A stretch of 64,000 nucleotides of DNA from a virus: the IMG/VR virus record IMGVR_UViG_3300009705_003007, positions 1 to 64,000 of that record; one strand, 5' to 3'. The position numbers were made by a program, and so were the translations under genes. The notes beneath the pieces are model-generated. The model saw only the letters and a program-made list of their open reading frames with translations. It did no database searches and was not told the origin of the DNA. Shown here piece by piece: positions 1 through 64,000 of the stretch (positions within the stretch are counted from its first letter, which is position 1; every line of letters starts with the position of its first letter).

Positions 1-447
1 AAGGTTGGCATTAACGTAGCCGTTCCAACATATGAGCTTCAATTGAGTAGCAACTCTGCTGGCAAGCCTGTTAGTTCGGTATGGAGTGTTGTCTCTGACT
101 CTCGTGTTAAAACAGAAGTAACAGATGTTACTGGCGGTTTGGACAAGATAGCTAACTTAAGACCTGTTAAGTTTAAATATATAGGAGGTTTCTGCGATTG
201 TCATACTGGTGTTGACCCTGATACTTATTACTATAACTTCATTGCTCAAGAAGTCGCTATAGAATTCCCAGAAGCAGTCACTAATAGTGGCGTAGACCTA
301 AAAGACCACGAAACAGACGAAGTCTTGGTTACAGACGTAAAACACTTAGACTCTCACATGATTAATGTTTACTTAGTTTCCGCAATCAAAGAACTTAAAG
401 ATGAGCTGGAAACAGCTAAAGCAAGAATAACTGAATTAGAATCCTAA
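1..447 (+). CDS. Tail fibre/spike C-terminus with intramolecular chaperone (peptidase S74-type) domain; 5'-truncated by the window edge
   Basis: Frame 1 is open from base 1 (KVGINVAVPTYELQLSSNSAGKP...). It has the SDSRVK autocleavage-type motif, LRPVKFKY, FIAQEV...FPEAV and a terminal coiled coil (LVSAIKELKDELETAKARITELES). Confidence 0.85.
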   Translation, partial: KVGINVAVPTYELQLSSNSAGKPVSSVWSVVSDSRVKTEVTDVTGGLDKIANLRPVKFKYIGGFCDCHTGVDPDTYYYNFIAQEVAIEFPEAVTNSGVDLKDHETDEVLVTDVKHLDSHMINVYLVSAIKELKDELETAKARITELES

Positions 448-461
448 CAAGGAGATAAAAA

Positions 462-1031
462 ATGGCTGACGTAACTACAAACGTAAGACCAACCGTAGAT
501 GCTGCCTCAAGAAATGGCAGTGTTATTGTTGGCGCACCAAAGGGCGCTAAAACTGGCGCACTTGGAACTAACTATAGAATAAGGGCTGGTGGCGAGGCTG
601 CTACGGCAACTGTAACGTTTACTGGTGCTGCGACTGTTGATGAAACCATTGTAATCATTGATGCCGATGGCGTTTCTAAAACATACACAGCAAAATCAGG
701 AACGACAGCGGGAAGTCTTCAGTTTATTAATACTGACAAGAACGCCGCCGCCACAGCTTTAAAGCTTTGTATTGATAATGCCGCTGGTCACAATGGATCA
801 ATTGCTGTCGCTGACGACCTAGCTGGCGTTTTAACTTTAACCCAACTGAAACCCGGAGTTAAAGGTAACACCACTATTACTGAAGGTTTGACTAATTGTA
901 CTGTAGTAACCTTCGCTGGTGGAACATCAGAGTCTGGCGTGAATGACGCATCTAGTGTTACTGGACTAGAAACAAAATGGACAGCTAAATTTGATGACAC
1001 CCGTTACTATTCAGGCGACACATCTAGTTAA
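462..1031 (+). CDS. Putative virion structural protein (Ala/Thr/Gly-rich beta domain)
   Basis: AGGAG SD upstream. The central segment ATATVTFTG...TYTAK...LTLTQ..G..GNTTI...FAGG resembles accessory beta domains of phage tail proteins. Lies within the structural module. Confidence 0.5.
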   Translation: MADVTTNVRPTVDAASRNGSVIVGAPKGAKTGALGTNYRIRAGGEAATATVTFTGAATVDETIVIIDADGVSKTYTAKSGTTAGSLQFINTDKNAAATALKLCIDNAAGHNGSIAVADDLAGVLTLTQLKPGVKGNTTITEGLTNCTVVTFAGGTSESGVNDASSVTGLETKWTAKFDDTRYYSGDTSS

Positions 1032-1041
1032 GGTTTAGAAC

Positions 1042-1533
1042 ATGGTTCTTAATTTACCCTCAAGCGCGTTCACTAAATTGAATGAAGCAATTCTTCTATT
1101 TAATAGAACATGTACCGTGGTATATCCAGAAAGAAGACAAACGTGTGAAAACTGTGTTACTAACACGTTTGGGGGAAGGTCTACAAACATTTATGTAACT
1201 GGTGGGCCTATTCCTTTTAACAGAGGTTCAAACTGTCCACTTTGTGGGGGTGAGGGCTTTAAGAATGTAGAAAGCACCGAGTCTGTTGAGTTAAGAATAT
1301 ATTATAAACGAAGAGATTTTATTGACATCGGTGTTACCGCTGATATACCTAACAACGTAATACAAACGGTTGGGTATATGGACGATTACCCAAAGCTAAC
1401 TAAAGCAAAAGAATTGTTAGTGGATGTAGGAAAGCACAATCAAGGTAGATATAAAAGAGTTTCTGAACCGTATAACCAAGGCTTTAAGCAAAACCCAACA
1501 CAGTATATTGTTATATTTTGGGAGAGAGTTTAA
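1042..1533 (+). CDS. Putative head-closure/head-tail connector with Zn-finger insert
   Basis: Position before the neck and terminator genes; CENC and CPLCGG motifs; size 163 aa. Confidence 0.5.
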   Translation: MVLNLPSSAFTKLNEAILLFNRTCTVVYPERRQTCENCVTNTFGGRSTNIYVTGGPIPFNRGSNCPLCGGEGFKNVESTESVELRIYYKRRDFIDIGVTADIPNNVIQTVGYMDDYPKLTKAKELLVDVGKHNQGRYKRVSEPYNQGFKQNPTQYIVIFWERV

Positions 1534-2201
1534 TGGCCAAAAGAGGAAAAATTTCAGTTGAGCTTCTTGATACGTCAGCTCAGCTTGAGAAGATTATTTT
1601 ATCTACCATTAAAAAATCATTTTTGGTAGCGCTTCAAAAATCCAGTAAGAAGATTGAAAGTGGGTTTTCTGGTTTAGTTTATAACGCAGTTTATAATTGC
1701 GTAGAAATGGAACAAGTTAGAGGTGGGTCATTACGTCATGAATTAGGTTTGCCGTCAAGTCAAGGTAGTGCCGTTTCAGAACAAATAGCACGAACTGTTA
1801 GTCAGTCTGTTTTTGTGGAAGTTCAAAAACCACGAGGAAAGAATTCTGGTGGTCTTATTGTAAATATCCAACCAACAAATTTTGCAAATGTACTATCCGT
1901 TTCTGGTTCTACCGTTGATTATTTCTCCAAGAGAAACAAAGAAAACGTTACTCTTGAATGGTTAGATTGGCTACTAACAAGAGGCGACGCAATCATTGTG
2001 GGAAAATTTCACTTTGAGCCTACAGCAGGTCGAGGAAGAACTGGTGGAGGACGTATGGAAAAGGGTGGGTCTTGGAAAATAAATTCTCAGTTTTCAGGCA
2101 CGGTAAGTGACAACTTTATTAGTAGGGCGTTAGAAGGCAAATCTATACGAGGAAAGATGACAAAGATCATCGAACAAACAATAAAGAAAAATTGGAACTA
2201 A
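1533..2201 (+). CDS. Putative neck/tail-completion protein (track start 1518; ATG at 1533, overlapping the upstream stop, is more likely)
   Basis: Basic protein lying between the connector and terminator candidates, ending ...DNFISRALE..., as expected at the HK97 gp10-like position. Called from synteny. Confidence 0.45.
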   Translation: MAKRGKISVELLDTSAQLEKIILSTIKKSFLVALQKSSKKIESGFSGLVYNAVYNCVEMEQVRGGSLRHELGLPSSQGSAVSEQIARTVSQSVFVEVQKPRGKNSGGLIVNIQPTNFANVLSVSGSTVDYFSKRNKENVTLEWLDWLLTRGDAIIVGKFHFEPTAGRGRTGGGRMEKGGSWKINSQFSGTVSDNFISRALEGKSIRGKMTKIIEQTIKKNWN

Positions 2202-2202
2202 G

Positions 2203-3237
2203 ATGACTAAATGGTTAAAAAAAATAAACAATGTTGGCGATAGTACCATTTCGTCAATCATGCAAGACAACCTAATTGAACTTTTTGATTGGGGTCTTTT
2301 AGACGCTGGTGGTTTCTTTAATGTTGAAATACCAACATCCGGTCAATACGGAGGAGACAAGCATAAGCTTAGATTAGTAGATGATCCCAGATATACAAAG
2401 GGTCAAATATGGGAAGGCTTTAGATCCAATTGGGTTTGGCAAAGCGGTGTCTCAGCAACTACTCAGCCTAAAACGTTAACAAAACTAAAACCAAACTCAA
2501 CGGATTATCCCAACTCGTTACACTCGCCGGGTATTTCGGGAGTGTTTATTGGTGGTGTATTTCAACCAACTTCTGGTGTTGGTGTTTATAAACATCATAT
2601 TGACTACCCAAACGGTAGGGTTGTTTTTGACAGTGCAGTTAGCACAACTAGCGCAGTGACTGCTGAGTTTAGCTACAAATGGACAAAAGTAACAAAATCA
2701 AACGAAAGCTTCTTTCGAGAAATTCAATATAGATCACAACGAGCAGATGGCGATTTTACCCTAGAAGGTTCTGGCGATTGGTCACAGTTAGCTGAAACCA
2801 GACTCCAATTACCTGCAATAGGAATCGAAGTTGCCAAAAGAAGAAATTCTGACCCCTATTCATTAGGATCGCTAGACCATTATGTTAATACTGATGTATT
2901 ATTTCATGTTTTAGCAGAAGACGATTATGATAGAGATAAACTGTTAGATATAGTGTCTTTTCAACAAGAAAATACCATAAGTATGTTTGATAGTGATATG
3001 ATTGGAAGGAAAAATGCTTTTCCTCTGGATTACAGAGGTATGACAAATAGCGACGCTAAGGTGTATCCCTTATTAATACAGCCTAGCGGAACGGGAGGAT
3101 TTAAGTACGGTGAAACACTTTCAGATAGTCATGGTAAAACAATGTTTATTGGCACGGCTGATATTCAACGTTCTGAAGAAATTTCACCAAATTTATATCA
3201 CGGAGTAGTAAGAATGAAGACCGAGGTAATTATCTAA
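2203..3237 (+). CDS. Putative tail terminator protein
   Basis: Immediately upstream of the tube gene. Has the QLPAIGIEV and DVLFHVLAEDDYDRDKLLDIV pattern typical of terminators, plus an inserted IDYPNGRVVF beta domain. Confidence 0.55.
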   Translation: MTKWLKKINNVGDSTISSIMQDNLIELFDWGLLDAGGFFNVEIPTSGQYGGDKHKLRLVDDPRYTKGQIWEGFRSNWVWQSGVSATTQPKTLTKLKPNSTDYPNSLHSPGISGVFIGGVFQPTSGVGVYKHHIDYPNGRVVFDSAVSTTSAVTAEFSYKWTKVTKSNESFFREIQYRSQRADGDFTLEGSGDWSQLAETRLQLPAIGIEVAKRRNSDPYSLGSLDHYVNTDVLFHVLAEDDYDRDKLLDIVSFQQENTISMFDSDMIGRKNAFPLDYRGMTNSDAKVYPLLIQPSGTGGFKYGETLSDSHGKTMFIGTADIQRSEEISPNLYHGVVRMKTEVII

Positions 3238-3251
3238 TTAATTACCTCAAT

Positions 3252-3271
3252 TGGTGTATAATATATTAGAA
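3252..3271 (+). promoter_or_regulatory. Putative phage late promoter TGGTGTATAATA-nnn-TAGAA (copy 1)
   Basis: Intergenic, upstream of the tail tube gene. 17 of 20 nt match the intergenic motif at 39821-39840. Confidence 0.7.
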
Positions 3272-3303
3272 AGATAAAACTTTTCCTCTTAGGAGAGACT
3301 TAA

Positions 3304-4341
3304 ATGGTTAACAAAAGAACATACTGGGCAGTTGAAGCCCTTGGTGTAGCAGCAGAAGGCTTGGGGGGCACAATCAGCAATGCTCAATATGTACCCGGAG
3401 TTCAAAGCGTTGGTATCACCACAAATTTTAACTTAGAACAAATTTTTCAACTTGGCCAACTAGAAATCTATCAAGATCTTGAAGAAGTTCCAGATGTAGA
3501 AGTTTCTGTTGAAAGAGTTATAGATCAATTTACTTGCATGTATGCTCGTACAATGAATGTTGGTGCGCCGGGCAACAAGATTACAATTTCGGGTGATCAA
3601 AACAATAAATGTGATGTTGTTTTTAGTGTCAATAATGAAACAACAGATGATGTTGCTGGTGATGATAATCCAGATTCCTATGTTTGGTGTTCTGGAATGT
3701 TTTGTTCCAGTGCTTCATTTACTTTTGGGGTCGATGGCAATTTCACTGAATCTACCACTTTGGTTGGTAATCATAAAAAATGGACTGCTGCTCCCGGTGC
3801 TAAAATCCAGAATTTACCTACTGATGCTGCGGTTCTTGCTGGAAATGCTCCAACAGCCGGTGATGTTAAAAAGAGACAACATTTCACTATGCTGAGCATA
3901 CCAGCACCAATCTCTGCTCTTGCTGCGTCAGAAAAAGCTATTCAAAGTATTAGCGTTAGTGTTGACTTTGGGCGTGAAGAAATTAACGCTCTTGGTACTA
4001 GACTTCCTTATCACAGGTTTGTTACTTTTCCAGTTGAAGTTTCTTGTGAAATTGAAGCTCTTGTTACTGATGTCACTGACATGACTATGAACGCTTTACC
4101 AAACGCGGCTAATACTACTGCTCAGGCTATTAAGTTCGTAGTCGGAGACATTGCCGTAACAGATGTTCAAACTATTGGCGCTTCTACTGCCGTTCACACC
4201 TTTGATTTAGGTGCTAAGAATAGAGTACAGTCTGTTACATGGAACGGTGTTGATACGGGTGGTGGAAATGCCAGCATAACGTATTCGTTCCGTAACTTTA
4301 ATAAGCTTGATTATACCTCAGCTGGTACTCTGAATACTTAA
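3304..4341 (+). CDS. Major tail tube protein
   Basis: AGGAG SD and its own promoter. Two internal repeats (GVQSVGITTNFNLEQIFQLGQ and AIQSISVSVDFGREEINALGT). Position between terminator and chaperones/tape measure. Confidence 0.7.
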   Translation: MVNKRTYWAVEALGVAAEGLGGTISNAQYVPGVQSVGITTNFNLEQIFQLGQLEIYQDLEEVPDVEVSVERVIDQFTCMYARTMNVGAPGNKITISGDQNNKCDVVFSVNNETTDDVAGDDNPDSYVWCSGMFCSSASFTFGVDGNFTESTTLVGNHKKWTAAPGAKIQNLPTDAAVLAGNAPTAGDVKKRQHFTMLSIPAPISALAASEKAIQSISVSVDFGREEINALGTRLPYHRFVTFPVEVSCEIEALVTDVTDMTMNALPNAANTTAQAIKFVVGDIAVTDVQTIGASTAVHTFDLGAKNRVQSVTWNGVDTGGGNASITYSFRNFNKLDYTSAGTLNT

Positions 4342-4362
4342 TACTTAAGAATTTTACTGATG

Positions 4363-4392
4363 ATTAGGGGGTTGGGAAACCAGCCCCCTGAT
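4363..4392 (+). terminator. Strong hairpin after the tail tube gene (3' stabiliser or weak terminator; no U-tract)
   Basis: ATTAGGGGGTTGG-GAAA-CCAGCCCCCTGAT: 13-bp stem including G-U pairs, with a GNRA loop. Confidence 0.55.
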
Positions 4393-4463
4393 GTCGGTTT
4401 ATACAACACCAGTCACTTTTCAGGATGGAGACGGGTGAATAAACTGATTTTATATAATGGATT

Positions 4464-4501
4464 TAAGGAACGGGAAACTACACTTCCCGTCTAAAGTTAT
4501 G
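4464..4501 (+). promoter_or_regulatory. Hairpin-bridged ribosome binding site
   Basis: TAAGGA (4464-4469), a perfect 7-bp stem ACGGGAA/TTCCCGT (4470-4490), 8 nt, then ATG at 4499. Confidence 0.45.
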
Positions 4502-5533
4502 GAACTTTATGAGCGGGAATTTTTTTTGTCACGATTATTACTTGATAAAAAGATTGTAGAAATTGGTGATTTGGTTTTATATATATACCCATTAACCATT
4601 GATCAAAACTACACCGCGCAAAAAGTTTTTAGGGACGCTTACGAAGAAGCTTTATTTTCTGGTGTTTTTGCTAGAAAAGAAATGCGAGCATTGATGGTTC
4701 GTGAAGGGATTTGGTCAAAAGAAAAAGACCTTCAGTTAACAAGAAACACTAAAGCAATAGAAGATTCAAAATTAGCCATTTATAATAATTTCTTAGTACC
4801 ATCAAGAAGAGAACAATCAAGACTAGAGCTTAGAGAGTTAGAAAAACAACAAGGATCATTATTCCAAACTAAGCACACAAACGACCATCTAGACTGCGAA
4901 GGGTTAGCAACATACGCTAGATGGAACTGGGTAATTGAAAATACAACAAAACATACAGACAACAGCCCATATCTATTTAATGAAGTAGATATAACAACAA
5001 TGTTAAAGTTAAACAATGATTGGGACTTAGACACAGAACAACTAAGAGAGATGTCTAGAACAGAACCTTGGTCTAGCATTTGGTTAAACTCAGGTAAAAA
5101 CCCAGAAAGAATTTTTAGAAAACATGTTTTTGAACTTACAAAGGATCAAGACGAAATAGTTAGTTGGTCTGGATTGTATGAAAATGTAGCAGGAGCTGGC
5201 GAAAGCCCAAAAAAAGAAATTATAGAAGATAACGACGCGCTTGATGGGTGGTTAATAGCACAAAATAGAGAAGCAGAAAAAGAAAAAGGCAAAAAACAGG
5301 TAGCAGGATTTGAACAAGCACACCAAAACGCAGACGAGGTTTTTATTGTAGCTAGAAGTAAAGAAGAGACCAACGCTATATACGATTTAAACGAAGGTGA
5401 AAGTAAGATGATAATTAAGGCTAGAAATCATCAAATGAAAGAGGCAGGTAAAGACGGAGTTAAGTACGAAAAATTTAATGACGTTAAACTAAGAGTAATT
5501 AACGAAGCCAGTGAAAAATTTGGAAATAGATAA
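4499..5533 (+). CDS. Tail assembly chaperone, long (gpGT-like) paralog (track start 4457)
   Basis: Lies between tube and tape measure genes. The N-half is visibly homologous to 5924-6958, and it has an extra Trp-containing C-terminal region. Confidence 0.55.
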   Translation: MELYEREFFLSRLLLDKKIVEIGDLVLYIYPLTIDQNYTAQKVFRDAYEEALFSGVFARKEMRALMVREGIWSKEKDLQLTRNTKAIEDSKLAIYNNFLVPSRREQSRLELRELEKQQGSLFQTKHTNDHLDCEGLATYARWNWVIENTTKHTDNSPYLFNEVDITTMLKLNNDWDLDTEQLREMSRTEPWSSIWLNSGKNPERIFRKHVFELTKDQDEIVSWSGLYENVAGAGESPKKEIIEDNDALDGWLIAQNREAEKEKGKKQVAGFEQAHQNADEVFIVARSKEETNAIYDLNEGESKMIIKARNHQMKEAGKDGVKYEKFNDVKLRVINEASEKFGNR

Positions 5534-5544
5534 TAGGAGGAATA

Positions 5545-5943
5545 ATGGATGAACCATACGCTGAATTAGTAAGGCGGTCGGATCAATACAAGAGCGACAA
5601 GTCCAGCAAACACAAAGAAGTATCAAAAGAGAGACTTCTAAAAATATCAAAGAAAAAGATACAGACCACTATGATTGGTGCGTTAAGCACCATGGAAAAA
5701 TATCTTGGTTTTTTGTGGGGGTATGAAAGTTCAGAAGAATTAACTCCTGAACAAGAACACCTTAAGCAAATTTATGAAGAAGTAAGATCGGAAATACTTG
5801 ACAGGGGAAATAATCAAGCCAGAAACTTAGAGGCAGAGTTTGCCAACTATGATATTAACTGGCTACGATATCAGATTACTTTACCTGTTAAGCCTATAAC
5901 AACAATGGAAAAAGGAGAAGAAGATGGCGAAGAGCAAGAATAA
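5545..5943 (+). CDS. Hypothetical helical protein in the tail-assembly region
   Basis: AGGAGG SD; 132-aa ORF; no recognisable motif. Confidence 0.6.
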   Translation: MDEPYAELVRRSDQYKSDKSSKHKEVSKERLLKISKKKIQTTMIGALSTMEKYLGFLWGYESSEELTPEQEHLKQIYEEVRSEILDRGNNQARNLEAEFANYDINWLRYQITLPVKPITTMEKGEEDGEEQE

Positions 5944-6958
5944 CCGGATTAAAGTCGAGTCTAAAGATTTAGAAGGAAAGAAGAAAATTGTCTATGTAAA
6001 AATCCCAGACACTAGAATAAACAAAGAAGCTCAACTAGCTTACAACCAAGCTTTTAGAGACGCTTTGCAGTCTGGAGCGATTTTAAGACAAAAACTTACC
6101 AATGTTCTAGAAGAGCAGGGTGTTTGGGACGACGAAAAAGAAAAACAATACAAAGATGTTATGAGTTCAATTAGCGAAGGAGAGAAGTCACTAAAAAAAG
6201 GTGGCATTACTCTTTCTGAAGCTAGAGAAACAGCCCTTAACATGAAGAGAAAACGTGGAGAATTTCGCGGCCTAATAGCAGAACGTAGTTCAATGGACGG
6301 CAACACTGCGGAAGGTCAAGCGGACAATGAAAGGTTTTCTTTTTTAGTCTATCGTTGTTTACTCCAAGATAATGGATCACAACTATTTGCTTCCAAAGAA
6401 GATTATGAAGAAAACGCTAATGAGCCATACGTGGTTGATGCGGCTGGGCAACTTGCCGAAAAGCTTTATGGTTTAGACCCAGACTATGAAAGCAATCTTC
6501 CAGAAAGTAAATTCCTAACAAACTATAAGTTAGCAGACAAGAAACTGCGCCTTATTAATAAAGACGGTCACTTGATTGACATTGACGAAGATGGTGTGGA
6601 AAGACTACTTGATGAAGATAATAGATTCATTGCTTATGATGACGATGGTGAATCTTACTACATTAGTAGAACAGGTGAAAAAATTGATGCAGAAGGGGAT
6701 ATTGTTGGTGAAGCATTTTCTCCTTTTCTAGATGATGGTGGTAAACCGATTCCAGTACCGGGAAAGAAAAAATCCAAAATTGAAGCCTCGGACGAAACTG
6801 AAGATTCTGACGAAACAGAAGAAACAGAAGAAACAGAAGAAACAGTAGAAGCTGAAATGGTTGGTGATTTTGGTGAGGGTACACCAATTGGAGAGCCTGA
6901 AGAAGCACCAGTCAAAAAAAGAGGACGACCAAAGAAAAAACAGACAACAACCGAATAG
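5924..6958 (+). CDS. Tail assembly chaperone (gpG-like) with acidic low-complexity tail
   Basis: Directly upstream of the tape measure gene and paralogous to 4499-5533. E/T-rich tail ending in KKRGRPKKK. Confidence 0.55.
   Translation: MAKSKNNRIKVESKDLEGKKKIVYVKIPDTRINKEAQLAYNQAFRDALQSGAILRQKLTNVLEEQGVWDDEKEKQYKDVMSSISEGEKSLKKGGITLSEARETALNMKRKRGEFRGLIAERSSMDGNTAEGQADNERFSFLVYRCLLQDNGSQLFASKEDYEENANEPYVVDAAGQLAEKLYGLDPDYESNLPESKFLTNYKLADKKLRLINKDGHLIDIDEDGVERLLDEDNRFIAYDDDGESYYISRTGEKIDAEGDIVGEAFSPFLDDGGKPIPVPGKKKSKIEASDETEDSDETEETEETEETVEAEMVGDFGEGTPIGEPEEAPVKKRGRPKKKQTTTE
6812..6845 (+). repeat. 9-bp tandem repeat GAAACAGAA (three full copies plus a partial) encoding ETE
   Basis: Read directly from the sequence. 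Confidence 0.85.
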
Positions 6959-6973
6959 TAAACATTGGAAAGT

Positions 6974-7017
6974 GGGTGTGTCGTTAGCCGTAAGCTACCG
7001 GTACACCCCTTTTTTTT
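6974..7017 (+). terminator. Rho-independent terminator directly upstream of the tape measure gene
   Basis: Stem GGGTGTGTCG/CGGTACACCC plus TAGC/GCTA, loop CGTAA, followed by T8. Confidence 0.8.
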
Positions 7018-7028
7018 AGGGTATCTCA

Positions 7029-10000
7029 ATGGCCGAAAAATTTGTTTTAACAGCTCAGCTTAATCTACAAGCTCCTACAAACGTCAAACAAGTCCTTAGT
7101 TCGATGAAGAACGACCTAAAGTCTGTTTCTGTCGATATTGATGTTAAGAAAGGAGCGCAGGCTGTTAAGAAGCTAAACCAAGTTGCAAAGGCTACTAAAG
7201 AAGTTGAGTCAAGCGCAAAGAAAGCCAGCACTGGTGCTGATCAGATGGGTCGAGCTTTCGGCGGTGCTTTGAAAAATGTTCTCAAATACGATCTTGCTCG
7301 TAGAGTTTTCTCCGCGTTTACTAATACTATTGAACAAGGACTTCAAGACGCGATCAAGTTTGAACGAGAGATGATTAAAATCGCTCAGGTTTCTGGAGCG
7401 ACCGCAAAAGAACTAAAAGGTCTTGAGCGAACAGTTACTAAACTCTCAACCTCTTTGGGTGTGTCTTCATCAAGTTTAGTTAGGGTTGGTTTAATTCTAA
7501 AGCAAACAGGCTTAGGTATTAGAGATACGGCGACTGCCATGGAAGCTCTTGCTAAGACAGAGCTTGCTCCTACGTTTGATAACATTACCAACACTGCGGA
7601 AACAGCCATTGCTGCCATGAGGCAGTTTAAAATAGAAGCTAGCGGTTTAGAAGCTTTATTAAGTAAGATTAATACAGTAGCCGCAAACTTTGCTGTCGAA
7701 GCTTCCGATATTGGCGTGGCTGTTAAACGTGCCGGTGGTGCATTTAATGCTGCTGGTGGTCAAGTAGAAGAACTTATTGCTTTGTTTACTTCTGTGCGTT
7801 CTACAACTCGTGAAACAGCAGAAACAATTGCTACTGGTTTTCGTACTATATTTACTCGTATGCAAAGACCTACCACAATTAAGTTTTTGCGTCAGTTTGG
7901 TGTTGAGTTAACAGATCTTCAAGGTAAATTCGTTGGGCCTTTTGAAGCTGTTAAAAGACTAAGTAGCGCTTTACAGGGTTTGGAATCAACAGACCTTAGA
8001 TTCTCTGCTATTGTTGAACAGCTTGGTGGCTTCCGTCAGGTTTCTAAAGTGATTCCTCTTATTAAAGAATTTAGCACCGCTCAGTCTGCAATGAACGCTC
8101 AGTTAGATGGTGCGGGTAGTCTCGCTAAAGACGCTGAGATGGCACAGGCCTCTCTTGCTATCCAGCTGATAAAATTGTCGGAAAACGTTAAAGAGTTATT
8201 CCGTGAGATTGCTGGTTCTACCGCCTTTAAGGAAATGGCCAAATTTGCCCTAATGGCTGCCAATGCTGCGGTTACGTTAGGCAAAGCCATCGCTCCTATT
8301 ATACCTCTGATTACTGCGATGATGGCGTTTAAGGCTGTTAAATGGGGTGGTGGAAAAATGTTTGGTGGCGGCGGAATTAAGAATGCTATGTTTGGTGGTG
8401 GTAGTGGCGGCGGTAGTGGCGGTGGTATGGGAATGGGTTTCAGTGGGGGTGGTCGAGTAAGACGCTTTAGCGGCGGTGGTTGGGTTCCCGGTAGTGGTAA
8501 TGGAGATACTGTTCCGGCTATGTTACAGCCGGGAGAATTTGTGCTGCGTAAATCTGCGGCTCAGGCTTATGGGTCACAACTCAATGGCATGAATGGGTAC
8601 GCTAAAGGTGGCAAAACTGTGTCAGTTAAGGGACAAACCCTACGAGGTTTCTCAAAAGTAGGAGCCATGGTTAACGAACCGGGAAAACGCAGATGGACAC
8701 ACCGAACTACAAAACCAGACGGATCTCAGAACCCATGGGGTAAATCAGCGCCTTCTGATCAATTTAATCCGGGCGATAGGTTTAGTGTTCAAAATGAACA
8801 TATGAAGATTCCCATGGGTCAAAATAATCTACAGAGTCATTTAAATGATACTGAACGGTCAGCCCTTATGACATTCAAGGGTATATCAGCCGGAAAAGCT
8901 TGGGAAAAAGTGTTAAAGAAGAGTAACACACTGAAGAAATCAGGGGGTTCAAGTCCAGCTTTAGACGGAACGATTGGTGGTACTCTAGGCGATGCTGCTA
9001 TTAGTTCTTCAGCACATAGCCCAGCAAGCATTGCTGGAAAATACTTTAGACATATGGCACTGGGTAAAAATAAGGCTGGGTTTTTAGGTGGTTTTGCAAC
9101 AACACACAAATCAGACAAGCTTGATATGCCCGGATCGGTAACAGAATTCCTTCCCCAAAAACAGCAGATTAAAGCCGCTTTAACGCAAATTAAATCGAAG
9201 AACAAAACCAACAAACTGGTATTAAAAAAATCTAAGGGCAAATTAGCTAATATTGGGAGGTCTGAAAAATTCGCTAGTGGTGGTGAAGTTCCATCTCTTC
9301 TTACTCCCGGTGAATTTGTTGTTAATAAACAATCAGCTCAATCATTTGGGTACGGCAACCTTCGCAAGATGAACAAGTATGCTGGCGGTGGAACAGTTCG
9401 TAGATACGCTAGCGGTACTGGAGGTACTGGCGTCACGAGTGGTGGCAGCATGGGTATGGGCGGTGGCATGATGATGCCCATGATGATGAGTAACATGATG
9501 GACAGTACTGGTAAAGCTACCAAGGGTATTTATGGAATGGGTGAAGGCGCTATGGGTGCGTACTTCAAAATGAACATGTTCTCTGCCGCTCTTGACATGG
9601 GAATGGATGCAATGGGTCAAGAAGAAGGGGCTACTAGAGAGTTCACAGACGTATTGATGAAAGCCGCTACAGTTTTAGGCACAATCAAAGGCGCAACAGG
9701 TGCGGGTGGCGGTGCTGGAATGCTTAGTAAGGCAGCTGACGTGGGAATGGCTGCGTCTATGTTTCAGGGTGGCGGTATAAAAGGTGCTGCCACTCGAATG
9801 GGAGGCAAGGCTCTTGCAGGAGGAGCGCAAGGGATAAAAGGAGTCGCGACAAAAGGTTTGTTCTGGAAGCAGGTAGCAAAGAGGGAAGATGTAGCCACAA
9901 AGGCAGCCAAGAGAGTTCTTGCGTTAGAAAAATCAAAGATTGCTGCGATTAAAACACAAGGCAAAGCGCAGAAGGAGTTGACTAAACTTACCCAAAAGAA

Positions 10001-13000
10001 AATAAAATGGGAGCTTAGACTGAAAGAGAAGACGGCGGTTGGAAAGACTGCTAGAGCAGCGGAGGGAGCAGCAAAGACGGAAGCGACCAAGTTTGCTCAA
10101 CATGGAACTGCGATGAGGACGGAGAAGGCTCGTCTAACGGAAGTCAGGGCAAAACAGATGAGGGGACAGAGCGGTCTCGGCTGGAACAATCCTCGAACCC
10201 CGGGAAGCTCACCGAGAATTGATCCGAGATTTGGCCAAGAGTCAACCCGCTCGATTAAATCTTCAAAAGTAGCAGGCAAAGAATCGATAATGCAAGGGAA
10301 GAAGGCACTAGAAGCTGAAAAGTCAGCAGCTAGCCTAGCTAAAAACCTCACAAAGGCCGACACAGCAATACTAGCTCAAGAAAAAGCTCTTCAAAAGAGC
10401 GCAAGAACAATATCAACGGCGGGTAAAAAAATGTCCGTTATGACAAAAATGGGGAAAGCCGCAAAGACTGCCGCCACCGCCCTAAAAGCCTTTACCGTAG
10501 TTGCTCTTGTAGCAGAAATTGCCGTTGACCAATGGGGAAAAGCAATAGCGGAAGGTGCGAAAAAGCAATTAACAAAAGATGCAAAATTTGAAGGTCTTGC
10601 AGACAAAGGTCTTACAGACGAAGAAGCGGCCAAAGCTAAATCAGGTATTAAGACAGGTCGAACTATAAGCGGGGCTGCTACAGGCGCTGGTATTGGAGCA
10701 GCAATCGGAAGCATAATCATGCCCGGAGTTGGTACTGCTGTTGGTGCTATTATTGGTGGAATGGCCGGAGCTTGGGTGTCGTGGATACGAGCGGAGGAAG
10801 AAGCAGAAAAAGCAATTCAAACAGCTAGATTTACACACGCTTCAGACAAAATGACCGAAGCGATGGAGCAGTATGCTAACAAACAAATCGGCGCGTCAGA
10901 AACAATGGATCATGTGATGGATGCGCATCGAAAAATGGTAGAAAACTCTGGTGGGGTTGGTCTAACAGAAGGTATCAATGAAGCAGCAAAAGCAGAAAAA
11001 AACATGCATGCCTTAGTTAAGAATCTGGCAAATGAATCAAATAGCGTTGAACAATTTGACGCTAAGGTAGCCAATACCACTGGGGTACAACAAGGTCTAA
11101 CAGATAAGGTTATAGATAAAGAATACCTAGAAACCGTTAGAGATGAAATTGAAGCAAGAATAGAATCACAGGAAAGACTGCAAGAGTATGTTGATGAGCA
11201 AAACAAGGCAATAAGAGAGCTAGCGAGCTTACGTCAGGTAGGAAAAATATTTGATGAAGTTGGAAATAGAGTTAAAAGATTTGGAGATATAGTTAGCGCT
11301 ATTGCTGATCCAACTGGAGGAATATCTATTGGTGGTGGAATGGAAGAGAAGTTAGCTTTAAGCGGAGCGAGAGATCCAGCGTCCATCAAAAGATTTGAAG
11401 ATGCCGTTGATAGAATGGGTAACGTAGCAGGAGAGGCCGGAGAAACTGGTTTAGGACAAGGAGGAATGAAAGGCAGGGTTAAGGATGCGGCGTTTATGGA
11501 AAGAAACATAGGTGACGCTTTACAGATAGCGTCAGGCTCAAATGCAATAGGGGATGACTTTAGGGGAGAAATTCAAGATCAATTAGAGGCTGCCGCAGAT
11601 CTTGAAGGGTATACCATAAGTGAAGACATGCAAAAGCATTTCGACTCCGTTCTTATGAATATGGACGTGATAGACCTTAAAGATGCAAGCAAGATGGACG
11701 AAAATATCGGTAAGTTTACGGAAGCTCATTCGGAATTTGTTGAAACATACCGCAAGGCCGCCAAAATTATGGACGACCACAACAAAAGGTTGCTTGGTAT
11801 GTATGCGGCCAAAAATAAAGTAGAGTCGCAACAACTTGCAAAAAGACAAGAAATTATAACTGCTCAATATAACGCGGAACAAAACTACCTAAAACAGACA
11901 CAGTCGCCGGGTGTTGATTTTATGACAGATCAGGGAGCAGTAGACGCTCAGTTTAACAGGCGTCAAATGGCTGATCTAGCAGGGGTTGGAGATCTTGGGG
12001 GTGGAAAAAAGGGAACCGATCTAGCTGGCGATGTCGGTGGTATTGGTAAAGCCTATAGACAAGTAAGCAAGCAGTTGATTCAAAGTAATAGGGAAATACA
12101 AGAGCAGGGTCTTAAAGGTGTTAAACCCGGCGGAGCGAATAGTTCTTTAGTTAAAGACGCAGACGCACAGATAAAAGCAAACGCAAAACTTAGAAAACAA
12201 TATGAATTACTTGGTGGTGTTTTAGATAAATATAAGAACACACAAGAAAGACTCATTGCTATTAATGAAAAAATGGCACAAGAGCAAAAACTTCAAGAGA
12301 CTCTTCAAGATCTAGCTTTCAATCTTACTTATGGAACCGCTGAAGAAAAAGAAGACTCTGCATATCTAGTGAATCAAATTGAAAAAGCTAGATCGGCTGG
12401 TAGAGTAAGAGGCGTTGTTGATCCTGAAATGGAAAGAACTGTTGCTAAGTTCCTTAAAACTTCTGGTATGGAAGGTGGTCAAGAAGCAATTAGTAATGAG
12501 ATTTCTGCCACTCTTCACGAAGCTGGCGCTGCTTTTACAAGCGCTGTCGGTAATGCTTTTGCTGGAATCACGGCACCTTCAGAAAAAATGTTAGAGCTAG
12601 CAAAACAAAAACTCGAAATTGAAAAACAAGCAATTCAGGCAATGTCGTCTCAAGAGGGAGAGATAGGAGATAGGGGAGATAGTATAAAAAGCGCAATCAT
12701 TGAAGCTAATGATAAGTTCATTGAAGACCTTAGAAGCTTGCTGATGGGTGAGAAAACTAGGGAAATGGACATTAAGAGTAAGGGGATGGAAGAAGACCTA
12801 AAATCAAACTCTGAGCTATTGTCCTACCTTGAAAAAATTGGCATTGATTCTGACGACCCGTTAGCGAAATCACAAATCGAGGCCTTAAAAAGCTACAACG
12901 CTAAGATGGACGAGGCGAATCGACTTAATGAGGCGGCTGGGGGAGGGGCGACTGAACTCGACGTGGGAAAATTCTCGGGGAAAACTGTAGACTTTTCCAA

Positions 13001-15188
13001 CGCACTCGATGAGATTCATAACGCTCAAGGTTCTATACTAGGTGCCGTGAATTATGAAGCAGAACACGGCACAGACGCACTTAACCAAATGTCGCCTTTG
13101 CAGTCGAGGGTGCAAGGGGCAATCGATCAAACCGCGTGGACTGCCAAAAACCTTAAACTAGCTAGTGCCGGAGGGCCGACAGCTTTTGGCAACCAAGATT
13201 TAAAAACCTCGATGGATCTTGTACCCTTAATTAAGGTAATAAATAATCTTGGAAAAGACGAAAAGATTACGCAGCAGCATCTAAATAAAGTAAGCCTTAT
13301 GCTTGGTGAGGGTTTATTAGGAGGGAATGCTAAGTTAAAAGATATGTCAATGGCACAAAATAGAGCATGGTATGGGGCGGACGGTGCCGATAGCATGCAA
13401 GCCGGAAGAGGTGGGGCTATACAAAACATTCAAAAGCAATATGGTGGCCTGTTTAAAAACAAAGACGGAGAAAGCACTTTCTACAAAGAAATGAATGCTA
13501 TTATTAAAGGATTAGGCGACGACGCTACAACAGATCAGTTATTTGCTGCGATCATGAAGGATGTAACAGAGAAGCAAGGCGAATGGCTAAAACTGAAGAA
13601 AGAAGCTGAGCAAACACTCGAAAAATCTGGTCTTACAAATGAACAAGCAGAGTTATACGCAAATTTTCCACCCCATATACAAAAACTATTAGAGAACAGT
13701 GATTTAAACGCATTGCAAGCTGAACAAATTCGGTTAATAACAGAAACAAATGATATCCTCCGAGAGAAAGCGAGCTTGGAAGGAAAAGAAGTAGACACAC
13801 AATTAACTGAAGCAAGCGTAAAAGAATCTGCCGAAAAAAGAATGGCAGGCACCGCAAAAGAACAAGTACTACAAGACAAAATTGATGAAAGCAAGGATGC
13901 GAATAAGGCGTCAAAAAGAAAGACTTCAGAAATCGCAAATGCTTATACTGGCAGTATACGCAAAGGAGAAAATTATCAAGCACGTCAAAGAGGGAAGGAG
14001 ATGTTTAGCACGGACGACCAAGAGGTCGCAACAGGCGAATTTCACACGGACATAAGCACCGAGGTTGATAAACAGAAGAAGCTGCTAGCGGAGTGGAGGT
14101 CTTTGCGAAAGGATATAACAGAATTGGGGCTGTTGGGCCTCTCAGATGATGCCCAACAGCAGTCACTGCCTCAGTCACTGCCTCGAATGAAGTTTGAGGA
14201 TAAATTTAAGGGAGCGACCGATAAATCGAAAGAAACACTCAAACAGGCTGGAGTGATTGATAACGAGGGGATGACGTGGGATACGGCAAAACTGACGAAA
14301 CAAATAGTCGCAATGAGGCAGTCTTTTGAGAAACAAGACACAGAGAATATAGGTAAACAAGAAAAAGATTTAGAAGATCTAAAAAACAGCAACAGGAAGA
14401 TGTACACTTTGTTTTCTACTAATTCTACGGCTTATGTACACGACACACACGTAGAAAAAATCCTTATTGCTATGCTAGCTGTTATGAGTGGTGGAGACAA
14501 AGAACAAGGAGTTATTGCTCCACTTCTTGAACGCGCTGGAGCATTTCAAGAAAAAATGAATGGAGGCGGCGGAGGCATTCTTCAACAAGGAATAGCCGCT
14601 GTTAAAGACTCTATGGGTTCTACGGGAGGGCTTATGGGTATGATGGGTGAGAAGATCGCAACCTCTGTAGCCGGATGGACTAAACCGACCGCAGCAGAAT
14701 TGGAGGGAGGCTCGCTCGGTGCGTCAGGTGATAGGTCGGGCGAAGAAACAGAAGTCGCAAAACAAACACCGTTACTATCATTGATAGCAGATGGCATTTC
14801 TACACTAACAGGAGGTTTAACTTCCACAGGAGAAAAAGCTGCTACTGGAGAAGAAGGTACAGAAGGCGGGTTATTTGGAGGGTTTGATTCTAAAGCTTTT
14901 GGCGAAAGCATAACTATGTTTTCTCTAAGTGCAAACTCACTTGCAGAAGCGCTAAATAGTCCACTTAAGATAGAAGTGGGCGGCAAGGTTAACATGACCG
15001 TTAAAATAGAAGGCGATGAAGCGTTTGCTAAACTTTCCGGTGAATTCGAAAAACTGGCTGTAGAAAAAATAAATATGGGTATCAAGAACTTCGTCAAGAA
15101 TATGCAACGAGGAGATCTTACAGATGCTAATTGGGCTGGTGGAGACAATCAACCCACAATGGGAGGCGGTGCGGGTAATACTGCTTAA
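7029..15188 (+). CDS. Tail tape measure protein (2719 aa)
   Basis: N-terminal tape-measure core (AIKFEREMIKIAQVSG...ETIATGFRTIFTR), two VP(A/S)(M/L)LxPGEFV repeats, a glycine-zipper hydrophobic segment (GAATGAGIGAAIGSIIMPGVGTAVGAIIGG), long helical stretches, and gene position. Confidence 0.92.
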   Translation: MAEKFVLTAQLNLQAPTNVKQVLSSMKNDLKSVSVDIDVKKGAQAVKKLNQVAKATKEVESSAKKASTGADQMGRAFGGALKNVLKYDLARRVFSAFTNTIEQGLQDAIKFEREMIKIAQVSGATAKELKGLERTVTKLSTSLGVSSSSLVRVGLILKQTGLGIRDTATAMEALAKTELAPTFDNITNTAETAIAAMRQFKIEASGLEALLSKINTVAANFAVEASDIGVAVKRAGGAFNAAGGQVEELIALFTSVRSTTRETAETIATGFRTIFTRMQRPTTIKFLRQFGVELTDLQGKFVGPFEAVKRLSSALQGLESTDLRFSAIVEQLGGFRQVSKVIPLIKEFSTAQSAMNAQLDGAGSLAKDAEMAQASLAIQLIKLSENVKELFREIAGSTAFKEMAKFALMAANAAVTLGKAIAPIIPLITAMMAFKAVKWGGGKMFGGGGIKNAMFGGGSGGGSGGGMGMGFSGGGRVRRFSGGGWVPGSGNGDTVPAMLQPGEFVLRKSAAQAYGSQLNGMNGYAKGGKTVSVKGQTLRGFSKVGAMVNEPGKRRWTHRTTKPDGSQNPWGKSAPSDQFNPGDRFSVQNEHMKIPMGQNNLQSHLNDTERSALMTFKGISAGKAWEKVLKKSNTLKKSGGSSPALDGTIGGTLGDAAISSSAHSPASIAGKYFRHMALGKNKAGFLGGFATTHKSDKLDMPGSVTEFLPQKQQIKAALTQIKSKNKTNKLVLKKSKGKLANIGRSEKFASGGEVPSLLTPGEFVVNKQSAQSFGYGNLRKMNKYAGGGTVRRYASGTGGTGVTSGGSMGMGGGMMMPMMMSNMMDSTGKATKGIYGMGEGAMGAYFKMNMFSAALDMGMDAMGQEEGATREFTDVLMKAATVLGTIKGATGAGGGAGMLSKAADVGMAASMFQGGGIKGAATRMGGKALAGGAQGIKGVATKGLFWKQVAKREDVATKAAKRVLALEKSKIAAIKTQGKAQKELTKLTQKKIKWELRLKEKTAVGKTARAAEGAAKTEATKFAQHGTAMRTEKARLTEVRAKQMRGQSGLGWNNPRTPGSSPRIDPRFGQESTRSIKSSKVAGKESIMQGKKALEAEKSAASLAKNLTKADTAILAQEKALQKSARTISTAGKKMSVMTKMGKAAKTAATALKAFTVVALVAEIAVDQWGKAIAEGAKKQLTKDAKFEGLADKGLTDEEAAKAKSGIKTGRTISGAATGAGIGAAIGSIIMPGVGTAVGAIIGGMAGAWVSWIRAEEEAEKAIQTARFTHASDKMTEAMEQYANKQIGASETMDHVMDAHRKMVENSGGVGLTEGINEAAKAEKNMHALVKNLANESNSVEQFDAKVANTTGVQQGLTDKVIDKEYLETVRDEIEARIESQERLQEYVDEQNKAIRELASLRQVGKIFDEVGNRVKRFGDIVSAIADPTGGISIGGGMEEKLALSGARDPASIKRFEDAVDRMGNVAGEAGETGLGQGGMKGRVKDAAFMERNIGDALQIASGSNAIGDDFRGEIQDQLEAAADLEGYTISEDMQKHFDSVLMNMDVIDLKDASKMDENIGKFTEAHSEFVETYRKAAKIMDDHNKRLLGMYAAKNKVESQQLAKRQEIITAQYNAEQNYLKQTQSPGVDFMTDQGAVDAQFNRRQMADLAGVGDLGGGKKGTDLAGDVGGIGKAYRQVSKQLIQSNREIQEQGLKGVKPGGANSSLVKDADAQIKANAKLRKQYELLGGVLDKYKNTQERLIAINEKMAQEQKLQETLQDLAFNLTYGTAEEKEDSAYLVNQIEKARSAGRVRGVVDPEMERTVAKFLKTSGMEGGQEAISNEISATLHEAGAAFTSAVGNAFAGITAPSEKMLELAKQKLEIEKQAIQAMSSQEGEIGDRGDSIKSAIIEANDKFIEDLRSLLMGEKTREMDIKSKGMEEDLKSNSELLSYLEKIGIDSDDPLAKSQIEALKSYNAKMDEANRLNEAAGGGATELDVGKFSGKTVDFSNALDEIHNAQGSILGAVNYEAEHGTDALNQMSPLQSRVQGAIDQTAWTAKNLKLASAGGPTAFGNQDLKTSMDLVPLIKVINNLGKDEKITQQHLNKVSLMLGEGLLGGNAKLKDMSMAQNRAWYGADGADSMQAGRGGAIQNIQKQYGGLFKNKDGESTFYKEMNAIIKGLGDDATTDQLFAAIMKDVTEKQGEWLKLKKEAEQTLEKSGLTNEQAELYANFPPHIQKLLENSDLNALQAEQIRLITETNDILREKASLEGKEVDTQLTEASVKESAEKRMAGTAKEQVLQDKIDESKDANKASKRKTSEIANAYTGSIRKGENYQARQRGKEMFSTDDQEVATGEFHTDISTEVDKQKKLLAEWRSLRKDITELGLLGLSDDAQQQSLPQSLPRMKFEDKFKGATDKSKETLKQAGVIDNEGMTWDTAKLTKQIVAMRQSFEKQDTENIGKQEKDLEDLKNSNRKMYTLFSTNSTAYVHDTHVEKILIAMLAVMSGGDKEQGVIAPLLERAGAFQEKMNGGGGGILQQGIAAVKDSMGSTGGLMGMMGEKIATSVAGWTKPTAAELEGGSLGASGDRSGEETEVAKQTPLLSLIADGISTLTGGLTSTGEKAATGEEGTEGGLFGGFDSKAFGESITMFSLSANSLAEALNSPLKIEVGGKVNMTVKIEGDEAFAKLSGEFEKLAVEKINMGIKNFVKNMQRGDLTDANWAGGDNQPTMGGGAGNTA
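14160..14183 (+). repeat. Perfect 12-bp tandem duplication CAGTCACTGCCT x2 (QSLP QSLP) in the tape measure gene
   Basis: Read directly from the sequence. Confidence 0.85.
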
Positions 15189-15197
15189 GGATTAAAA

Positions 15198-17837
15198 ATG
15201 GCAACACATCAGGGATACACAAGTTTAACAGCGACGGCCTCATGGCTTGGATCAGGCGCAATGGAAGTTTCGCCCCCTGCTGCTTTAGGTTCCTTAGCCC
15301 ACACGATAGGAACTCTACACAAACCGGGCGAAACCAATTCTATTGGTCTTGTCATGATGGGTGCTGTAGAATTCGTTGCGTCTAGAGATGTTATGCCGAG
15401 CGGCACCAATCGAGAATATGGGTACTGGCGAGGGCAATATAACAGAACCTTTATAGACAATTTTGACAAAGCTTGGATGCCGTTAGAAGGTAGCGGTATA
15501 AGCGGAGGTTATCCTTCAGTCACAGTAACCACAAACACTTCCGCTCAGGGTGTAGAAGACGGTGGCTATGCAGCCAACTGTAGCGATAATGATTGTGTCT
15601 GGCAATGGGACGGAGCTGCATGGGGCTTATATGCTGACATGTGTATTTCAGGATGTGGGTGTGACGATCCCCCTAGCGGAACTGGCACGATGGGAGAAAT
15701 TCAGTCTAAACCTTGCATAGGAGGAGGAGGAAGCGCATCATCTTCTAGTTCTCAAGGAGTGGGAGACAACGTAGGTTTTGCAAGGTGGGAAAAAGCCGGA
15801 TCGCTAATAAACCAAGTAGGAAGAGAAGCCATACAGCAAAGAAGCTTATTCCTGTCTGACCGATCCTTTGTCAATGCCGGAAGTGGTGTTGATTTATCTG
15901 ACAGTACAGGATATTCAATATACGCTAAGGTTCTACCTAGTGGTAACGTTACCGGAACAGTAATAATTGGTCAACATAAAGAAAATCCAGCACAATTTGT
16001 TCTTGGGTGTGATTACGACGGATCGTATTATATTAGATCAGACCATGATGTTTCTGGGGTAAACACTCCTGTATACGCAAAGACAACAAAAAGTTTTGAG
16101 GATTACCCATACCCAGCTCACGTAATTGGAGTGTACGCCTCTGGAGATGCAAAACTTAAAATATATGTTAATGGAAACCAAGAAGGAGAATCGGTTCCAT
16201 TTATTAGGAATAAACAAAGAGCCGCAAACACAAATGTAACTATAGGCAAAAGAGAATTTGCTATTGCAGAAAGAGGGTTTACCGGATGGATTGACGAAGC
16301 GGGAGTTTCTTCAAAAAGTCTAGACAAACCAGATATCAAAGCTTTCCACGACGGAACCTTTAATATAACAGACCTTATTTTTAATGCAAAAGTTACCCCA
16401 ACCGGCGACAGTGGCTTGTCTGGAACTTCTTTTGGTGACACCGGCATAGACGCTCTAAATAATAACTATGTGGAATTTGTTGTAGATTCCGGAGTGGTTG
16501 GAAGATTAAATCCTGATGGAACAAAGGGTGGAGCATTTGATACAGAACTGTGGGGTCAAGCTGACCATGCAATATCTTCTGTCTTAACTTTTGATTTAAC
16601 AGAAATGCCCACGAGATTTCACCAGTTAACAGGCATGTCTGTTGATTTATGGGTAGAGCATTCAACTAATCACCCAAGTGGTGCAGACCTTTCAGTAAGA
16701 GTCGCCCATAAAGATAAAACAATAACCGGCAAAAATCTCCATTGGTATCCTTCTGGTGTATCTGTTCCGTCTGGTTCTAAAAGACTTGTATCAATTACAC
16801 ATCCGTTAGAACATGAGGCTTATTACAGAGATGGAGAACCATCTTTTCGAAATGATTTTGATGATCATCAATTAGAACTTATTGTTAAATATCCAAAATC
16901 TACTTTGCCGTATGATGCCGAATTTAAGATTTATTCAAGTAAGCTAAGTTTTAGCGGCTTTGATACTTTGGCTAAATACAACACCATGACCGGGTTAACG
17001 GAAGCTTCAATAATAAAAGGTCATTCGATAACAGACATTGATGGAAACGTGGTTTCTCAAGTTACTGGCGACAGAAGCTTGACAATGTATTCTTTTGGTG
17101 ATTCACCAACCTTATCAAGCGGCATAATGAATATGTTTGTTGGTGTTGGAACTGTTGACCAAGCCCTTAATCTTACATTAAACCATGATCCTCAGACAGA
17201 CATGGGGGATACAGCTAGTGGATACTTGTTCGCTAATGGGGCTGTAGCAATGAGCGGTCAGCGAATGAATCTTTATACAACCGCTGGTGTGTTTAGTTCT
17301 ACAATGCCTTTATTTGTAAAACAAAGAAGCTTTAAGCGGTTCACTTCACCATCGCTTCGTTTAGAGATTGAGGGTACAGAATTATCATTCCCAAGGTCGC
17401 AGAAGAAGATACCATTATATTTATTGGGTAGTCCGGGTTTTGGTGTTCCTTCAGGGGATATGGTATTGGTTATGCCTAACACACACGCACCATTGCAATT
17501 TGCAAATAGGCTTTTGTATATTGGCGGTAAACAACCTCTTGGTGATATACCTTTATATTTGGAAGTTGCTGAACCTAAAATTAATACAACAAGATTATTT
17601 ACAAGAGGGCCGTTAGCTTATACCCCAAGTGGAATAATGGGTATGTTTGTGAAGCAAAAAGACTTTTATGGCGTATCATATATAAAGGCTCTACCAACTA
17701 TCGTTGGCACAGGCAATATGCCATTGTTTATGAAGGGGCTTGCTGCTCCAACTGGAGCAATGAACTTTGCGATGCCGAATGTTATAGGATCTGGAACTAA
17801 AACATTTAATTTATCAACGAGAGGCTTTGAAGTATAA
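15198..17837 (+). CDS. Tail protein with LamG/concanavalin-A-like domain, a Cys-rich insert and C-terminal beta repeats
   Basis: LamG signature HVIGVY...KIYVNG...VTIG...FTGWIDE; six-Cys insert CSDNDCVWQWDG...CISGCGC...KPC; repeated [ST]GxMx[LFM] units at the C-terminus. Confidence 0.7.
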   Translation: MATHQGYTSLTATASWLGSGAMEVSPPAALGSLAHTIGTLHKPGETNSIGLVMMGAVEFVASRDVMPSGTNREYGYWRGQYNRTFIDNFDKAWMPLEGSGISGGYPSVTVTTNTSAQGVEDGGYAANCSDNDCVWQWDGAAWGLYADMCISGCGCDDPPSGTGTMGEIQSKPCIGGGGSASSSSSQGVGDNVGFARWEKAGSLINQVGREAIQQRSLFLSDRSFVNAGSGVDLSDSTGYSIYAKVLPSGNVTGTVIIGQHKENPAQFVLGCDYDGSYYIRSDHDVSGVNTPVYAKTTKSFEDYPYPAHVIGVYASGDAKLKIYVNGNQEGESVPFIRNKQRAANTNVTIGKREFAIAERGFTGWIDEAGVSSKSLDKPDIKAFHDGTFNITDLIFNAKVTPTGDSGLSGTSFGDTGIDALNNNYVEFVVDSGVVGRLNPDGTKGGAFDTELWGQADHAISSVLTFDLTEMPTRFHQLTGMSVDLWVEHSTNHPSGADLSVRVAHKDKTITGKNLHWYPSGVSVPSGSKRLVSITHPLEHEAYYRDGEPSFRNDFDDHQLELIVKYPKSTLPYDAEFKIYSSKLSFSGFDTLAKYNTMTGLTEASIIKGHSITDIDGNVVSQVTGDRSLTMYSFGDSPTLSSGIMNMFVGVGTVDQALNLTLNHDPQTDMGDTASGYLFANGAVAMSGQRMNLYTTAGVFSSTMPLFVKQRSFKRFTSPSLRLEIEGTELSFPRSQKKIPLYLLGSPGFGVPSGDMVLVMPNTHAPLQFANRLLYIGGKQPLGDIPLYLEVAEPKINTTRLFTRGPLAYTPSGIMGMFVKQKDFYGVSYIKALPTIVGTGNMPLFMKGLAAPTGAMNFAMPNVIGSGTKTFNLSTRGFEV

Positions 17838-20206
17838 TGCCAGTATATCTAAGCGGAAAAGTAGCAGGCGAAAGAAACCATTTGATTCCAGCCCCATTCG
17901 TAAGTATTTCAAAAAATTACGATAAGGACGGAACTGGTGAAATACTTGGAGTTTCATATAGTATACAGCTTACCGGCACGTTGGTTGCCGATAGGGGTTC
18001 TCCTAAAGCTAACGGTGGGCTTATTCAGGGTGCTGGTGTTGATGTTTATTATGCCTTTACTGGGGATGATTTCCATCAGGCTTTATTAAACAAGGGCAAA
18101 GCCCTAATGAACATGTTTAGTAAACAATACGATGGTCAGGTTCTGACAATTGATTCTCCTATGTTTGGGAATCCTCAAGGTATATCTTGCTATATAACTG
18201 TAGAGAGTGTTGATTTGCCGGGACACAACCCCGGAGACCCGTACAAAATGCCGTATACAGTTAATCTTTCAACAAACGCCCTACTTGGCCCTAATAATGT
18301 TCCACTTGATGCTGACGACTATGAGCGGGTTGATAATTGGACGATCAAGTCTGCTACTGAGACATGGAATATAGAAGAGGTTGATAAACAAATCTATACT
18401 AGACATTCTATAGATGGTGGAGAAGCAGTAAATGATGCAGGAATTGTAAAAGGCCCGGGGAATAAAGGTGAATTAGTAAATAGCAGAAAACTATTTCAAA
18501 TAACAAGAAGCATGTCAGCTACCGGAAAAAACAAATTTCAAAGAACTGGAAAAAGTGAAGGAGTTAGCGCTAACGATAACTGGAGTACAGTCTATGCTCC
18601 AAATGGTAGAGCTTGGCAACAAGCCAGAGGGTATCTATATGACAAAATAGAATATGGTAACAAATACCTATTTGGAAAAGATGATAACGAATTTGTCGGC
18701 GCTGTGCCAGATGCTGGCTTGCCAGCACCGGGAGAGGTCGATGCTGATGATATTCATTTGTTCTCAATGAATATGCCCGTTCCAAATAATGAAGCAGACG
18801 CTAACAAGCAATACAAAGCTTTTAATTATAAAAGATTATCAAACGTAGATATAAATGCTGGTAGTTTTAATGTAACGGAAACTTGGTATTTAGCTCCATC
18901 TTCCGCCAAAGCTATGGAAACCATGGACTTTAGCATCAACGAAGAGTCAGAGGGGGATGGTAGTGTAACCATTAGTGTAAACGGCACCATAGAAGGATTG
19001 GGTGACAACGCTGATAATCTAGGTGTAGGCAACGCCAACAATGATGATAGGGATGTACGGAGAAATGCCGCTCGTGGAGATAGGGTATTTGATTACGAAG
19101 GAAACGGCCTTGGCGTGTTCGGCGTTAGTAATAGTAAGTGGCAAAATGCAGTTGAGCATTATGAAAAAGTAATGCCAACTTTGTTTAAGACCGTTACCGA
19201 AATGTTAAATGACCTTCCAGAATACACTACTTTTAAGGTCAATCCAGTTCCAGAGTCAAAAAGTGTCACTGAACAACCCGGAACTGGAACCATTACGTAT
19301 AACATATCCTTTACAACTAAGGATGGAGCTAATGGTAAGTATATACCTTATTGTCGAACTGAAGACTGGACTGTAAACGACACTTATCCCGGTATGGTTA
19401 TAGCTCAACACACTGTTCTAGGTAGAAGAGTTGGCCCCGTATTACAATCTATTAATACACAAACGCAATGGCAGAGAGATTTTTCTATCACCGCTAACTT
19501 TGATGTTAATAGAGCGCAGCTATGTGTAGATGCTTCTAATCAAATAAGAGATGTTGGGAATCAAGCAACATGTGAAGCAACGTTGGATAGTTTTGGACTG
19601 CTTATGAAATGGATACAAAATCCCAATTATGTAAACACCAGAACGTCTTTGACGATTGATGATTATTCAATAGATTTTATTAGCGCAAAACCGGGGGCTG
19701 CTAGAATAGGAACTAATTTGGGTGTTTGTACTCCTGAAACTGATCCAGTCACCGCTGCAACTATAACATCGCAAGCTGAATGTCAAGCATTGACTCCTGC
19801 GGGAAGTTGGAATCCAAATGGTAACCCAGTTGGAGCCGCCACGGGGACGGGACTTATACAAGCGCAAGCAATTAAGAAACTAATTGATTCGTTTGATCCA
19901 AAAACTTATCTCATAACTGGGGCAAACAACCCAAAAAGAGTACATAAAAGGTTTGTAAATCCACCGCAAGAAAGCTGGAATCCAAAAACTGGAGACTGGA
20001 GCTTTAGCGTAAGTTGGATTTACGAAATAAACGACCCTTACGCGTTTCCATCCGGCGATTATGTATTCGCTGATGTTGATGGAACTTATGGAACATGTAG
20101 TGATGCATCTATTGCAACCAAGGCGGAGTGTGTAGCAGCAGGTGGATCTTGGGAAAGCAAGCAAGATGACGGACAAGGCGAACCATATCCGGGGCAGGAA
20201 TTCTAA
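17837..20206 (+). CDS. Putative distal tail/baseplate protein with Cys-Trp module inserts
   Basis: Beta-rich (IPAPFVSISKNY, SATETWNIEE, WSFSVSWIYE); second gene after the tape measure; three C..C..W modules near the C-terminus. Confidence 0.5.
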   Translation: MPVYLSGKVAGERNHLIPAPFVSISKNYDKDGTGEILGVSYSIQLTGTLVADRGSPKANGGLIQGAGVDVYYAFTGDDFHQALLNKGKALMNMFSKQYDGQVLTIDSPMFGNPQGISCYITVESVDLPGHNPGDPYKMPYTVNLSTNALLGPNNVPLDADDYERVDNWTIKSATETWNIEEVDKQIYTRHSIDGGEAVNDAGIVKGPGNKGELVNSRKLFQITRSMSATGKNKFQRTGKSEGVSANDNWSTVYAPNGRAWQQARGYLYDKIEYGNKYLFGKDDNEFVGAVPDAGLPAPGEVDADDIHLFSMNMPVPNNEADANKQYKAFNYKRLSNVDINAGSFNVTETWYLAPSSAKAMETMDFSINEESEGDGSVTISVNGTIEGLGDNADNLGVGNANNDDRDVRRNAARGDRVFDYEGNGLGVFGVSNSKWQNAVEHYEKVMPTLFKTVTEMLNDLPEYTTFKVNPVPESKSVTEQPGTGTITYNISFTTKDGANGKYIPYCRTEDWTVNDTYPGMVIAQHTVLGRRVGPVLQSINTQTQWQRDFSITANFDVNRAQLCVDASNQIRDVGNQATCEATLDSFGLLMKWIQNPNYVNTRTSLTIDDYSIDFISAKPGAARIGTNLGVCTPETDPVTAATITSQAECQALTPAGSWNPNGNPVGAATGTGLIQAQAIKKLIDSFDPKTYLITGANNPKRVHKRFVNPPQESWNPKTGDWSFSVSWIYEINDPYAFPSGDYVFADVDGTYGTCSDASIATKAECVAAGGSWESKQDDGQGEPYPGQEF

Positions 20207-23200
20207 TGAGCAGTCATGACACAGCATTTAAATGTAGTAAAGACCCAAAAACGAATGACACTAAATCAAAGTGTACAGACGCTGGAGGTAATTGGGATTC
20301 GTATAACTCAACATCAAGCGATTATACCACATTAGAATTGGGTATTTTTCAGCAAAGCTTTTTAGGCCTGTCCATTATGGACTGGAGTTCAAATCTAGGG
20401 TTTAACGGAAATGGATCAAGTTTAACCGTAAACTTAGTTAGAGATGAATTTAATACACGGTCGTTCTTAACACCCTCTGGAACTAGAGATGCTATAACGG
20501 AAGGTTATCATAGCTGGAACCCAGACGCTTTCCCAAAAGACATGTTAACTAAATACGGCATTGACACCTCGCCTGATGCTGAGCCGGGGAATTCCGAAGA
20601 CGGAATGGGGCTTATATATTCGCAGTTTGGAGATATAGCTCACATGCCAGATCCGGGAGAGCCTGTTTTCTTCCATTATTATAACGGCGCGGATTTGAAT
20701 TCAACTTGTGTTCTTGAGAGAAATTGTAACAAAGCGTTTTCATTTCCGGGAATATTAACCAAATACGAAAAGAGGTTTTCTACATCTGGATTAACCTATT
20801 CCGTAAACATAGCAGACCCCCGAACCATCTTGGAAAACACCATAGTTATCTTAAATGGGTATGCGTCTAGGGTTTCACCCAGTGATTACTATACGGTAGC
20901 AGATAGTCTACGAACATACGAAGATGGATGGAATGGATATTACAACATATTAAATGTCTATGGGTATTACGAACATCACGGCTTTAATAAATCCGATAGA
21001 ACAGAAGCTGGAATGATTTGGCTTAGTCCAGACAAAATATTTAATACAGATTGGGAATCCGAAAAATGTATGAAAAATGGCGCAGAACACGTAGTCACTG
21101 GAGCTGACTGCGCTGCGGATGGTGGCACCATTGAGAGCAATGGAGGTCAGCATATGTTTGGTATACTTCCGGCCTTGATGGAAATGACAGGCGGCACAAT
21201 TACAAGCTACCAAAATGATCAAGAGCCTTTTGGTGGCCCAATGACCTATTCTGTAGATAGTAGACACTTAGCTGAAAAAGCGCCTTTTGCAGAGATATAC
21301 GGAGAGGATGGATATGGTAGTAACCCTTACCGTTCTACACACAGGTATCTATTAGATCTAGGAGACTTCCTTAGTCTAAGTCCTTATGATCCAGAATGGG
21401 GAGTAGTAGAAGACTTAAATGGAACAGAAGGGTTTATACCAACGGATTATCGAGTTGCCGGAGACTCAATGTCTCTCCTTCAATTAATACAACAGGTTTG
21501 TGAAGTTGCGGCTTCTGATTTTTACGTAACTCTAGAACCAATAACGAAAAAACTAATTGAAAGAAATTATGTTTTACCGCAAGACTACGAAGCAATAAAA
21601 AATTATTCGGGCGTTATTAGAGTTGTTGTAGTTGCTAGAAACTCAACCATAACCAAAGATGCTTTGAGCGACGCTGTAGACCTGTCTCAAAAATTACCAC
21701 CAGAAGGCCCATTTGTAGACGTGGAAAATAATCCCACACTTGTTAGTTCAACTCTTGGGTATGAGTTTACTGATCCAGTAGAAGGTAAGATTTTATTGGG
21801 TGGGCCAAGAACAAGGGTTGTGGGCGTCACACCTATTGGAGATAGAAGACTTAGAAAAGAGCTATTCTATAACGACACATCACGCAAGTATTTAGATATG
21901 TCATCAAGAGCCTACAAATGTATGGATGATAATGACGTAGAAGTGCCGGGGATGGTAGATGATACGGCGTGTTTGAACGAAGATGCAACAAACACATGGG
22001 AAGAAGTTGACACAACAGAACAAAGTCCAGCACCAGTAGAGGGAACAGACTCTATATTAACAGAGTATTTACCGAATGTAGAATTGGATGGAGTTACCCT
22101 TACTCGTCAAGACATACCAGAAGACACTTTTTTAGATGGAACGACTTTTGGTTGGAACCCTTATGGAAAAGTTGGAGTAACTGACAAAGACCTTTTTCCA
22201 GATTTTGCACAAAACCTTCCTCCTGTTAGTAACGATAATTACATTCCTTGGTATTGGCCTCAAGACTATTCTGGCGACAAAAACGAAGAAGCAGACCCTT
22301 TCCAGTTTAATAGAGTTAATTCTTTGGAGCAATCAAATGCTGGGGATTGCGTTTTTTCTGGCAATACTCCAGAAAATTTTTATTGCAAAGCGGTGGATGA
22401 CGCTAACCAAGGCAGTCCAACAGAAGCGGAATGTGTAGCAGCTTCGTCAGATAACGTCTGGACAACAGCTCCCAGTAGCGAAGACGGTTGTGACGGAGCT
22501 GAAGGAGGCTGGACTGCTAAACAAGAATCGCTCAGTTCTGGTTATTTAGACATATTCCCATGCTGGGGATATATTGAATATGAACACACAGAAGGTGGCG
22601 CGTATAAGAATTTGCATGGAAGCTGTATAAAAACAGGAGAAGCTGGAGATGTTGGGGTTGAGGCAGCAGACAAGGAGGCTTGTGAAGCATTAGGTTTTGA
22701 TCATAAATGGGTTCCTGATCCTCCATCAGCCATTCAAGCAACCGATCCGCTTCTTGACATAGTAGATAATACTGTTCAGGGTAAACCAATTAAAGGTTTT
22801 ACTTGGGATGATGATCCCTACAGAGACTTTAATCCAGTAGAAGGTATTTTCAGTGGAATAGAATGGTGGAATCCGAGTATTGGAAACTGCGAAGACAAGT
22901 CTGGTGCTTTAGTGACAAAATGGGAGAATATGCCCAACATATGTGAATGTAATCCAGATAAGTCGGAGGCAGACTCAGACTGTGTGACAATAAGGGGTGG
23001 TGATAAAGGATTATATATATTCAGACCTCATTGCGTACCTTGGAGCGCCTGTCGTGGTAAAACAGGAGAGGATATATTAGACACCACCGGTGGTCTTGCT
23101 GGGTCAGGAAACAGTGTAGCTTCAACGTCTTATGGGTGTGAGTTTGGATGTTTTGATCTTAAAGTGGACAGCAACGGTGATCCATTGGATCCAGAAGAAC

Positions 23201-26200
23201 CAGCATCTTCTAATTCTAGATTAGTAGCCTATTATACAAAAGAGTTTACAGGAACAGGATCCACGCCTCGTACTTATAAAAAAGGAGAGAGCGCTAACAA
23301 AGATCATGATAAGTGGGCGTCAAACCTAAAAAACGGAACTGTTCAACTAGTGGCAAGCGCAGACGACTGTGTGAAAAGTGGAACATTCTTAGATCCTCCA
23401 GTAAACAGGGGTTCTTTTAGAACTTCTTCGAGTGGCGGAATCGCGGAGTCTGCTACGTGTGACATTAATGCTGCGGATAACCCCAGTCAAACGAAATGTG
23501 AACAATCACAATGTGAAGGAGATAGAGGTAAAACAAACGCTGAATGTACCGCAGCAGGCAAAACTTGGAAAAAGGGAAAATGGAAAGAAGGAGATGAAAA
23601 TGATTATGAGAGTGGTGGCGGTCTTTATTCACAGGAATGTACAGCTCTTAGTTTTAGAGAAGACTGGATGCATGGTTGTTATTCTACGACAGAGATTACG
23701 GGAGATATCCCGTATCCTGCTAACAGTCTAACTGATGCAGTATCACCCAAAGACTGTAGAATCAAATACCCTACAGCAAAATGGAGAAACATAAAAGAAA
23801 ACGAATACCCACCTCAAGGGCTTACAGACCCATTCACGGGTTTAGTATTAGAAAAAGAAGATATTCCAGTGCCGGGATATGTAAAGACAAGACAAAGACT
23901 AAAAGGTGAATGTCACATGTTCTCAGAAACCGAGAACGAGGAGACTGGCTCAATAGACTCGGAAGACGAAGGCTTACCAGAGAATCCAACCAATGACCCA
24001 AGAGAATGTATGGCACAAAGTACCGCAGCCACTGAGGATAACCTCGAAGCAAATGGCAAAATGGTCTATGGGCCTATAGACCTTAATACTGGAATAGGTC
24101 TACCTCTAAAATGTAGAACCTCAACCATTCCTATAGATTTAGGACAAGTTGATTATTATGGTGGCCCCAAGCCAGAACATAATGATCCCGGTGGTCAATT
24201 CCAAGATTTTCATTACGCGACAGTAACAGAATTGAGACATGCCGCAACTAGTAAAGAATCTTGGCTGATCTTTATGAAAGAACTTCAGCCATATTTACCC
24301 TGTCATATGTATCATCAAGACCCACAGCAGTCAAACGCTTGGGGTGATCATTGTCCAGCCAAAGATAATATTGTTATGAAAGGTGGTATGAGCGGATCTT
24401 ATGTAGACGCAGCAAATGCTTTAACTGGGTTTGAATCAAGAGGTGTTTCTGTACCTGAAACTAATCCTTCTCCCGCGAAAGCAAAAACGGTAACGGGTGA
24501 ACCATGTGGAGATGAAGCCCAAAGCGCCCTGATGACAAACTACGAAAAAACAAGCATGATGATAGATCTCGCTTTTAAAAAGGTTGCACATGTAGCCACG
24601 CAGTTCTACGGAAGGAAGTATTTGGTTCCGCTTCCTTATAATCCACCATCAACCATAACGTGTACAAACCCAAGCCATAAAGACAAAGAAGCGTGTGAAA
24701 ATCTAGGATTTGATTGGGGCGCACATGGCTTACAAAGCGAATGGTTCCACAAAATGGGCGTTGGGAGATGTGCAAACGGAACAAGTCCCGATAAATATCA
24801 TTGCCAAATAGTTTCAGGGGATATATGGATTGAACCCATTCAAGAAATTAACAGATGGGAAATTGCAACTTCCGCATGGCCCGGAGGAGATATAGAATTT
24901 AACTTTGGTAGCGCAGAAGGAAAAGCTATTAATACTGGCTATCCACAAAATATGAACTTTTGGACTGATGACGGGAATTTAAAATCCTTTGTTATATTCC
25001 CAGAAAAAGAATGGCAAAGATTCTCTGGAAATTCTGTGCCTGTAAGTTTTGCCTCTTTTGATGCAGAAACTTTTTACAAAACTCCATTTAACGCTGGCCC
25101 TCATGATAATTGGGGTGGCAAGGTGTATGTTCCTACGCAAGTAGACCCAAAAACACACTGGTTAACAGATAGACCTGACTGGGAGGTTCATCATGAACTT
25201 CAGTATAAAAAATATTTAGCTGGTAGCCCAATGGAGCTTCCTAAAGGTGGTGAAACCGCCGCCCAGCTGAAAAGTTTAGCAACGTTAGCCGTAGTTGGAT
25301 GCGAACCAACAGAGGAGATTTGTTCTAAGACTAAACCAGATGGTACTGCCTGTACAGACCAATCGTCATGCGAAGATGACACTAATGGGTGTGGTGGTAG
25401 TTGGCACCTTCCCACAGACACATCAAGAATATTAAAAGAAAGACCAGTTATAACAAAGGGAACAACTGGAGTATTTCCTCAAGAAAACATTACTGATTAC
25501 GCTGCATATAAACCATACGCAATGGTAACACTTCCGGCAACCGCTATTTATTCACACACGGATGAGTCTAAAAAATTACACGACTCTGTAGGTGGAGAGA
25601 AGAATCACATGTGTGTGCCTTTATTAAAAGCTAAAAATTCAAATAGCTTATTACAGGCATGGTTAATGGGTTGGGATCCTTTAAGTATAGCAAGACAAAA
25701 TGTTGTAGCTTGGGGTGCTAGAATAATGGCTAATAGTAGTGTTGGGCCTGACATGAAGAAGGGGTCTTTTGCGGGAGCCGCCTATAAACCTTGGCATGCA
25801 GCAGTTCCTCAACAAAGCAGACATTATAGATGGGGAGCTTGGGCCGCAGGTTGGGATTTTGGAAAACCCGACTTCCAAATAGATGAAGCATTACACCCAG
25901 CCGCTTTTGGAGGGGAAAAAGGAATGAATAAAGCTGCTATGGCGAGAATAAAATCTACAATTGGTAAAGCTCAAAATAGAACTCAAGAAACCGGTAGTAT
26001 TCAATTAACTGGAATACCAGCATACGCTTTTGGTACACAGTTAGTATACGACAACGCTGCTGGCGAAACAGTAAAAGGGCCATTTATTACAGATGTTAGT
26101 GTCCAGATAGGATCCGGAGGTTTAACAACAACCTACAACTTTACTACAAACAGAAAATTTGGAGATTTAACAAAAACATACGAAGATAGAATCAGAAAGA

Positions 26201-26286
26201 GTCAACGAGACCTTCTTGCTAATCTTGCGAGAACAGAAGAATCAATCAGAAGAACAAAACGAGGAATAGACCAATATCAAAAATAG
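20206..26286 (+). CDS. Putative tail tip/baseplate hub protein (2026 aa) with many Cys-Trp module inserts
   Basis: Hub-like termini (SSLTVNLVRD...FPGILTKY...YSVNIADPR and ETGSIQLTGIP...ITDVSVQIGSGGLTTTYNF) flank Cys-rich inserts. Start overlaps the upstream stop. Confidence 0.55.
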   Translation: MSSHDTAFKCSKDPKTNDTKSKCTDAGGNWDSYNSTSSDYTTLELGIFQQSFLGLSIMDWSSNLGFNGNGSSLTVNLVRDEFNTRSFLTPSGTRDAITEGYHSWNPDAFPKDMLTKYGIDTSPDAEPGNSEDGMGLIYSQFGDIAHMPDPGEPVFFHYYNGADLNSTCVLERNCNKAFSFPGILTKYEKRFSTSGLTYSVNIADPRTILENTIVILNGYASRVSPSDYYTVADSLRTYEDGWNGYYNILNVYGYYEHHGFNKSDRTEAGMIWLSPDKIFNTDWESEKCMKNGAEHVVTGADCAADGGTIESNGGQHMFGILPALMEMTGGTITSYQNDQEPFGGPMTYSVDSRHLAEKAPFAEIYGEDGYGSNPYRSTHRYLLDLGDFLSLSPYDPEWGVVEDLNGTEGFIPTDYRVAGDSMSLLQLIQQVCEVAASDFYVTLEPITKKLIERNYVLPQDYEAIKNYSGVIRVVVVARNSTITKDALSDAVDLSQKLPPEGPFVDVENNPTLVSSTLGYEFTDPVEGKILLGGPRTRVVGVTPIGDRRLRKELFYNDTSRKYLDMSSRAYKCMDDNDVEVPGMVDDTACLNEDATNTWEEVDTTEQSPAPVEGTDSILTEYLPNVELDGVTLTRQDIPEDTFLDGTTFGWNPYGKVGVTDKDLFPDFAQNLPPVSNDNYIPWYWPQDYSGDKNEEADPFQFNRVNSLEQSNAGDCVFSGNTPENFYCKAVDDANQGSPTEAECVAASSDNVWTTAPSSEDGCDGAEGGWTAKQESLSSGYLDIFPCWGYIEYEHTEGGAYKNLHGSCIKTGEAGDVGVEAADKEACEALGFDHKWVPDPPSAIQATDPLLDIVDNTVQGKPIKGFTWDDDPYRDFNPVEGIFSGIEWWNPSIGNCEDKSGALVTKWENMPNICECNPDKSEADSDCVTIRGGDKGLYIFRPHCVPWSACRGKTGEDILDTTGGLAGSGNSVASTSYGCEFGCFDLKVDSNGDPLDPEEPASSNSRLVAYYTKEFTGTGSTPRTYKKGESANKDHDKWASNLKNGTVQLVASADDCVKSGTFLDPPVNRGSFRTSSSGGIAESATCDINAADNPSQTKCEQSQCEGDRGKTNAECTAAGKTWKKGKWKEGDENDYESGGGLYSQECTALSFREDWMHGCYSTTEITGDIPYPANSLTDAVSPKDCRIKYPTAKWRNIKENEYPPQGLTDPFTGLVLEKEDIPVPGYVKTRQRLKGECHMFSETENEETGSIDSEDEGLPENPTNDPRECMAQSTAATEDNLEANGKMVYGPIDLNTGIGLPLKCRTSTIPIDLGQVDYYGGPKPEHNDPGGQFQDFHYATVTELRHAATSKESWLIFMKELQPYLPCHMYHQDPQQSNAWGDHCPAKDNIVMKGGMSGSYVDAANALTGFESRGVSVPETNPSPAKAKTVTGEPCGDEAQSALMTNYEKTSMMIDLAFKKVAHVATQFYGRKYLVPLPYNPPSTITCTNPSHKDKEACENLGFDWGAHGLQSEWFHKMGVGRCANGTSPDKYHCQIVSGDIWIEPIQEINRWEIATSAWPGGDIEFNFGSAEGKAINTGYPQNMNFWTDDGNLKSFVIFPEKEWQRFSGNSVPVSFASFDAETFYKTPFNAGPHDNWGGKVYVPTQVDPKTHWLTDRPDWEVHHELQYKKYLAGSPMELPKGGETAAQLKSLATLAVVGCEPTEEICSKTKPDGTACTDQSSCEDDTNGCGGSWHLPTDTSRILKERPVITKGTTGVFPQENITDYAAYKPYAMVTLPATAIYSHTDESKKLHDSVGGEKNHMCVPLLKAKNSNSLLQAWLMGWDPLSIARQNVVAWGARIMANSSVGPDMKKGSFAGAAYKPWHAAVPQQSRHYRWGAWAAGWDFGKPDFQIDEALHPAAFGGEKGMNKAAMARIKSTIGKAQNRTQETGSIQLTGIPAYAFGTQLVYDNAAGETVKGPFITDVSVQIGSGGLTTTYNFTTNRKFGDLTKTYEDRIRKSQRDLLANLARTEESIRRTKRGIDQYQK

Positions 26287-26296
26287 GTAAACAATA

Positions 26297-28111
26297 ATGG
26301 CTGGAAACGCAATACCATACGCAGGCCAAGGTGGCTCAGAAGATAGAGAAAAAACCGATCTGGCTGATTATAGCCACTTGATGTTATCGAGCGTGTATAA
26401 CATTACTGAAAATCTTGTTGCTAGAGATGGCTCAAATAAGGTTATGTTCTGGGATAATCACCCAGATTACGAAGGTGGGGAAATAAAAATAAGAGACTCA
26501 ACTGCAACAACCATGACAAGTCCAGCAGTTACTTACATGTCTCAATTTCCCGGAGATAGCTCTTGGGAGAAAGCTGCGGGTATGTCTTTGGATGGTTTGT
26601 TTGTGCCTTATGCAACAAACTTCAAAGTAAAAAATGATGGTGGTAAAGACGCAGATCTAAACAGACCATTAGATGACACCGGAATGCCAACTTTTGAAAG
26701 ACCTTATAGTTCAGCCCAATTAGACGTAGCCGAAGATAGAGTTCCTTTTAATGAAGTTGTAGGACATCCAGATTTAGGTATTAATGCCCCATCACCATCT
26801 TTTATTACGTCTGTGTCTTTAAACCCATTTGCTTCTGGTCATTACGTCGCTCGTCTTAATAAAAATGAAACTATCACTAACCCAAGTCAGGATGCTATTG
26901 GTGGTGGTTACGCAACAGATGTTCCAACATTAGCCGACGCACCAACAGATCAAACACATGTAGCAAGACCAGTAGGTCTTAGAGGGCCAATGGTAATGGC
27001 TGGTTGGGGTTATGACATATATGAATTGCCAGTCCCTAACCTTAGATTTGATGCTGAGTTTAGACATAATGATCCGGGATCTGCAAATTATGGAAGACAA
27101 CGATACGTGCCTACACCAATGCAGGCAAAAACAGCATCAGGTATGCAGAAAGACCACAAGCACTTTATACCAGTTCATATGAGAAGACCCGACCAGTGGA
27201 AGGTTGGCCCTATTGACTTAAGATGGGATCACCAAAGAAAAGTTTGGGCTGGTGGTAAACACAATGGAATATACTTATCAAAAGCTACTAAATGTATATT
27301 ACCACAAGCTGGTCTAGATGGGAATAATTCATTCAACTTTGGCGTTGGTGGAAACGTAAATGCACCGGGAAGGCTTTACAGAAACCCGTGTCCAACACAC
27401 GAATGCACACACACGTCCTATTTTCCAACAAGCATATACTATCCAGATATTGAAATATATGATCCAGAAGATCATAACTGGTGCGGTAGATGTAGAACTT
27501 TAGGACATCTAACAGCTTGTGCAGATTTTAAAGATGGCTGCTCTCCATTTTATGATGCACTTATACTAAGACCAATTGATGAAGTGGTTGGACAACCAAA
27601 CACTCTTACGGAATGTACTGATAAGTTTAGAAAAGTACAGGGTGGATCACCCGGACAAAGAAGGGCTGGAAACCCATGTCATGGATGGGGTTCTAGTTAT
27701 TTCGGAGAAAAAGAATTCATTAATAGGAAAATTGGTGAAGAGAAAACTTGGACACAACATGCAAAAGCTATGATGTACGAAAAGATATTTATAGAAAACC
27801 CTCTAGGCCAAGGTTTAATGGTAGGAGACGCGTTTTTCAGTTATGATACTGGTAAGAGAATAGTTTATGAATATGAGAGAATGGTTGATGCTAGCTGTGG
27901 GCAAACTGCCGGAACTACAGTAAAAGTAAAAGAAGCAATACCTGTTCATATTATATTACAAGGTGAGTTTTACGGAATGGAAATTATTTCGCACGCAGGT
28001 TGTGATAGAGGCGAAATGGCTGCTTGTTCTAAAAAATTCTTTGCTCAAGGCTTTGCCACAGCGGAAGACTGCGGGCCTGATGATGATTATCCACAAACAG
28101 CAGGACTATAA
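26297..28111 (+). CDS. Putative tail tip/spike-associated protein with Cys-rich C-half
   Basis: Follows the hub candidate; RPVGLRGPMVMAGWGYD and WKVGPIDLRWD core; paired Cys residues in the C-half. Confidence 0.45.
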   Translation: MAGNAIPYAGQGGSEDREKTDLADYSHLMLSSVYNITENLVARDGSNKVMFWDNHPDYEGGEIKIRDSTATTMTSPAVTYMSQFPGDSSWEKAAGMSLDGLFVPYATNFKVKNDGGKDADLNRPLDDTGMPTFERPYSSAQLDVAEDRVPFNEVVGHPDLGINAPSPSFITSVSLNPFASGHYVARLNKNETITNPSQDAIGGGYATDVPTLADAPTDQTHVARPVGLRGPMVMAGWGYDIYELPVPNLRFDAEFRHNDPGSANYGRQRYVPTPMQAKTASGMQKDHKHFIPVHMRRPDQWKVGPIDLRWDHQRKVWAGGKHNGIYLSKATKCILPQAGLDGNNSFNFGVGGNVNAPGRLYRNPCPTHECTHTSYFPTSIYYPDIEIYDPEDHNWCGRCRTLGHLTACADFKDGCSPFYDALILRPIDEVVGQPNTLTECTDKFRKVQGGSPGQRRAGNPCHGWGSSYFGEKEFINRKIGEEKTWTQHAKAMMYEKIFIENPLGQGLMVGDAFFSYDTGKRIVYEYERMVDASCGQTAGTTVKVKEAIPVHIILQGEFYGMEIISHAGCDRGEMAACSKKFFAQGFATAEDCGPDDDYPQTAGL

Positions 28112-31100
28112 TGGCAATAGGCGATCCTTGGGACACAAGTTATAACCCTCGTTATAACTACCCTCTTAAAAATCAACACACTGGTAAACCCGCATGGATG
28201 CCAGACGCTTCCGATGAAGTACCTCAAGATAACCCTCTTGCCCTAAAAGATAGAAGAAAGGGTAGATTCTGTACTGAGGGATGTGGCTGCATAGATACGT
28301 ATTGTAGTAATTTAGCAGGGGCTAGATGTACTCTTCCTCCTGAATTAGCTATTACCATAATGAGAACACCGGATGGTAGATACCAAGCTAGAAATGGTAT
28401 TGAAAATGGTGAAGGTGAAACCTATCATCTTAAATATTCTAACGGGTCTTGGAGAGGCAGTAGGTGCTGCTCTCATAACGCAGATGGATCTCTTAATTAT
28501 GCCTGCGACCCATGTAAAGTAAGCACACTTCCAAATGGAAAACCGTCCGAGTGTCACCACGCCAATAATAAATATAAAGAATTAGATAGCAATAAGCAGG
28601 TAGGAGATAATTTCACCCCAAGGGGTAAATATCACTATGACGCAGCTATGCATGGTGAGGCATGGCCAAGAAGGGGTGTAGACACTTGGTTAGTACCAGA
28701 TGGGTATAACGAAACCCTTCCTACCGATGGTACTGAAATGCTAAAGTCCTCGGAGAGAGTGGGAAGATATTCGGGTTGTTTTAATATAGACGGCTCATTA
28801 CAAGAGGTTGACGCAGCAGTTACCGATGATGCGTCATGTAAAGATTTACATGGGCCGAAGGCTTATTGGAATGAGTTTATACCTAGTTGGACAAACAATG
28901 ACGTAAAAGACAGGCAGTCTGTTGAAGATTTAATTGGTACTGAATTACAACAAACTCAATTTTCTAAGAATTCGACCTCTGCTCGCTTAAACATAAAAGC
29001 AGTAGAAAAAAGAATACGCATAGATAAAGAAAATTATCTTGTTGGTTATAGCATCCAAAATGGATCAGACGAAGATGTCGCTGAAAACATTGCAGATCCA
29101 CGTATTGCTTATTCAACTGTTGACTCTAGAGAAGGTGGATGTATAGAAGACGGGGCAGCACCAATAAAGAAGCGCCCTTGGTGTAGAAATGCAGGAACGG
29201 GAACAAGAATACGACAACAGTGTACCGACACACAGCATAAAAACAAAATAGACTGCGAAGATGCGGTTATTCCCGGTACTAGCGAAACGACTACATCAGA
29301 AATTTGGCTTTATGATGATAAGAGCGAGTGTCAAGGTTCTGGTTTTTGTTACCCACCTGAAGAAACAGGCGGTACTGGCGTAGCAGATTTATCCGTAGAA
29401 GCACTTAAGCCTCACTGTGTAACAAAAGCTTATTGTGAAGGAACGTCGGATAATTGTAGCCAATCAGTCGTTGATCCCGACACTGGGATAGGTAGAACCT
29501 GCGACACTAAAGACGATTGTGAAGCTCCGGTCTATGGAAATACTGGATGTGGTGGTTCGTGGCTTAACAATCCAGTACTTAATAAAGCAGATTGTATCGA
29601 CCTTGGGGAAAAATGGGTAGGAGAACAAGAATATACTCAGGGTTATTGTATTGATGAAATAGGACAAAGAGTTCCTTTAGATGTTCCGGCGGGAATGACA
29701 GAACAAGAATGTAGAGATTCCGATAAGGAAACATGGGTAGATCCCTCTAAAAGCAAAAAAGGTTGTGAGGAAGTTTTTCCAGAAGACGCTCCTAACGGAA
29801 CAGAATGGTCGCTTGGAAGTGAAAACAGTTGTGAGTCCCACAACAAAGGTAAAGATGCGCTTTGTAGAGACTCTGATGGTAATGTTATAGATGGTAGTTG
29901 TAGCTTAAGCTCCGACGAAAACAAAACACAGGAAGACTGCGTAGAATTATCTTGTTACGAAACTAGTAGCGGCGCAAAAGTTAGCAAATCAGAAGGCGAG
30001 TGTCTTGGCCCGATTTATTCTTGGAAAAAGGGGGTTTGGACTCCTTTTTCTAAAAAGAGTGTTTGTGAGGCAGCGGATGGAACGTGGTATAGTAATGTTT
30101 GGATGCCAAACGACTGGGTTGATTGGGAATATGAAAAAAGGTCTTGTTGCGGGGGAACCATTTTAGACGAAGCTCACCCATTTCACACTCCCCAGATTTC
30201 AGGAGGCGCTCGCAACACAAGAAAAAATACCGTGTGTTTCACTCCTTATTCAGAAGTGATTCTACATACGGATGCGATATCCGGCTTCATTGGAGATAGC
30301 CGAGGAGAAGGCTGTACCTCTATCGGAAATCAATTTGATAGGCAGTTATTCTTCCCAGATATTGAGAGCTATTGGACTGTCATAATTAGACCATGCAACT
30401 TCTGGGGTTCTTGCACAGAAGAAGGAAAAACAAGACCAGACCCTAGTGAATTAACAGGACAGCCTGATAATTACTTTGACACGACATGCGGAGAAGAAGT
30501 AGTTCTGTACCTTCCAGTAGATCAAATGTTAAATTGCTCTAACTTTAATCTAACACTGCAAAGTGAAGAACAATTGAGATCTGGATGGAAAGAGTCAGAA
30601 CCAATGTGGGATGAAAGAATGGGATCGTTTGAGTACGGAAACCCCGCAACCAACATTGCCGCAAAGGTTGGAATGAGTTCAGCTGTAACGGGAGCTGGAA
30701 ATATATCAGGAGGTTTCCCCGGAACGCCTTTTGGAACTCAGTACCCTGCGTGGTGTATGAATCCAGATGCAAATTTTGATGGAATAGCTGACGGACAAGC
30801 GTTTCAGGGATCAGCGAGTGGTCGGAATTTTTGTGATCAGTATGTTTATTATTCATCTGGTGCAGAAAAGAACCGACTTGCTAACGCTAAAGGGGCAGAA
30901 GTCCTTCACGGTTTTAATATACAACCACAACCCTTCAAAGCTACCGAAGAAAAGCAAAACAGAGCTAAGTCTTTCGAACAAGCCCTTAATGATAAAGCGT
31001 ATTGGCAAAAGTGCGTGGGTCATATAATGGGAGACTATGGCGGTGGTGGTCATTGGTTTTGGAATTATGGCGTAGATTATTTCATGTATTATGATTTTGT

Positions 31101-34100
31101 TGCATGGGGTGAAGTTTACCCAACCATGAAAGCGGGAGGTCATTGTGCGGATATAGCTCAAAAAGTATGGGATTATGTTGAGACTCATGATGGTTTCTTG
31201 AGACGTGGCGATTGTGGCTATGGAAACGGAGCCTTGTGGGTGGGGTGGGTTGAAGACGATGGCGTGGACAACGACTTTATGTGTCCAAAGTGTTTAACAA
31301 TCAACGATGAAGGACAATGCAATAGTGCAACTACATGCATGTTGCCAGATGGAACATCTGAACAGGGCGACTGCGCAAGTGGTCAAGGTCAATGTATGGA
31401 CATTGGAGGAGATGCCGTAGAGGGAATAACTGAAGAAGGAGATTGTAATGGAGAAGGACAAAATTGGAGAGACGGAGTAACTGAAGATTGTTGCGAATGG
31501 TTCAAATTTTGTTCGTTCGACATATGCACCAATTTCGATGACGTTCAAGAGAGTCAGGGCTTAGTCGATTGTGTATGGAGAAAAGCAGACACAAAAGAAG
31601 AGTGTGAGAGGAAGATGAGCAACACGGGCGCTGGCGGTATTTGGCAAGACGGATGTGTTCCAACTGAAGCAAGATTACTACTGGATGAATGCTCTCCTGT
31701 TCACGATATACCAGAAGAACTTATAAACATTGTTTTGGGAGAAAAGGTAGGTGAATGTACTTGTTTTAATGAAGCAGGTGACGACCTTAGCGCGAACCTA
31801 CCTGAAAATGAATGTCAAGAATTGGTAAATTCTGGGGTTTGTGATGGAAGTATTCCTCCTGCATTTAACCCAGATATGGTTGGAGGTCAAGGAAGCACTT
31901 ATCCAGTAAGAGAAAACAACGTAGTTAAACTAAGGGTTGATGGGCCTTTAACCACAGAATTGACCGACCTGAGCGAAATAGAAGACGGTTTTCTAAAGTC
32001 TAAATGTTGGCTTAATGACGAAGTGTTTACGGTTAGTTTTGGTGAAATAGACAAGGCGCTTTGTCTTGCTATGAATAATAATCCACTTACACCGGGAGTA
32101 TTTAGATGGGGGCCAGACTATTACACAACTGAGTTTGGGTTAAAACGTCGTAGTCCCTTATCTGGAGGAGAGGGAGTAGGCAATGCCATGACTTACTGGC
32201 ATCACACTGGGCTTTTCCCCAAAGGTGAGATGGCTAGTTATGTTAACGATCACTGCATGGGAACTATGCAGCATAGAAGAATCCAGTACGCCAGCAACGA
32301 AAGACCAATCAAAATAACTTCCAGAAACCACCTATTAAAAGACGGTGATCTTGTTTCTACTTGGGATGTCCAAGGCAATTTTGGTGCTAACGTCATGACT
32401 AATCGTGATTGGCAAGAAACCCAATGGGAAGACAAGATATATAGCCCATGTGTTGGAGAGACTTGCGACGAAGTAATGTGGCCAAATAGCGTTTGTGCCG
32501 AGTCCACAATATGCTTAGACGAACAGGGTAATGAAATAAAGGGAGCAGGTAGAGAATCTTGTACAGGAGGAGAATGTGAAGCAACAAGAAAGGATGGTTC
32601 CAAATGTAATAGTCAAAATGCTTGTGAAGCAGAAGCGGAAGAATGTATCCCTCTGCAATCAGATGGCACTTGTAAAGAAGGTTTTGTAAAAGATAAAGAT
32701 TATAAGTTTGATAACGCAACCCAAAGCCAACCCACATGTGATGAGAAGAAATTTTCATGCTGTTATAATAAAGAAGACGGTGCTGGGATGTGTTTAAACA
32801 CCCTGTGGGAAAACCCAGACAGCCTGATGGGATGTGGTTCAAAGTGGGACGGAAAACAAGGAAACACCTTTAAAACATATTGCGATACCGATAAGTATTA
32901 CGCTTGTAACGGAGCGCCTATATTGGGAGAAGATCCTCCTCCAATGGATTCTTTTGTAGCCAAGAACGTGACACTTGACACTTTTGATTTATTTACATGT
33001 GACAAACACCCGGTCGATGGAAGAATAAAAAACAAAACAAATTTAGATACTGAAGAATGTGAAGACGAAAGTAAGCAAGTATGTGTAACAAATGCTGGCA
33101 TGCCCTATGAGACGATTGTTGCGGAGCCTGAATGGTCTGTTAAACTTTCGCCCTTCGAAGATGAGAAATATTTTGGACTAGTGGGCCACGAAGCTTTCGA
33201 AAAGCAAGAATGGTGCGCTGCTGGAGATCAGCTAAGACCAGAACACACTAGTAATGCTGCGTGTACCCATGCAGGTTTTACTTGGACTAATAATTATTCG
33301 CTTGAAACAGGTTCTTGTGACATAGACTCAAATAACAACATAAAATACAACGACTGTATAGAATTAGCCTGCTACATAGAGGACAGGAGAACAAGAAAGT
33401 CAGAAACAGAATGTGTTGGGTCTGACGTTAACGGAGTGGCTTTACTCTGGAAAAAGGGAAACTGGTCAGGTGGGGTTGATGCAGACGTTAGATGTATTAC
33501 TTTTGGGAAATGCCTAATTGTAGACAATGCTATTGGCGTGTCTGAAGGCATGATGACAAGAGATGAATGCACCCTTCTTGGAAAAACCTTCAGAACTCTT
33601 CATACGAACAAACCTTACACAGATGGAACACAACAATATCTGCATCAATGCTATGATGGATCTGCTAATGCAGATAATCATGAAGACATTATACGAAAGG
33701 CTATGGACGTTGATGAATTAGAAAAAGTATGTCTAGCAAAACATAGTAAATGTATAGATTATGATGGCAATGACTTAGGCATAGGTAATGAAAGCAATTG
33801 CTTATCAATGGGTGGAACGTGGCAAACTGGTAAAGTCCAAACCCAATATAACGAGTGTGTTAAAACAATAGAGGGTGAGTTGGGGGTTTTAGACTACTCG
33901 TTCGGAGATCCTTTTAAAAACTGTTTTATTGAAAACGCATGGAAGTCCGAAATGATGCTGGACGACACGAGTTCCATGGTCTCAAGCTTTGGAGTACCCA
34001 GCGTGGGCGTTTGGAAGACATGTCCATTCACTGGTCAATGGGACTATTGGGGAAATGCCAACGATGATGTTGGTGTAGAAGCTGGTTATGTAAGCCATCT

Positions 34101-37100
34101 TAATGCTGATGAACTGGATTCCAAATTCAAACTTGGATGGGGAGGGCCGGGATATAAATGGGAAGAAAGAGCAAACGATTACTATGTACAAATTGAACAA
34201 AAAGGTATATGTCCAGTATGCTGTGATCACTTTATGCCTAGAAGTCTTATTGCAACAATTTCAGACCAACCAACTGAAATATTGAATCATATACAATGTA
34301 GAATGGATCCTTGTGATGCACCAACAGCGAATGATTCGTTTGGTATTAACGACGTGGGATCCGCTAATCATGATGGCTATTGTTGTGCAGACGCGCATCA
34401 TCCTTGTGTTTTAGGTGATGATGTTCCGAATTGTGAAAGTGAATTCATTCCTCTTCCTAACGGTAGCTTAAAGCCTGTAACTTTTGGTCAGTGTTATAAA
34501 GACGGCGAATTGCTTGTTTCTTTCAGACGAGATGATTGCGTTAGGAAGAGAGGTGGCACGTTTGTGCCGGTAACAGCGCCGGAGATGTGTGATCCATTCA
34601 TAAGAACACGTCTCAGTAATGCTGGAACTACGAATTGTAGGAAGTGTTCAGAGGTGTATAGCTCCAGACATAAAGTTAAAACTTATGCGGAAACCGGAAA
34701 TGTAAAATCGAGAGAAAGAGGGCTCTTGAGTTATTCAGGAAGTAATTGCTGCGAAGATGGAACGTTATGTGAAAGAACTACAAACGCACAAGACAAAAAC
34801 CTTCTGGACGAAGATTATCCTTATCCAACATGTGAACAAGTAAGATTTTTATGCCCGCCTTGTACGGTAGAGGGACAAACATGTAACAAGGGACAAGTAT
34901 CAGCATTATGCAAGGTGACGCTTGATCCTTATGGAAATGAAGTTGGGATTGATTGGCAGTTTGAGCCTTGTATTTGTTTCCCAAACAATGTTTCGTATGA
35001 GTATGAGCCTGAATTTGTAGTCACGGGTGACGCAGGAAACTCGGCAGCCGGAAGTTGTGATTTCAATGGGGTTAAGAATAGCGCTGGGGATATGGGGGTA
35101 GATAATGCTGGAGGATGTTATGACGTTAACGGAAACATAGTAGTAGGAAAAGAGAGAAAAAACGGCGCCTTAGAATCAGACTGTGCTAGTAACGAAAAAT
35201 GGAAAAGCGGATCTGGTGGTTGTATGCCAATGCATATAGAAGCATACGCTGATGAATCTTGCTACGATCTAGGAAATTCTATTGAGTCATACGATTCGAC
35301 ATGTCCCGGATTCGACGCGATTGACGTACCAATGGAATACGATGGGGTTGTATGGAGATCAGAATGGGAGTTGATGAATGAAGTTGGCTTAAAGACATGT
35401 GAATTTGGCATGCATAGATTCCACTGGCCTGTAAATTGTAGAGCAACTGGCCCATCAGGAAGTGATTATACTGCTCCATCAGAAATTGTTGCTGTCGGTG
35501 GTGACTGTGACGGATGCGACATGCCTCAAATGGGCTTGCATGGAATATTGGTTGACGGAAGAAAAAGCTGGCTAACACATAGAAATGCAAAACTACCAAA
35601 CGCAACTAATGACGGGCATTTTATTAGATTAGTAATGGGCTGTGGAAACTCTATACCATCAATAGACGCTTATAGAAGTGGTGATATAGTTGATGGCGGC
35701 TTTGGGCCAATATTAGGAGCCACTTATAGAGATAACGGTATTAAAATATGGTCAGAAATAACCAACTGTACCTTTACAGACGCTATGGGTTCTGATGGTC
35801 TAAGAATAGACAGGGTTGATACTGGTGTTTCTGGTAGTCCTCCTATCTTTCCCCTCAAACCATGCATATCAAAAAATCAACTAGTTAAGGCGATGCACGG
35901 AAAACTTCCTACACCGGGAGATCCAACTGAAACAGAAAGAGTCTATACGTTTGCTGGAAGATGTATAAGGAAAAAAGACTGTGGGCCAAAGGGGCCATGT
36001 CACGGTACAGACTGCTGTACTTACAAGGGAAGAGATAAAAGGTACTTCAGCGCCCCGCTTTGGAGTGGAGGTATTGCTTGTTCGACAGGCGGAGACCTTG
36101 CACATAGATGTCAGGCAACTGGTTTCGATCCCCTTCCTTCAAAACCGGCAGAACAATTTACTGTTCATTATATAAAAGATGTTAATCCTGTAACGGGTGA
36201 AGGAACGCTCGTTGTTCCAGCTTACGCCCCAACATTTGGTGGTAGAAGGTGTCATTATGAAAACGGAACTCCCGTTGGTATTGGTGTAGCCGAATTACAA
36301 GATGCTGAACTAGACACTTTTGGCGATTTTTCAAGAAATAACAAATCTAGAAATCCATATCTACCAGCCGGTGGCACAGTCATAACGGGGTCTAAAACGT
36401 CATCTACAAAATCTTCTGTTACTACTTATAAGCGACACGACGGTATTCCAAGCGGAGATGCCATACCTGACGAACATGGTGATAAAGGTCGTGGTAATGG
36501 TCAGTTTATGGAAATAAAGGTCGCAAATGTTGCACCGCTTATAACCAAAAACCCAAGGAAGAACAGACATTTAAGAATCTATGATAGGTCGAGAGGAAGC
36601 GCAGCATCTGGTTTTCATAACGCCACCACTCTTTCTGGCATGAATATGCTACAAAGGTATGACTTACCGCAGCCTTACGGTTTAAATCCTTGGCCTGTCG
36701 ATCACCAAACGCACTCAACCTCCTATAGTCCATGGCCTAAAGGTGGCCCACATTCACCTAATGCTTTATTGGGGGGTATACCTACGGAGAGTCTAAGAAA
36801 AGATCCTGCTCTTTCTCTTAATCAACCCGGAAGAGTTGGGCCTATGCCAACAATGGATAATCTAAATAGAATGTTTAGGTATAATGAAGTAAACATGGGA
36901 GATGGAGCGACCACGCCCATTCCAGAAATATTTCCTTTTGAGCCTGTTCAGATTGATGGGTTTGATAATGTCTATTCAGACTCATTAGGAGCTTGTACTA
37001 ATTCTTATTACAAAACCAAGGGTGCTTGTAAAACAGCAGACCATCTATGGATTCCTCAGTTCATATATACAAAAGTTACAACAAAATACGATCATGATTT

Positions 37101-39183
37101 AGCTGATGCTGAAAAGCTTGTAATTAGTGGAAGCGTAGCCTATCCAGCAACCTGTAAAGGTGTAAGATTGGGCTATTGTTCAGGAAAGAAAGGTGCGTCT
37201 ATAAATGATTGTATAAGGGGCGAATGTGTTGATACCCATATGATAAATTCTCCATATGTTCATATAGATGGAGACATAACTAAAGGTATTATAGATAATA
37301 AGACAGATTGTGATGCCGCCAGCGCACAAAAACAAAATGATGCTTTTTTGAATGGCTTTGATGCGCCGTCTTTGGCATTTAAGACTAACGGTCAATGGGT
37401 TCAAGTGTTTAAAGAGACGACGAGTTCAGACGGTCGTGAACCTGAAATAGGAGATGCGGATAAGCACATTTGTGAAGTAGTGTTTAATGGTGAATGGGTA
37501 GTTGGGACGACAAACAACGAGAAAGACAAAAAGGGCTTTTATAAGGACGAAAACAATGATTTTCCTATTAAGTTAACCCTTGGGCATGAAGGCTTTGTTG
37601 AAGGCTGTCCTGTTGGTTGTAGGTTAAACGGATTCTATTTATCAGATCCATGCACACCGCCAAGTGACAGCAGTCCAGAAGGACAATGTTTCGAATGCGT
37701 GGAAACTGTTGTTATTGTAGATGAACAAGAAATAAGAGAGATGAAATGTCCTCTTGGCCCAGTTGATGGAAATTACGTCGCTAGAAAACGAGGCTGTCAA
37801 CACGCTGAATATGAAAACGAAAAAGACTGTGAAGAAAAGGGTTGGGCTTGGTTCGGTAAAATTACAGCTAAAAACGAATTTGCTATTCATCAAGAAATGG
37901 AATTAACAATTCATGATGCAAGTCAATTAAGATCAAACCTAGATGCCTATAAACCACTACCAGTAAATATTGACTCCGGTCTTTATGGTACGGACTGGGA
38001 ATATGATTTATCGAATACTCCTAAAAGAATAAGCACAGACGCCGCTGTAGGCACGTCTGAACCATTGAGTAGTTTAAGTCACGATCAATGCAAAGCAACA
38101 AGAGGGGCAGAGTGGACGATAACCAACAACACCACAACACCTCCGGAAGGTCGATGTGTAGATCTTTCAAGACTGGACGCTGAATTCCCAGCCTTGTTTG
38201 GTGACGATCCCGAAAGTGCAGAAACAGAAGAACAACAAGCAATTTATGATCTTTGTAACAAAAGTGACAATTGTCAATTCATAAGGAAATATAAACAATG
38301 TTTAGGTAATCACTGGTCTGATATAGGGACGTGTTGGCAAGTTAAAACAGACGATAGCGAAGGACGAATCATTACAGATGAAGAAACCACGCATAGAGAG
38401 TGTGATGCTTTAAATGGTGTGTTTGTTGGAAAACCAATATCATCCATAGAAACTGTCGATGAATGTGCTGAGTATTCTTTACAAAGCTCAAGGTGTAGCA
38501 TAAGCGGTGATAATGAAATCTACTCAAGCGAAGGAAGTTGCCTATTCGCGGGTGGTGATTGGATAGAAGCAAGAGACGCAAGTGGAGAAGCAGTTTATGA
38601 ATTTGAATGTATAGACGCTTCTATTCCGGGATCATACTCCACGCCTAAAGAATGTACTGTAATTGGACTTGGAAAAGTTTCCTATAAAGGTACACCAAGC
38701 AGTATTTCTCTGGACGAACGCAAGATGAACGTCGTCACAATGATGAAAAAGTTATCAAATCTATCTTCTCCAGAAGCTATTGCTATGGGTCATGATGTTG
38801 GCATTGGTCTTTCTCCAAGAAACCATAAAGGTGTTATATACGCAGCACAGGTAGACGTTTCTGTAGCAGAGAATAAAGGTTATGACAAGTACGCAGATCC
38901 AAACTGGAGAGCAGTATGGAGTAGACACGGTGGGGCATTTGATATTCTAATAGGGTATCCCCCACCGGAAAATAATTGTAGACAAGGAAATAGTGACAAA
39001 CCTACAAACATGGACTTCTACCTACAATTTGATCAGATATGCTGTAACGACAAAGGGGCGTTAAACTTCCATAAATGTGAAGACAAGTGCTGGCATCATT
39101 ACTATGGGCCAGTCTTAAACGATATGGAATTCCAACATGGAATACCCGGAGATTCAATACTTCACGTAAATGTTCACGAATAA
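28111..39183 (+). CDS. Giant (3690 aa) cysteine-rich virion protein, probable tail fibre/receptor-binding protein
   Basis: 11-kb uninterrupted ORF at the end of the tail module. Dozens of C..C..W modules, and two interrupted beta-barrel domains of the 'ANPxVxTxxxHGLxxGDxV' (E1-FCCH-like) phage tail type. Confidence 0.7.
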   Translation: MAIGDPWDTSYNPRYNYPLKNQHTGKPAWMPDASDEVPQDNPLALKDRRKGRFCTEGCGCIDTYCSNLAGARCTLPPELAITIMRTPDGRYQARNGIENGEGETYHLKYSNGSWRGSRCCSHNADGSLNYACDPCKVSTLPNGKPSECHHANNKYKELDSNKQVGDNFTPRGKYHYDAAMHGEAWPRRGVDTWLVPDGYNETLPTDGTEMLKSSERVGRYSGCFNIDGSLQEVDAAVTDDASCKDLHGPKAYWNEFIPSWTNNDVKDRQSVEDLIGTELQQTQFSKNSTSARLNIKAVEKRIRIDKENYLVGYSIQNGSDEDVAENIADPRIAYSTVDSREGGCIEDGAAPIKKRPWCRNAGTGTRIRQQCTDTQHKNKIDCEDAVIPGTSETTTSEIWLYDDKSECQGSGFCYPPEETGGTGVADLSVEALKPHCVTKAYCEGTSDNCSQSVVDPDTGIGRTCDTKDDCEAPVYGNTGCGGSWLNNPVLNKADCIDLGEKWVGEQEYTQGYCIDEIGQRVPLDVPAGMTEQECRDSDKETWVDPSKSKKGCEEVFPEDAPNGTEWSLGSENSCESHNKGKDALCRDSDGNVIDGSCSLSSDENKTQEDCVELSCYETSSGAKVSKSEGECLGPIYSWKKGVWTPFSKKSVCEAADGTWYSNVWMPNDWVDWEYEKRSCCGGTILDEAHPFHTPQISGGARNTRKNTVCFTPYSEVILHTDAISGFIGDSRGEGCTSIGNQFDRQLFFPDIESYWTVIIRPCNFWGSCTEEGKTRPDPSELTGQPDNYFDTTCGEEVVLYLPVDQMLNCSNFNLTLQSEEQLRSGWKESEPMWDERMGSFEYGNPATNIAAKVGMSSAVTGAGNISGGFPGTPFGTQYPAWCMNPDANFDGIADGQAFQGSASGRNFCDQYVYYSSGAEKNRLANAKGAEVLHGFNIQPQPFKATEEKQNRAKSFEQALNDKAYWQKCVGHIMGDYGGGGHWFWNYGVDYFMYYDFVAWGEVYPTMKAGGHCADIAQKVWDYVETHDGFLRRGDCGYGNGALWVGWVEDDGVDNDFMCPKCLTINDEGQCNSATTCMLPDGTSEQGDCASGQGQCMDIGGDAVEGITEEGDCNGEGQNWRDGVTEDCCEWFKFCSFDICTNFDDVQESQGLVDCVWRKADTKEECERKMSNTGAGGIWQDGCVPTEARLLLDECSPVHDIPEELINIVLGEKVGECTCFNEAGDDLSANLPENECQELVNSGVCDGSIPPAFNPDMVGGQGSTYPVRENNVVKLRVDGPLTTELTDLSEIEDGFLKSKCWLNDEVFTVSFGEIDKALCLAMNNNPLTPGVFRWGPDYYTTEFGLKRRSPLSGGEGVGNAMTYWHHTGLFPKGEMASYVNDHCMGTMQHRRIQYASNERPIKITSRNHLLKDGDLVSTWDVQGNFGANVMTNRDWQETQWEDKIYSPCVGETCDEVMWPNSVCAESTICLDEQGNEIKGAGRESCTGGECEATRKDGSKCNSQNACEAEAEECIPLQSDGTCKEGFVKDKDYKFDNATQSQPTCDEKKFSCCYNKEDGAGMCLNTLWENPDSLMGCGSKWDGKQGNTFKTYCDTDKYYACNGAPILGEDPPPMDSFVAKNVTLDTFDLFTCDKHPVDGRIKNKTNLDTEECEDESKQVCVTNAGMPYETIVAEPEWSVKLSPFEDEKYFGLVGHEAFEKQEWCAAGDQLRPEHTSNAACTHAGFTWTNNYSLETGSCDIDSNNNIKYNDCIELACYIEDRRTRKSETECVGSDVNGVALLWKKGNWSGGVDADVRCITFGKCLIVDNAIGVSEGMMTRDECTLLGKTFRTLHTNKPYTDGTQQYLHQCYDGSANADNHEDIIRKAMDVDELEKVCLAKHSKCIDYDGNDLGIGNESNCLSMGGTWQTGKVQTQYNECVKTIEGELGVLDYSFGDPFKNCFIENAWKSEMMLDDTSSMVSSFGVPSVGVWKTCPFTGQWDYWGNANDDVGVEAGYVSHLNADELDSKFKLGWGGPGYKWEERANDYYVQIEQKGICPVCCDHFMPRSLIATISDQPTEILNHIQCRMDPCDAPTANDSFGINDVGSANHDGYCCADAHHPCVLGDDVPNCESEFIPLPNGSLKPVTFGQCYKDGELLVSFRRDDCVRKRGGTFVPVTAPEMCDPFIRTRLSNAGTTNCRKCSEVYSSRHKVKTYAETGNVKSRERGLLSYSGSNCCEDGTLCERTTNAQDKNLLDEDYPYPTCEQVRFLCPPCTVEGQTCNKGQVSALCKVTLDPYGNEVGIDWQFEPCICFPNNVSYEYEPEFVVTGDAGNSAAGSCDFNGVKNSAGDMGVDNAGGCYDVNGNIVVGKERKNGALESDCASNEKWKSGSGGCMPMHIEAYADESCYDLGNSIESYDSTCPGFDAIDVPMEYDGVVWRSEWELMNEVGLKTCEFGMHRFHWPVNCRATGPSGSDYTAPSEIVAVGGDCDGCDMPQMGLHGILVDGRKSWLTHRNAKLPNATNDGHFIRLVMGCGNSIPSIDAYRSGDIVDGGFGPILGATYRDNGIKIWSEITNCTFTDAMGSDGLRIDRVDTGVSGSPPIFPLKPCISKNQLVKAMHGKLPTPGDPTETERVYTFAGRCIRKKDCGPKGPCHGTDCCTYKGRDKRYFSAPLWSGGIACSTGGDLAHRCQATGFDPLPSKPAEQFTVHYIKDVNPVTGEGTLVVPAYAPTFGGRRCHYENGTPVGIGVAELQDAELDTFGDFSRNNKSRNPYLPAGGTVITGSKTSSTKSSVTTYKRHDGIPSGDAIPDEHGDKGRGNGQFMEIKVANVAPLITKNPRKNRHLRIYDRSRGSAASGFHNATTLSGMNMLQRYDLPQPYGLNPWPVDHQTHSTSYSPWPKGGPHSPNALLGGIPTESLRKDPALSLNQPGRVGPMPTMDNLNRMFRYNEVNMGDGATTPIPEIFPFEPVQIDGFDNVYSDSLGACTNSYYKTKGACKTADHLWIPQFIYTKVTTKYDHDLADAEKLVISGSVAYPATCKGVRLGYCSGKKGASINDCIRGECVDTHMINSPYVHIDGDITKGIIDNKTDCDAASAQKQNDAFLNGFDAPSLAFKTNGQWVQVFKETTSSDGREPEIGDADKHICEVVFNGEWVVGTTNNEKDKKGFYKDENNDFPIKLTLGHEGFVEGCPVGCRLNGFYLSDPCTPPSDSSPEGQCFECVETVVIVDEQEIREMKCPLGPVDGNYVARKRGCQHAEYENEKDCEEKGWAWFGKITAKNEFAIHQEMELTIHDASQLRSNLDAYKPLPVNIDSGLYGTDWEYDLSNTPKRISTDAAVGTSEPLSSLSHDQCKATRGAEWTITNNTTTPPEGRCVDLSRLDAEFPALFGDDPESAETEEQQAIYDLCNKSDNCQFIRKYKQCLGNHWSDIGTCWQVKTDDSEGRIITDEETTHRECDALNGVFVGKPISSIETVDECAEYSLQSSRCSISGDNEIYSSEGSCLFAGGDWIEARDASGEAVYEFECIDASIPGSYSTPKECTVIGLGKVSYKGTPSSISLDERKMNVVTMMKKLSNLSSPEAIAMGHDVGIGLSPRNHKGVIYAAQVDVSVAENKGYDKYADPNWRAVWSRHGGAFDILIGYPPPENNCRQGNSDKPTNMDFYLQFDQICCNDKGALNFHKCEDKCWHHYYGPVLNDMEFQHGIPGDSILHVNVHE

Positions 39184-39193
39184 GAGGAATATA

Positions 39194-39820
39194 ATGAAGG
39201 GTTTTTTTAATAACGAAGAAGAAGACGTTAATGCTTTAGAGAAGAAGCATATAAAGAGGAATAAGCCTCAAGTCTTCGATAATATAATAAGTGGTGGTAA
39301 AAAGGTTAAGGATTATATCGAACCAGAGAGACAAAGAGAAACGCCCTGTCAATGTCAAATGACAGAAGATACAGGAAGTATATTTTGCGATAGACATCAA
39401 TGCATAAAAAGCAAGTCCTTGCATCATCTATGTAAAAACAGAATGGCTTATTTTGAAATGTGGGAAGAAGGCAAAGGGCCAATGCAAGACCCGTTAAGTC
39501 AAACGATGGTGTCAAGAGGTCACAGAGGAACAGAAAATAAGGAAGAACAGAAAACTAAACAACAAATAGGATTTTTTAAAGTGGAAGAAGATAATGGATT
39601 CTTTATGGGCGATTTAGACATACCGTCTGAATCAAGAGGTTTAGGAGACACTTTAGCAAAAATAACCAAGGTTACAGGAATTAAGAAGGCTGTAGACACA
39701 GTGTTTAGCGCCATAAAGAAGGATTGCGGATGCAAGGAAAGACAAAGTAAGTTAAACAAAGTCTTTCCCTACAAAAGGGATGAAGCCAAGCAACATAAAA
39801 CAAAAGGCTTTTTCCAATAA
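39194..39820 (+). CDS. Cys/His-cluster protein with C-terminal GLGD...CGC domain (track start 39170)
   Basis: GAGGA SD before ATG 39194; CQC...CDRHQC...HHLC cluster; C-terminal RGLGDTLAKITKVTGIKK...DCGCKERQSKLNKVFPY. Confidence 0.65.
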   Translation: MKGFFNNEEEDVNALEKKHIKRNKPQVFDNIISGGKKVKDYIEPERQRETPCQCQMTEDTGSIFCDRHQCIKSKSLHHLCKNRMAYFEMWEEGKGPMQDPLSQTMVSRGHRGTENKEEQKTKQQIGFFKVEEDNGFFMGDLDIPSESRGLGDTLAKITKVTGIKKAVDTVFSAIKKDCGCKERQSKLNKVFPYKRDEAKQHKTKGFFQ

Positions 39821-39840
39821 TGGTGTATAATACTATAGAA
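39821..39840 (+). promoter_or_regulatory. Putative phage late promoter TGGTGTATAATA-nnn-TAGAA (copy 2)
   Basis: Intergenic match to 3252-3271, upstream of a gene with an AAGGAG SD. Confidence 0.7.
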
Positions 39841-39864
39841 TATAAGCTCTAAGGAGATTAAAAC

Positions 39865-40575
39865 ATGGCATCCATAAGTTTCTTTGCTGGAAGCACTTCC
39901 ATAAATAACCTTTCAGGCTCTGGTCTGGGGTTTTTTGGCGGTTCTTTTGGGCAATCAGTTCAATTAAATAACTGGCAAGACACAACGTTTATTACCGACG
40001 GTAACGGCACCAGCAATGGTGGCGCTGGTAATAATATGAAATATTCTACCGACACAAAGTCTTTTGCTGCGGGTGTTGTACCTGCCACTGGACTTCTGTT
40101 TATCCCTAACTCAAAAGCTACGTTAAATGTTAGATTTAGCAACGATAGTGCTGTAAGAACACAGAATACGAAGTTAAGAGTTTTTGACAGAAACAACAAG
40201 AATTTCCCCGCAAGTGGTGTTATCACTAGGGTTGTAGAAATGCTACATCCTTCAGTGTCATACTCTGTAGAAGGATCTGGCGATTCAACTTGGTGGGGAA
40301 GCGCGTCACATACTGGATCAGACGCACAGGGAACGTTTATCGGGTCTAAAAACCCAACTGCTAGATTGCCAGCCGGTACAAACACGGTTGGCGGTAGTGG
40401 AATTTACGTTCCTTTGGCTCAGTCTCCGGGGCCAAGCGGTTTTTACGCTGGCAACGGGTCTGCTAATACAGGCCAATACTATCAGCATGATTGGTATGTC
40501 GGAATATCGGCATCACCAGATAGCATTGGAAGCAAGACCCAGTATGGGTTATACGTAGAGTTAGAATATTTATAA
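39865..40575 (+). CDS. Putative abundant virion structural protein (Gly/Ser-rich beta protein)
   Basis: Has its own copy of the tube-gene promoter, a strong SD and a terminator. Cys-free and G/S/T-rich. Confidence 0.55.
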   Translation: MASISFFAGSTSINNLSGSGLGFFGGSFGQSVQLNNWQDTTFITDGNGTSNGGAGNNMKYSTDTKSFAAGVVPATGLLFIPNSKATLNVRFSNDSAVRTQNTKLRVFDRNNKNFPASGVITRVVEMLHPSVSYSVEGSGDSTWWGSASHTGSDAQGTFIGSKNPTARLPAGTNTVGGSGIYVPLAQSPGPSGFYAGNGSANTGQYYQHDWYVGISASPDSIGSKTQYGLYVELEYL

Positions 40576-40592
40576 TACTTTATATCTCTACC

Positions 40593-40630
40593 ACCCCGTC
40601 AGTTTGTCACCGAACTGTCGGGGTTTTTTT
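40593..40630 (+). terminator. Rho-independent terminator at the junction of the two convergent arms
   Basis: ACCCCG-T-CAGTTT / GAACTG-T-CGGGGT stem followed by a T run; overlaps the 3' end of the convergent gene. Confidence 0.75.
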
Positions 40631-41257
40631 GTTCCACATTAGAGCGCACCCGCAATAGACATCCCATTCCTTGGAGAAGTCGTAGACGTTATATTTTTCC
40701 TCAGCTACAATCTCTTCATAAATTTTTACGGAGTCGTGACCGCCACCATCGTCTTCCGTGTCATCAAAAAGAATGTATTGAGGTTCCGTTAAAAGATTTC
40801 TTGAGATAGCGAAGTCTTTCATAACAGACTCTCTTTGGTGGTCGCCGTCTAGAAAGCAAAAATCAAACTGGTTCTCGGAAAGATTTCTTATTGACTCCCT
40901 GATTAACTCAGTGTTTTTTACAACTGAGTCTACATTATGATCAAGCAGTTCTTCGTTGTTGACATAGTGCCAATCCGATGAATTGTTTACATGAGGGTGA
41001 ACAATTAGCTGTTTAACATTCTTTGATTCAACGTCTTTATACTTGTGTATATCAACAGTGACAACAATGCCATCAGGTTGGTATTCATCGAAATATTTTT
41101 GAAAAACTTCGGTTGATTGACCGATATGAGTTCCTATTTCCAAGCAGTACTTTGGCTTTAGATGCACCAAAGAGGAAAATAAGGCTTTTCTAAATTGACG
41201 ATTTTCATTTTTAAATAGACTAGCTTGTTCAGCTTGAATCTTAATTATGTCAACCAT
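40607..41257 (-). CDS. Class I SAM-dependent methyltransferase (Methyltransf_24-like), possibly a sugar O-methyltransferase
   Basis: CLEIGTHIGQS, VTVDI, FDFCFLDGDH and ILFDD motifs. Confidence 0.8.
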   Translation of the reverse strand: MVDIIKIQAEQASLFKNENRQFRKALFSSLVHLKPKYCLEIGTHIGQSTEVFQKYFDEYQPDGIVVTVDIHKYKDVESKNVKQLIVHPHVNNSSDWHYVNNEELLDHNVDSVVKNTELIRESIRNLSENQFDFCFLDGDHQRESVMKDFAISRNLLTEPQYILFDDTEDDGGGHDSVKIYEEIVAEEKYNVYDFSKEWDVYCGCALMWNKKTPTVR

Positions 41258-41586
41258 TATTCTTCTTTTTGTGTATCAGGATTCCATTTAACCCAGCCGC
41301 CATCGGGAAGCCAGCCACCTTCTTTGTCCTTACGTTTGGGAAAGAGTCTTCCACCCTTTTTCATAACGCCAAAGGCAAGCTTGGAATTACATCCAGTACA
41401 CCTTGCCTCATGATATAGATTGTCATCTACGTTTCGCACTTGAAAGCGAACATCTTCGCTGCCGCATTTTCCGCATATGTTCTCTGCGAAAATTTCTTGA
41501 AAATTGGCCAACCGTTGAAAAACTTCAACCTGTGTGTCGCCTTCAATTTCTACGGTAGTTCTTCCAGAAGTATAAGTAACTTTCAT
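41257..41586 (-). CDS. Zinc-ribbon protein
   Basis: CGKC...CTGC; translationally coupled to both neighbours. Confidence 0.65.
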   Translation of the reverse strand: MKVTYTSGRTTVEIEGDTQVEVFQRLANFQEIFAENICGKCGSEDVRFQVRNVDDNLYHEARCTGCNSKLAFGVMKKGGRLFPKRKDKEGGWLPDGGWVKWNPDTQKEE

Positions 41587-42542
41587 TATGATCTCCAGTC
41601 TATTTTGTAGCCTTTAATTTTGTTGGGAATTTCGCCACCATTTTGATAATTATTTAGAACTTTAATCATCTTCTTGGCGCTGTCTTTATTAACATTATTG
41701 ATGTTTGGGTAATCGCCCTCGCCTATATTAATAAAAGCGATAACATCTATGTCTAATTGGTTGCATCTATTGTCTATAAAATGAACCTGTTGACTGCTAA
41801 TTTTTTTGCTTGATTCATATTCGCCAGACGTAGGCTCTTGTTTAACGGCCTTTTGAACAATACCAACGATATCTTTCTTAGCAAGCTCTTCTGCTGCAAG
41901 ACATCTAAGCTTTAAAGCCTTTCTTAAGGCTCTGCCTTCTGCCCTAGTTGACGCTGTAGCAACGGGATGTGCGCAAAACAGATCATCAGTATTGCCATGC
42001 CAAACATCCGCTACTTCTTTAAAGGTTCTGAAATTGCCTTCATTCATCCAATCAAAGACAACTTTAAATAATACAGTTGCTCTTCCGGGGCCGTTATTGT
42101 CTGTTGCTGGAAAAACCTGTTCTGGCCCAGACTCAATAATGTCACCAAGTAATAACTCAGCAACTCTACGTAACCCAGCACATATAGGATTTCCATCAAT
42201 CATTTCATTAGATTTGAAATGAGCCATCACATACCCAGTCCAGTCATCGCTAAACATAGATGGTCGTTCTTCTTCGTTAGCAAGGTTTTCTTCTTTAATA
42301 ACAACCTCTTTTTTAACGGCGACCTCTTCTTCTTCTTGTTGCTGTTGCTGTTCTGGTTGTTCAAACACCTCTTCAAATAAATCCATAACGCTGGTGTCCT
42401 GCATCGTCACAAAATCTTCATCCTTAGCCATAATAGCCTCCACTAAATCAACTAAATTTTTTTTCTTTGCACCATTTGGAATGGCGCAATTATGTTCTTC
42501 CAAAATTTGCTTAAGCTCTTTTATTGTTTTGTCGTTATACAC
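41586..42542 (-). CDS. Putative Rad52/Sak-like ssDNA annealing protein with N-terminal HeH/SAP-like motif
   Basis: ATASTRAEGRALRKAL helix and preceding beta core; N-terminal KTIKELKQIL...KKKNLVDLV; acidic linker. Confidence 0.55.
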   Translation of the reverse strand: MYNDKTIKELKQILEEHNCAIPNGAKKKNLVDLVEAIMAKDEDFVTMQDTSVMDLFEEVFEQPEQQQQQEEEEVAVKKEVVIKEENLANEEERPSMFSDDWTGYVMAHFKSNEMIDGNPICAGLRRVAELLLGDIIESGPEQVFPATDNNGPGRATVLFKVVFDWMNEGNFRTFKEVADVWHGNTDDLFCAHPVATASTRAEGRALRKALKLRCLAAEELAKKDIVGIVQKAVKQEPTSGEYESSKKISSQQVHFIDNRCNQLDIDVIAFINIGEGDYPNINNVNKDSAKKMIKVLNNYQNGGEIPNKIKGYKIDWRS

Positions 42543-43330
42543 TATGCTTCAATTTCAATAAGTCGTTTTGTGATAGGTGGAAAATCTTTGTCGATTTTCT
42601 CTAATTGTTCGATGATTGCGCTGAGCGTGTCTCTCATGTTTTTCTGAGAAAGGTTACGGACAATATTCTTAACACGAAGTATAACAAATCCGCGATTTAT
42701 AAGCAACCCTGCTTTTTGCGCATCTGAGCGAATATGTCTATCTAAGCTTTGTTGACCCCAAATTGGTAAAAAGTGAGCTGGCCCGTCGATTTCAATAGCT
42801 GTTTTTAAGGAAGGGATGAATAAATCAACTTCCAGTTTGTCGTTTGAAACCAAACCTCTCTTATGAAAGATAACCCCGTACCCAGCCTTTGTCAACCCTT
42901 CATTTATAAATTTCTCAATCTTAGATCCTTCTTTACTTGCTCTACGAACAGCTTCAGCCGCTAATTTGCGAAGATTGGCCTTCTCTTCCTCGGACATTTC
43001 TTCCCATTGTTTTCTTGATAACTCTGAACGCCTTTCTCGTTCGTCTTCTTCCATGTTGTCCCAATACGTAGCCATGCCATTGCTAATTGCAACCTTTTCG
43101 GCTTCCGTTCGTTTCTTCCCCTTTGTAGGATGTTCATGCCTACCGCTTTTAATAGCAACCGTTTGTGCCACGCTTTTGTCTCTAAGAGGAACCCCAAGAG
43201 TGTTTAAAGTTCTACGAATTTTATTAGGATAGGTTTTAAGCTCCTGAGCTATTTCATAGGTACTCTTCTGTTCTTCGGTGTATTGTTCTATAATGTATTC
43301 TTTATACTTGTTGATAAAAGCACTACTCAT
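42542..43330 (-). CDS. Vsr/DUF559-like (EDxHD-type) endonuclease with HTH and NUMOD3-like motifs; possible free-standing homing endonuclease
   Basis: SKIEKF...VDLFIP...IEIDGPAH catalytic pattern; STYEIAQELKTYPNKIRRTL HTH; KGKKRTEAEKVAIS. Confidence 0.65.
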   Translation of the reverse strand: MSSAFINKYKEYIIEQYTEEQKSTYEIAQELKTYPNKIRRTLNTLGVPLRDKSVAQTVAIKSGRHEHPTKGKKRTEAEKVAISNGMATYWDNMEEDERERRSELSRKQWEEMSEEEKANLRKLAAEAVRRASKEGSKIEKFINEGLTKAGYGVIFHKRGLVSNDKLEVDLFIPSLKTAIEIDGPAHFLPIWGQQSLDRHIRSDAQKAGLLINRGFVILRVKNIVRNLSQKNMRDTLSAIIEQLEKIDKDFPPITKRLIEIEA

Positions 43331-43805
43331 TGATAATCCTCACTAATTTTTCTATGTTAAAATCGTTTACTACATCGGTAACTTTTCTATTGCAATAGTT
43401 TTCTATTGCTTTAGAATGGTCTTCACTTCTTGCTATAAGTTTCATGTTTGGATCTGAAAAAGCCTGAATGGTCGTTTCATAAGGGGCGACAGATTTTACT
43501 CTTTCTCTAGTCCACTCAAGATCCCAAACGTAAAAAAACTTTTTCTTAGTCGCGAAGCATTTACTAAGTGATTTCGCCGTAGCAACACTTGTTGCAATTA
43601 ACGCACCACTAAAACTCCACACTTCATTAATAGACATTAAAGCAAAGTTGGGATTTAATACGCTCGCTGAAGAATTTTCAAAGAACACTGTAAAATCACA
43701 GCTTTCGTCTTCCAAGTAAGTGTTTATGTTTTTTATAAGGTTAAATGATAACTGACTAGAAGACGTTTCTTCTATCAAGAATCCTATTTGGTTATTTCTT
43801 TGCAT
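43323..43805 (-). CDS. Hypothetical protein, possibly a stand-alone glycosyltransferase N-domain (track start 43862)
   Basis: LIATSVATA...KKFFYVWDLEW...LIARS pattern resembles a GT-B N-terminal domain; lies in the sugar cluster. Confidence 0.45.
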   Translation of the reverse strand: MQRNNQIGFLIEETSSSQLSFNLIKNINTYLEDESCDFTVFFENSSASVLNPNFALMSINEVWSFSGALIATSVATAKSLSKCFATKKKFFYVWDLEWTRERVKSVAPYETTIQAFSDPNMKLIARSEDHSKAIENYCNRKVTDVVNDFNIEKLVRIINE

Positions 43806-44745
43806 CGGCTTTTTCTTTATTTGTCTCGTACCATTGTACTGTATGTTTAATGCCTTCTTCAATATTTACTGGATTGATTGTCACAAAGTCTTTCATTCTA
43901 GTTGTATCTAAAAGCTTCTTCATTTGGCCGTCTGGTTTATCTGTATTCCAAAGCACCTCACCCTTATAGTCCACCGCTTTAGAAATATAGTTAACAAGTT
44001 GTTTTATACTGATCTCTCTTCCTGTTCCAATATTTAACGGTTGAGAACAATCATTATAACTTTGAAAAGCTTGAACGATTGCTTCGGCGGCATCGTCAAC
44101 ATACATGAATTCTCTCATGGGGTTTCCAGTTCCCCAGCATTCAACCTCGTCTGTTTCTTCTATGACTGCTTCTACAAATTTTCTAATAAGCGCACCAACG
44201 ACCTTAGTTCTTACTAAATCAAAAGTATCATTTGGCCCATACAGATTGGTTACACAGACAGTAGATGCGTTTAGTTCATATTGATCATTATACGCCTCTG
44301 ATGCTATTTGCAGTACTCTTTTTGCAATGCCGTGCGCTCTAATTGTTTTGTTAGGAAGACCATCCCAAAAGGTCTCTTCCTTTAACACATCCATTCCCGT
44401 GTCTGGATAAGCACATGATGTCATAATTGATAGGATCTTTTTAACACCAGTGTATTCACATGCGTGATGAAGATTTAGTCCCATAACAGTATTTGAGTAT
44501 AGAATATCTGCTGGGTACATTCGGTTAAATTCTATACCTCCATTATAGCCAGCCGCATGTATACAAAAGTCTGGCTTGTGGGAAGTTAAGAAGTGTATTG
44601 TTGTCTGAAGATCATTAAGGTTTACTTCTTTATGCTTCAAGACAAGCGGAGTCGCTCCCTTTTCTGCAATCTTCTGACATATTGCTGTACCAAGAAAGCC
44701 TTCGCCTCCTGTAACCAGAATTGTTGAACCTGTGATGTCTATCAT
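43792..44745 (-). CDS. fcl: GDP-L-fucose synthase (Fcl/WcaG)-family SDR with atypical active site
   Basis: GGEGFLG, IHAAGYNGGI..N..YPAD, TSCAYP, NLYGPND, WGTGNPMREFMYVDD, KPDGQMKK. The YxxxK motif reads HGIAK. Confidence 0.85.
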   Translation of the reverse strand: MIDITGSTILVTGGEGFLGTAICQKIAEKGATPLVLKHKEVNLNDLQTTIHFLTSHKPDFCIHAAGYNGGIEFNRMYPADILYSNTVMGLNLHHACEYTGVKKILSIMTSCAYPDTGMDVLKEETFWDGLPNKTIRAHGIAKRVLQIASEAYNDQYELNASTVCVTNLYGPNDTFDLVRTKVVGALIRKFVEAVIEETDEVECWGTGNPMREFMYVDDAAEAIVQAFQSYNDCSQPLNIGTGREISIKQLVNYISKAVDYKGEVLWNTDKPDGQMKKLLDTTRMKDFVTINPVNIEEGIKHTVQWYETNKEKADAKK

Positions 44746-45677
44746 GAATACTGATGCCTTATTTGTAAAATTGGCGCTACTTTAATTAATTCTTGTATAC
44801 CAGTCATTATATCTACATCACAAGAGAAGCCCTCATTTTCTAGCTTGTTATAGCTAACTTCATAATCTCTTTGGTCAGCATCCGTCCCAATTTCTTCATA
44901 ATGAACAAAACAGCCAGTATGATCTTTGACATACTCTGCTAATTCTCTTTTTGTCCAATTAAGATGATTTGCTCCAGCATTATAAACTTTATGTTTCCAG
45001 CTACCCATATTCTCAAAACCCATAGTAAAGGCTTTAGACATGTCACGAACGTGAATAAAAGTTCGTCTAAAATCAGCTTGAAAAATAGTTAAGATACCAT
45101 TTGTTAAAGCTTGATAAACAAAGTCATTTACGAGCAAGTTCACCCGCATGCATGGGCTAACACCAAAACCCGTCGCAAAACGAAAAGAAACAGTGTTATC
45201 TTCTTCAGACATCATTTCTTCTGCAACTCGTTTATTTACGCCATATTGTGACACGGCGTTTAGTGGAGATTCTTCTGTGCATATACCCTGCACTTTACCA
45301 TAGACGCTACCCGTAGAGGCATAAACAAGCGGAATGCTTTTAGAATGAAGATTTCTAGCATTAATAACATTCATTGCTCCTTCAACATTAACAGCGCTCG
45401 CTAGAGAAGGTTGGGCTTTACAGGCTGGAAATCCTACAATAGCTGCTAAATGGATGATTGCATCACACCCCTTAACGGCTTCGTTTATTTGTGCAGGAAC
45501 AGTGACATCCCCATACACGAATTCAAAATTTGGATTTATTGCTAAAGGGATAATGGCATCACATTGCCCTTTATGAAAGTTATCTAAACATTTAACTTTA
45601 TATCCACTATCAAGAAGCTGTCGGCAAAGAACATTTCCAACATAACCTCCACCACCTGTAACTAATATTTTTGTCAT
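44742..45677 (-). CDS. NAD-dependent NDP-sugar epimerase/reductase (extended SDR)
   Basis: TGGGGYVG, IIHLAAIVG, ASTGSVYG, YGVNK, RTFIHVRD. Confidence 0.88.
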   Translation of the reverse strand: MTKILVTGGGGYVGNVLCRQLLDSGYKVKCLDNFHKGQCDAIIPLAINPNFEFVYGDVTVPAQINEAVKGCDAIIHLAAIVGFPACKAQPSLASAVNVEGAMNVINARNLHSKSIPLVYASTGSVYGKVQGICTEESPLNAVSQYGVNKRVAEEMMSEEDNTVSFRFATGFGVSPCMRVNLLVNDFVYQALTNGILTIFQADFRRTFIHVRDMSKAFTMGFENMGSWKHKVYNAGANHLNWTKRELAEYVKDHTGCFVHYEEIGTDADQRDYEVSYNKLENEGFSCDVDIMTGIQELIKVAPILQIRHQYS

Positions 45678-45749
45678 GTATGCACCTGTTTGTCGTGATC
45701 CAACCTGCTTATATATATAATAACGATTTTTTCTTTATTGAACCCAATA

Positions 45750-46463
45750 TTATAGTTTTGATCTGGTTGTTGTGCTTTGTTCACACTCGCTGAAGATGCC
45801 TTTGTCGTGAATTATCTTAGGCGCAAGAAAGAATGATTCTATTTTATCATGAAAGAATCTAGATAGTTGCGAGTCTATGGGATTAATTGGTTCTAGCCTA
45901 GTTATGATGTCTAAAATCTTTCTAGAAATTATAACACCATGCAGTCCACCGATTCTATTTACTGTTCCCACCCCTATAGATTCTGATTCTTTCCATATCC
46001 TTTCTATGTCGTTATTAAATTCATCACCTTCGTCTCCAATCCACCATCCTAAATAAAGCATGTCATAGTTTATCTTTTCAATTTCAGATTCCGTTTCTTT
46101 AACTACTTTATCAAACCTCTCGGTAAAATAAGAATCGTCTTCTAAGAATAAGACCTTTTCATCACCATCCTCTAAAGCTTTTTTTGCCATGGCTTGATGT
46201 GACAAAAAAGCGTTACAGTGTTTTATTTTTTTTGTCCGTATCTCTTCTTCTGTGTTTGTTTCATGGCCACCGTATCCCCAGTTATCAATAGGTGCATCTT
46301 CTATGTCTACCCTATCGTATTCTTGCGAATCAAGTAGTTTACCATCACCAGCTAAAAAACGATTAAACTCCAAGCCTTTGGATTCGCATTGATTCTTTAG
46401 GTCAAGCCAGTGTTCTTTTCTTTTGTCTAAACATAGACAATAAGCTTTTTTTATTCCAAACAT
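45750..46463 (-). CDS. Glycosyltransferase family 25-like
   Basis: YCLCLDKRKE, FLSH, LFLEDD and PID motifs. Confidence 0.75.
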   Translation of the reverse strand: MFGIKKAYCLCLDKRKEHWLDLKNQCESKGLEFNRFLAGDGKLLDSQEYDRVDIEDAPIDNWGYGGHETNTEEEIRTKKIKHCNAFLSHQAMAKKALEDGDEKVLFLEDDSYFTERFDKVVKETESEIEKINYDMLYLGWWIGDEGDEFNNDIERIWKESESIGVGTVNRIGGLHGVIISRKILDIITRLEPINPIDSQLSRFFHDKIESFFLAPKIIHDKGIFSECEQSTTTRSKL

Positions 46464-47473
46464 TATATATTTCCTAATACGCGTTGTGCTAAAGCTTCGG
46501 TTGTTGCTTCTCTATTCAACCAATCGTAGAACTCTTGTCTAAAATGTTTCCATAGCTCAGGTCTAAAGTCAACCAAATAGCCCGGATTTTCTTTATCTAT
46601 TGTTCCGCAATTAGGAAGAGACTTTCTTTGCCATTGGCCCTCTGTAAGATTTGGTACGCCACCCAGAAGATATTTAGCTTGAATTAATTTATCCTTGGGG
46701 AGATTCCAAAGAGTGTGTTTTGGACATTCCTCCATGTCAACAAAAAAGGGAATGGATCCATTAGCTATAATTTCATAATGACGAAGAGTGTCCCAGCCAC
46801 CCTTTTTTGATGTGTATGAAAAATGAGCTGTTTGATACATATCGTAATAACTCTCTTCTGTGTCGTATATATACGTAGACATGTATGAAGGATCAACAGA
46901 TTGGTTAACCGGTATTAACGGGGCAAAAGCAACGTTTCTTTTTGAGTCATCTAGTTTTCTTATTTTCTCTTTAGGTATAGCAAAAGAAATTGGAAGAGCG
47001 TACTCTTTGTGATGATCTTTCATCTCTCTTTTGTAATACGTGCAGGACTTAGCTATATCTTTATTTATGTATTCTTGATCCCAACCATCTATTACGATTA
47101 ATTGATTCTTTTCATATCCACGTTTTATAAAGAAACTCAGCAATGATTTTAGGGACTGGTCTTGCTTGTTCATGGTGTGATGTATTGGAATAACGACAGC
47201 GTCGTATTCGTCCACGTCGTTACTAAAGTGACGTGTGTATTCTTCTTCATCAAGAAGGCCATACATAGTAAACCCATTGCCCCAAATGTCACTAAAGAGT
47301 TCTGGATTTTTATCTTTTGTGTCTTTATCATGCCACCATAAATCAAAATGGGTATGAGTATTTTTCCCAAGACTTTTAACCAAGCCGTGAAACATCATGT
47401 CGGATTGATAATCTGATACAGCATTGGAAGCTTTGAGATCTATAGGCATGAGGGGATGAAAAAGTATTTTCAT
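46463..47473 (-). CDS. Putative glycosyltransferase (GT-B-like)
   Basis: IDGWD...YYKRE...ISFAIP...KKGGWDTLRHYEIIANGSIP; cluster context. Confidence 0.55.
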   Translation of the reverse strand: MKILFHPLMPIDLKASNAVSDYQSDMMFHGLVKSLGKNTHTHFDLWWHDKDTKDKNPELFSDIWGNGFTMYGLLDEEEYTRHFSNDVDEYDAVVIPIHHTMNKQDQSLKSLLSFFIKRGYEKNQLIVIDGWDQEYINKDIAKSCTYYKREMKDHHKEYALPISFAIPKEKIRKLDDSKRNVAFAPLIPVNQSVDPSYMSTYIYDTEESYYDMYQTAHFSYTSKKGGWDTLRHYEIIANGSIPFFVDMEECPKHTLWNLPKDKLIQAKYLLGGVPNLTEGQWQRKSLPNCGTIDKENPGYLVDFRPELWKHFRQEFYDWLNREATTEALAQRVLGNI

Positions 47474-48435
47474 TTTTTTATTCTTGAATCCTTAACGGCT
47501 TGCACAATTGCTTCCCTAGAACTGTATTCTGGAACCCATCCAGTACTTTTTATCTTGTCGTTATTAATTGAAATTAATTTATTGTCACCCTTCCAATTGG
47601 CAGCATCTCCAAGCCAGTCTATATCTTTATGAACATCTAAGCCTATCATTACTGACTTAGCAACTTCTTCGATGCTAATTTCGTCATCGGGAACTATGTT
47701 GTATTCTGAATCAACATCTTTCTTCATTGATAATATCATAAGAGCATTAACTAAATCGTTTATATAACAATACGGCTTGGTAGATCCCGGCTTGCTTCCC
47801 AAAGCTTCTAACGTAGGGTTATTTAGAATCTTCTCAATAAAATCATAAACAACACCATGTGTTAACCCGCGACCAACAGTCGCGCACATGCGAGCTGACA
47901 CTCCGCTTATTTTTCCCGTGTTGGTGTAATACCTGAGTATTCCTTCGGAGGCTTGTTTTGTCATTCCGTAAATAGAAGTTGGTTCTGTTTTATAGGATTC
48001 TTCATATCTAGGAGTTCCAGAGGGTGCAGGATTGAATAACCAATCACCATAAACGATTACGGAAGAAGCTAGAACAATCCTAGCGCCTTTAGGCGACCAT
48101 TGACATATCTTTTGTGTACTGAGGATATTATCCTGAATGATATCAAAGGGTTCGCTTCCTTCCATTTTGACGGTAGCTTTGCCAGCAAGATGAAATATAT
48201 ATTCTGGTTTATGCTTGTTCATTACGAATTTGAGACATTCAAACTGAGCATCAAAATCGTCAGTAAATCCTAAATCGCACATGTACGAATGGCTTACAAA
48301 AGGAGAAACAAAGTTCTTTCTACTTATGTTGATTATTTTTCCAAAGACAAGGTTATTTTTATATAGCTCCTTGATTAGATTTCTTCCAACAAACCCATTT
48401 CCACCTGTAACTAGAACTGTCATGTTAATCCTCAA
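47470..48435 (-). CDS. NDP-sugar 4-epimerase-like SDR (GalE-like)
   Basis: TGGNGFVG, FHLAG, ASSVIVYG, YGMTK, HGVVYDF. Confidence 0.85.
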   Translation of the reverse strand: MRINMTVLVTGGNGFVGRNLIKELYKNNLVFGKIINISRKNFVSPFVSHSYMCDLGFTDDFDAQFECLKFVMNKHKPEYIFHLAGKATVKMEGSEPFDIIQDNILSTQKICQWSPKGARIVLASSVIVYGDWLFNPAPSGTPRYEESYKTEPTSIYGMTKQASEGILRYYTNTGKISGVSARMCATVGRGLTHGVVYDFIEKILNNPTLEALGSKPGSTKPYCYINDLVNALMILSMKKDVDSEYNIVPDDEISIEEVAKSVMIGLDVHKDIDWLGDAANWKGDNKLISINNDKIKSTGWVPEYSSREAIVQAVKDSRIKK

Positions 48436-49471
48436 AGTGTTTCATAAGTGTTTCTTCGCACAGGGCTGCATCCTGCTTTAAACCCAATTCTGAAAATATT
48501 TTAGCGACCCTATGAAAATAGGTGTGATTTTGTGCAACCAGCTCATAACCAGCTTTTATATGCTTCATTCTTTTTTCAGGATACTTAATATAGAAATCAA
48601 TCAATTGTTTAAACTCTTCAGGAGTTTTTGCAAAGACAATTTCGTCGTTAGTAAATACATCATTAACCATAGACTCAACATAATCAGATACACAAAAACC
48701 GCCACTCATTAATATTTTAAACGGTCGTTCAATTATATCGTATCCAAAATCTTGAGAGTGCGGTTCACTTATGTTTGGACAAACCGTAGCCGACGAAAAC
48801 AAAGCTCCGACATTGTTGTTATCAATTTTCCCAAGATGCTGACACACCGGCCAGCTAGAGCTGCCAAATATTTTTATATTGTATTTACCAACTGGAGTGC
48901 ATAGATTAACCAAGTACTTATCAAGGTTAATAGCTTTGTATGGCCAATACCCACCAATAAACCCTATGTCACACTTAAGGAGACTTACTGCTTGTTGAGG
49001 ATAGAAGTCAAATATGTCAGCGGCATGCATCAAGGAAACAGGTCTAATACCGATATCGTTCCATTTGCCATGCGTTTGGCTAATCCAATTGTCATGGTAA
49101 TGATTGTGAACAAAGTCTGGTTTTCCAGTTTGTTTCTTTAGTTTTTCAAGCAGTCTCTTCTCTTCTTCTTGCGCTACAAGTATTGGGTATTTATTAAGAT
49201 CTATATTGTCTTGCATATCTCCCCAGTCTGAGGCCCGCAAAACGACCTTCATATGAGGTCTTTCTTTAATACACTTAAAGACGGCATCGTTTAAGTTGTA
49301 TGTTTGACCCATAAAGATGTCTGGTTCAAACTCATCAAATGCATCAAAAGCCGACTCTTGACTTATCTCCCACATTCTTACTTGATGACCTAAATTTGCA
49401 AAGACTTTACCCCAAGACGTTCTTATATAAGAATGCGCGTGAGGGCCATCGCTACTTATTAGAATTTTCAT
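48425..49471 (-). CDS. Glycosyltransferase (CgeB/Glyco_trans_1_2-like)
   Basis: DIGFIGG, ERPFKILMSGGFCVSD and HTYFHRV C-terminal motifs. Confidence 0.75.
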   Translation of the reverse strand: MKILISSDGPHAHSYIRTSWGKVFANLGHQVRMWEISQESAFDAFDEFEPDIFMGQTYNLNDAVFKCIKERPHMKVVLRASDWGDMQDNIDLNKYPILVAQEEEKRLLEKLKKQTGKPDFVHNHYHDNWISQTHGKWNDIGIRPVSLMHAADIFDFYPQQAVSLLKCDIGFIGGYWPYKAINLDKYLVNLCTPVGKYNIKIFGSSSWPVCQHLGKIDNNNVGALFSSATVCPNISEPHSQDFGYDIIERPFKILMSGGFCVSDYVESMVNDVFTNDEIVFAKTPEEFKQLIDFYIKYPEKRMKHIKAGYELVAQNHTYFHRVAKIFSELGLKQDAALCEETLMKHFED

Positions 49472-49601
49472 ATTTTTTTACTGCCTCTTTGGCTTCTTCT
49501 TGTGTGTTAAACGACCCTAGTTTTACTTCAACTTTTTGGTCTAGATAATACCAAGCGTGCCATTTGTAATTATTGTTTATATACGCCCAATAAGCAGTCA
49601 T
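49452..49601 (-). CDS. 49-aa AP2-domain-like mini protein (not in the ORF track)
   Basis: Hand translation: MTAYWAYINNNYKWHAWYYLDQKVEVKLGSFNTQEEAKEAVKKYENSNK*. ATGA overlap with the upstream stop; it fills the intergenic gap exactly. Confidence 0.65.
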   Translation of the reverse strand: MTAYWAYINNNYKWHAWYYLDQKVEVKLGSFNTQEEAKEAVKKYENSNK

Positions 49602-50308
49602 TGTAAATCCTTTAAAGAGTCTATTTCTTTTATCAACATTCCTTTAGGTTCTTTTGCCTTCATTGGAATACCGCTATTGATCATCATGTTAAACAGTTCA
49701 AAGGGGTATAGTTTATTACGTCTCTTGTCTGCGCATAGATTTTTTAATTCGTCAAAAATGTAGTCTTCAAAATATGCTATTTGACACCATTTGTTTGTAA
49801 GACCGTAGGCAAAATTTGTAACATTGCCATCAACAACAGTAACTCCAATTTCTTCTTCTCTAAATCTAGACTTGGAATCTACCACCACACACGACCCATC
49901 AGATGTTATACCTCTTATTGAATAAACATTAAAAACTAAATCACCATATACTATCAATAGTTTTTTATTGGACGACGCGTTTATTCCAATCCTTATGCTT
50001 TCTACTATATTTGCTTCTTCGTATTTGGTATTTTCTATGACTCTTATGTTATGCGGAAGGGTTTTAATAACCTTATCAGACTCAAACCCAACTATTACAA
50101 TAATATCAGAATATGGATACTCTTTTTTTATATTAGATATTGTCTTCTCTAATATTGTTTCTTTTTGGTTAGCCTTTAGTAAACACTTTGGGCCATACGA
50201 CTTCATCCTGTGACCGATTCCAGCCACGGGTATTATCACTGTTAAGGGGTCGTTAGGATTTGTTCCAGCTCCCTGTTTTTTAATCGTTGACGTAAACCTA
50301 CTAGACAT
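49598..50308 (-). CDS. Sugar-/choline-phosphate nucleotidyltransferase (LicC/NTP-transferase family) (track start 50371)
   Basis: IIPVAGIGHRMKSYGPKCLL, VYGDLVF and EIDSLKDL motifs. Confidence 0.8.
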   Translation of the reverse strand: MSSRFTSTIKKQGAGTNPNDPLTVIIPVAGIGHRMKSYGPKCLLKANQKETILEKTISNIKKEYPYSDIIVIVGFESDKVIKTLPHNIRVIENTKYEEANIVESIRIGINASSNKKLLIVYGDLVFNVYSIRGITSDGSCVVVDSKSRFREEEIGVTVVDGNVTNFAYGLTNKWCQIAYFEDYIFDELKNLCADKRRNKLYPFELFNMMINSGIPMKAKEPKGMLIKEIDSLKDLQ

Positions 50309-51086
50309 ATCTATCCTGCGCTTTTTGCATAACTCTTCTCCAGTTTTTTTGCCACACTTCTTGGTTAACAATAAAAGAGGAGTTATCTCCTGTAACCCTA
50401 ACCATTGTTAAAGATTTTGGAACATGAGCTATGATGAATTTTTCACTTATTCTCATCCAAAGGTCATAATCTTCGCATGTGCGCATTGTCTTGTCGTAAT
50501 ATCCCGTGTCTTCACAAACGACCTCTAAAGCTTCTTTAGATATCAAAGATCCGCTGTGAACAATACACTCACGAACCAGTCTTTTTTTATTGAACGGCTC
50601 TTTGTATTCTCTAATGCTTTTTTTAGTACTTGTGTGAAAGGTATCATAATCAGCATAAACCACACCAATCATCCCATCACCCTTTTCAAAAACCGGAATA
50701 CATTCCGATATTTTATTCTCATACATTTCGTCATCAGAATCTAAGATGGCATAAATATCAGTCTCATTTAATGTGTATTCTATACCAATATTTCTCGCTT
50801 GGCTTGGGCCGCTATTTTCATTCTTTATTGCTATTATCTTGGTGTTTCCAAACCTGCCACCAAGAACTCTGGAAAACGTTACATCTAAAAGTGAATGAGA
50901 GTCCTTAGCTGCGTGTTTTATGTAAGGGGTGATAATATCCCAAGATCCGTCGGTAGACCCGTCGTCAACGATGCAAATCTGTAATGGGCCAGAATAGTCT
51001 TGGTTTATAGCGCTTTCTATTGCTTTGTCCAAGTACTCTTCATCATTATAGTTTGCTATTAATATAGTAACCAAAGGAAGTGTCAT
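50301..51086 (-). CDS. Glycosyltransferase family 2
   Basis: ILIANYN, VDDGSTD, NSGPSQARN, LDSDD, EDYDLWMR. Confidence 0.92.
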   Translation of the reverse strand: MTLPLVTILIANYNDEEYLDKAIESAINQDYSGPLQICIVDDGSTDGSWDIITPYIKHAAKDSHSLLDVTFSRVLGGRFGNTKIIAIKNENSGPSQARNIGIEYTLNETDIYAILDSDDEMYENKISECIPVFEKGDGMIGVVYADYDTFHTSTKKSIREYKEPFNKKRLVRECIVHSGSLISKEALEVVCEDTGYYDKTMRTCEDYDLWMRISEKFIIAHVPKSLTMVRVTGDNSSFIVNQEVWQKNWRRVMQKAQDRYV

Positions 51087-51898
51087 CTTAATTCATCCCA
51101 TGTTCTTACAAGAGAATATTCTATTCCTGTTTTATCCATGTCTTCGCCGTCTAGAAGTTTTTCTTCTAGAGAGACTCCTCTGTTTCCGTATAAAAATTTA
51201 TGCAAAACACACTGAGCCGTCATTCCATTAATTCCATCGTGGGGTTTTACATAACCAACCTTTTCAACGTTGGTGTTTATGGCTGAATGCAATACGGAAA
51301 TTAAGTCTTTTGGTACTTCTTTACCACATTCAAAAATACTATAAAATCCATTATGAAAATTCGCAAAAACTTCATCTACAATAGCAAGGTTAGATACGTC
51401 GCCTCTTACTGCTTGAACCTTAAAGAGTACGTCAGAATCTTCCAAGAGAGATCTTGATTTCTGTATACATTCAATTAAAAGATCGTCATTAGAGGTGACT
51501 ATTATAATTTGCGCAGCCTTAAATCTTTCTTGATTCAAAATTGAATTAATCGTCATTTCAATTTCATTTAGATTATCCTTGACCAATACCACAAAATTAA
51601 TTTTCGGGTATATTTCATTATCTAAGGCCTCTTCTAAATCCTCTTCTTTGTGTGCTGTTTTCCAAATATCGTTTCTATAAGCAGAACACCAACCCTTTAA
51701 AACAGCAAATTCGTTATCTTCTTCGTCTTTTGCGTATATGATTTCAACATTTTGCTCTTCGAATTTCTCAAGCCTACCAAGCGAACAGCCGGTTTGGGTT
51801 TTTTTATGCTTTGTTGAAAAAACGCAGTCTCTACAGGAGGTTGTCAGTTCTCTTTGATCGGGTAATGATGACAATCCCGCTTCTTTAAAGTCGCTCAT
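51083..51898 (-). CDS. Hypothetical protein with N-terminal Cys cluster and degenerate GT-A-like domain
   Basis: CRDC...C...C cluster; INFVVLV...TINSILNQ resembles a GT2 start but has no clear DxD. Confidence 0.45.
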   Translation of the reverse strand: MSDFKEAGLSSLPDQRELTTSCRDCVFSTKHKKTQTGCSLGRLEKFEEQNVEIIYAKDEEDNEFAVLKGWCSAYRNDIWKTAHKEEDLEEALDNEIYPKINFVVLVKDNLNEIEMTINSILNQERFKAAQIIIVTSNDDLLIECIQKSRSLLEDSDVLFKVQAVRGDVSNLAIVDEVFANFHNGFYSIFECGKEVPKDLISVLHSAINTNVEKVGYVKPHDGINGMTAQCVLHKFLYGNRGVSLEEKLLDGEDMDKTGIEYSLVRTWDELR

Positions 51899-52362
51899 TA
51901 GGATCTCTCAGCCTCTACTATTAGTTTAATTCCGTTAATTCGTTTTTTGGTAATTCTCAGTCCTTTACTTTCAAGCAATTGACACAATTCTTCTATGGTT
52001 GTGTGACTAAGACGAACATCCCACGGAAACAAAAAATTTCCATGCATAATTTTATTGAAAGTTTTTATGTCTATTTCTTTTCTGTAAAAAGACTTTGCAG
52101 CTCCGTAAGCATCTACTGATGTTACAATAATTTTGCCACCACGCCTTATCTTTTTAATCCACCCAAACAACGCTTGAATAGACTGTTCTTTTTCAAGGTA
52201 GTCTAGTACGTCTTCAGATATAAGTTCGACACATTCTGAATCTGAAACCACCTCGCTTATATCTCTAATGTCTACAGATATGTCATCAAACTTTGTAATT
52301 GGATCTATATTGACATAACCATTAAGCTTGTCTTTTTCTCCAACGGTAATTCTAATCTTCAT
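51898..52362 (-). CDS. Degenerate SAM-methyltransferase-fold protein
   Basis: GYVNID...VDIRD...DVLDYL...IRRGGKIIV layout, but the glycine-rich SAM loop is eroded (TVGEKD). Confidence 0.55.
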   Translation of the reverse strand: MKIRITVGEKDKLNGYVNIDPITKFDDISVDIRDISEVVSDSECVELISEDVLDYLEKEQSIQALFGWIKKIRRGGKIIVTSVDAYGAAKSFYRKEIDIKTFNKIMHGNFLFPWDVRLSHTTIEELCQLLESKGLRITKKRINGIKLIVEAERS

Positions 52363-52363
52363 G

Positions 52364-53383
52364 CTAACCCTTAAAAACTATATTTGACGCCGTATAAAGT
52401 ATGTGTTGCCACTTATCCACAAATTTTTCCGCTGAGTATCTATTTACTATTGTCTTCCTTGCGTTATCCCCGATTTCTTTTGCCATGTCCTCATCGTTTA
52501 ATAGATCAACAAGATACTGCTTCATTTTATTTTCGTCGTTTGTTATGAATCCGTTAACGCCGTTCTCTATAACTTCTGGAATCATGCAAGTTTCTGTTGA
52601 AACCACAGCGCATCCACAAGACATAGCTTCCATTAGGGCTGTTGGAACAGGGGATATTGTTGATGTATTAAGAAATATCCTACTATTTTGGTAATCTGAC
52701 ACAAGCTTTTCCGTTGAGATTGCCGGTTTTGATAAACCCGGAGTATCTCCTACAACCTTATGTGGCAGCCCGTTAATCGTTCTTTGCCAAATGCTAAAAC
52801 CACAACACCAATCTCTGTTTATCCAGTCGTTCACAACGGATAAAATTTCGTCACTTCTTTCTTCTTCTTTGGGGCAAAATAAATCGGTGTCGATTCCGTG
52901 AGTGATTACCTTAGTGTCTTTTTCGTCTTTCCATCCCCAAGCATCAATACTGTATTGGGATATAAAAAGGTTTACGTGTCCTCTCATGTTTCTTAGTTGA
53001 TCAAGAGTATCTTCACCCCATTGAGGCATTGGTAAAGTGTGTTCTAAACTAACCAACGGCAAGTGTAAAACACTCGCTAACTCTGCGGCCTTCTGGAATT
53101 GACCAAATTTGTTTTGAGAAAGAACTAAATCAAAATCTATGTATTCCGGAATTTGATTGATGTCAAGTTCTGGGTCAAGAAGATGATAGTTGTCTGGAAG
53201 CCTAGCGTAGGTTTCATTCCAGTCTTTAATACCTTCGGCTCTATACGCATAGAAATTATGACCAGTCTTAGATAGCATACTTTCGTAACGTTCATGCGTT
53301 GGAAAAGTAAGGATGTTTAACTTTTCAGTTGGCTTCCTAGTGGCGGCTCTAATGATATAAGGTAAGGGACTAACTATTGGCAT
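52364..53383 (-). CDS. Glycosyltransferase family 4
   Basis: ITHGIDTDLF, FLNTS...PTALMEAMSCGCAVVS, PEVIENGVNG. Confidence 0.88.
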   Translation of the reverse strand: MPIVSPLPYIIRAATRKPTEKLNILTFPTHERYESMLSKTGHNFYAYRAEGIKDWNETYARLPDNYHLLDPELDINQIPEYIDFDLVLSQNKFGQFQKAAELASVLHLPLVSLEHTLPMPQWGEDTLDQLRNMRGHVNLFISQYSIDAWGWKDEKDTKVITHGIDTDLFCPKEEERSDEILSVVNDWINRDWCCGFSIWQRTINGLPHKVVGDTPGLSKPAISTEKLVSDYQNSRIFLNTSTISPVPTALMEAMSCGCAVVSTETCMIPEVIENGVNGFITNDENKMKQYLVDLLNDEDMAKEIGDNARKTIVNRYSAEKFVDKWQHILYTASNIVFKG

Positions 53384-54488
53384 TTAACAGATCCTTTATT
53401 AAGTTACCAATGTTTTTGTGCGAATATTTCTGAGCCTGCTTGAGTCCCTCTTCTCGCATTTTATTTAATGCGTCTCGTTGTTCGTAAACGTGTCTCATGC
53501 AGCGCATCAATTCTTTTATACTGATGGAAGACCAAAACTCATTTCCGGTAAAGAGATTATTAAACGTTTCCAACATGCCGGTCACGGGTTCATCTACTCC
53601 TTCTATTAAGAATCCCCCGTGACCAATAAAATCTGACATTCCTCCAACATTGGTACAAATCGGAGTTTTGCCAAATCCCATAGCGTCAAAAGCCGGTATA
53701 CACCAAGCCTCTCCATAACTCGGCATAACAAAACAGTCACAGCTAGTATGGATCTTGTATATATCTTCTTCACTAATAAAGCTTGTTACGATAAGGTCTT
53801 CTTTGTAGTCATCTATACTGGGGAATCTCTTTAGCCCAATTTTAATTTCATTGCAGATATCCCTAACCTTTAATGCCGCCTCTTCTTCTGATAGTCCATA
53901 CTTAGATGATTTAATCAGTATAGATACTGGTTCAGATGGGTCAAACTCAGCATGAAATGCCGTTATAAAGGCTTCTAGGTTTTTTCTTTTGTTCAGGTCT
54001 GCAATGGTGTAGAAAATAAAATTGTCTGACGCGCTTGGAAAATTTGTTTTGCCATAGCTTTGTCCGAATTTTGAAAAGTTGGAAGCATGTGGAACAACCT
54101 TGATTGGAATTTCTACACCGCTTGCTTGTGATGATTTAAACATTTGGTTATTAATAACCCAAGCTTCATCCATCATGTTGATCTTTCTAGACCAACCAGA
54201 GTCGATAAAATTACTGGTTTCTGTGGCGTAAAGACCTATGTTCTTTTTAAATTTAGGCGTGTACTCCATCAAGTGTGGGAGAATATGCTGTATACAAACT
54301 TCGGCTCCAGAACTATCTTTTCTTTCTAGCTCGGTGATTCTGTTTGGAATTGGAATATTGTTTTTGTTTAGCTTGACGGGGCGAGGAACAACATCAATAC
54401 CAACCGAATCCATAGCTAGTATGTAATCCGTGGCAGCTTGTCCCCATCCTGTACCGTCTCTGTAACAACCGACGTAAAGGACTTTCAT
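53370..54488 (-). CDS. Glycosyltransferase family 4
   Basis: RKNL, DCFVMPSYGEAWCIPAFDAMGFGK. Confidence 0.88.
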   Translation of the reverse strand: MKVLYVGCYRDGTGWGQAATDYILAMDSVGIDVVPRPVKLNKNNIPIPNRITELERKDSSGAEVCIQHILPHLMEYTPKFKKNIGLYATETSNFIDSGWSRKINMMDEAWVINNQMFKSSQASGVEIPIKVVPHASNFSKFGQSYGKTNFPSASDNFIFYTIADLNKRKNLEAFITAFHAEFDPSEPVSILIKSSKYGLSEEEAALKVRDICNEIKIGLKRFPSIDDYKEDLIVTSFISEEDIYKIHTSCDCFVMPSYGEAWCIPAFDAMGFGKTPICTNVGGMSDFIGHGGFLIEGVDEPVTGMLETFNNLFTGNEFWSSISIKELMRCMRHVYEQRDALNKMREEGLKQAQKYSHKNIGNLIKDLLNANS

Positions 54489-56113
54489 GTTCTGTCCCTT
54501 CTAATTGATTCCCATGTGTTTCTTCTATTGCATAGATTCAACATCATATTATACGATTCATTTTCACCAAACGGCTCAAACGTAGGTTTAACGAACTTGT
54601 AAGAGTCTTCGTTTAGATACATTTCGCCAGTACCCTCCACGTACATTCCATAATTTAAGTCTCTAATAAGTCTTGACTCAAAATAAGTATTTAGTTTTTC
54701 TGGCTCTCCAAGAACTTCTGTTATTAACCATCTAGCATACTCTGAAGAAGATAAACCAGCAGAAGCTTTTTTCGCCGGTTGATGAATTCTTGGAGGAGAT
54801 TTCCAAGTTTCCTCAACTGGTTTTAATTTTATTGAATCAAAGTATTCTCCCCACTTCTTCGCCGTGTCATCCCACTGATAATGTTTCTCAAAATTTTTCC
54901 TAGTTTTCTCTCCAACGCTTCTTTGTTCTTCTTTTGTTAAATTAAAGAAGTCCTGCATTATTGCAGCTGTTGATTCATTGTCTGGGACGGCTCTATTACA
55001 CCCTGTTTCAACTTCGTTGTATAAGCCTTTTACTTTTATGGGATATCCTTCTAGCTTTCTGATAACGCTACTCATTGCGGAATAGTCCACACTGGCAACA
55101 GGAACCCCACAGGCGGCAGCTTCTACTTGCGGTAGACCAAAACCCTCACTGTTTGCGTACTGTACATACAAGTCAAACAGGTTCATTATTTTTGATAGGT
55201 ATTCATACGATGCGCCCTTTTGAACGCTCGCTAGCCCAGCGGAAAATCTGCCACATTCTGGGCATTTTCTTCTTGCGTCAGAAAAGAAAGAAGGAAAGGC
55301 GTTTTTACACTCGTTGCACACATACGTGAACACAACCTTGCTTGAAAGTTTGTAACGATTAAGGAGCTTGGGTATATCCCACCCTAAGTCAGGATAGCTA
55401 GTGTGGCAATATAATAAGACATCGTTTCTTTTGCTTTTATCCAAAAACATCCTGAAGGACTCAAACAAGTCTGGAAAGAGTTTTCTTCTTTGGTTTCTCA
55501 TCACAGTCCCAATAAATTTTACATCAGGATCAAAACCCATACTCTTCTTATGTTCTTCTTTATCTGCAACTGGTTGATAAGCAGCATCGGCTGATGGAGG
55601 TGCGCTACCTAAGCATTTTATAGCGTTGTTAGATTCGTTAATTAAAACCTCATGACCCCAATCTGAATAGTTAAATACTCCATCGGCGTTTGCAAACGTG
55701 CTTAACCATTGTTCGTTTTGCGGAGCTGCATCAACGGTTGGCATAATAACCCAATGGAAATATGGCCTAAAAGGAGATCGTTCCTGATATTCAAACATCC
55801 AAAAATCACGTATGTCACAAACTATGTCTGGTAGAAAATTTAGTAATACAGATTCAAATTTATATTCACCAAATTGGTTTGTCGGCAAAGATTCATACTT
55901 TGCTTTCTCTTCTTCTGTTGAGGGCATGTTTCCATAGAAAGTCCAAGGAACAGAGGACATTCTTTGGTCTTTGTCGTCTCCGTAACTAGCAAATTCTGCT
56001 AACTCGTATTTATTAGTAGCGTGTAAACGACTCATCACTTCACGCATGTACGTAGCGTAACCAGTGTTCAAATAGGTGGCTTCACCGCAGAAGAGTATTC
56101 TTTTTTTTCTCAT
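54485..56113 (-). CDS. Glycosyltransferase family 4 with inserted zinc ribbon
   Basis: RNQRRK and SEGFGLPQVEAAACGVP motifs; CNEC...CPEC insert. Confidence 0.88.
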   Translation of the reverse strand: MRKKRILFCGEATYLNTGYATYMREVMSRLHATNKYELAEFASYGDDKDQRMSSVPWTFYGNMPSTEEEKAKYESLPTNQFGEYKFESVLLNFLPDIVCDIRDFWMFEYQERSPFRPYFHWVIMPTVDAAPQNEQWLSTFANADGVFNYSDWGHEVLINESNNAIKCLGSAPPSADAAYQPVADKEEHKKSMGFDPDVKFIGTVMRNQRRKLFPDLFESFRMFLDKSKRNDVLLYCHTSYPDLGWDIPKLLNRYKLSSKVVFTYVCNECKNAFPSFFSDARRKCPECGRFSAGLASVQKGASYEYLSKIMNLFDLYVQYANSEGFGLPQVEAAACGVPVASVDYSAMSSVIRKLEGYPIKVKGLYNEVETGCNRAVPDNESTAAIMQDFFNLTKEEQRSVGEKTRKNFEKHYQWDDTAKKWGEYFDSIKLKPVEETWKSPPRIHQPAKKASAGLSSSEYARWLITEVLGEPEKLNTYFESRLIRDLNYGMYVEGTGEMYLNEDSYKFVKPTFEPFGENESYNMMLNLCNRRNTWESIRRDRT

Positions 56114-56673
56114 GTGTTATATTCTTGTAGCAATTTAATAATTAATTCTATTTTACATTTTATGTCTTCTTTTGAACACGAAGTAAAGCTTCCTATTTCA
56201 CTATTTGTATATCCCTGAATTCTAAGCTTTACTATAAACTTATTCTCTTCCGATAGCAAATCCGGAAGATAGTCTTCTATATCTTCTTTGTTGTCGGAGG
56301 TCTTGTCTTGTTCTAATACACATCTAAATTCTGAATTTCCAATCTTGTTTACTTTTTTGTTCATTGTAGAGATTGCGTTTTTTATACAAATGCTTGCAAA
56401 CGTGCTAAATATAGCTTTATTTTTATCATGAGTTCTAATAGCCTTAAGGAGGCCAATCAAACCAGCTTGAATATAATCTTCAAAATTATTGTCATTCAAA
56501 AAGCAAAGAGCTTGAGAAACAACCAATCCGTAGTTTTGATGGATCAGTTTTTCCTCAAGCTCTTTTTGTTCTTCTAGTATATTATCAGCTAGATTCTTGC
56601 TTTTGGTTTTCTTGGCTGTTAAAGAGTTTGAATTCTTTAACCCTGAATTTTGTTGAGAATCTTTTGTTACCAT
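56110..56673 (-). CDS. Phage RNA polymerase sigma-70-family factor (start uncertain)
   Basis: Region 2 EDYIQAGLIGLLKAI...FSTFASICIKNAI; region 4 LSEENKFIVKLRIQGYTNSEIG. Confidence 0.85.
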   Translation of the reverse strand: MVTKDSQQNSGLKNSNSLTAKKTKSKNLADNILEEQKELEEKLIHQNYGLVVSQALCFLNDNNFEDYIQAGLIGLLKAIRTHDKNKAIFSTFASICIKNAISTMNKKVNKIGNSEFRCVLEQDKTSDNKEDIEDYLPDLLSEENKFIVKLRIQGYTNSEIGSFTSCSKEDIKCKIELIIKLLQEYNT

Positions 56674-56944
56674 TTTTATCAGTCCAAGAGTTGTTTCTTG
56701 CGGAGGCGACTAAATCAATAACGTCACCCTTGTCGCAATATCTTTCTATCGTGATTCCACCTGAGTCCCACGCTTCAAAATCGAAAAAATTGACACTCTT
56801 TTTCTTTTCTCCGTTTTTTTCTTTTCTATACTCACTAATCGCTAAAGTAAAAGTGCATAGACTTGTATGCTCGAACTCTACAATTTCTGGAGCGTTTGTT
56901 AACTTTCCAATAAACCGACAATAGTTTGAAATAGTGTTAGCCAT
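56585..56944 (-). CDS. ssb: Single-stranded DNA-binding protein (track start 56971)
   Basis: FIGKLTNAPE, FTLAI, FFDFEAW, KGD, NSWTDKNGNKR; AAGGA SD before ATG 56944; no acidic C-terminal tail. Confidence 0.88.
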   Translation of the reverse strand: MANTISNYCRFIGKLTNAPEIVEFEHTSLCTFTLAISEYRKEKNGEKKKSVNFFDFEAWDSGGITIERYCDKGDVIDLVASARNNSWTDKNGNKRFSTKFRVKEFKLFNSQENQKQESS

Positions 56945-57009
56945 TTTCTTTCCTTTTTTCAATAAGACCAAAAACTAATAATGAATGGTATGCAAGTCTG
57001 AGGTTTTTG

Positions 57010-58602
57010 TCAACTTAGTTCTATCACGTCGTCTACAATTAAGCCATCGTCTATTTGGTATCGTTTATTTTTAGAACTCTGACCTACTAGTATTACATTG
57101 TTTCCTTCGTATAAAACGTTTTTGTATTCCTTCCACTTGTCCGAAAAGATTGTGACTGTATCCAAAGCTCCTGTATGATCTTCGACACACAGAAATGCCA
57201 TTTCAACACCCTTCATCTTTCCCTTTTTAGTTACGTATCTTTTAACTTCTGATATAGTAACGGCCATCTTGACACCGTTTTTCTTGCCGTCCAAGAACTC
57301 TTTAATCGTTGTGTTGGCGAGCTTTGTATCGTAGGTTTCCACCCTTGAGTACGTCAACGCAACCCCAAGATAATTTTCTTCTGTCCTTATAATCCATTCT
57401 GGGTCATCTTTCATTGAGTGAGATGGTTTTTCACAATAAATTACTAAATCAGATATTATTCCTGATCTTCTACTATTAAAAGCAGCACCACCTTCTTTCT
57501 TGGTGGGTGACATCTTTTTTAGCAAGTTCATAAGGTCTTTATACTTATTATAATTGTTAATACCCCATTCTTGCTCTTTTTTTGTTAGGTTTCCCCAAGT
57601 ATCAGTTTCATCTAGCATTTGTTTTCTTGACTCTGGAAGATGAGCAAAAAAACCAATTGATATCAATGCCACAAGCATTCTTGAGTTAATCTTGGGTGAG
57701 ACCAACACAAGAAACTCAAACCAAGACCAATCAGGTAGTTTTTTGCCTATCTCTTCTTCTGCAATCCTAATTTCATCTTTAAATTTTTCTATCTGCTTCA
57801 TGCCTATAGATTTCACATCGAGAAGACCAAAATATATTTTGCGGTCAATAATGTCAGTTGAAACATTAACATCTTGTATTGAAGGAGGACTCATGTAGAT
57901 TTCACTATTCTTAGCATCGTTAACAAGCTCTTTTACTTCTTGTTGTGGATCAGGTTTTCCAGAAGAGTGAATAAGATAGTTGCAGTAAAACTCAAGAGGA
58001 TGGTGAGATTTAGCGTAAGCGCTCCAATAAGCACAGATGGCATAAGACACAGCGTGGGATTTGTTAAACGAATACCTACTTGAGGCTTCAATCCAGCTAA
58101 AGATTTCTTCAGCCTCTTCTTCGTTAACGATCTTCTCTACAATGGCTCCTTTTAAAAACTTCTTTTTAACCTCAGCCATAAGGTCTGCCTTCTTCTTACC
58201 AATAGCTTTACGAAGATCGTCTGCTTCCTGAAGGTTAAACCCCGCAAGCTGCTGCACTATTTTCATAGCCTGTTCTTGATAAACAAGAACTCCTTGAGTT
58301 CCTTTTAAGATTGGCTCAAGAGAAGGATGAAGGTATGTTATTTCTTCTTTAAGGTTTTTTCGATCAACAAACCTTTGGGTCATTGACTTGCCATCTTGGA
58401 TAGCCTTTAATGTTCCCGGTCTAATAATCGAAACTAAAGCAGCAAGCTCTTCTATGTTTCTAGGTCTAACACGTTTAGCCCAAGATTTTCCAAGATTGCT
58501 TTCTAATTGAAAAACCCCTTTTGTCTTCCCTGAGCATATTAAGTCCCAAGTTTTTTCATCGCAAAAATCAATACTGAGAACATCAAATGTGGAGGTTTCC
58601 AT
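57010..58602 (-). CDS. dnaE: DNA polymerase III alpha, C-terminal half (fingers, HhH, OB) (track start 58638)
   Basis: GVFQLES, IIRPG, GVLVYQEQ, ADDLRKAIGKK, YSFNKSHAVSYA, and an OB fold with TKKGKMKGVEMAF...ED.TG. Confidence 0.92.
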   Translation of the reverse strand: METSTFDVLSIDFCDEKTWDLICSGKTKGVFQLESNLGKSWAKRVRPRNIEELAALVSIIRPGTLKAIQDGKSMTQRFVDRKNLKEEITYLHPSLEPILKGTQGVLVYQEQAMKIVQQLAGFNLQEADDLRKAIGKKKADLMAEVKKKFLKGAIVEKIVNEEEAEEIFSWIEASSRYSFNKSHAVSYAICAYWSAYAKSHHPLEFYCNYLIHSSGKPDPQQEVKELVNDAKNSEIYMSPPSIQDVNVSTDIIDRKIYFGLLDVKSIGMKQIEKFKDEIRIAEEEIGKKLPDWSWFEFLVLVSPKINSRMLVALISIGFFAHLPESRKQMLDETDTWGNLTKKEQEWGINNYNKYKDLMNLLKKMSPTKKEGGAAFNSRRSGIISDLVIYCEKPSHSMKDDPEWIIRTEENYLGVALTYSRVETYDTKLANTTIKEFLDGKKNGVKMAVTISEVKRYVTKKGKMKGVEMAFLCVEDHTGALDTVTIFSDKWKEYKNVLYEGNNVILVGQSSKNKRYQIDDGLIVDDVIELS

Positions 58603-59266
58603 CTGCAAAAGCCTTTTCAAATTTAATTTTTGGAGCAATTCGTCTGTGGAGCTTCATAAAGCCTATCATCAAATTTGCCGTATCTTTAACATCTTGCAAT
58701 GCGTCGTGAGCATTTTCCTTACTTATACCAAACAGGTCACGCATTGAATCCATGCTTAACGATTTTACATCGGCATTATTTTCCATCCACATCCAAACAT
58801 TATCCATTACATCAATTCTATGGATTTTATTAAACAGTACTTGCTTTCCTGTTTTCTTGTCGGTTGGGCCGTATTGCTCACACATGCGCTGAACAATAGG
58901 CATGTCGAATCCTACTATGTTGTAACCGGCGGCTACTGGAGCGTAGTAGGGAGTGCCTTTGAAGTTGTACCTGTTAACAAAATTGGCGAACTTTTTCCAA
59001 ACCGTTCTAGCAGCAGGAGCTTTAGCTAGCTCTTCTCTTGTCTTGCCGTTCACGGCTAGGGCTTCGTCTTCTATTGGGTCTAGCCCTTTCTCGATAGCTT
59101 CCTCGTCGTCTAGAATAGGACGAATTAAACTTTCAAAGTACCCCTCTGGCTGAACGGTTAACTTTCTTCCGTGTATGGCGACTGCCGCAATTTGAACTGG
59201 TTGCGTCTTGTCTGGGTTACGAGAACCTGTCTCAAAATCGAATACAATAATATCTCTATAGTTCAT
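58583..59266 (-). CDS. dnaQ: DEDDh 3'-5' exonuclease (DnaQ/epsilon-like)
   Basis: ExoI FDFETG, ExoII GYNIVGFD, ExoIII HDALQD. Confidence 0.88.
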   Translation of the reverse strand: MNYRDIIVFDFETGSRNPDKTQPVQIAAVAIHGRKLTVQPEGYFESLIRPILDDEEAIEKGLDPIEDEALAVNGKTREELAKAPAARTVWKKFANFVNRYNFKGTPYYAPVAAGYNIVGFDMPIVQRMCEQYGPTDKKTGKQVLFNKIHRIDVMDNVWMWMENNADVKSLSMDSMRDLFGISKENAHDALQDVKDTANLMIGFMKLHRRIAPKIKFEKAFADGNLHI

Positions 59267-59499
59267 TTGATCTTCCTTCTTATTTCAAAAAATTTATCTA
59301 AAGCTTCGTCAACGTCTTCATATAGTTCGCTAAAAAAATATGAATGTACTTGGTATTTAGTCCGTTTAATAACTGATTGATAAAAATCGTTTATTTTACA
59401 AATAGACAGACTCTTGTACTCTGTGTATTTTCCATTTTGGATTCTGCTCTTTATGTTTTGTCGGTAGCTTTTGTTTTGTTTAGACATTTTCGCTTTCAA
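59263..59499 (-). CDS. Small basic hypothetical protein
   Basis: Overlaps both neighbours in a tightly packed operon; no motif recognised. Confidence 0.5.
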   Translation of the reverse strand: MKAKMSKQNKSYRQNIKSRIQNGKYTEYKSLSICKINDFYQSVIKRTKYQVHSYFFSELYEDVDEALDKFFEIRRKIK

Positions 59500-61396
59500 G
59501 TTGATCTCTTACGCCCATGATTTTATCTAATAATGAAATTCCAAGTATGTCAAATTTTACATGACCCATAGACTCAAGGTCATTCATTTCCATACCTGCT
59601 ATTTTTTCAGAACCTTTTTTATCTCTAACCATTGGACAAACCTTATCTAGCTTGTGCGAAGATATGACAACGCCCGCTGCGTGTTTACCTTGAGATTTAA
59701 AAGTTCCCTCTATTCTCATTGCTTGCTCAAAGAGTTTAGCATAATCGCCTTCCAGTTGCCCATCATCATTTAATCTACAATATTCTCTTAGCGTATCTGG
59801 TTGGTTCATTAGAGTCCATCTGATTACTGACGGGTTATCCATCTCTGCTAACTGATCAGACACTTCGTGTTCATGAGGTAGACTTTTTGTGATTGCGTTC
59901 ATTTCATCAAAACCGCAGGCCTCGTTCATGCGTAAAACTTCTTTGAGGGCGCTACGTCCTTGTAGTCTACCAAACGTGACCATTTGACCGACTCTTTCTG
60001 AGCCATATTTATTTCTTATGTAATCTATAGTATCGTCGCGTTTTGAAGCTGGTACGTCAATGTCAATATCTGGAAGAGAAACATGACCAGCGGTATTACG
60101 GCCAGCGTTATAAAATCTTTCAAAAATTAAACCATATTCAATTGGGTCTACTTGAGTGATTCCTACTAAGTACGAGATTAAACATCCAGCAGCAGAACCT
60201 CTTCCCGGCCCCGGAATATAACCCTTATTATGAACACTATTGACTATATCTCTAACAATAAGAAAATACCCAGACAGGTTGGCTTGGCTTATAACCTCAA
60301 GTTCTTTTTTCACTCTTTCTGTGTACAACGTCTTTGTTTCTATAGTATTAACTTTTCCAGTTGGGGCAAGTCTACTTACCCACCCTTCTCTACAGAGATT
60401 ACGAAGATGGTCTTCTTCTGACTTGTCTTCAGGGCAGGAAAATTCTGGAAGCATGGGCTGACCAAGAATATCGTAATCTTCACACATGTCAGCTATTTGC
60501 ATAGTGGCTGCTATTTCATGTGGTTGATTAACTGCTTGTATTTCTTCAGGCGAAGGGATATGAAAATTGTTTGATTTCATAAAACCGCCAAAGGCTACAT
60601 CTTTGTTTTCTTCTAGCTTTTTCTTAATTCCACGCAAAGTGGTTTTCATAGCAGAGCAAAGCAGTAACAGTTGGTCGCCAGAGTCTTGTTTTTCTGGGTA
60701 GTGAGAGTCTGCCGTAGCGACGCTTTGAAAATTGTATTTTTTTGCTATGTATCTTAACCCTTGAACAACCAAGCTAGCGGCAGGAGAGTTTTCTTGATCT
60801 ATTGCTTGTATTTCAATAAAGAAGTTTTCCTTACCAAAAATGTCCCGATATTGATTTGCCAGCAAAAGAACCTGATCCACCCATTCGGGATGGATATACC
60901 TTTTAGCTTCCTCTTCTGTTGAGGCAGAGTAGGCTAATTTTACATCAACAAAGATGGCGTTCGCTAGATCGCTTCCAAGATGACCGCTAAAGGCAACCAA
61001 GTCGCCACCTGCGAATTGACCAAGAGTTTTCAAATCAAAGCGAGGTCTGTAGTAAAAGTTTTCTTCATCATTACTTTTTGAAACAGCTTGGATTAAGTTG
61101 TTCCAACCATTTTTGTTTTTAGCTAACACACAAAGATGACTGAGCTTCCTATTTTCTTCGTTCTTGATTGTGCAATCGGAGGGGCTTAGGTAGAACTCAC
61201 AACCAAGTATTGGCTTAATGTTCTTAGAACGACAAGCTTGAGTAAAGGCCACAGCGCCTGATATGGTGCCGTGGTCAGTTAAGGCACAAGACTCAAAGCC
61301 TAGTTCTGAACAGCGTGAGGCAACCTGTGAAGGCTTTGAGAGGCCGTCTAGGAGACTATAGTGCGTATGCAGGTGTAAGGGCGTCCAGTTTGTCAT
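59480..61396 (-). CDS. dnaE: DNA polymerase III alpha, N-terminal half (PHP plus palm/thumb)
   Basis: HLHTHYSLLDG, TDHG, GCEFY, DSHY, GRGSAAG, FERF, PDIDID, HAAGVVI, KFDILG. Confidence 0.93.
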   Translation of the reverse strand: MTNWTPLHLHTHYSLLDGLSKPSQVASRCSELGFESCALTDHGTISGAVAFTQACRSKNIKPILGCEFYLSPSDCTIKNEENRKLSHLCVLAKNKNGWNNLIQAVSKSNDEENFYYRPRFDLKTLGQFAGGDLVAFSGHLGSDLANAIFVDVKLAYSASTEEEAKRYIHPEWVDQVLLLANQYRDIFGKENFFIEIQAIDQENSPAASLVVQGLRYIAKKYNFQSVATADSHYPEKQDSGDQLLLLCSAMKTTLRGIKKKLEENKDVAFGGFMKSNNFHIPSPEEIQAVNQPHEIAATMQIADMCEDYDILGQPMLPEFSCPEDKSEEDHLRNLCREGWVSRLAPTGKVNTIETKTLYTERVKKELEVISQANLSGYFLIVRDIVNSVHNKGYIPGPGRGSAAGCLISYLVGITQVDPIEYGLIFERFYNAGRNTAGHVSLPDIDIDVPASKRDDTIDYIRNKYGSERVGQMVTFGRLQGRSALKEVLRMNEACGFDEMNAITKSLPHEHEVSDQLAEMDNPSVIRWTLMNQPDTLREYCRLNDDGQLEGDYAKLFEQAMRIEGTFKSQGKHAAGVVISSHKLDKVCPMVRDKKGSEKIAGMEMNDLESMGHVKFDILGISLLDKIMGVRDQLESENV

Positions 61397-62418
61397 TTTT
61401 CATCTTTCTTATCGTTGTCAACCAACCTACCACCACCGTCTCCGTAGGTAGTAATTTTATCAATAACTCCATACTCTTCAACAACTGCATTTACGCCTTT
61501 TAACACGAGTTCGTCTCGTATGTGCTGACAAAGGCTTTTTCCAGAGTCTTCGTATTCTTCGCTAAACTTACAAAGCCTTTGACACTTCCAATGTTTATGC
61601 TCATTAGAAAGAAGTCTGGGGTTTTGAATATCTCTGATTTGCTCAAATTTCTTACGTAGTATGTCTTCTGCTTTTTGGTAGTCGTCTTCGTCAAACACAA
61701 AAGAAAACAATCCACCTGCATTAATGTAATATATGCTTACTGAAAATTCACGTTCAGGATACATATTTTTAAGGGCGTAGTAATACAATAATAACTGAGT
61801 GTCGTTTTGTAGTTTACTGTATGTTTTTTCTTCGCCGGTTGCCCAGTCTAACCTCTTCCCTGTTTTGTAATCTAGTATTTCATAATACTCTTCGTTTTGT
61901 TTAAGTATTAAGTCAACCGTTCCCTTGATTGACAAATACCCTTCAATGGTTTTTCCACCAAGGTCGTATGAATATTTAGCCCACGGCTTCTTAATCTCAA
62001 AGTCAAAAAATAATTCCGTAGCAACCACCTCTTGGTTTCTAGGGTCTAACACTCCACCTTCATACGCTACCGCTTTTTCAGCCCACGATAGACATTTTCT
62101 TTTGTCTGCTTGGGTTATGTTAACTTCTGGAAAAGCAGAACTGTAATATTCAAAAGCAATATCGTTGAGCAATTCAAGATTATCACATTCTTCTAAGGTG
62201 AGAGTTTTTCCTGTCTCCTCGTCCTTCACCACATCAAGCCCATTAAGAATAGCGACCTTCTTGTCTCCAAGGGTTTGCATTACCTTGTGGGTTATTGTCC
62301 CCATTAAGGCTTTTTTGTTAGTCTTGTCTTTGAAAGATAAGTTGTACTGCAAAAAATACTTTTGCTGACAAAATTCTAACGTTCCTAAACTACTGCTTCT
62401 GTGGTAACAAACTATCAT
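61393..62418 (-). CDS. Cas4/RecB-like PD-(D/E)xK exonuclease
   Basis: GTITH, GTVDL, ILDYKTG, QLLLY; one N-terminal and three C-terminal Cys (possible Fe-S staple). Confidence 0.85.
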   Translation of the reverse strand: MIVCYHRSSSLGTLEFCQQKYFLQYNLSFKDKTNKKALMGTITHKVMQTLGDKKVAILNGLDVVKDEETGKTLTLEECDNLELLNDIAFEYYSSAFPEVNITQADKRKCLSWAEKAVAYEGGVLDPRNQEVVATELFFDFEIKKPWAKYSYDLGGKTIEGYLSIKGTVDLILKQNEEYYEILDYKTGKRLDWATGEEKTYSKLQNDTQLLLYYYALKNMYPEREFSVSIYYINAGGLFSFVFDEDDYQKAEDILRKKFEQIRDIQNPRLLSNEHKHWKCQRLCKFSEEYEDSGKSLCQHIRDELVLKGVNAVVEEYGVIDKITTYGDGGGRLVDNDKKDEK

Positions 62419-62968
62419 CTAATGGCTCTATTTCCGATATGGGTAAATTGTACATATCTACATGGGTTTTAAATCCGTTGCTAACGTCAATGTCTCCAGC
62501 CTTCCAAATTTTTGCTTTCGTAAAATAATCTTCAGGCTCTGCCTGCCCGACTATCCAGATCTTTTTAATACCACGATAGACGCGCCTTGTTTTTTCATAC
62601 GTCATGTTTTTAAATTCAATACTTACAAAAATATACAAGTCCGGTGCCTGATGTCTACTTGTTTTAGCAACAGAAACATCAAAAAAATCTGCTGGAGCAG
62701 CCGTTCTTCTTTTTGTTTTGACCTCTATTTTTCGATCATTTTTCCAAATGTCGTAGTCGTATTTATTATTACCTTTATCGCAGCTAATAATCTCAGCTTC
62801 GATATAAGAAGCAACTGCTTCTTCTCCCAGATAACCTGCGGCGTTGCCACCACCTTTTAATATTGAATTATTTAGACTTCCTAACTTTTTAGCTTTTGTT
62901 TGTGCGCGTTCCACCATTAAAGCATCCCAAGGGATACTTATGATCCTTTTGTTTGTAGCCATCCCCAT
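62390..62968 (-). CDS. PD-(D/E)xK-fold endonuclease-like protein
   Basis: GYLGEEAV...YDYDI...IEVKTK. Confidence 0.65.
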   Translation of the reverse strand: MGMATNKRIISIPWDALMVERAQTKAKKLGSLNNSILKGGGNAAGYLGEEAVASYIEAEIISCDKGNNKYDYDIWKNDRKIEVKTKRRTAAPADFFDVSVAKTSRHQAPDLYIFVSIEFKNMTYEKTRRVYRGIKKIWIVGQAEPEDYFTKAKIWKAGDIDVSNGFKTHVDMYNLPISEIEPLDDSLLPQKQ

Positions 62969-63696
62969 CCTCTCAAAAGTTCCATTAATGCCCTGTTGGT
63001 TTCATCTACTGTTAGAGATTCATTATCCATTACGTGATCAAACCCCTCGTAGTCATTTAACGCTGTTTCACTCGCGTGTTGATCTTCGTGTGGAGATCTA
63101 GTTAGTCTTATAACTTTACCACCAGCCTTTTGTATTGCTTCTACTTCGTTTGGAAAACGAATGTCTGGTGCTATCGCTAGTTCTGTACGACTATCTAACA
63201 TTCTATTGATACAACTATCAACCCAGATAGTATCCTTGATTTTTCTACACACGTCAGTCCCAAAGTACTGGAGAAATTCCCTAGCTGTCATCGCCCCTTT
63301 ATTAGATGACAGTGGTAGATCTTCCCAGTTAATACCAATCGTTGTGTTTTTTTCTTTGTCAGTACCATAGCACTGAGATTCTGTTAGGCCAAACAGTTGC
63401 ATTGAAATAATCTTTAAAGGATCCGCAAAACTAAAAGCCCTCACGTAAGGCCAGATTGATCTAGATGCGTATTCCATAAAGTCTTCGTCTTTTCTATCAA
63501 TATCTAATACACCAAGTCCCTCAACTTCTTTTCCGTTTTCGTCAAGCTGAACCGCATTTACTATAAGATTGCTTTCTTCGTCCATCAGAAACTTTTCAAC
63601 CACATCATTTAACCTTAATTGGTATCCATGTAAAAATCTACAACAGGTAGTTTTTCCACTTTGTTTAACTCCAGAGAAGCCTAAGATATTTGTCAT
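62938..63696 (-). CDS. Deoxynucleoside monophosphate kinase (T4 gp1-like)
   Basis: GVKQSGKT P-loop, FADPLK, REFLQYFGTD, DIRFPNE, HASE. Confidence 0.88.
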   Translation of the reverse strand: MTNILGFSGVKQSGKTTCCRFLHGYQLRLNDVVEKFLMDEESNLIVNAVQLDENGKEVEGLGVLDIDRKDEDFMEYASRSIWPYVRAFSFADPLKIISMQLFGLTESQCYGTDKEKNTTIGINWEDLPLSSNKGAMTAREFLQYFGTDVCRKIKDTIWVDSCINRMLDSRTELAIAPDIRFPNEVEAIQKAGGKVIRLTRSPHEDQHASETALNDYEGFDHVMDNESLTVDETNRALMELLRGWGWLQTKGS

Positions 63697-64000
63697 TATA
63701 TGTATTCCTTTAATTGCGGTTTGATTTCTTGGTTTATTTGTTCAATAGACATTTCACCTACATCTTTTGCGGAGAGTTCTATTTCGACGATGTTAAATGT
63801 TCTTTCGCATTTTTTACGTATGGAGCCTCTAGCTTTTTCTCCCGCTTCGTCGCTGTCTGTTAAAAGTACCAACGTGAAAGCTCCAGAGGTTTCTAAAATT
63901 CTTATTTGTGTGTCTGTGAGACTAGACCCAAACATCCCAACTACATTCTTTACGCCAGCCTCCCAAAGCCTCCAGACATCACCCTGTCCTTCAACTAGAA
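63696..64000 (-). CDS. dnaG: DNA primase, TOPRIM C-terminal part; 5'-truncated by the window edge
   Basis: The frame extends to the window end: LVEGQGDVWRLWEAGVKNVVGMFGSSLT...LTDSDEAG...KDVGEM. Confidence 0.88.
   Translation of the reverse strand, partial: LVEGQGDVWRLWEAGVKNVVGMFGSSLTDTQIRILETSGAFTLVLLTDSDEAGEKARGSIRKKCERTFNIVEIELSAKDVGEMSIEQINQEIKPQLKEYI

Follow-up and report, generated by a model that had tools for sequence, protein, structure and literature searches.

Three giant tail-tip proteins, encoded downstream of the tape measure in an uncultured marine phage, carry the same building block of roughly 20 residues, with two Cys and one Trp, and are dissimilar apart from it. Is this unit a genuine module, how has it come to occupy so many positions in three dissimilar proteins, and what might it do at a tail tip? 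The window analysed here is a 64,000-nt stretch of the 79-kb phage genome. The carriers, taken from the ORF list, are designated by their lengths:

17837..20206, + strand: p789, 789 aa, 8 Cys, carrier protein
20206..26286, + strand: p2026, 2026 aa, 48 Cys, carrier protein
28111..39183, + strand: p3690, 3690 aa, 184 Cys (5%), the main carrier

A Cys-Cys-Trp module recurs in three tail-tip proteins

Units in the window proteins have the spacing Cys-x10-14-Cys-x6-Trp, from which long-loop and nested variants deviate; the wider consensus of the module is GTCSDPxYTTxxxCxAAGGTWT. The Cys1-x(10-14)-Cys2-x6-Trp spacing has 13 strict matches across the three proteins, against about 1 expected. Matches to the strict pattern C[^C]{8,18}C[^C]{6}W number 1, 4 and 8 in p789, p2026 and p3690, respectively, compared with 0.01, 0.18 and 0.83 in shuffled sequences (1000 shuffles each). 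The shorter motif CxxxGxxW occurs 1, 3 and 6 times (0.02, 0.10 and 0.39 in shuffles), and the helix half-motif [TSDN][KEQ]xxC 3, 9 and 26 times (0.3, 2.0 and 7.7 in shuffles).

An HMM trained on 21 units of p789 homologs from other genomes (score at least 3) gave 1, 3 and 5 matches in p789, p2026 and p3690, 0.02 matches per shuffled protein, and zero matches among the genome's other 279 ORFs. A library HMM trained on 247 units from unrelated library proteins (score at least 4 bits) gave 1, 3 and 4 matches, about none in shuffles, and zero in the other ORFs of the 79-kb genome. Its matches scored 27.4 bits in p789 (aa 752-774), 18.1 (the pair at aa 1484-1543), 11.4 and 8.1 bits in p2026, and 13.6, 13.4, 10.1 and 7.4 bits in p3690, and a 12-position consensus is common to the window units and the unrelated proteins. 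The module is real: strict patterns and HMMs stand far above shuffles for the three genes, and no other ORF matches. The recurrence noticed in the first-pass annotation of this DNA, whose quoted peptides were all found in the genes named for them, thus stands.

The number of copies depends on what is counted. The three proteins hold 8-13 canonical copies; with degenerate, long-loop and nested forms counted, hand curation gives about 26 sites, or about 29 units including nested ones, so the initial estimate of "dozens" holds for the wider count and fails for the canonical one. The loose pattern scarcely exceeds background in p3690, with its 5% Cys (16 matches vs 7.1 in shuffles; 13 vs 5.6 when nested units are peeled out). 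Because neither the loose pattern nor recursive peeling discriminates in p3690, we relied on strict patterns and HMMs. The majority of the 184 Cys of p3690 fall outside assignable units, indicating that other Cys-rich architectures are also present.

The carriers are otherwise as dissimilar as they had first appeared: the best pairwise BLASTP segments among p789, p2026 and p3690 are the units themselves (E 0.03-0.2). The copies lie scattered along the proteins and their DNA has diverged, again as described initially, with the longest DNA matches spanning 25-34 nt at 70-84% identity; one of 25 nt (84%) joins p789 unit 3 to the p2026 unit at aa 725-754. In an alignment of nested double units (A2), comprising one p2026 and two p3690 copies, 4 Cys and 2 Trp are invariant. 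A multi-Cys variant thought to be shared by two of the proteins does occur in both p2026 (aa 1697-1735) and p3690 (aa 447-486), each time with CGGSW, but the BLASTP alignment between them is weak (E 0.13).

Units of p789

The p789 gene lies in the order TMP-p879-p789, and 87 homologs were found, in marine metagenomes. The N-terminal ~160 aa resemble a tail-tube/Dit-like fold in VIA-align comparisons, at middling Z values: 9.4 to the monocin tip 9j1k_K (2.5 Å over 116 residues), 9.2 to the 80alpha baseplate 6v8i_AC, 8.8 to the phage p2 Dit 2wzp_P and 7.4 to the SPP1 Dit 2x8k. Foldseek with the whole p789 model returned weak tube/Hcp-type rows only (E 6e-3 at best). Three units follow:

19517..19618, + strand: unit 1, aa 561-594, long-loop and ancestral, C563...C579...W592 followed by IxNPN
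19721..19816, + strand: unit 2, aa 629-660, long first loop, matched by the loose pattern
20090..20158, + strand: unit 3, aa 752-774, canonical, a recent insert, 27.4 bits with the library HMM

At the unit 1 site (563/579) both Cys are present in 53 homologs, neither in 16 and a single one in 0. The Trp accompanies the Cys pair in 49 of these 53 homologs and is found in 0 of the 16 that lack the pair. Relatives have one or two canonical units nested after Cys2+3 at this site, and P0011, P0016 and P0021 have canonical units at the site of unit 2. Unit 3 sits as a clean 20-aa insertion with conserved sequence on either side and is confined to the six closest relatives (at least 76% identity).

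Units of p2026

p2026 has no family match in Pfam, PHROGs or NCBIfam, and 25 homologs were found. Its assigned units are:

20227..20301, + strand: N-terminal unit, aa 8-32, strict pattern and HMM matches
21061..21129, + strand: Trp-less unit, aa 286-308, ending GGT-I
21913..22716, + strand: three long-loop units, aa 570-600, 725-754 and 805-837, loose pattern
23452..23589, + strand: nested double unit, aa 1083-1128, an outer C-x12-C-x3, an inner canonical unit, then KKGKW
24655..24834, + strand: two neighbouring units, aa 1484-1506 and 1520-1543, fixed in the family
25294..25410, + strand: five-Cys variant, aa 1697-1735, ending CGGSW

The neighbouring pair retains its Cys pairs and Trp in 24/24 and 20/20 aligned homologs, respectively, and both units are fixed in almost every homolog, whereas the others are lineage-specific and some are nested. 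The unit at aa 8-32 occurs only in the 7 closest homologs; the five-Cys variant, which aligns weakly to p3690 aa 442-484, occurs only in the closest relatives. The Cys pair at aa 286-308 is all-or-none, with both Cys in 4 homologs and neither in 5, and in the long-loop units Cys pairs and Trp co-occur across homologs. The nested unit at aa 1083-1128 is missing, as a clean gap of 44 aa, from homologs whose identity is 46% or below. P0095, 69% identical to p2026, has two extra units. In this homolog a canonical unit is nested in the first loop of the Trp-less one.

Units of p3690

Assigned units of p3690 are:

29215..29742, + strand: dense array called by HMM and pattern matches, comprising unit 369-392, CGGSW variant 447-486, unit 478-504 and long-loop unit 511-544
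29893..30096, + strand: nested double unit, aa 595-645 (in A2), then a closing half-unit, aa 646-662, with an HMM match at aa 649-661
31387..31473, + strand: unit, aa 1093-1121, strict pattern
33208..33471, + strand: unit, aa 1700-1727, and second nested double unit, aa 1734-1787, 13.4 bits with the library HMM, in A2
33745..33828, + strand: unit, aa 1879-1906, strict pattern and a weak HMM match
35110..35208, + strand: long-loop unit, aa 2334-2366, loose pattern only
36988..37056, + strand: unit, aa 2960-2982, strict pattern, 10.1 bits with the library HMM
37789..37857, + strand: unit, aa 3227-3249, strict pattern and seed HMM
38488..38568, + strand: unit, aa 3460-3486, strict pattern and seed HMM

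The best p2026-p3690 BLASTP segment lies within the units at 33208..33471. A homolog on an IMG/VR contig is 66% identical to p3690 (3810 aa, 197 Cys). The unit at aa 1093-1121 is absent from this homolog and thus window-specific; the homolog has an extra canonical-type unit beside aa 2334-2366, at window position 2338. Cys units make up 9 of the 12 indels of at least 8 aa between the two proteins, one of the nine being a 78-aa nest of three levels.

Gain, loss and nesting among relatives

Comparison with homologs shows that the module is gained and lost at loop sites, and that its Cys and Trp are coupled. It was expected that homologs would share a core and differ in their inserts; relatives of all three proteins do retain the core, with units gained or lost at different loop sites. 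Across the p789 family (87 homologs) the unit appears at no fewer than 8 alignment sites, with 0-3 copies per protein and zero in short, distant relatives, and a single site provides a graded series: none, one unit, then one or two more nested after Cys2+3. The insertion sites fall in coil or low-pLDDT segments of the p789 AlphaFold model. Cys1, Cys2 and Trp are present or absent together across homologs, with two singletons among about 200 p2026 cells; Cys118 and Cys506 of p789, which are not part of the module, vary independently.

Residues between the two Cys of a unit diverge more quickly than the surrounding host protein. In the p3690 homolog pair 174 of 183 aligned Cys are kept, and identity at non-Cys/Trp positions is 41% inside units vs 67% outside. 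DNA identity is low, only about 45-65% over the outer head for window copies of the nested unit and that of the relative. A direct-repeat scan for a DNA donor returned nothing longer than 34 nt, and DNA comparison within the window and the relative revealed neither recent copy-paste nor a DGR-like template/variable repeat pair.

Predicted fold of the module

The AlphaFold model of p789, from an 80-sequence alignment, has a mean pLDDT of 78.7, with units at 74-86. DSSP assigns a predicted strand(Cys1)-helix(Cys2)-strand(Trp) arrangement to 3/3 p789 units: E561-564 / H576-581 / E591-594 in unit 1, E630-632 / H646-650 / E657-659 in unit 2 and E753-754 / H762-767 / E772-773 in unit 3. The predicted flanking strands are equal in length within each unit (4/4, 3/3 and 2/2), which fits termini that lie close together. 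For the nested p3690 unit at aa 595-645, modelled at moderate confidence from three sequences (mean pLDDT 70), the prediction is E-H-[E-H-E]-E, so that strand-helix-strand appears at both levels of the nest as well as in p789. In a wide VIA-align search the 51-aa nested-unit model returned one row, an unrelated chain at Z 2.0; a model of this length is too small for an informative search of this kind.

A probable stapled, insertable module in tail-tip loops

We consider it fairly probable that the unit is an autonomous module of ~20-25 residues, repeatedly inserted into tail-tip loops and likely disulfide-pinned, giving a rigid but variable layer. In the predicted fold, a short strand carrying Cys1 would lead into a one-and-a-half-turn helix, N-capped by T/S/D/N and carrying Cys2, and then into a second strand, also short, carrying the Trp. 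Pairing of the strands would set the module's ends side by side, a Cys1-Cys2 disulfide would most likely fasten the helix to the strands, and a tiny hydrophobic core would come from the Trp together with Tyr/His at position 8. Being self-contained with adjacent ends, such a module could be tolerated in almost any loop, including either of the two loops of another copy, and this tolerance would account for repeated addition, duplication, nesting and deletion in p789, p2026 and, above all, p3690. The tail tip would thereby gain a rigid, probably oxidation-hardened outer layer in which the Cys/Trp scaffold is conserved and the inter-Cys residues change fast. Gain and loss at loop sites, the all-or-none behaviour of Cys and Trp and the AlphaFold strand-helix-strand arrangement together favour the portable stapled knob that had been suggested at the outset; surface exposure and a stabilising or diversifying role are what we infer for the units.

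The units might instead be chiefly binding knobs, with Tyr/His, Trp and variable loops facing host glycans or proteins under host-range selection. The location of the carriers, tail-tip proteins downstream of the tape measure, agrees with such a role, as do inter-Cys residues that outpace the surrounding protein in evolution and the quick shifts of unit copy number and position among relatives; aromatic residues, moreover, are typical of carbohydrate-binding sites. We nonetheless regard binding as an unlikely principal role. The Trp is strictly coupled to the Cys pair, and in a 20-residue unit it is likelier to be core than ligand contact. The unit also occurs in pilin-like proteins, multihaem cytochromes, subtilases, ZnuA-like proteins and T4 gp8 inside the baseplate, and a spread over unrelated proteins of such different function points to a generic structural role.

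A bolder version of the insertable module makes it an insertion cassette that spreads by itself: a recombination or repair pathway would copy the 60-75-nt unit into DNA encoding loops, with a preference for loop 1 of an existing unit or the position immediately following Cys2+3, and phages would thereby build and remodel nested, disulfide-hardened arrays on tail-tip proteins to diversify host range. We hold this to be improbable; if true, it would add a third principle to diversity-generating retroelements and the exchange of tail-fibre cassettes.

The knob had been described as "disulfide- or metal-stapled". Judging from sequence, a Cys1-Cys2 disulfide is likely, with indirect support from the all-or-none covariation of the pair, and a metal staple for the two-Cys unit is unlikely. 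The Cys are invariant and paired, and nested or adjacent units bring four of them close in sequence, as would suit a metal such as zinc shared by neighbouring or nested units in place of a disulfide. Virions assemble in a reducing cytoplasm, which counts against a disulfide and for a metal. Isolated units such as p789 aa 752-774 and that of T4 gp8, however, have two Cys and no conserved His/Asp/Glu ligand set, a Cys spacing of 10-14 residues that spans a helix does not resemble that of zinc knuckles or ribbons, and many carriers appear secreted or extracellular, so that metal binding seems very unlikely. With respect to oxidation, no Erv/ALR-type sulfhydryl oxidase motif was found in any ORF of the genome. 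The genome encodes only two thioredoxins (WCGPC and WCPHC), both signal-less, which may simply serve ribonucleotide reductase. T4, an E. coli phage that carries the unit in gp8, is not known to require oxidation.

Equally hard to sustain is the notion that the units are immobile, ancient fixed parts of domains lost in some lineages, with apparent insertions being deletions elsewhere. It fits p2026 aa 1484-1543 and p789 aa 561-594, which are fixed family-wide, and the failure to find a donor-recipient pair at the DNA level. But the units at p789 aa 752-774 and at p2026 aa 8-32 and aa 1083-1128, like the extra ones of P0095, are restricted to the closest relatives and stand where all deeper branches lack the residues, one site holds 0, 1, 2 or 3 units, and the unit is found in dozens of unrelated protein families; loss alone would require an implausibly unit-rich ancestor. 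Last, a by-product of composition in Cys-rich proteins, with no common origin or fold, could yield the roughly twofold excess of the loose pattern in p3690, but is effectively refuted by the matches of the foreign-trained 21-unit and 247-unit HMMs. Strict patterns and three independent HMMs match far more often than in shuffles and nowhere in the other ORFs, a 12-position consensus extends to unrelated proteins, and structure predictions agree across units.

The stapled, insertable module would be a very small, self-nesting fold, widespread in phage virion and secreted bacterial proteins, and it accounts for much of the surplus Cys in three giant genes that otherwise resist annotation. Once catalogued, it would allow part of the large, "dark" and Cys-rich tail proteins in marine phages to be annotated, and it would give a handle on how the tail tips of such phages are hardened and varied in oxidising sea water. 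For protein engineering it offers a natural 20-residue staple that tolerates loop insertion and has hypervariable positions, and for evolution it poses the question of how a unit too short for ordinary domain shuffling has spread so widely.

Comparison with known systems

Residues 142-162 of the T4 baseplate protein gp8 (PDB 1N7Z; 9F4A) carry the module as C-x10-C-x3-G-G-x-W-T, CSIASLTDKDECLKLGGKWTP; the corresponding region is residues ~140-162 in 1N7Z, 5IV5 and the T4-like 9F4A, and positions ~138-170 in Pfam PF09215. A profile built from window units alone finds T4 gp8 in the PDB, as does a consensus-type library protein. In the reverse direction, Pfam Phage-Gp8 and PHROG 977 match p789 aa 745-782, with unit 3 aligned to Phage-Gp8 positions 138-170. 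p789 is not a gp8: the PF09215 match covers the unit alone (positions 138-170 of 337) and, at 17 bits, is below the gathering score of 25, and the PHROG 977 match is similarly restricted. Like the window proteins, gp8 is a phage baseplate or tail protein with the module, but it has a single unit in an unrelated 334-aa protein, compared with about 26 sites and about 29 units, some nested, in the window.

The first-pass annotation described the module in tail proteins; it is confined neither to tails nor to phages, and secreted bacterial proteins have it too. The window-only profile identified 90 multi-copy library proteins that carry the unit, among them type IV pilin-like proteins, multihaem cytochromes, subtilases and ZnuA-like proteins; the many unrelated, mostly extracellular domains in these carriers include RCC1, fn3, PKD and Phage_Tail_Tip. 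A prepilin N-terminal methylation motif (N_methyl) is present in 7 of 51 scanned carriers, and many have N-termini that, judged by eye, resemble signal peptides. This extracellular or secreted setting favours disulfides. The library carriers (247 units) have the same unit and consensus as the window, but in mostly tandem, near-consensus copies, whereas window copies are dispersed, diverged (Lys-rich, with long loops) and nested; the library carriers are often cellular, with signal-peptide-like or prepilin leaders, and the window carriers are virion proteins made in the cytoplasm. Sequence comparison thus places the module well beyond the window phage. Two of the 51 scanned carriers match Pfam Gp10_D3; the window-only profile did not recover T4 gp10 from the PDB.

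No dedicated Pfam, NCBIfam or PHROGs model matches the module, and literature searches returned no paper that describes the gp8 loop as a module or the module itself. A tblastn search of 50,697 phage records with p789, p2026 and the four-unit consensus protein P0118 gave no match, as short units are below the reach of BLAST and the collection holds no cultured relative. A library search of longer proteins with the nested double-unit alignment A2 yielded 159 candidates, none of which scored.

Zinc knuckles and zinc ribbons were rejected as identities for the module, since they need four Cys/His ligands in CxxC-type pairs and the module has two Cys; isolated units have these 10-14 residues apart and no conserved His. 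The use of disulfide networks to stabilise the tail and baseplate of environmental phages has precedents in cyanophage Pam3 (PMC9942802) and Agrobacterium phage Milano (PMC10811340). The Pam3 and Milano bonds are individual links within or between subunits and lie in ordinary domains; they form no repeated portable module (PMC9942802; PMC10811340).

EGF-like domains such as PF07974 (EGF_2; six Cys, about 35-40 aa) have no match in p789, p2026 or p3690 at E of 0.1 or less. EGF-like domains and knottins are likewise tiny, combine a conserved Cys scaffold with hypervariable loops and are reused in many proteins; their fold depends on disulfides, as that of the module probably does. They have six Cys, three disulfides and other topologies, however, whereas the module has one Cys pair and a Trp at half the size, and it inserts into loops and into itself where EGF-like domains and knottins are strung end to end.

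Tail genes that carry the unit

The virus record is a single record of 79,431 bp, and the window is its first 64 kb. Upstream of the tape measure, the stretch 462–6958 (+) holds seven genes presumed to encode head or tail structural proteins, none with a Pfam match. The tail genes that follow are:

7029–15188, +, tape-measure-like protein of 2719 aa, zero cysteine
15198–17837, +, p879, with a Laminin_G_3/ConA-like lectin-fold domain (aa 229–380, E 1.2e-10), flanked by the tape-measure gene and that of Dit-like p789
17837–20206, +, p789, 789-aa carrier of the Cys-Cys-Trp unit
20206–26286, +, p2026, 2026-aa unit carrier
26297–28111, +, p604, between p2026 and p3690
28111–39183, +, p3690, 3690-aa unit carrier

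Cys content, 0% in the tape measure, climbs through 1.0% in p789 and 2.4% in p2026 to 5.0% (184 Cys) in p3690. The tape-measure-like protein without any Cys is encoded only a few genes upstream of the one with 184; its 2719 residues would imply a very long tail. Cys units are absent from p879. Pfam, PHROGs and NCBIfam give no family for p789, p2026 or p3690, except for a sub-threshold Phage-Gp8/PHROG 977 match at p789 aa 745–782. No relatives of this phage were found among 50,697 phage records, and the lineage is very poorly charted.

In an AlphaFold model of p789 (80-sequence input alignment, mean pLDDT 78.7), the first ~160 residues adopt a tail-tube/Dit-type fold, matched by VIA-align to monocin tip 9j1k_K (Z 9.4, rmsd 2.5 Å, 116 residues), the 80alpha baseplate (Z 9.2) and phage p2 Dit (Z 8.8), all Z values in the middling range. 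This predicted fold, together with the gene order, supports the assignment of p789, p2026 and p3690 as tail-tip proteins.

The units form a coherent family

Every peptide quoted by the first-pass annotation was found in the three proteins. The strict pattern C[^C]{8,18}C[^C]{6}W occurs 1, 4 and 8 times in p789, p2026 and p3690, respectively (shuffle means 0.01, 0.18 and 0.83), CxxxGxxW occurs 1, 3 and 6 times (0.02, 0.10 and 0.39), and the helix half-motif [TSDN][KEQ]xxC occurs 3, 9 and 26 times (0.3, 2.0 and 7.7). An HMM built on eight window units matched only these three proteins among the 282 ORFs of the genome. HMMs trained on foreign units only, either 21 from p789 homologs in other genomes or 247 from unrelated library proteins, gave 1, 3 and 5 or 1, 3 and 4 matches, respectively, with zero matches in the genome's other ORFs and ~0.02 or fewer per shuffled protein. 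The strict patterns and all three HMMs agree, far above shuffles, that the units are a statistically coherent family.

The carriers are otherwise dissimilar, as proposed: they have no common core, and when paired by BLASTP they align best over the units (E 0.03–0.2). The copies have also diverged at the DNA level, with top matches of 25–34 nt at 70–84% identity, such as the TKAECVAA-coding stretch common to p789 and p2026 and TGGAAAAAGGG of the WKKG closure. The claim of dozens of copies stands only with variant forms included (~26 sites and ~29 units in a hand-curated list that counts long-loop, Trp-less, multi-Cys and nested forms), but canonical copies number only 8–13. In Cys-rich p3690 a loose pattern reaches only ~2x background, and the majority of Cys fall outside assignable units. 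A dense array occupies p3690 aa 369–662 (29215–30096, +), with the Trp-ending closures GTW, NVW, NDW and VDW accumulating at its end; it looks like nesting deeper than two levels, with an ambiguous parse.

Gain, loss and nesting among relatives

Homologs with the same core but different or absent inserts, expected if the unit is portable, were found for all three carriers. The p789 family comprises 87 homologs, every one from marine metagenomes, with 0–3 units each spread over at least eight different alignment sites; distant short relatives (~485 aa) have zero. The canonical unit at p789 aa 752–774 is limited to the six relatives at ≥76% identity, and its 20 residues form a clean insertion flanked by the conserved stretches WIYEINDPYAFP and QDDGxxxPYPGQ. 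Occupancy at the unit 1 position (C563...C579...W592-IxNPN) is graded: the position is empty in distant relatives, holds a single unit in most, and in the homologs P0020, P0022, P0032, P0037, P0039 and P0046 holds 1–2 extra canonical units nested directly after Cys2+3.

Among the 25 homologs of p2026, the adjacent unit pair at aa 1484–1543 is fixed in nearly all, and the N-terminal unit, the nested double unit (aa 1083–1128) and the multi-Cys variant are confined to the closest relatives. Homolog P0095 (69% identical) has two additional units, one nested within loop 1 of a Trp-less unit, and another clade has a unit where the window protein is empty, with a further unit nested in it in P0102.

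A homolog of p3690 from an IMG/VR contig is 66% identical (3810 aa, 197 Cys), and Cys units account for 9 of the 12 indels of ≥8 aa between the two, including a canonical-type unit and the window-specific unit aa 1093–1121. Another, 78 residues long, is nested three levels deep and belongs to the 'CDIN...W-x-x-G-x-W' type, of which the window has one copy in p2026 and two in p3690 (alignment A2 of nested double units). This nest lies at residues ~1148–1225 of the homolog (region L005, G001:C1:29000-41600, − strand), where the window protein is empty; its outer head is closer to the p2026 copy (11/19 residues) than to the p3690 copies. Nesting positions in the three families define two common entry points, loop 1 and three residues past Cys2.

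Architecture of the unit

The two Cys and the Trp behave as all-or-none across homologs. At p789 site 563/579, both Cys are present in 53 sequences, neither in 16 and one alone in 0, and the Trp accompanies 49 of the 53 pairs and none of the 16 non-pairs; the non-module residues Cys118 and Cys506 vary independently. The p2026 family has two singletons only among ~200 cells. In the p789 model each unit folds as strand(Cys1)-helix(Cys2)-strand(Trp) (pLDDT 74–86), its two outer strands matching in length (4/4, 3/3 and 2/2); the nested unit at p3690 aa 595–645, modelled separately, reads E-H-[E-H-E]-E (mean pLDDT 70, three sequences only). Insertion sites in the p789 family fall in coil or low-confidence model segments. 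Of 183 Cys aligned between p3690 and its homolog, 174 are kept, and identity at other residues is 41% within units versus 67% outside. Such a contrast marks a conserved scaffold whose loops evolve fast.

From the all-or-none Cys and Trp, the modelled strand-helix-strand, the coil insertion sites and the scaffold/loop identity contrast, we infer a micro-domain that is self-contained and has its termini side by side, in which a putative Cys1–Cys2 disulfide would act as staple and the Trp would form the core. Comparative and model evidence lends support to the proposed portable stapled knob in loops, whose role may be stabilisation, shielding or direct binding.

Redox setting and spread

Three further features may bear on the units:

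39170–39820, +, 216-aa gene overlapping the p3690 end, Cys/His-rich (CQCQ, CDRHQC, HHLC, CGC; four GFF motifs)
40607–41257, −, Methyltransf_24/CmcI-like methyltransferase, first gene of a long minus-strand block right after the tail genes
genome 77712–78291, −, two tandem thioredoxin-fold genes outside the window (L006:13715–14291), no signal peptides

The thioredoxins, near the far genome end, have one classical WCGPC and one DsbA-like WCPHC site, and their role may be to support the ribonucleotide reductase encoded nearby or to assist oxidative folding of Cys-rich virion proteins. No Erv-like sulfhydryl oxidase motif was found in the genome's ORFs. The 216-aa product has no Pfam or NCBIfam match, and, given where its gene lies, at the p3690 end, it might act on this Cys-rich tail protein as a chaperone or redox partner. 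The units are Ser/Thr-rich, which makes tail-protein glycosylation conceivable. A direct-repeat scan and comparison of copies in the window and a relative revealed neither a donor-recipient pair at the DNA level nor a repeat system for spread of the 60–75-nt unit.

Occurrence beyond this phage

A window-only profile searched against 1.84 billion representative proteins matched 90 at E ≤ 1e-3, multi-copy without exception and 80–6186 aa long, with the sharp consensus GTCSDPxYTTxxxCEAAGGTWTP. A Pfam scan of 51 of the 90 found the prepilin N-terminal methylation motif in 7; others carry Cytochrome_C7, Peptidase_S8, RCC1, EGF, fn3, PKD, TIG, Phage_Tail_Tip or Gp10_D3 domains. Proteins built almost wholly of units matched no Pfam or NCBIfam model, and no paper describing the module was found in the literature. 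The setting of many carriers looks extracellular, which favours a disulfide in the unit. Disulfide networks in the tails of cyanophage Pam3 (PMC9942802) and phage Milano (PMC10811340) are precedents for this putative bond.

Against the PDB, the window-only profile matched residues 142–162 of T4 baseplate protein gp8 (1N7Z, E 0.076) and T4-like wedge protein 9F4A, the latter being the sole match when a consensus-type carrier was the query. The presence of the unit in T4 gp8 explains the Phage-Gp8/PHROG 977 matches of p789. The module is real: a widespread mini-domain, as yet uncatalogued. It is not special to this phage: the solved structure of T4 gp8 includes one such unit, resembling those of the window. 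What stands out in these marine-phage tail proteins is the unusual multiplication, dispersal and nesting of the module.

What the first reader, a model, noticed from the sequence alone, without database searches (positions are those of the whole stretch)
23452..33465. Russian-doll nesting: modules inserted inside modules, with a shared WKKGxW closure
Seen: several Cys stretches parse like nested brackets rather than tandem repeats. At 23452-23589: TCDINAADNPSQTKCEQ[SQCEGDRGKTNAECTAAGKTWKK]GKW. At 33310-33465: SCDIDSNNNIKYNDCIEL[ACYIEDRRTRKSETECVG...LWKK]GNW. At 29860-30108 it is three deep: LCRDSDGNVI{DGSCSLSSDENKTQEDCVEL[SCYETSSGAKVSKSEGECLGPIYSWKK]GVWTPF}SKKSVCEAADGTW. All three closures use the same 11 nt, TGGAAAAAGGG (23566, 30022, 33448), and they span two genes. 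Inference: repeated insertion of the module into its own loop would give branched or telescoping stalks in which the chain goes out and comes back. It would also imply exchange of composite units between genes.
Basis: partly seen in the sequence, partly recalled or inferred. Interest (0 to 1): 0.85.

Follow-up and report, generated by a model that had tools for sequence, protein, structure and literature searches.

The report
Self-nested cysteine mini-domains in phage tail
Two giant tail-tip proteins of an uncultured phage carry a 25-30-residue two-cysteine, one-tryptophan mini-domain, also present once each in T4 baseplate proteins gp8 and gp10, that sits inside copies of itself up to three deep; the shared 11-nt string is only a codon coincidence.

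Summary
The strings and the three TGGAAAAAGGG sites are as reported. They lie in a 2026-aa and a 3690-aa gene downstream of the tape-measure gene of a 79-kb viral contig.

- **Basic unit:** C-x(9-18)-C-x(2-3)-G-G-x-W. A 69-sequence alignment folds it confidently (pLDDT 88). The first strand carries C1, a short helix carries C2, and the last strand carries G-x-W.
- **Cassette:** the three stretches are copies of a conserved 45-52-aa unit. A second mini-domain sits four residues after C2 of the first. At 29860-30108 the cassette sits in the loop of a third unit.
- **Support for nesting:** homologs lack the inner unit at the predicted points. Block shuffles never reach the nested parse (0/300). 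Peeled outer units still match the module profile.
- **Not shown:** cysteine pairing. AF2 of the nested segment failed (pLDDT 43).
- **The 11-mer:** it is W-K-K-G in codons. The cassettes are only 49-58% identical in DNA, and orthologs read WKGG, WTNG or WKPSGG, so recent exchange between genes is not supported. Old copying is plausible.
- **Closest known:** a whole-genome T4 search with the profile hits only gp8 and gp10.

This scan found the same nested mini-domain earlier on other phage DNA (e1-5999298, e1-5898298, e1-5731341, e1-6020457). My literature searches found no description.

The parts
20206..26286 (+). P0001, a 2026-aa tail-tip or baseplate protein with 48 Cys. It carries about 9 mini-domain units.
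   Evidence: ORF and translation. No Pfam or PHROG family. It lies three genes after the tape-measure gene. Five of the 16 module-profile hits in the contig fall here.
28111..39183 (+). P0002, a 3690-aa tail-tip or fibre protein with 184 Cys (5%). It carries about 18 units, including all the deeper nests.
   Evidence: Ten module-profile hits. Peel parse.
23458..23583 (+). Cassette 1 (P0001 aa 1085-1126). The outer unit is C1085..C1098 closed by G-K-W1126. The inner unit is C1103..C1114..W1121.
   Evidence: An orthologous cassette exists in G5. The whole cassette is absent in G12, L016, L017 and L018. The peeled outer unit scores only 5.3 bits, p 0.25.
29863..30087 (+). Three-level nest (P0002 aa 585-659). 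The outermost unit is C585..C652..W659. Cassette 2 (aa 597-643) sits in its loop, and that cassette holds the inner unit C615..C631..W638.
   Evidence: Peeled level-2 unit: 18.7 bits, p 0.005. Peeled level-3 unit: 10.8 bits, p 0.02. L018 has a plain unit at this anchored position, and G5 has the full nest.
33316..33465 (+). Cassette 3 (P0002 aa 1736-1785). Its inner closure is five residues longer than in the other cassettes.
   Evidence: The G5 ortholog shares the five-residue extension. The peeled outer unit scores 4.9 bits, p 0.19.
22348..22512 (+). Further nested site (P0001 aa 715-769), with a unit in the first loop of another unit.
   Evidence: Peeled outer unit: 6.6 bits, p 0.13.
29500..29616 (+). 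Further nested site (P0002 aa 464-502), with a short unit in the loop of another unit.
   Evidence: Peeled outer unit: 16.3 bits, p 0.02.
32758..32847 (+). Possible nested site (P0002 aa 1550-1579). This parse is weak.
   Evidence: Peeled outer unit: 1.3 bits, p 0.34.
31393..31467 (+). Plain unit (P0002 aa 1095-1119) present only in the window lineage.
   Evidence: Absent from G5, G11, L016 and L018 in the alignment.
17837..20206 (+). 789-aa tail protein with two plain units (aa 631-658 and 754-772).
   Evidence: The unit at 20090-20155 scores 21.8 bits against a profile it did not help to build. The same stretch gives a sub-threshold Pfam Phage-Gp8 match.
7029..15188 (+). Tape-measure protein (2719 aa, no Cys). 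It fixes the context as the tail-tip module.
   Evidence: PF10145 PhageMin_Tail, E 1.8e-25. Cys count.

Best explanation
The three stretches are copies of one conserved two-disulfide cassette built from two copies of a small plug-in mini-domain.

**The mini-domain.** It is C1, a 9-18-residue loop, C2, then x(2-3)-G-G-x-W. It is predicted to fold as a first strand bearing C1, a variable loop, a short helix bearing C2, and a last strand bearing G-x-W. The two four-residue strands are the only ones in the model, so I infer that they pair with each other. The chain would then enter and leave at the same small sheet, which would let the unit be spliced into any exposed loop.

**The two insertion points.** Both loops of the unit accept further units.
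- Cassettes have an inner unit inserted four residues after C2, so the two Trp closures pile up as W-x-x-G-x-W.
- Other nests, including the outermost level at 29860-30108, have the insert in the loop between C1 and the helix.

**Evolution.** Whole units and whole cassettes are gained, lost or copied within and between the three adjacent tail genes. They evolve faster than the scaffold.

**Function (inferred).** The likely result is short branched, disulfide-stapled protrusions on the tail tip. They probably give oxidation-hardened, variable surface for stability or host contact.

**Shown:** the sequence pattern, the indel behaviour, the profile similarity of the outer units, the predicted secondary structure of a single unit, and the match to T4 gp8 and gp10.

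**Inferred:** strand pairing in the single unit, the actual disulfide pairing, the physical fold of the nested forms, and the function.
For: **Unit and cassette**
- The unit recurs in the three tail genes only. All 16 profile hits in the 79-kb contig lie between 17837 and 39183.
- Ten cassettes from five lineages share invariant C, C, C, C, W, G, W columns and a C-x-E-L-A-C-Y core.
- AF2 of one unit with 69 aligned units gives pLDDT 88.1, with strand 3-6, helix 18-23 and strand 27-30. Both observed insertion points fall in its loops.

**Nesting**
- The nested parse exceeds the shuffles: 0 of 300 for P0002 and for P0001.
- The peeled outer units of 23 nested sites sum to 193.6 bits against the unit profile. 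The null, with Cys and Trp fixed and other residues shuffled, gives 58.4 +/- 14.5, and 0 of 5000 draws reach the observed sum.
- Homologs with and without inner units exist at five or more independent sites and with different inner unit types.

**Evolution and relatives**
- Units are 46-54% identical between the window and G5, against 68-75% for the scaffold. dN/dS is 0.31-0.46 against 0.12-0.30.
- A six-frame search of the whole T4 genome with the unit profile gives exactly two hits: gp8 aa 142-162 (E 0.0025) and gp10 aa 330-350 (E 0.0032).
- A T4 review states that Cys555 is the only cysteine conserved in gp10 among T4-like phages (PMC3004832). The gp10 unit is therefore variable there too.
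Against: - There is no structural evidence for the nested forms. AF2 of the three-level segment gave pLDDT 43.5.
- Strand pairing in the single-unit model is my reading of the secondary-structure string. The tool gave no coordinates, so I could not check it.
- Cys pairing is untested.
- The cassette behaves as one conserved unit with a fixed insertion point (C2+4 in the eight cassettes of P0001 aa 1085 and of P0002; C2+7 in the P0001 aa ~805 cassettes of G12 and L016). The cassette nest may therefore reflect one old event, not repeated insertion.
- At P0001 aa ~802 the difference between relatives wraps around the inner unit, which plain insertion does not explain.
- The T4 matches are not significant against the whole PDB (E 1.2-9).
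- Function is inferred from context only.
Confidence: 0.7

Rival explanations
1. The cassette is a separate four-cysteine domain, or a tandem pair of hairpins with a two-Trp tail, that only looks nested. Its resemblance to 'unit inside unit' comes from shared composition. The physical fold is not outer-around-inner.
For: - The cassette is conserved and propagated as one block with a fixed junction.
- For a two-level cassette the predicted Cys pairs are 1-2 and 3-4 under both models, so pairing cannot separate them.
- The outer units of cassettes 1 and 3 match the unit profile weakly.
- The change from simple unit to cassette at P0001 aa ~802 involves both flanks.
Against: - The outer units of four other cassettes (window aa 597; G5 aa 465 and 623; G12 P0001 aa 805) score 7.6-18.7 bits with p 0.005-0.05 after removal of the inner unit, as does the cassette-like arrangement at G5 aa 371 (11.6 bits, p 0.015).
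- That arrangement at G5 aa 371-415 arose by insertion of a different inner unit at the same C2+4 point. The window and L018 lack it.
- Loop-type nests cannot be read as tandem arrays at all.
- The cassette profile finds no other family among 1.84 billion representatives or in the PDB.
Confidence: 0.2
2. The shared TGGAAAAAGGG marks recent DNA-level exchange between the three cassettes of this genome. The mechanism would be short-patch gene conversion or an in-frame mobile element.
For: - All three window cassettes read WKKG with the same codons, while their orthologs in G5 read WKGG, WTNG and WKPSGG.
- AAA-AAG is used in only 9 of 33 Lys-Lys pairs.
- Two G5 cassettes likewise share WTNGNW.
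Against: - Identity stops at the 11-14 nt patch.
- The cassettes are 49-58% identical in DNA and share the same codon at only 7-12 of 11-20 identical residues.
- There is no extended repeat, and the cassettes sit at orthologous positions in a relative 60-71% identical.
- The chance of one shared codon pair, given WKKG, is about 0.06-0.17.
Confidence: 0.07
3. The bracket parse is a chance product of a Cys- and Trp-rich, low-complexity sequence.
For: The regular expression is permissive. Some parses (P0002 aa 1550-1579, and a few in relatives) score no better than shuffles.
Against: - 0 of 300 block shuffles reach the observed nested counts.
- The summed outer scores exceed all 5000 null draws.
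- Indels between orthologs fall on the parsed unit boundaries.
Confidence: 0.03

Closest known systems
Single C-x10-C-x2-G-G-x-W segment of phage T4 baseplate wedge proteins gp8 (aa 142-162; PDB 1N7Z, 5IV5) and gp10 (aa 330-350), and of the gp8 homolog in PDB 9F4A
   Same: - Same Cys spacing, same acidic residues before C2 and same L-G-G-x-W closure.
- Also found in tail-tip or baseplate proteins.
- These are the only two matches to the unit profile in the whole T4 genome.
- The unit is variable among T4-like phages, at least in gp10 (PMC3004832).
   Different: - T4 has one plain unit per protein, with no nesting and no cassette.
- The carrier proteins are unrelated: hhalign of the P0001 C-terminus against gp6 and gp7 gives probability below 1%.
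- The match is short, at 17 bits.
- I could not open the coordinates to confirm a disulfide or the fold.
Nested domain insertion and add-on decoration domains in phage structural proteins (Ig-like, CBM-like and similar inserts in hubs, fibres and capsids; from general knowledge)
   Same: Whole small domains are spliced into surface loops of conserved virion proteins. They are gained and lost between relatives and evolve faster than the scaffold.
   Different: Here the insert is only 25-30 residues, is held by one disulfide, and is inserted into copies of itself up to three deep. This produces a recurring pre-nested cassette.
Designed disulfide-stapled mini-proteins of strand-strand-helix-strand type (PDB 5JI4) and the KP6 alpha subunit (PDB 1KP6)
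   Same: Best structural look-alikes of the predicted unit: Z 2.4-2.7, rmsd 1.7-2.2 over 30-33 residues.
   Different: The scores are far below anything meaningful. There is no sequence relation, so this is a shape analogy only.

Membership tests
C-C-G-G-x-W mini-domain as in T4 gp8 and gp10 (no curated family) | Two Cys 9-18 residues apart, followed within 3-8 residues by (G)-G-x-W | tested here: met
   69 non-redundant units are aligned with invariant C, C and W columns. T4 gp8 and gp10 fit the same profile.
C-C-G-G-x-W mini-domain as in T4 gp8 and gp10 (no curated family) | Statistically supported sequence match to the T4 segments | tested here: inconclusive
   E 0.0025 and 0.0032 per T4 genome, and these are the only two hits there. 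Against the whole PDB the E-values are only 1.2-9.
C-C-G-G-x-W mini-domain as in T4 gp8 and gp10 (no curated family) | Common fold with a C1-C2 disulfide | not testable with these tools
   The AF2 model of the unit is confident (pLDDT 88.1). No coordinates are returned, and Foldseek and VIA-align did not list gp8.
Pfam PF09215 Phage-Gp8 (whole protein family) | Score above the gathering cut-off over the gp8 fold | tested here: not met
   Only aa 750-782 of the 789-aa protein match profile positions 138-170, at 17.0 bits against a 25-bit cut-off. P0001 and P0002 have no Pfam hit.
Curated Cys-rich domain families (EGF, TSR, Kazal, chitin-binding and others in Pfam-A) | Any Pfam-A match at E up to 0.01 | tested here: not met
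   Pfam-A and PHROGs each return 0 families for P0001 and P0002. The cassette profile finds nothing in the PDB.
In-frame mobile DNA repeats (palindromic or MITE-like elements in coding regions) | High nucleotide identity between copies, beyond what the protein requires | tested here: not met
   DNA identity between the window cassettes is 49-58%. The best pair of non-orthologous units is 68-71% identical in DNA.
Nested (self-)domain insertion architecture | Homologs with the outer unit intact and the inner unit absent, at the same anchored position | tested here: met
   L018 against the window at aa 585-659. G5 against the window at aa ~384, ~1147 and ~2345. G11 against the window at aa ~1474.
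Nested (self-)domain insertion architecture | The outer unit folds around the inner one (outer-outer and inner-inner contacts) | tested here: inconclusive
   AF2 of the nested segment gave pLDDT 43.5. The Cys co-loss test showed no contrast with its control.

The most novel reading that the evidence does not exclude
A 25-30-residue disulfide-stapled mini-domain, whose single-copy form sits in T4 gp8 and gp10, grows phage tail-tip proteins by recursive insertion into its own two loops. This would give physically branched, self-similar protrusions. Pre-nested cassettes would be copied between tail genes as building blocks. It would be a general, undescribed way in which uncultured phages build giant, variable, oxidation-hardened host-contact surfaces.
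Probability: 0.5. Interest if true: 0.7.

Novelty: new variant of a known kind. Interest (0 to 1): 0.6.

Why it matters
Domain insertion into loops is known, but repeated insertion of one tiny domain into itself is not a described way of building proteins.

- **Protein size:** it would help explain how phage tail proteins reach 2000-3700 residues without long tandem arrays.
- **Annotation:** it gives a rule for parsing such Cys-rich 'dark' proteins. Peel the units and the conserved scaffold becomes alignable.
- **Experimental handle:** the unit has a counterpart in T4 gp8 and gp10, where solved structures and genetics are available.
- **Protein engineering:** the unit is a natural, very small, loop-insertable scaffold.

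Tried and rejected
- **AF2 of the three-level segment** with an 8-row alignment gave pLDDT 43.5, which is unusable. The structure tool returns no coordinates, so Cys-Cys contacts could not be mapped even for the confident single-unit model.
- **Fold searches** with the unit model found nothing meaningful: Foldseek best E 1.4, VIA-align best Z 2.7.
- **ESM Atlas look-up** of the nested segment gave no usable hit.
- **Cassette profile against 1.84 billion representatives** gave 4 hits. Three of them are unrelated repeat proteins by inspection of their sequences. The fourth, P0007 (2033 aa, best stretch at aa 1092-1136), matches the G5-type P0001 homolog in length and cassette position, but I did not fetch its sequence. 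Against the PDB there were 0 hits.
- **Megablast and tblastn against 50,697 phage genomes** found no match.
- **First peel test** with a hand-built HMM and random excisions had a flawed control, because random cuts fell inside real units. I replaced it.
- **Cys co-loss between predicted partners** gave CC 220, Cx or xC 25 and xx 7 for partners, against CC 201, Cx or xC 24 and xx 9 for control pairs. The test has no power.
- **hhalign of the P0001 C-terminus against T4 gp6 and gp7** showed no relation.
- **Recent module indels between close relatives** (G11, G12 and L017; L014 and L015), which might have shown junction repeats, do not exist at that time scale.
- **A redox helper next door:** the 216-aa Cys-rich ORF has no Pfam family.
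- **Literature searches** for nested or cysteine-rich tail modules and for a gp8/gp10 disulfide found no description. The held library is incomplete.


Full report
**Context**

The window is part of a 79.4-kb IMG/VR viral contig judged about half complete. The plus-strand block 7029-39183 is a tail module. It contains:
- a 2719-aa tape-measure protein (PF10145, E 1.8e-25, no Cys);
- an 879-aa protein with a ConA-like domain;
- a 789-aa protein;
- the 2026-aa P0001;
- a 604-aa protein;
- the 3690-aa P0002.

P0001 and P0002 have no Pfam or PHROG family and no relative among 50,697 phage genomes. P0002 is 5% Cys.

**Observation**

The quoted peptides and the three TGGAAAAAGGG sites are exact. The 11-mer is W-K-K-G in codons. 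Only the two Lys codons are free, and AAA-AAG is one of four roughly equally used Lys-Lys pairs (9 of 33). The three cassettes are 49-58% identical in DNA with no extended identity. Their orthologs in a relative read WKGG, WTNG and WKPSGG. The general closure is therefore W-x(2-4)-G-x-W. 'WKK' is a peculiarity of this genome. It is at most a hint of short-patch conversion, to which I give about 7%.

**The unit**

A simple search finds many copies of C-x(9-18)-C-x(2-3)-(G)-G-x-W in the 789-aa protein, P0001 and P0002. A profile built from 69 non-redundant units of five lineages (alignment A4) hits the contig 16 times, always inside these three genes. One hit is a unit that was not used to build the profile.

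AF2 with this alignment gives a confident model (pLDDT 88.1). Its elements are strand 3-6 with C1, a loop, helix 18-23 with C2, and strand 27-30 with G-x-W. These are the only two four-residue strands, so I infer that they pair and that the chain enters and leaves at the same small sheet. I could not check this against coordinates. If it holds, the unit can be plugged into loops.

**The cassette**

It has invariant C, C, C, C, W, G, W columns and a C-x-E-L-A-C-Y core. It reads as a short outer unit whose closure is interrupted after C2 by a complete inner unit. The interruption is four residues after C2 in the eight cassettes of P0001 aa 1085 and of P0002, and seven residues after C2 in the P0001 aa ~805 cassettes of G12 and L016. 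In the model this is the loop between the helix and the last strand. At 29860-30108 the cassette lies in the first loop of a third unit (C585..C652..W659).

**Relatives**

I found four further lineages:
- G5 (loci L002, L005, L014, L015): 71% identical for P0001 and 60% for P0002;
- G11, G12 and L017: about 46-54%;
- L016: about 53%;
- L018-L020: about 40%.

**Comparative evidence for nesting**

In the alignments, units behave as whole-unit indels on a conserved scaffold.
- **(a)** Directly before the conserved NDWVDWEYE-RSCCGG anchor, L018 has one plain unit where the window and G5 have the three-level structure. G11 and L016 have an intermediate form with three Cys.
- **(b)** G5 alone has an inner unit four residues after C2 of the unit at window aa ~371-415. 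This creates a new cassette-like arrangement. The window and L018 have the uninterrupted unit.
- **(c)** G5 alone has a unit inside the loop of the unit at window aa ~2345.
- **(d)** G11 and G12 alone have a 'C-LGP-x-Y-x-W' type unit inside the loop at window aa ~1474.
- **(e)** G5 alone has a three-level insert at window aa ~1147.
- **(f)** The whole P0001 cassette at aa 1085 is absent from G12, L016, L017 and L018.
- **(g)** At P0001 aa ~802, L018 has nothing, the window and G5 have a plain unit, and G12, L016 and L017 have a cassette whose inner unit is the ortholog of the window's plain unit.

Case (g) is a wrap-around difference. It fits replacement by a cassette, or loss of the outer unit, better than simple insertion.

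**Statistics**

- Iterative peeling gives 4 nested units in P0002 and 2 in P0001, against null means of 0.16 and 0.04. No block shuffle out of 300 reaches these counts.
- After peeling, the outer units of 23 nested sites in five lineages sum to 193.6 bits against the unit profile. With Cys and Trp kept in place and all other residues shuffled, the null is 58.4 +/- 14.5 with a maximum of 113.7 in 5000 draws.
- Individually, the cassette at aa 597 (18.7 bits) and the level-3 unit (10.8 bits) are convincing.
- The outer units of the cassettes at P0001 aa 1085 and P0002 aa 1736 are weak (5.3 and 4.9 bits).

**Evolution**

Units are less conserved than the scaffold: 46% against 68% identity in P0002 and 54% against 75% in P0001, window against G5. 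They have a somewhat higher dN/dS (0.31-0.46 against 0.12-0.30), with no sign of average positive selection.

The closest non-orthologous pairs are 56-64% identical in protein and 68-71% in DNA. One pair spans both genes of one genome (L003 aa 824 and L012 aa 1222). Copying within and between the tail genes has therefore happened, but not recently. No unit indel separates the closest relatives.

**Comparison with what is known**

The unit profile's only non-random-looking PDB hits are baseplate wedge proteins: T4 gp8, a gp8 homolog (9F4A) and T4 gp10. They have E 1.2-9 against the whole PDB. The independent sub-threshold Pfam Phage-Gp8 match of the 789-aa protein covers the same segment.

A six-frame search of the whole T4 genome gives exactly two hits: gp8 aa 142-162 and gp10 aa 330-350, with E 0.0025 and 0.0032. 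Both read C-x10-C-x-L-G-G-x-W. A T4 review notes that Cys555 is the only cysteine conserved in gp10 among T4-like phages (PMC3004832), so that unit is variable there as well.

The cassette profile finds nothing convincing outside this clade among 1.84 billion representatives. Three of its four hits are unrelated repeat proteins. The fourth fits the G5-type P0001 homolog by length and position, but I did not fetch its sequence. The cassette profile finds nothing in the PDB either. My literature searches found no description of the unit or of its nesting.

**Earlier notes of this scan**

After I had found the T4 link, I read earlier notes of this scan. They report the same nested two-cysteine unit, with the same gp8/gp10 link, in other phage genomes (e1-5999298, e1-5898298, e1-5731341, e1-6020457). 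The scan has therefore seen this before on other DNA. These notes agree with my results but are not independent evidence.

**Verdict**

- The nested reading is well supported as a statement about sequence architecture and evolutionary origin. It is plausible but unproven as a statement about the physical fold.
- The 11-nt string is not evidence of exchange, and exchange between the genes is old at best.
- Function is inferred from context only: disulfide-hardened, variable protrusions on the tail tip.
- I class this as a new variant of a known kind, namely loop-inserted add-on domains in virion proteins. It is unusual for the smallness of the unit and for its recursive insertion into itself.

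Noticed in passing
L021:10575-10637 and L021:13073-13135 (T4 record NC_000866 86574-86636 and 89072-89134): T4 gp8 (aa 142-162) and gp10 (aa 330-350) each carry one C-x10-C-x-L-G-G-x-W segment. These are the only two matches to the unit profile in the whole T4 genome.
   Followed up: partly
window 23566-23576, 30022-30032, 33448-33458: All three cassettes of this genome read WKKG with identical codons, while their orthologs in lineage G5 differ. Two G5 cassettes likewise share WTNGNW. This may be short-patch homogenisation within a genome, or it may be chance.
   Followed up: partly
L003:4067-4153, L012 (P0002 homolog aa 1222-1247), L005:9445-9531, window:29947-30033: A unit subtype closing C-L-G-P-x-Y-x-W sits at different, non-orthologous sites in four lineages: inside a cassette, inside another unit's loop, and directly in the scaffold. 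The two copies in one genome are 64% identical in protein and 68% in DNA.
   Followed up: partly
L011 and L016 (P0002 homologs aa ~439-490): At the site of the window's three-level nest, these lineages have an intermediate with an odd number of cysteines (three). It looks like a collapsed remnant of an inner unit.
   Followed up: no
window 7029-15188: The tape-measure protein is 2719 aa and has no cysteine at all, in sharp contrast to the neighbouring tail-tip proteins. Its length implies a very long tail.
   Followed up: no
window 40607-56113 (minus strand): A block of glycosyltransferases (several GT4-type), NDP-sugar epimerases or dehydratases and a methyltransferase lies next to the tail genes. 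It may serve virion or host-surface glycosylation.
   Followed up: no
window 57010-58638 and 59480-61396 (minus strand): A DnaE-type DNA polymerase III alpha is encoded as two separate ORFs. One has the PHP and NTPase domains and the other has the finger and HHH domains. About 840 bases lie between them.
   Followed up: no
window 39170-39820: The 216-aa ORF directly after the 3690-aa gene has 7 Cys and no Pfam family. It has only a weak PHROG 32048 match (E 3.5e-6). A role in folding or oxidation of the Cys-rich tail proteins is possible but unsupported.
   Followed up: partly
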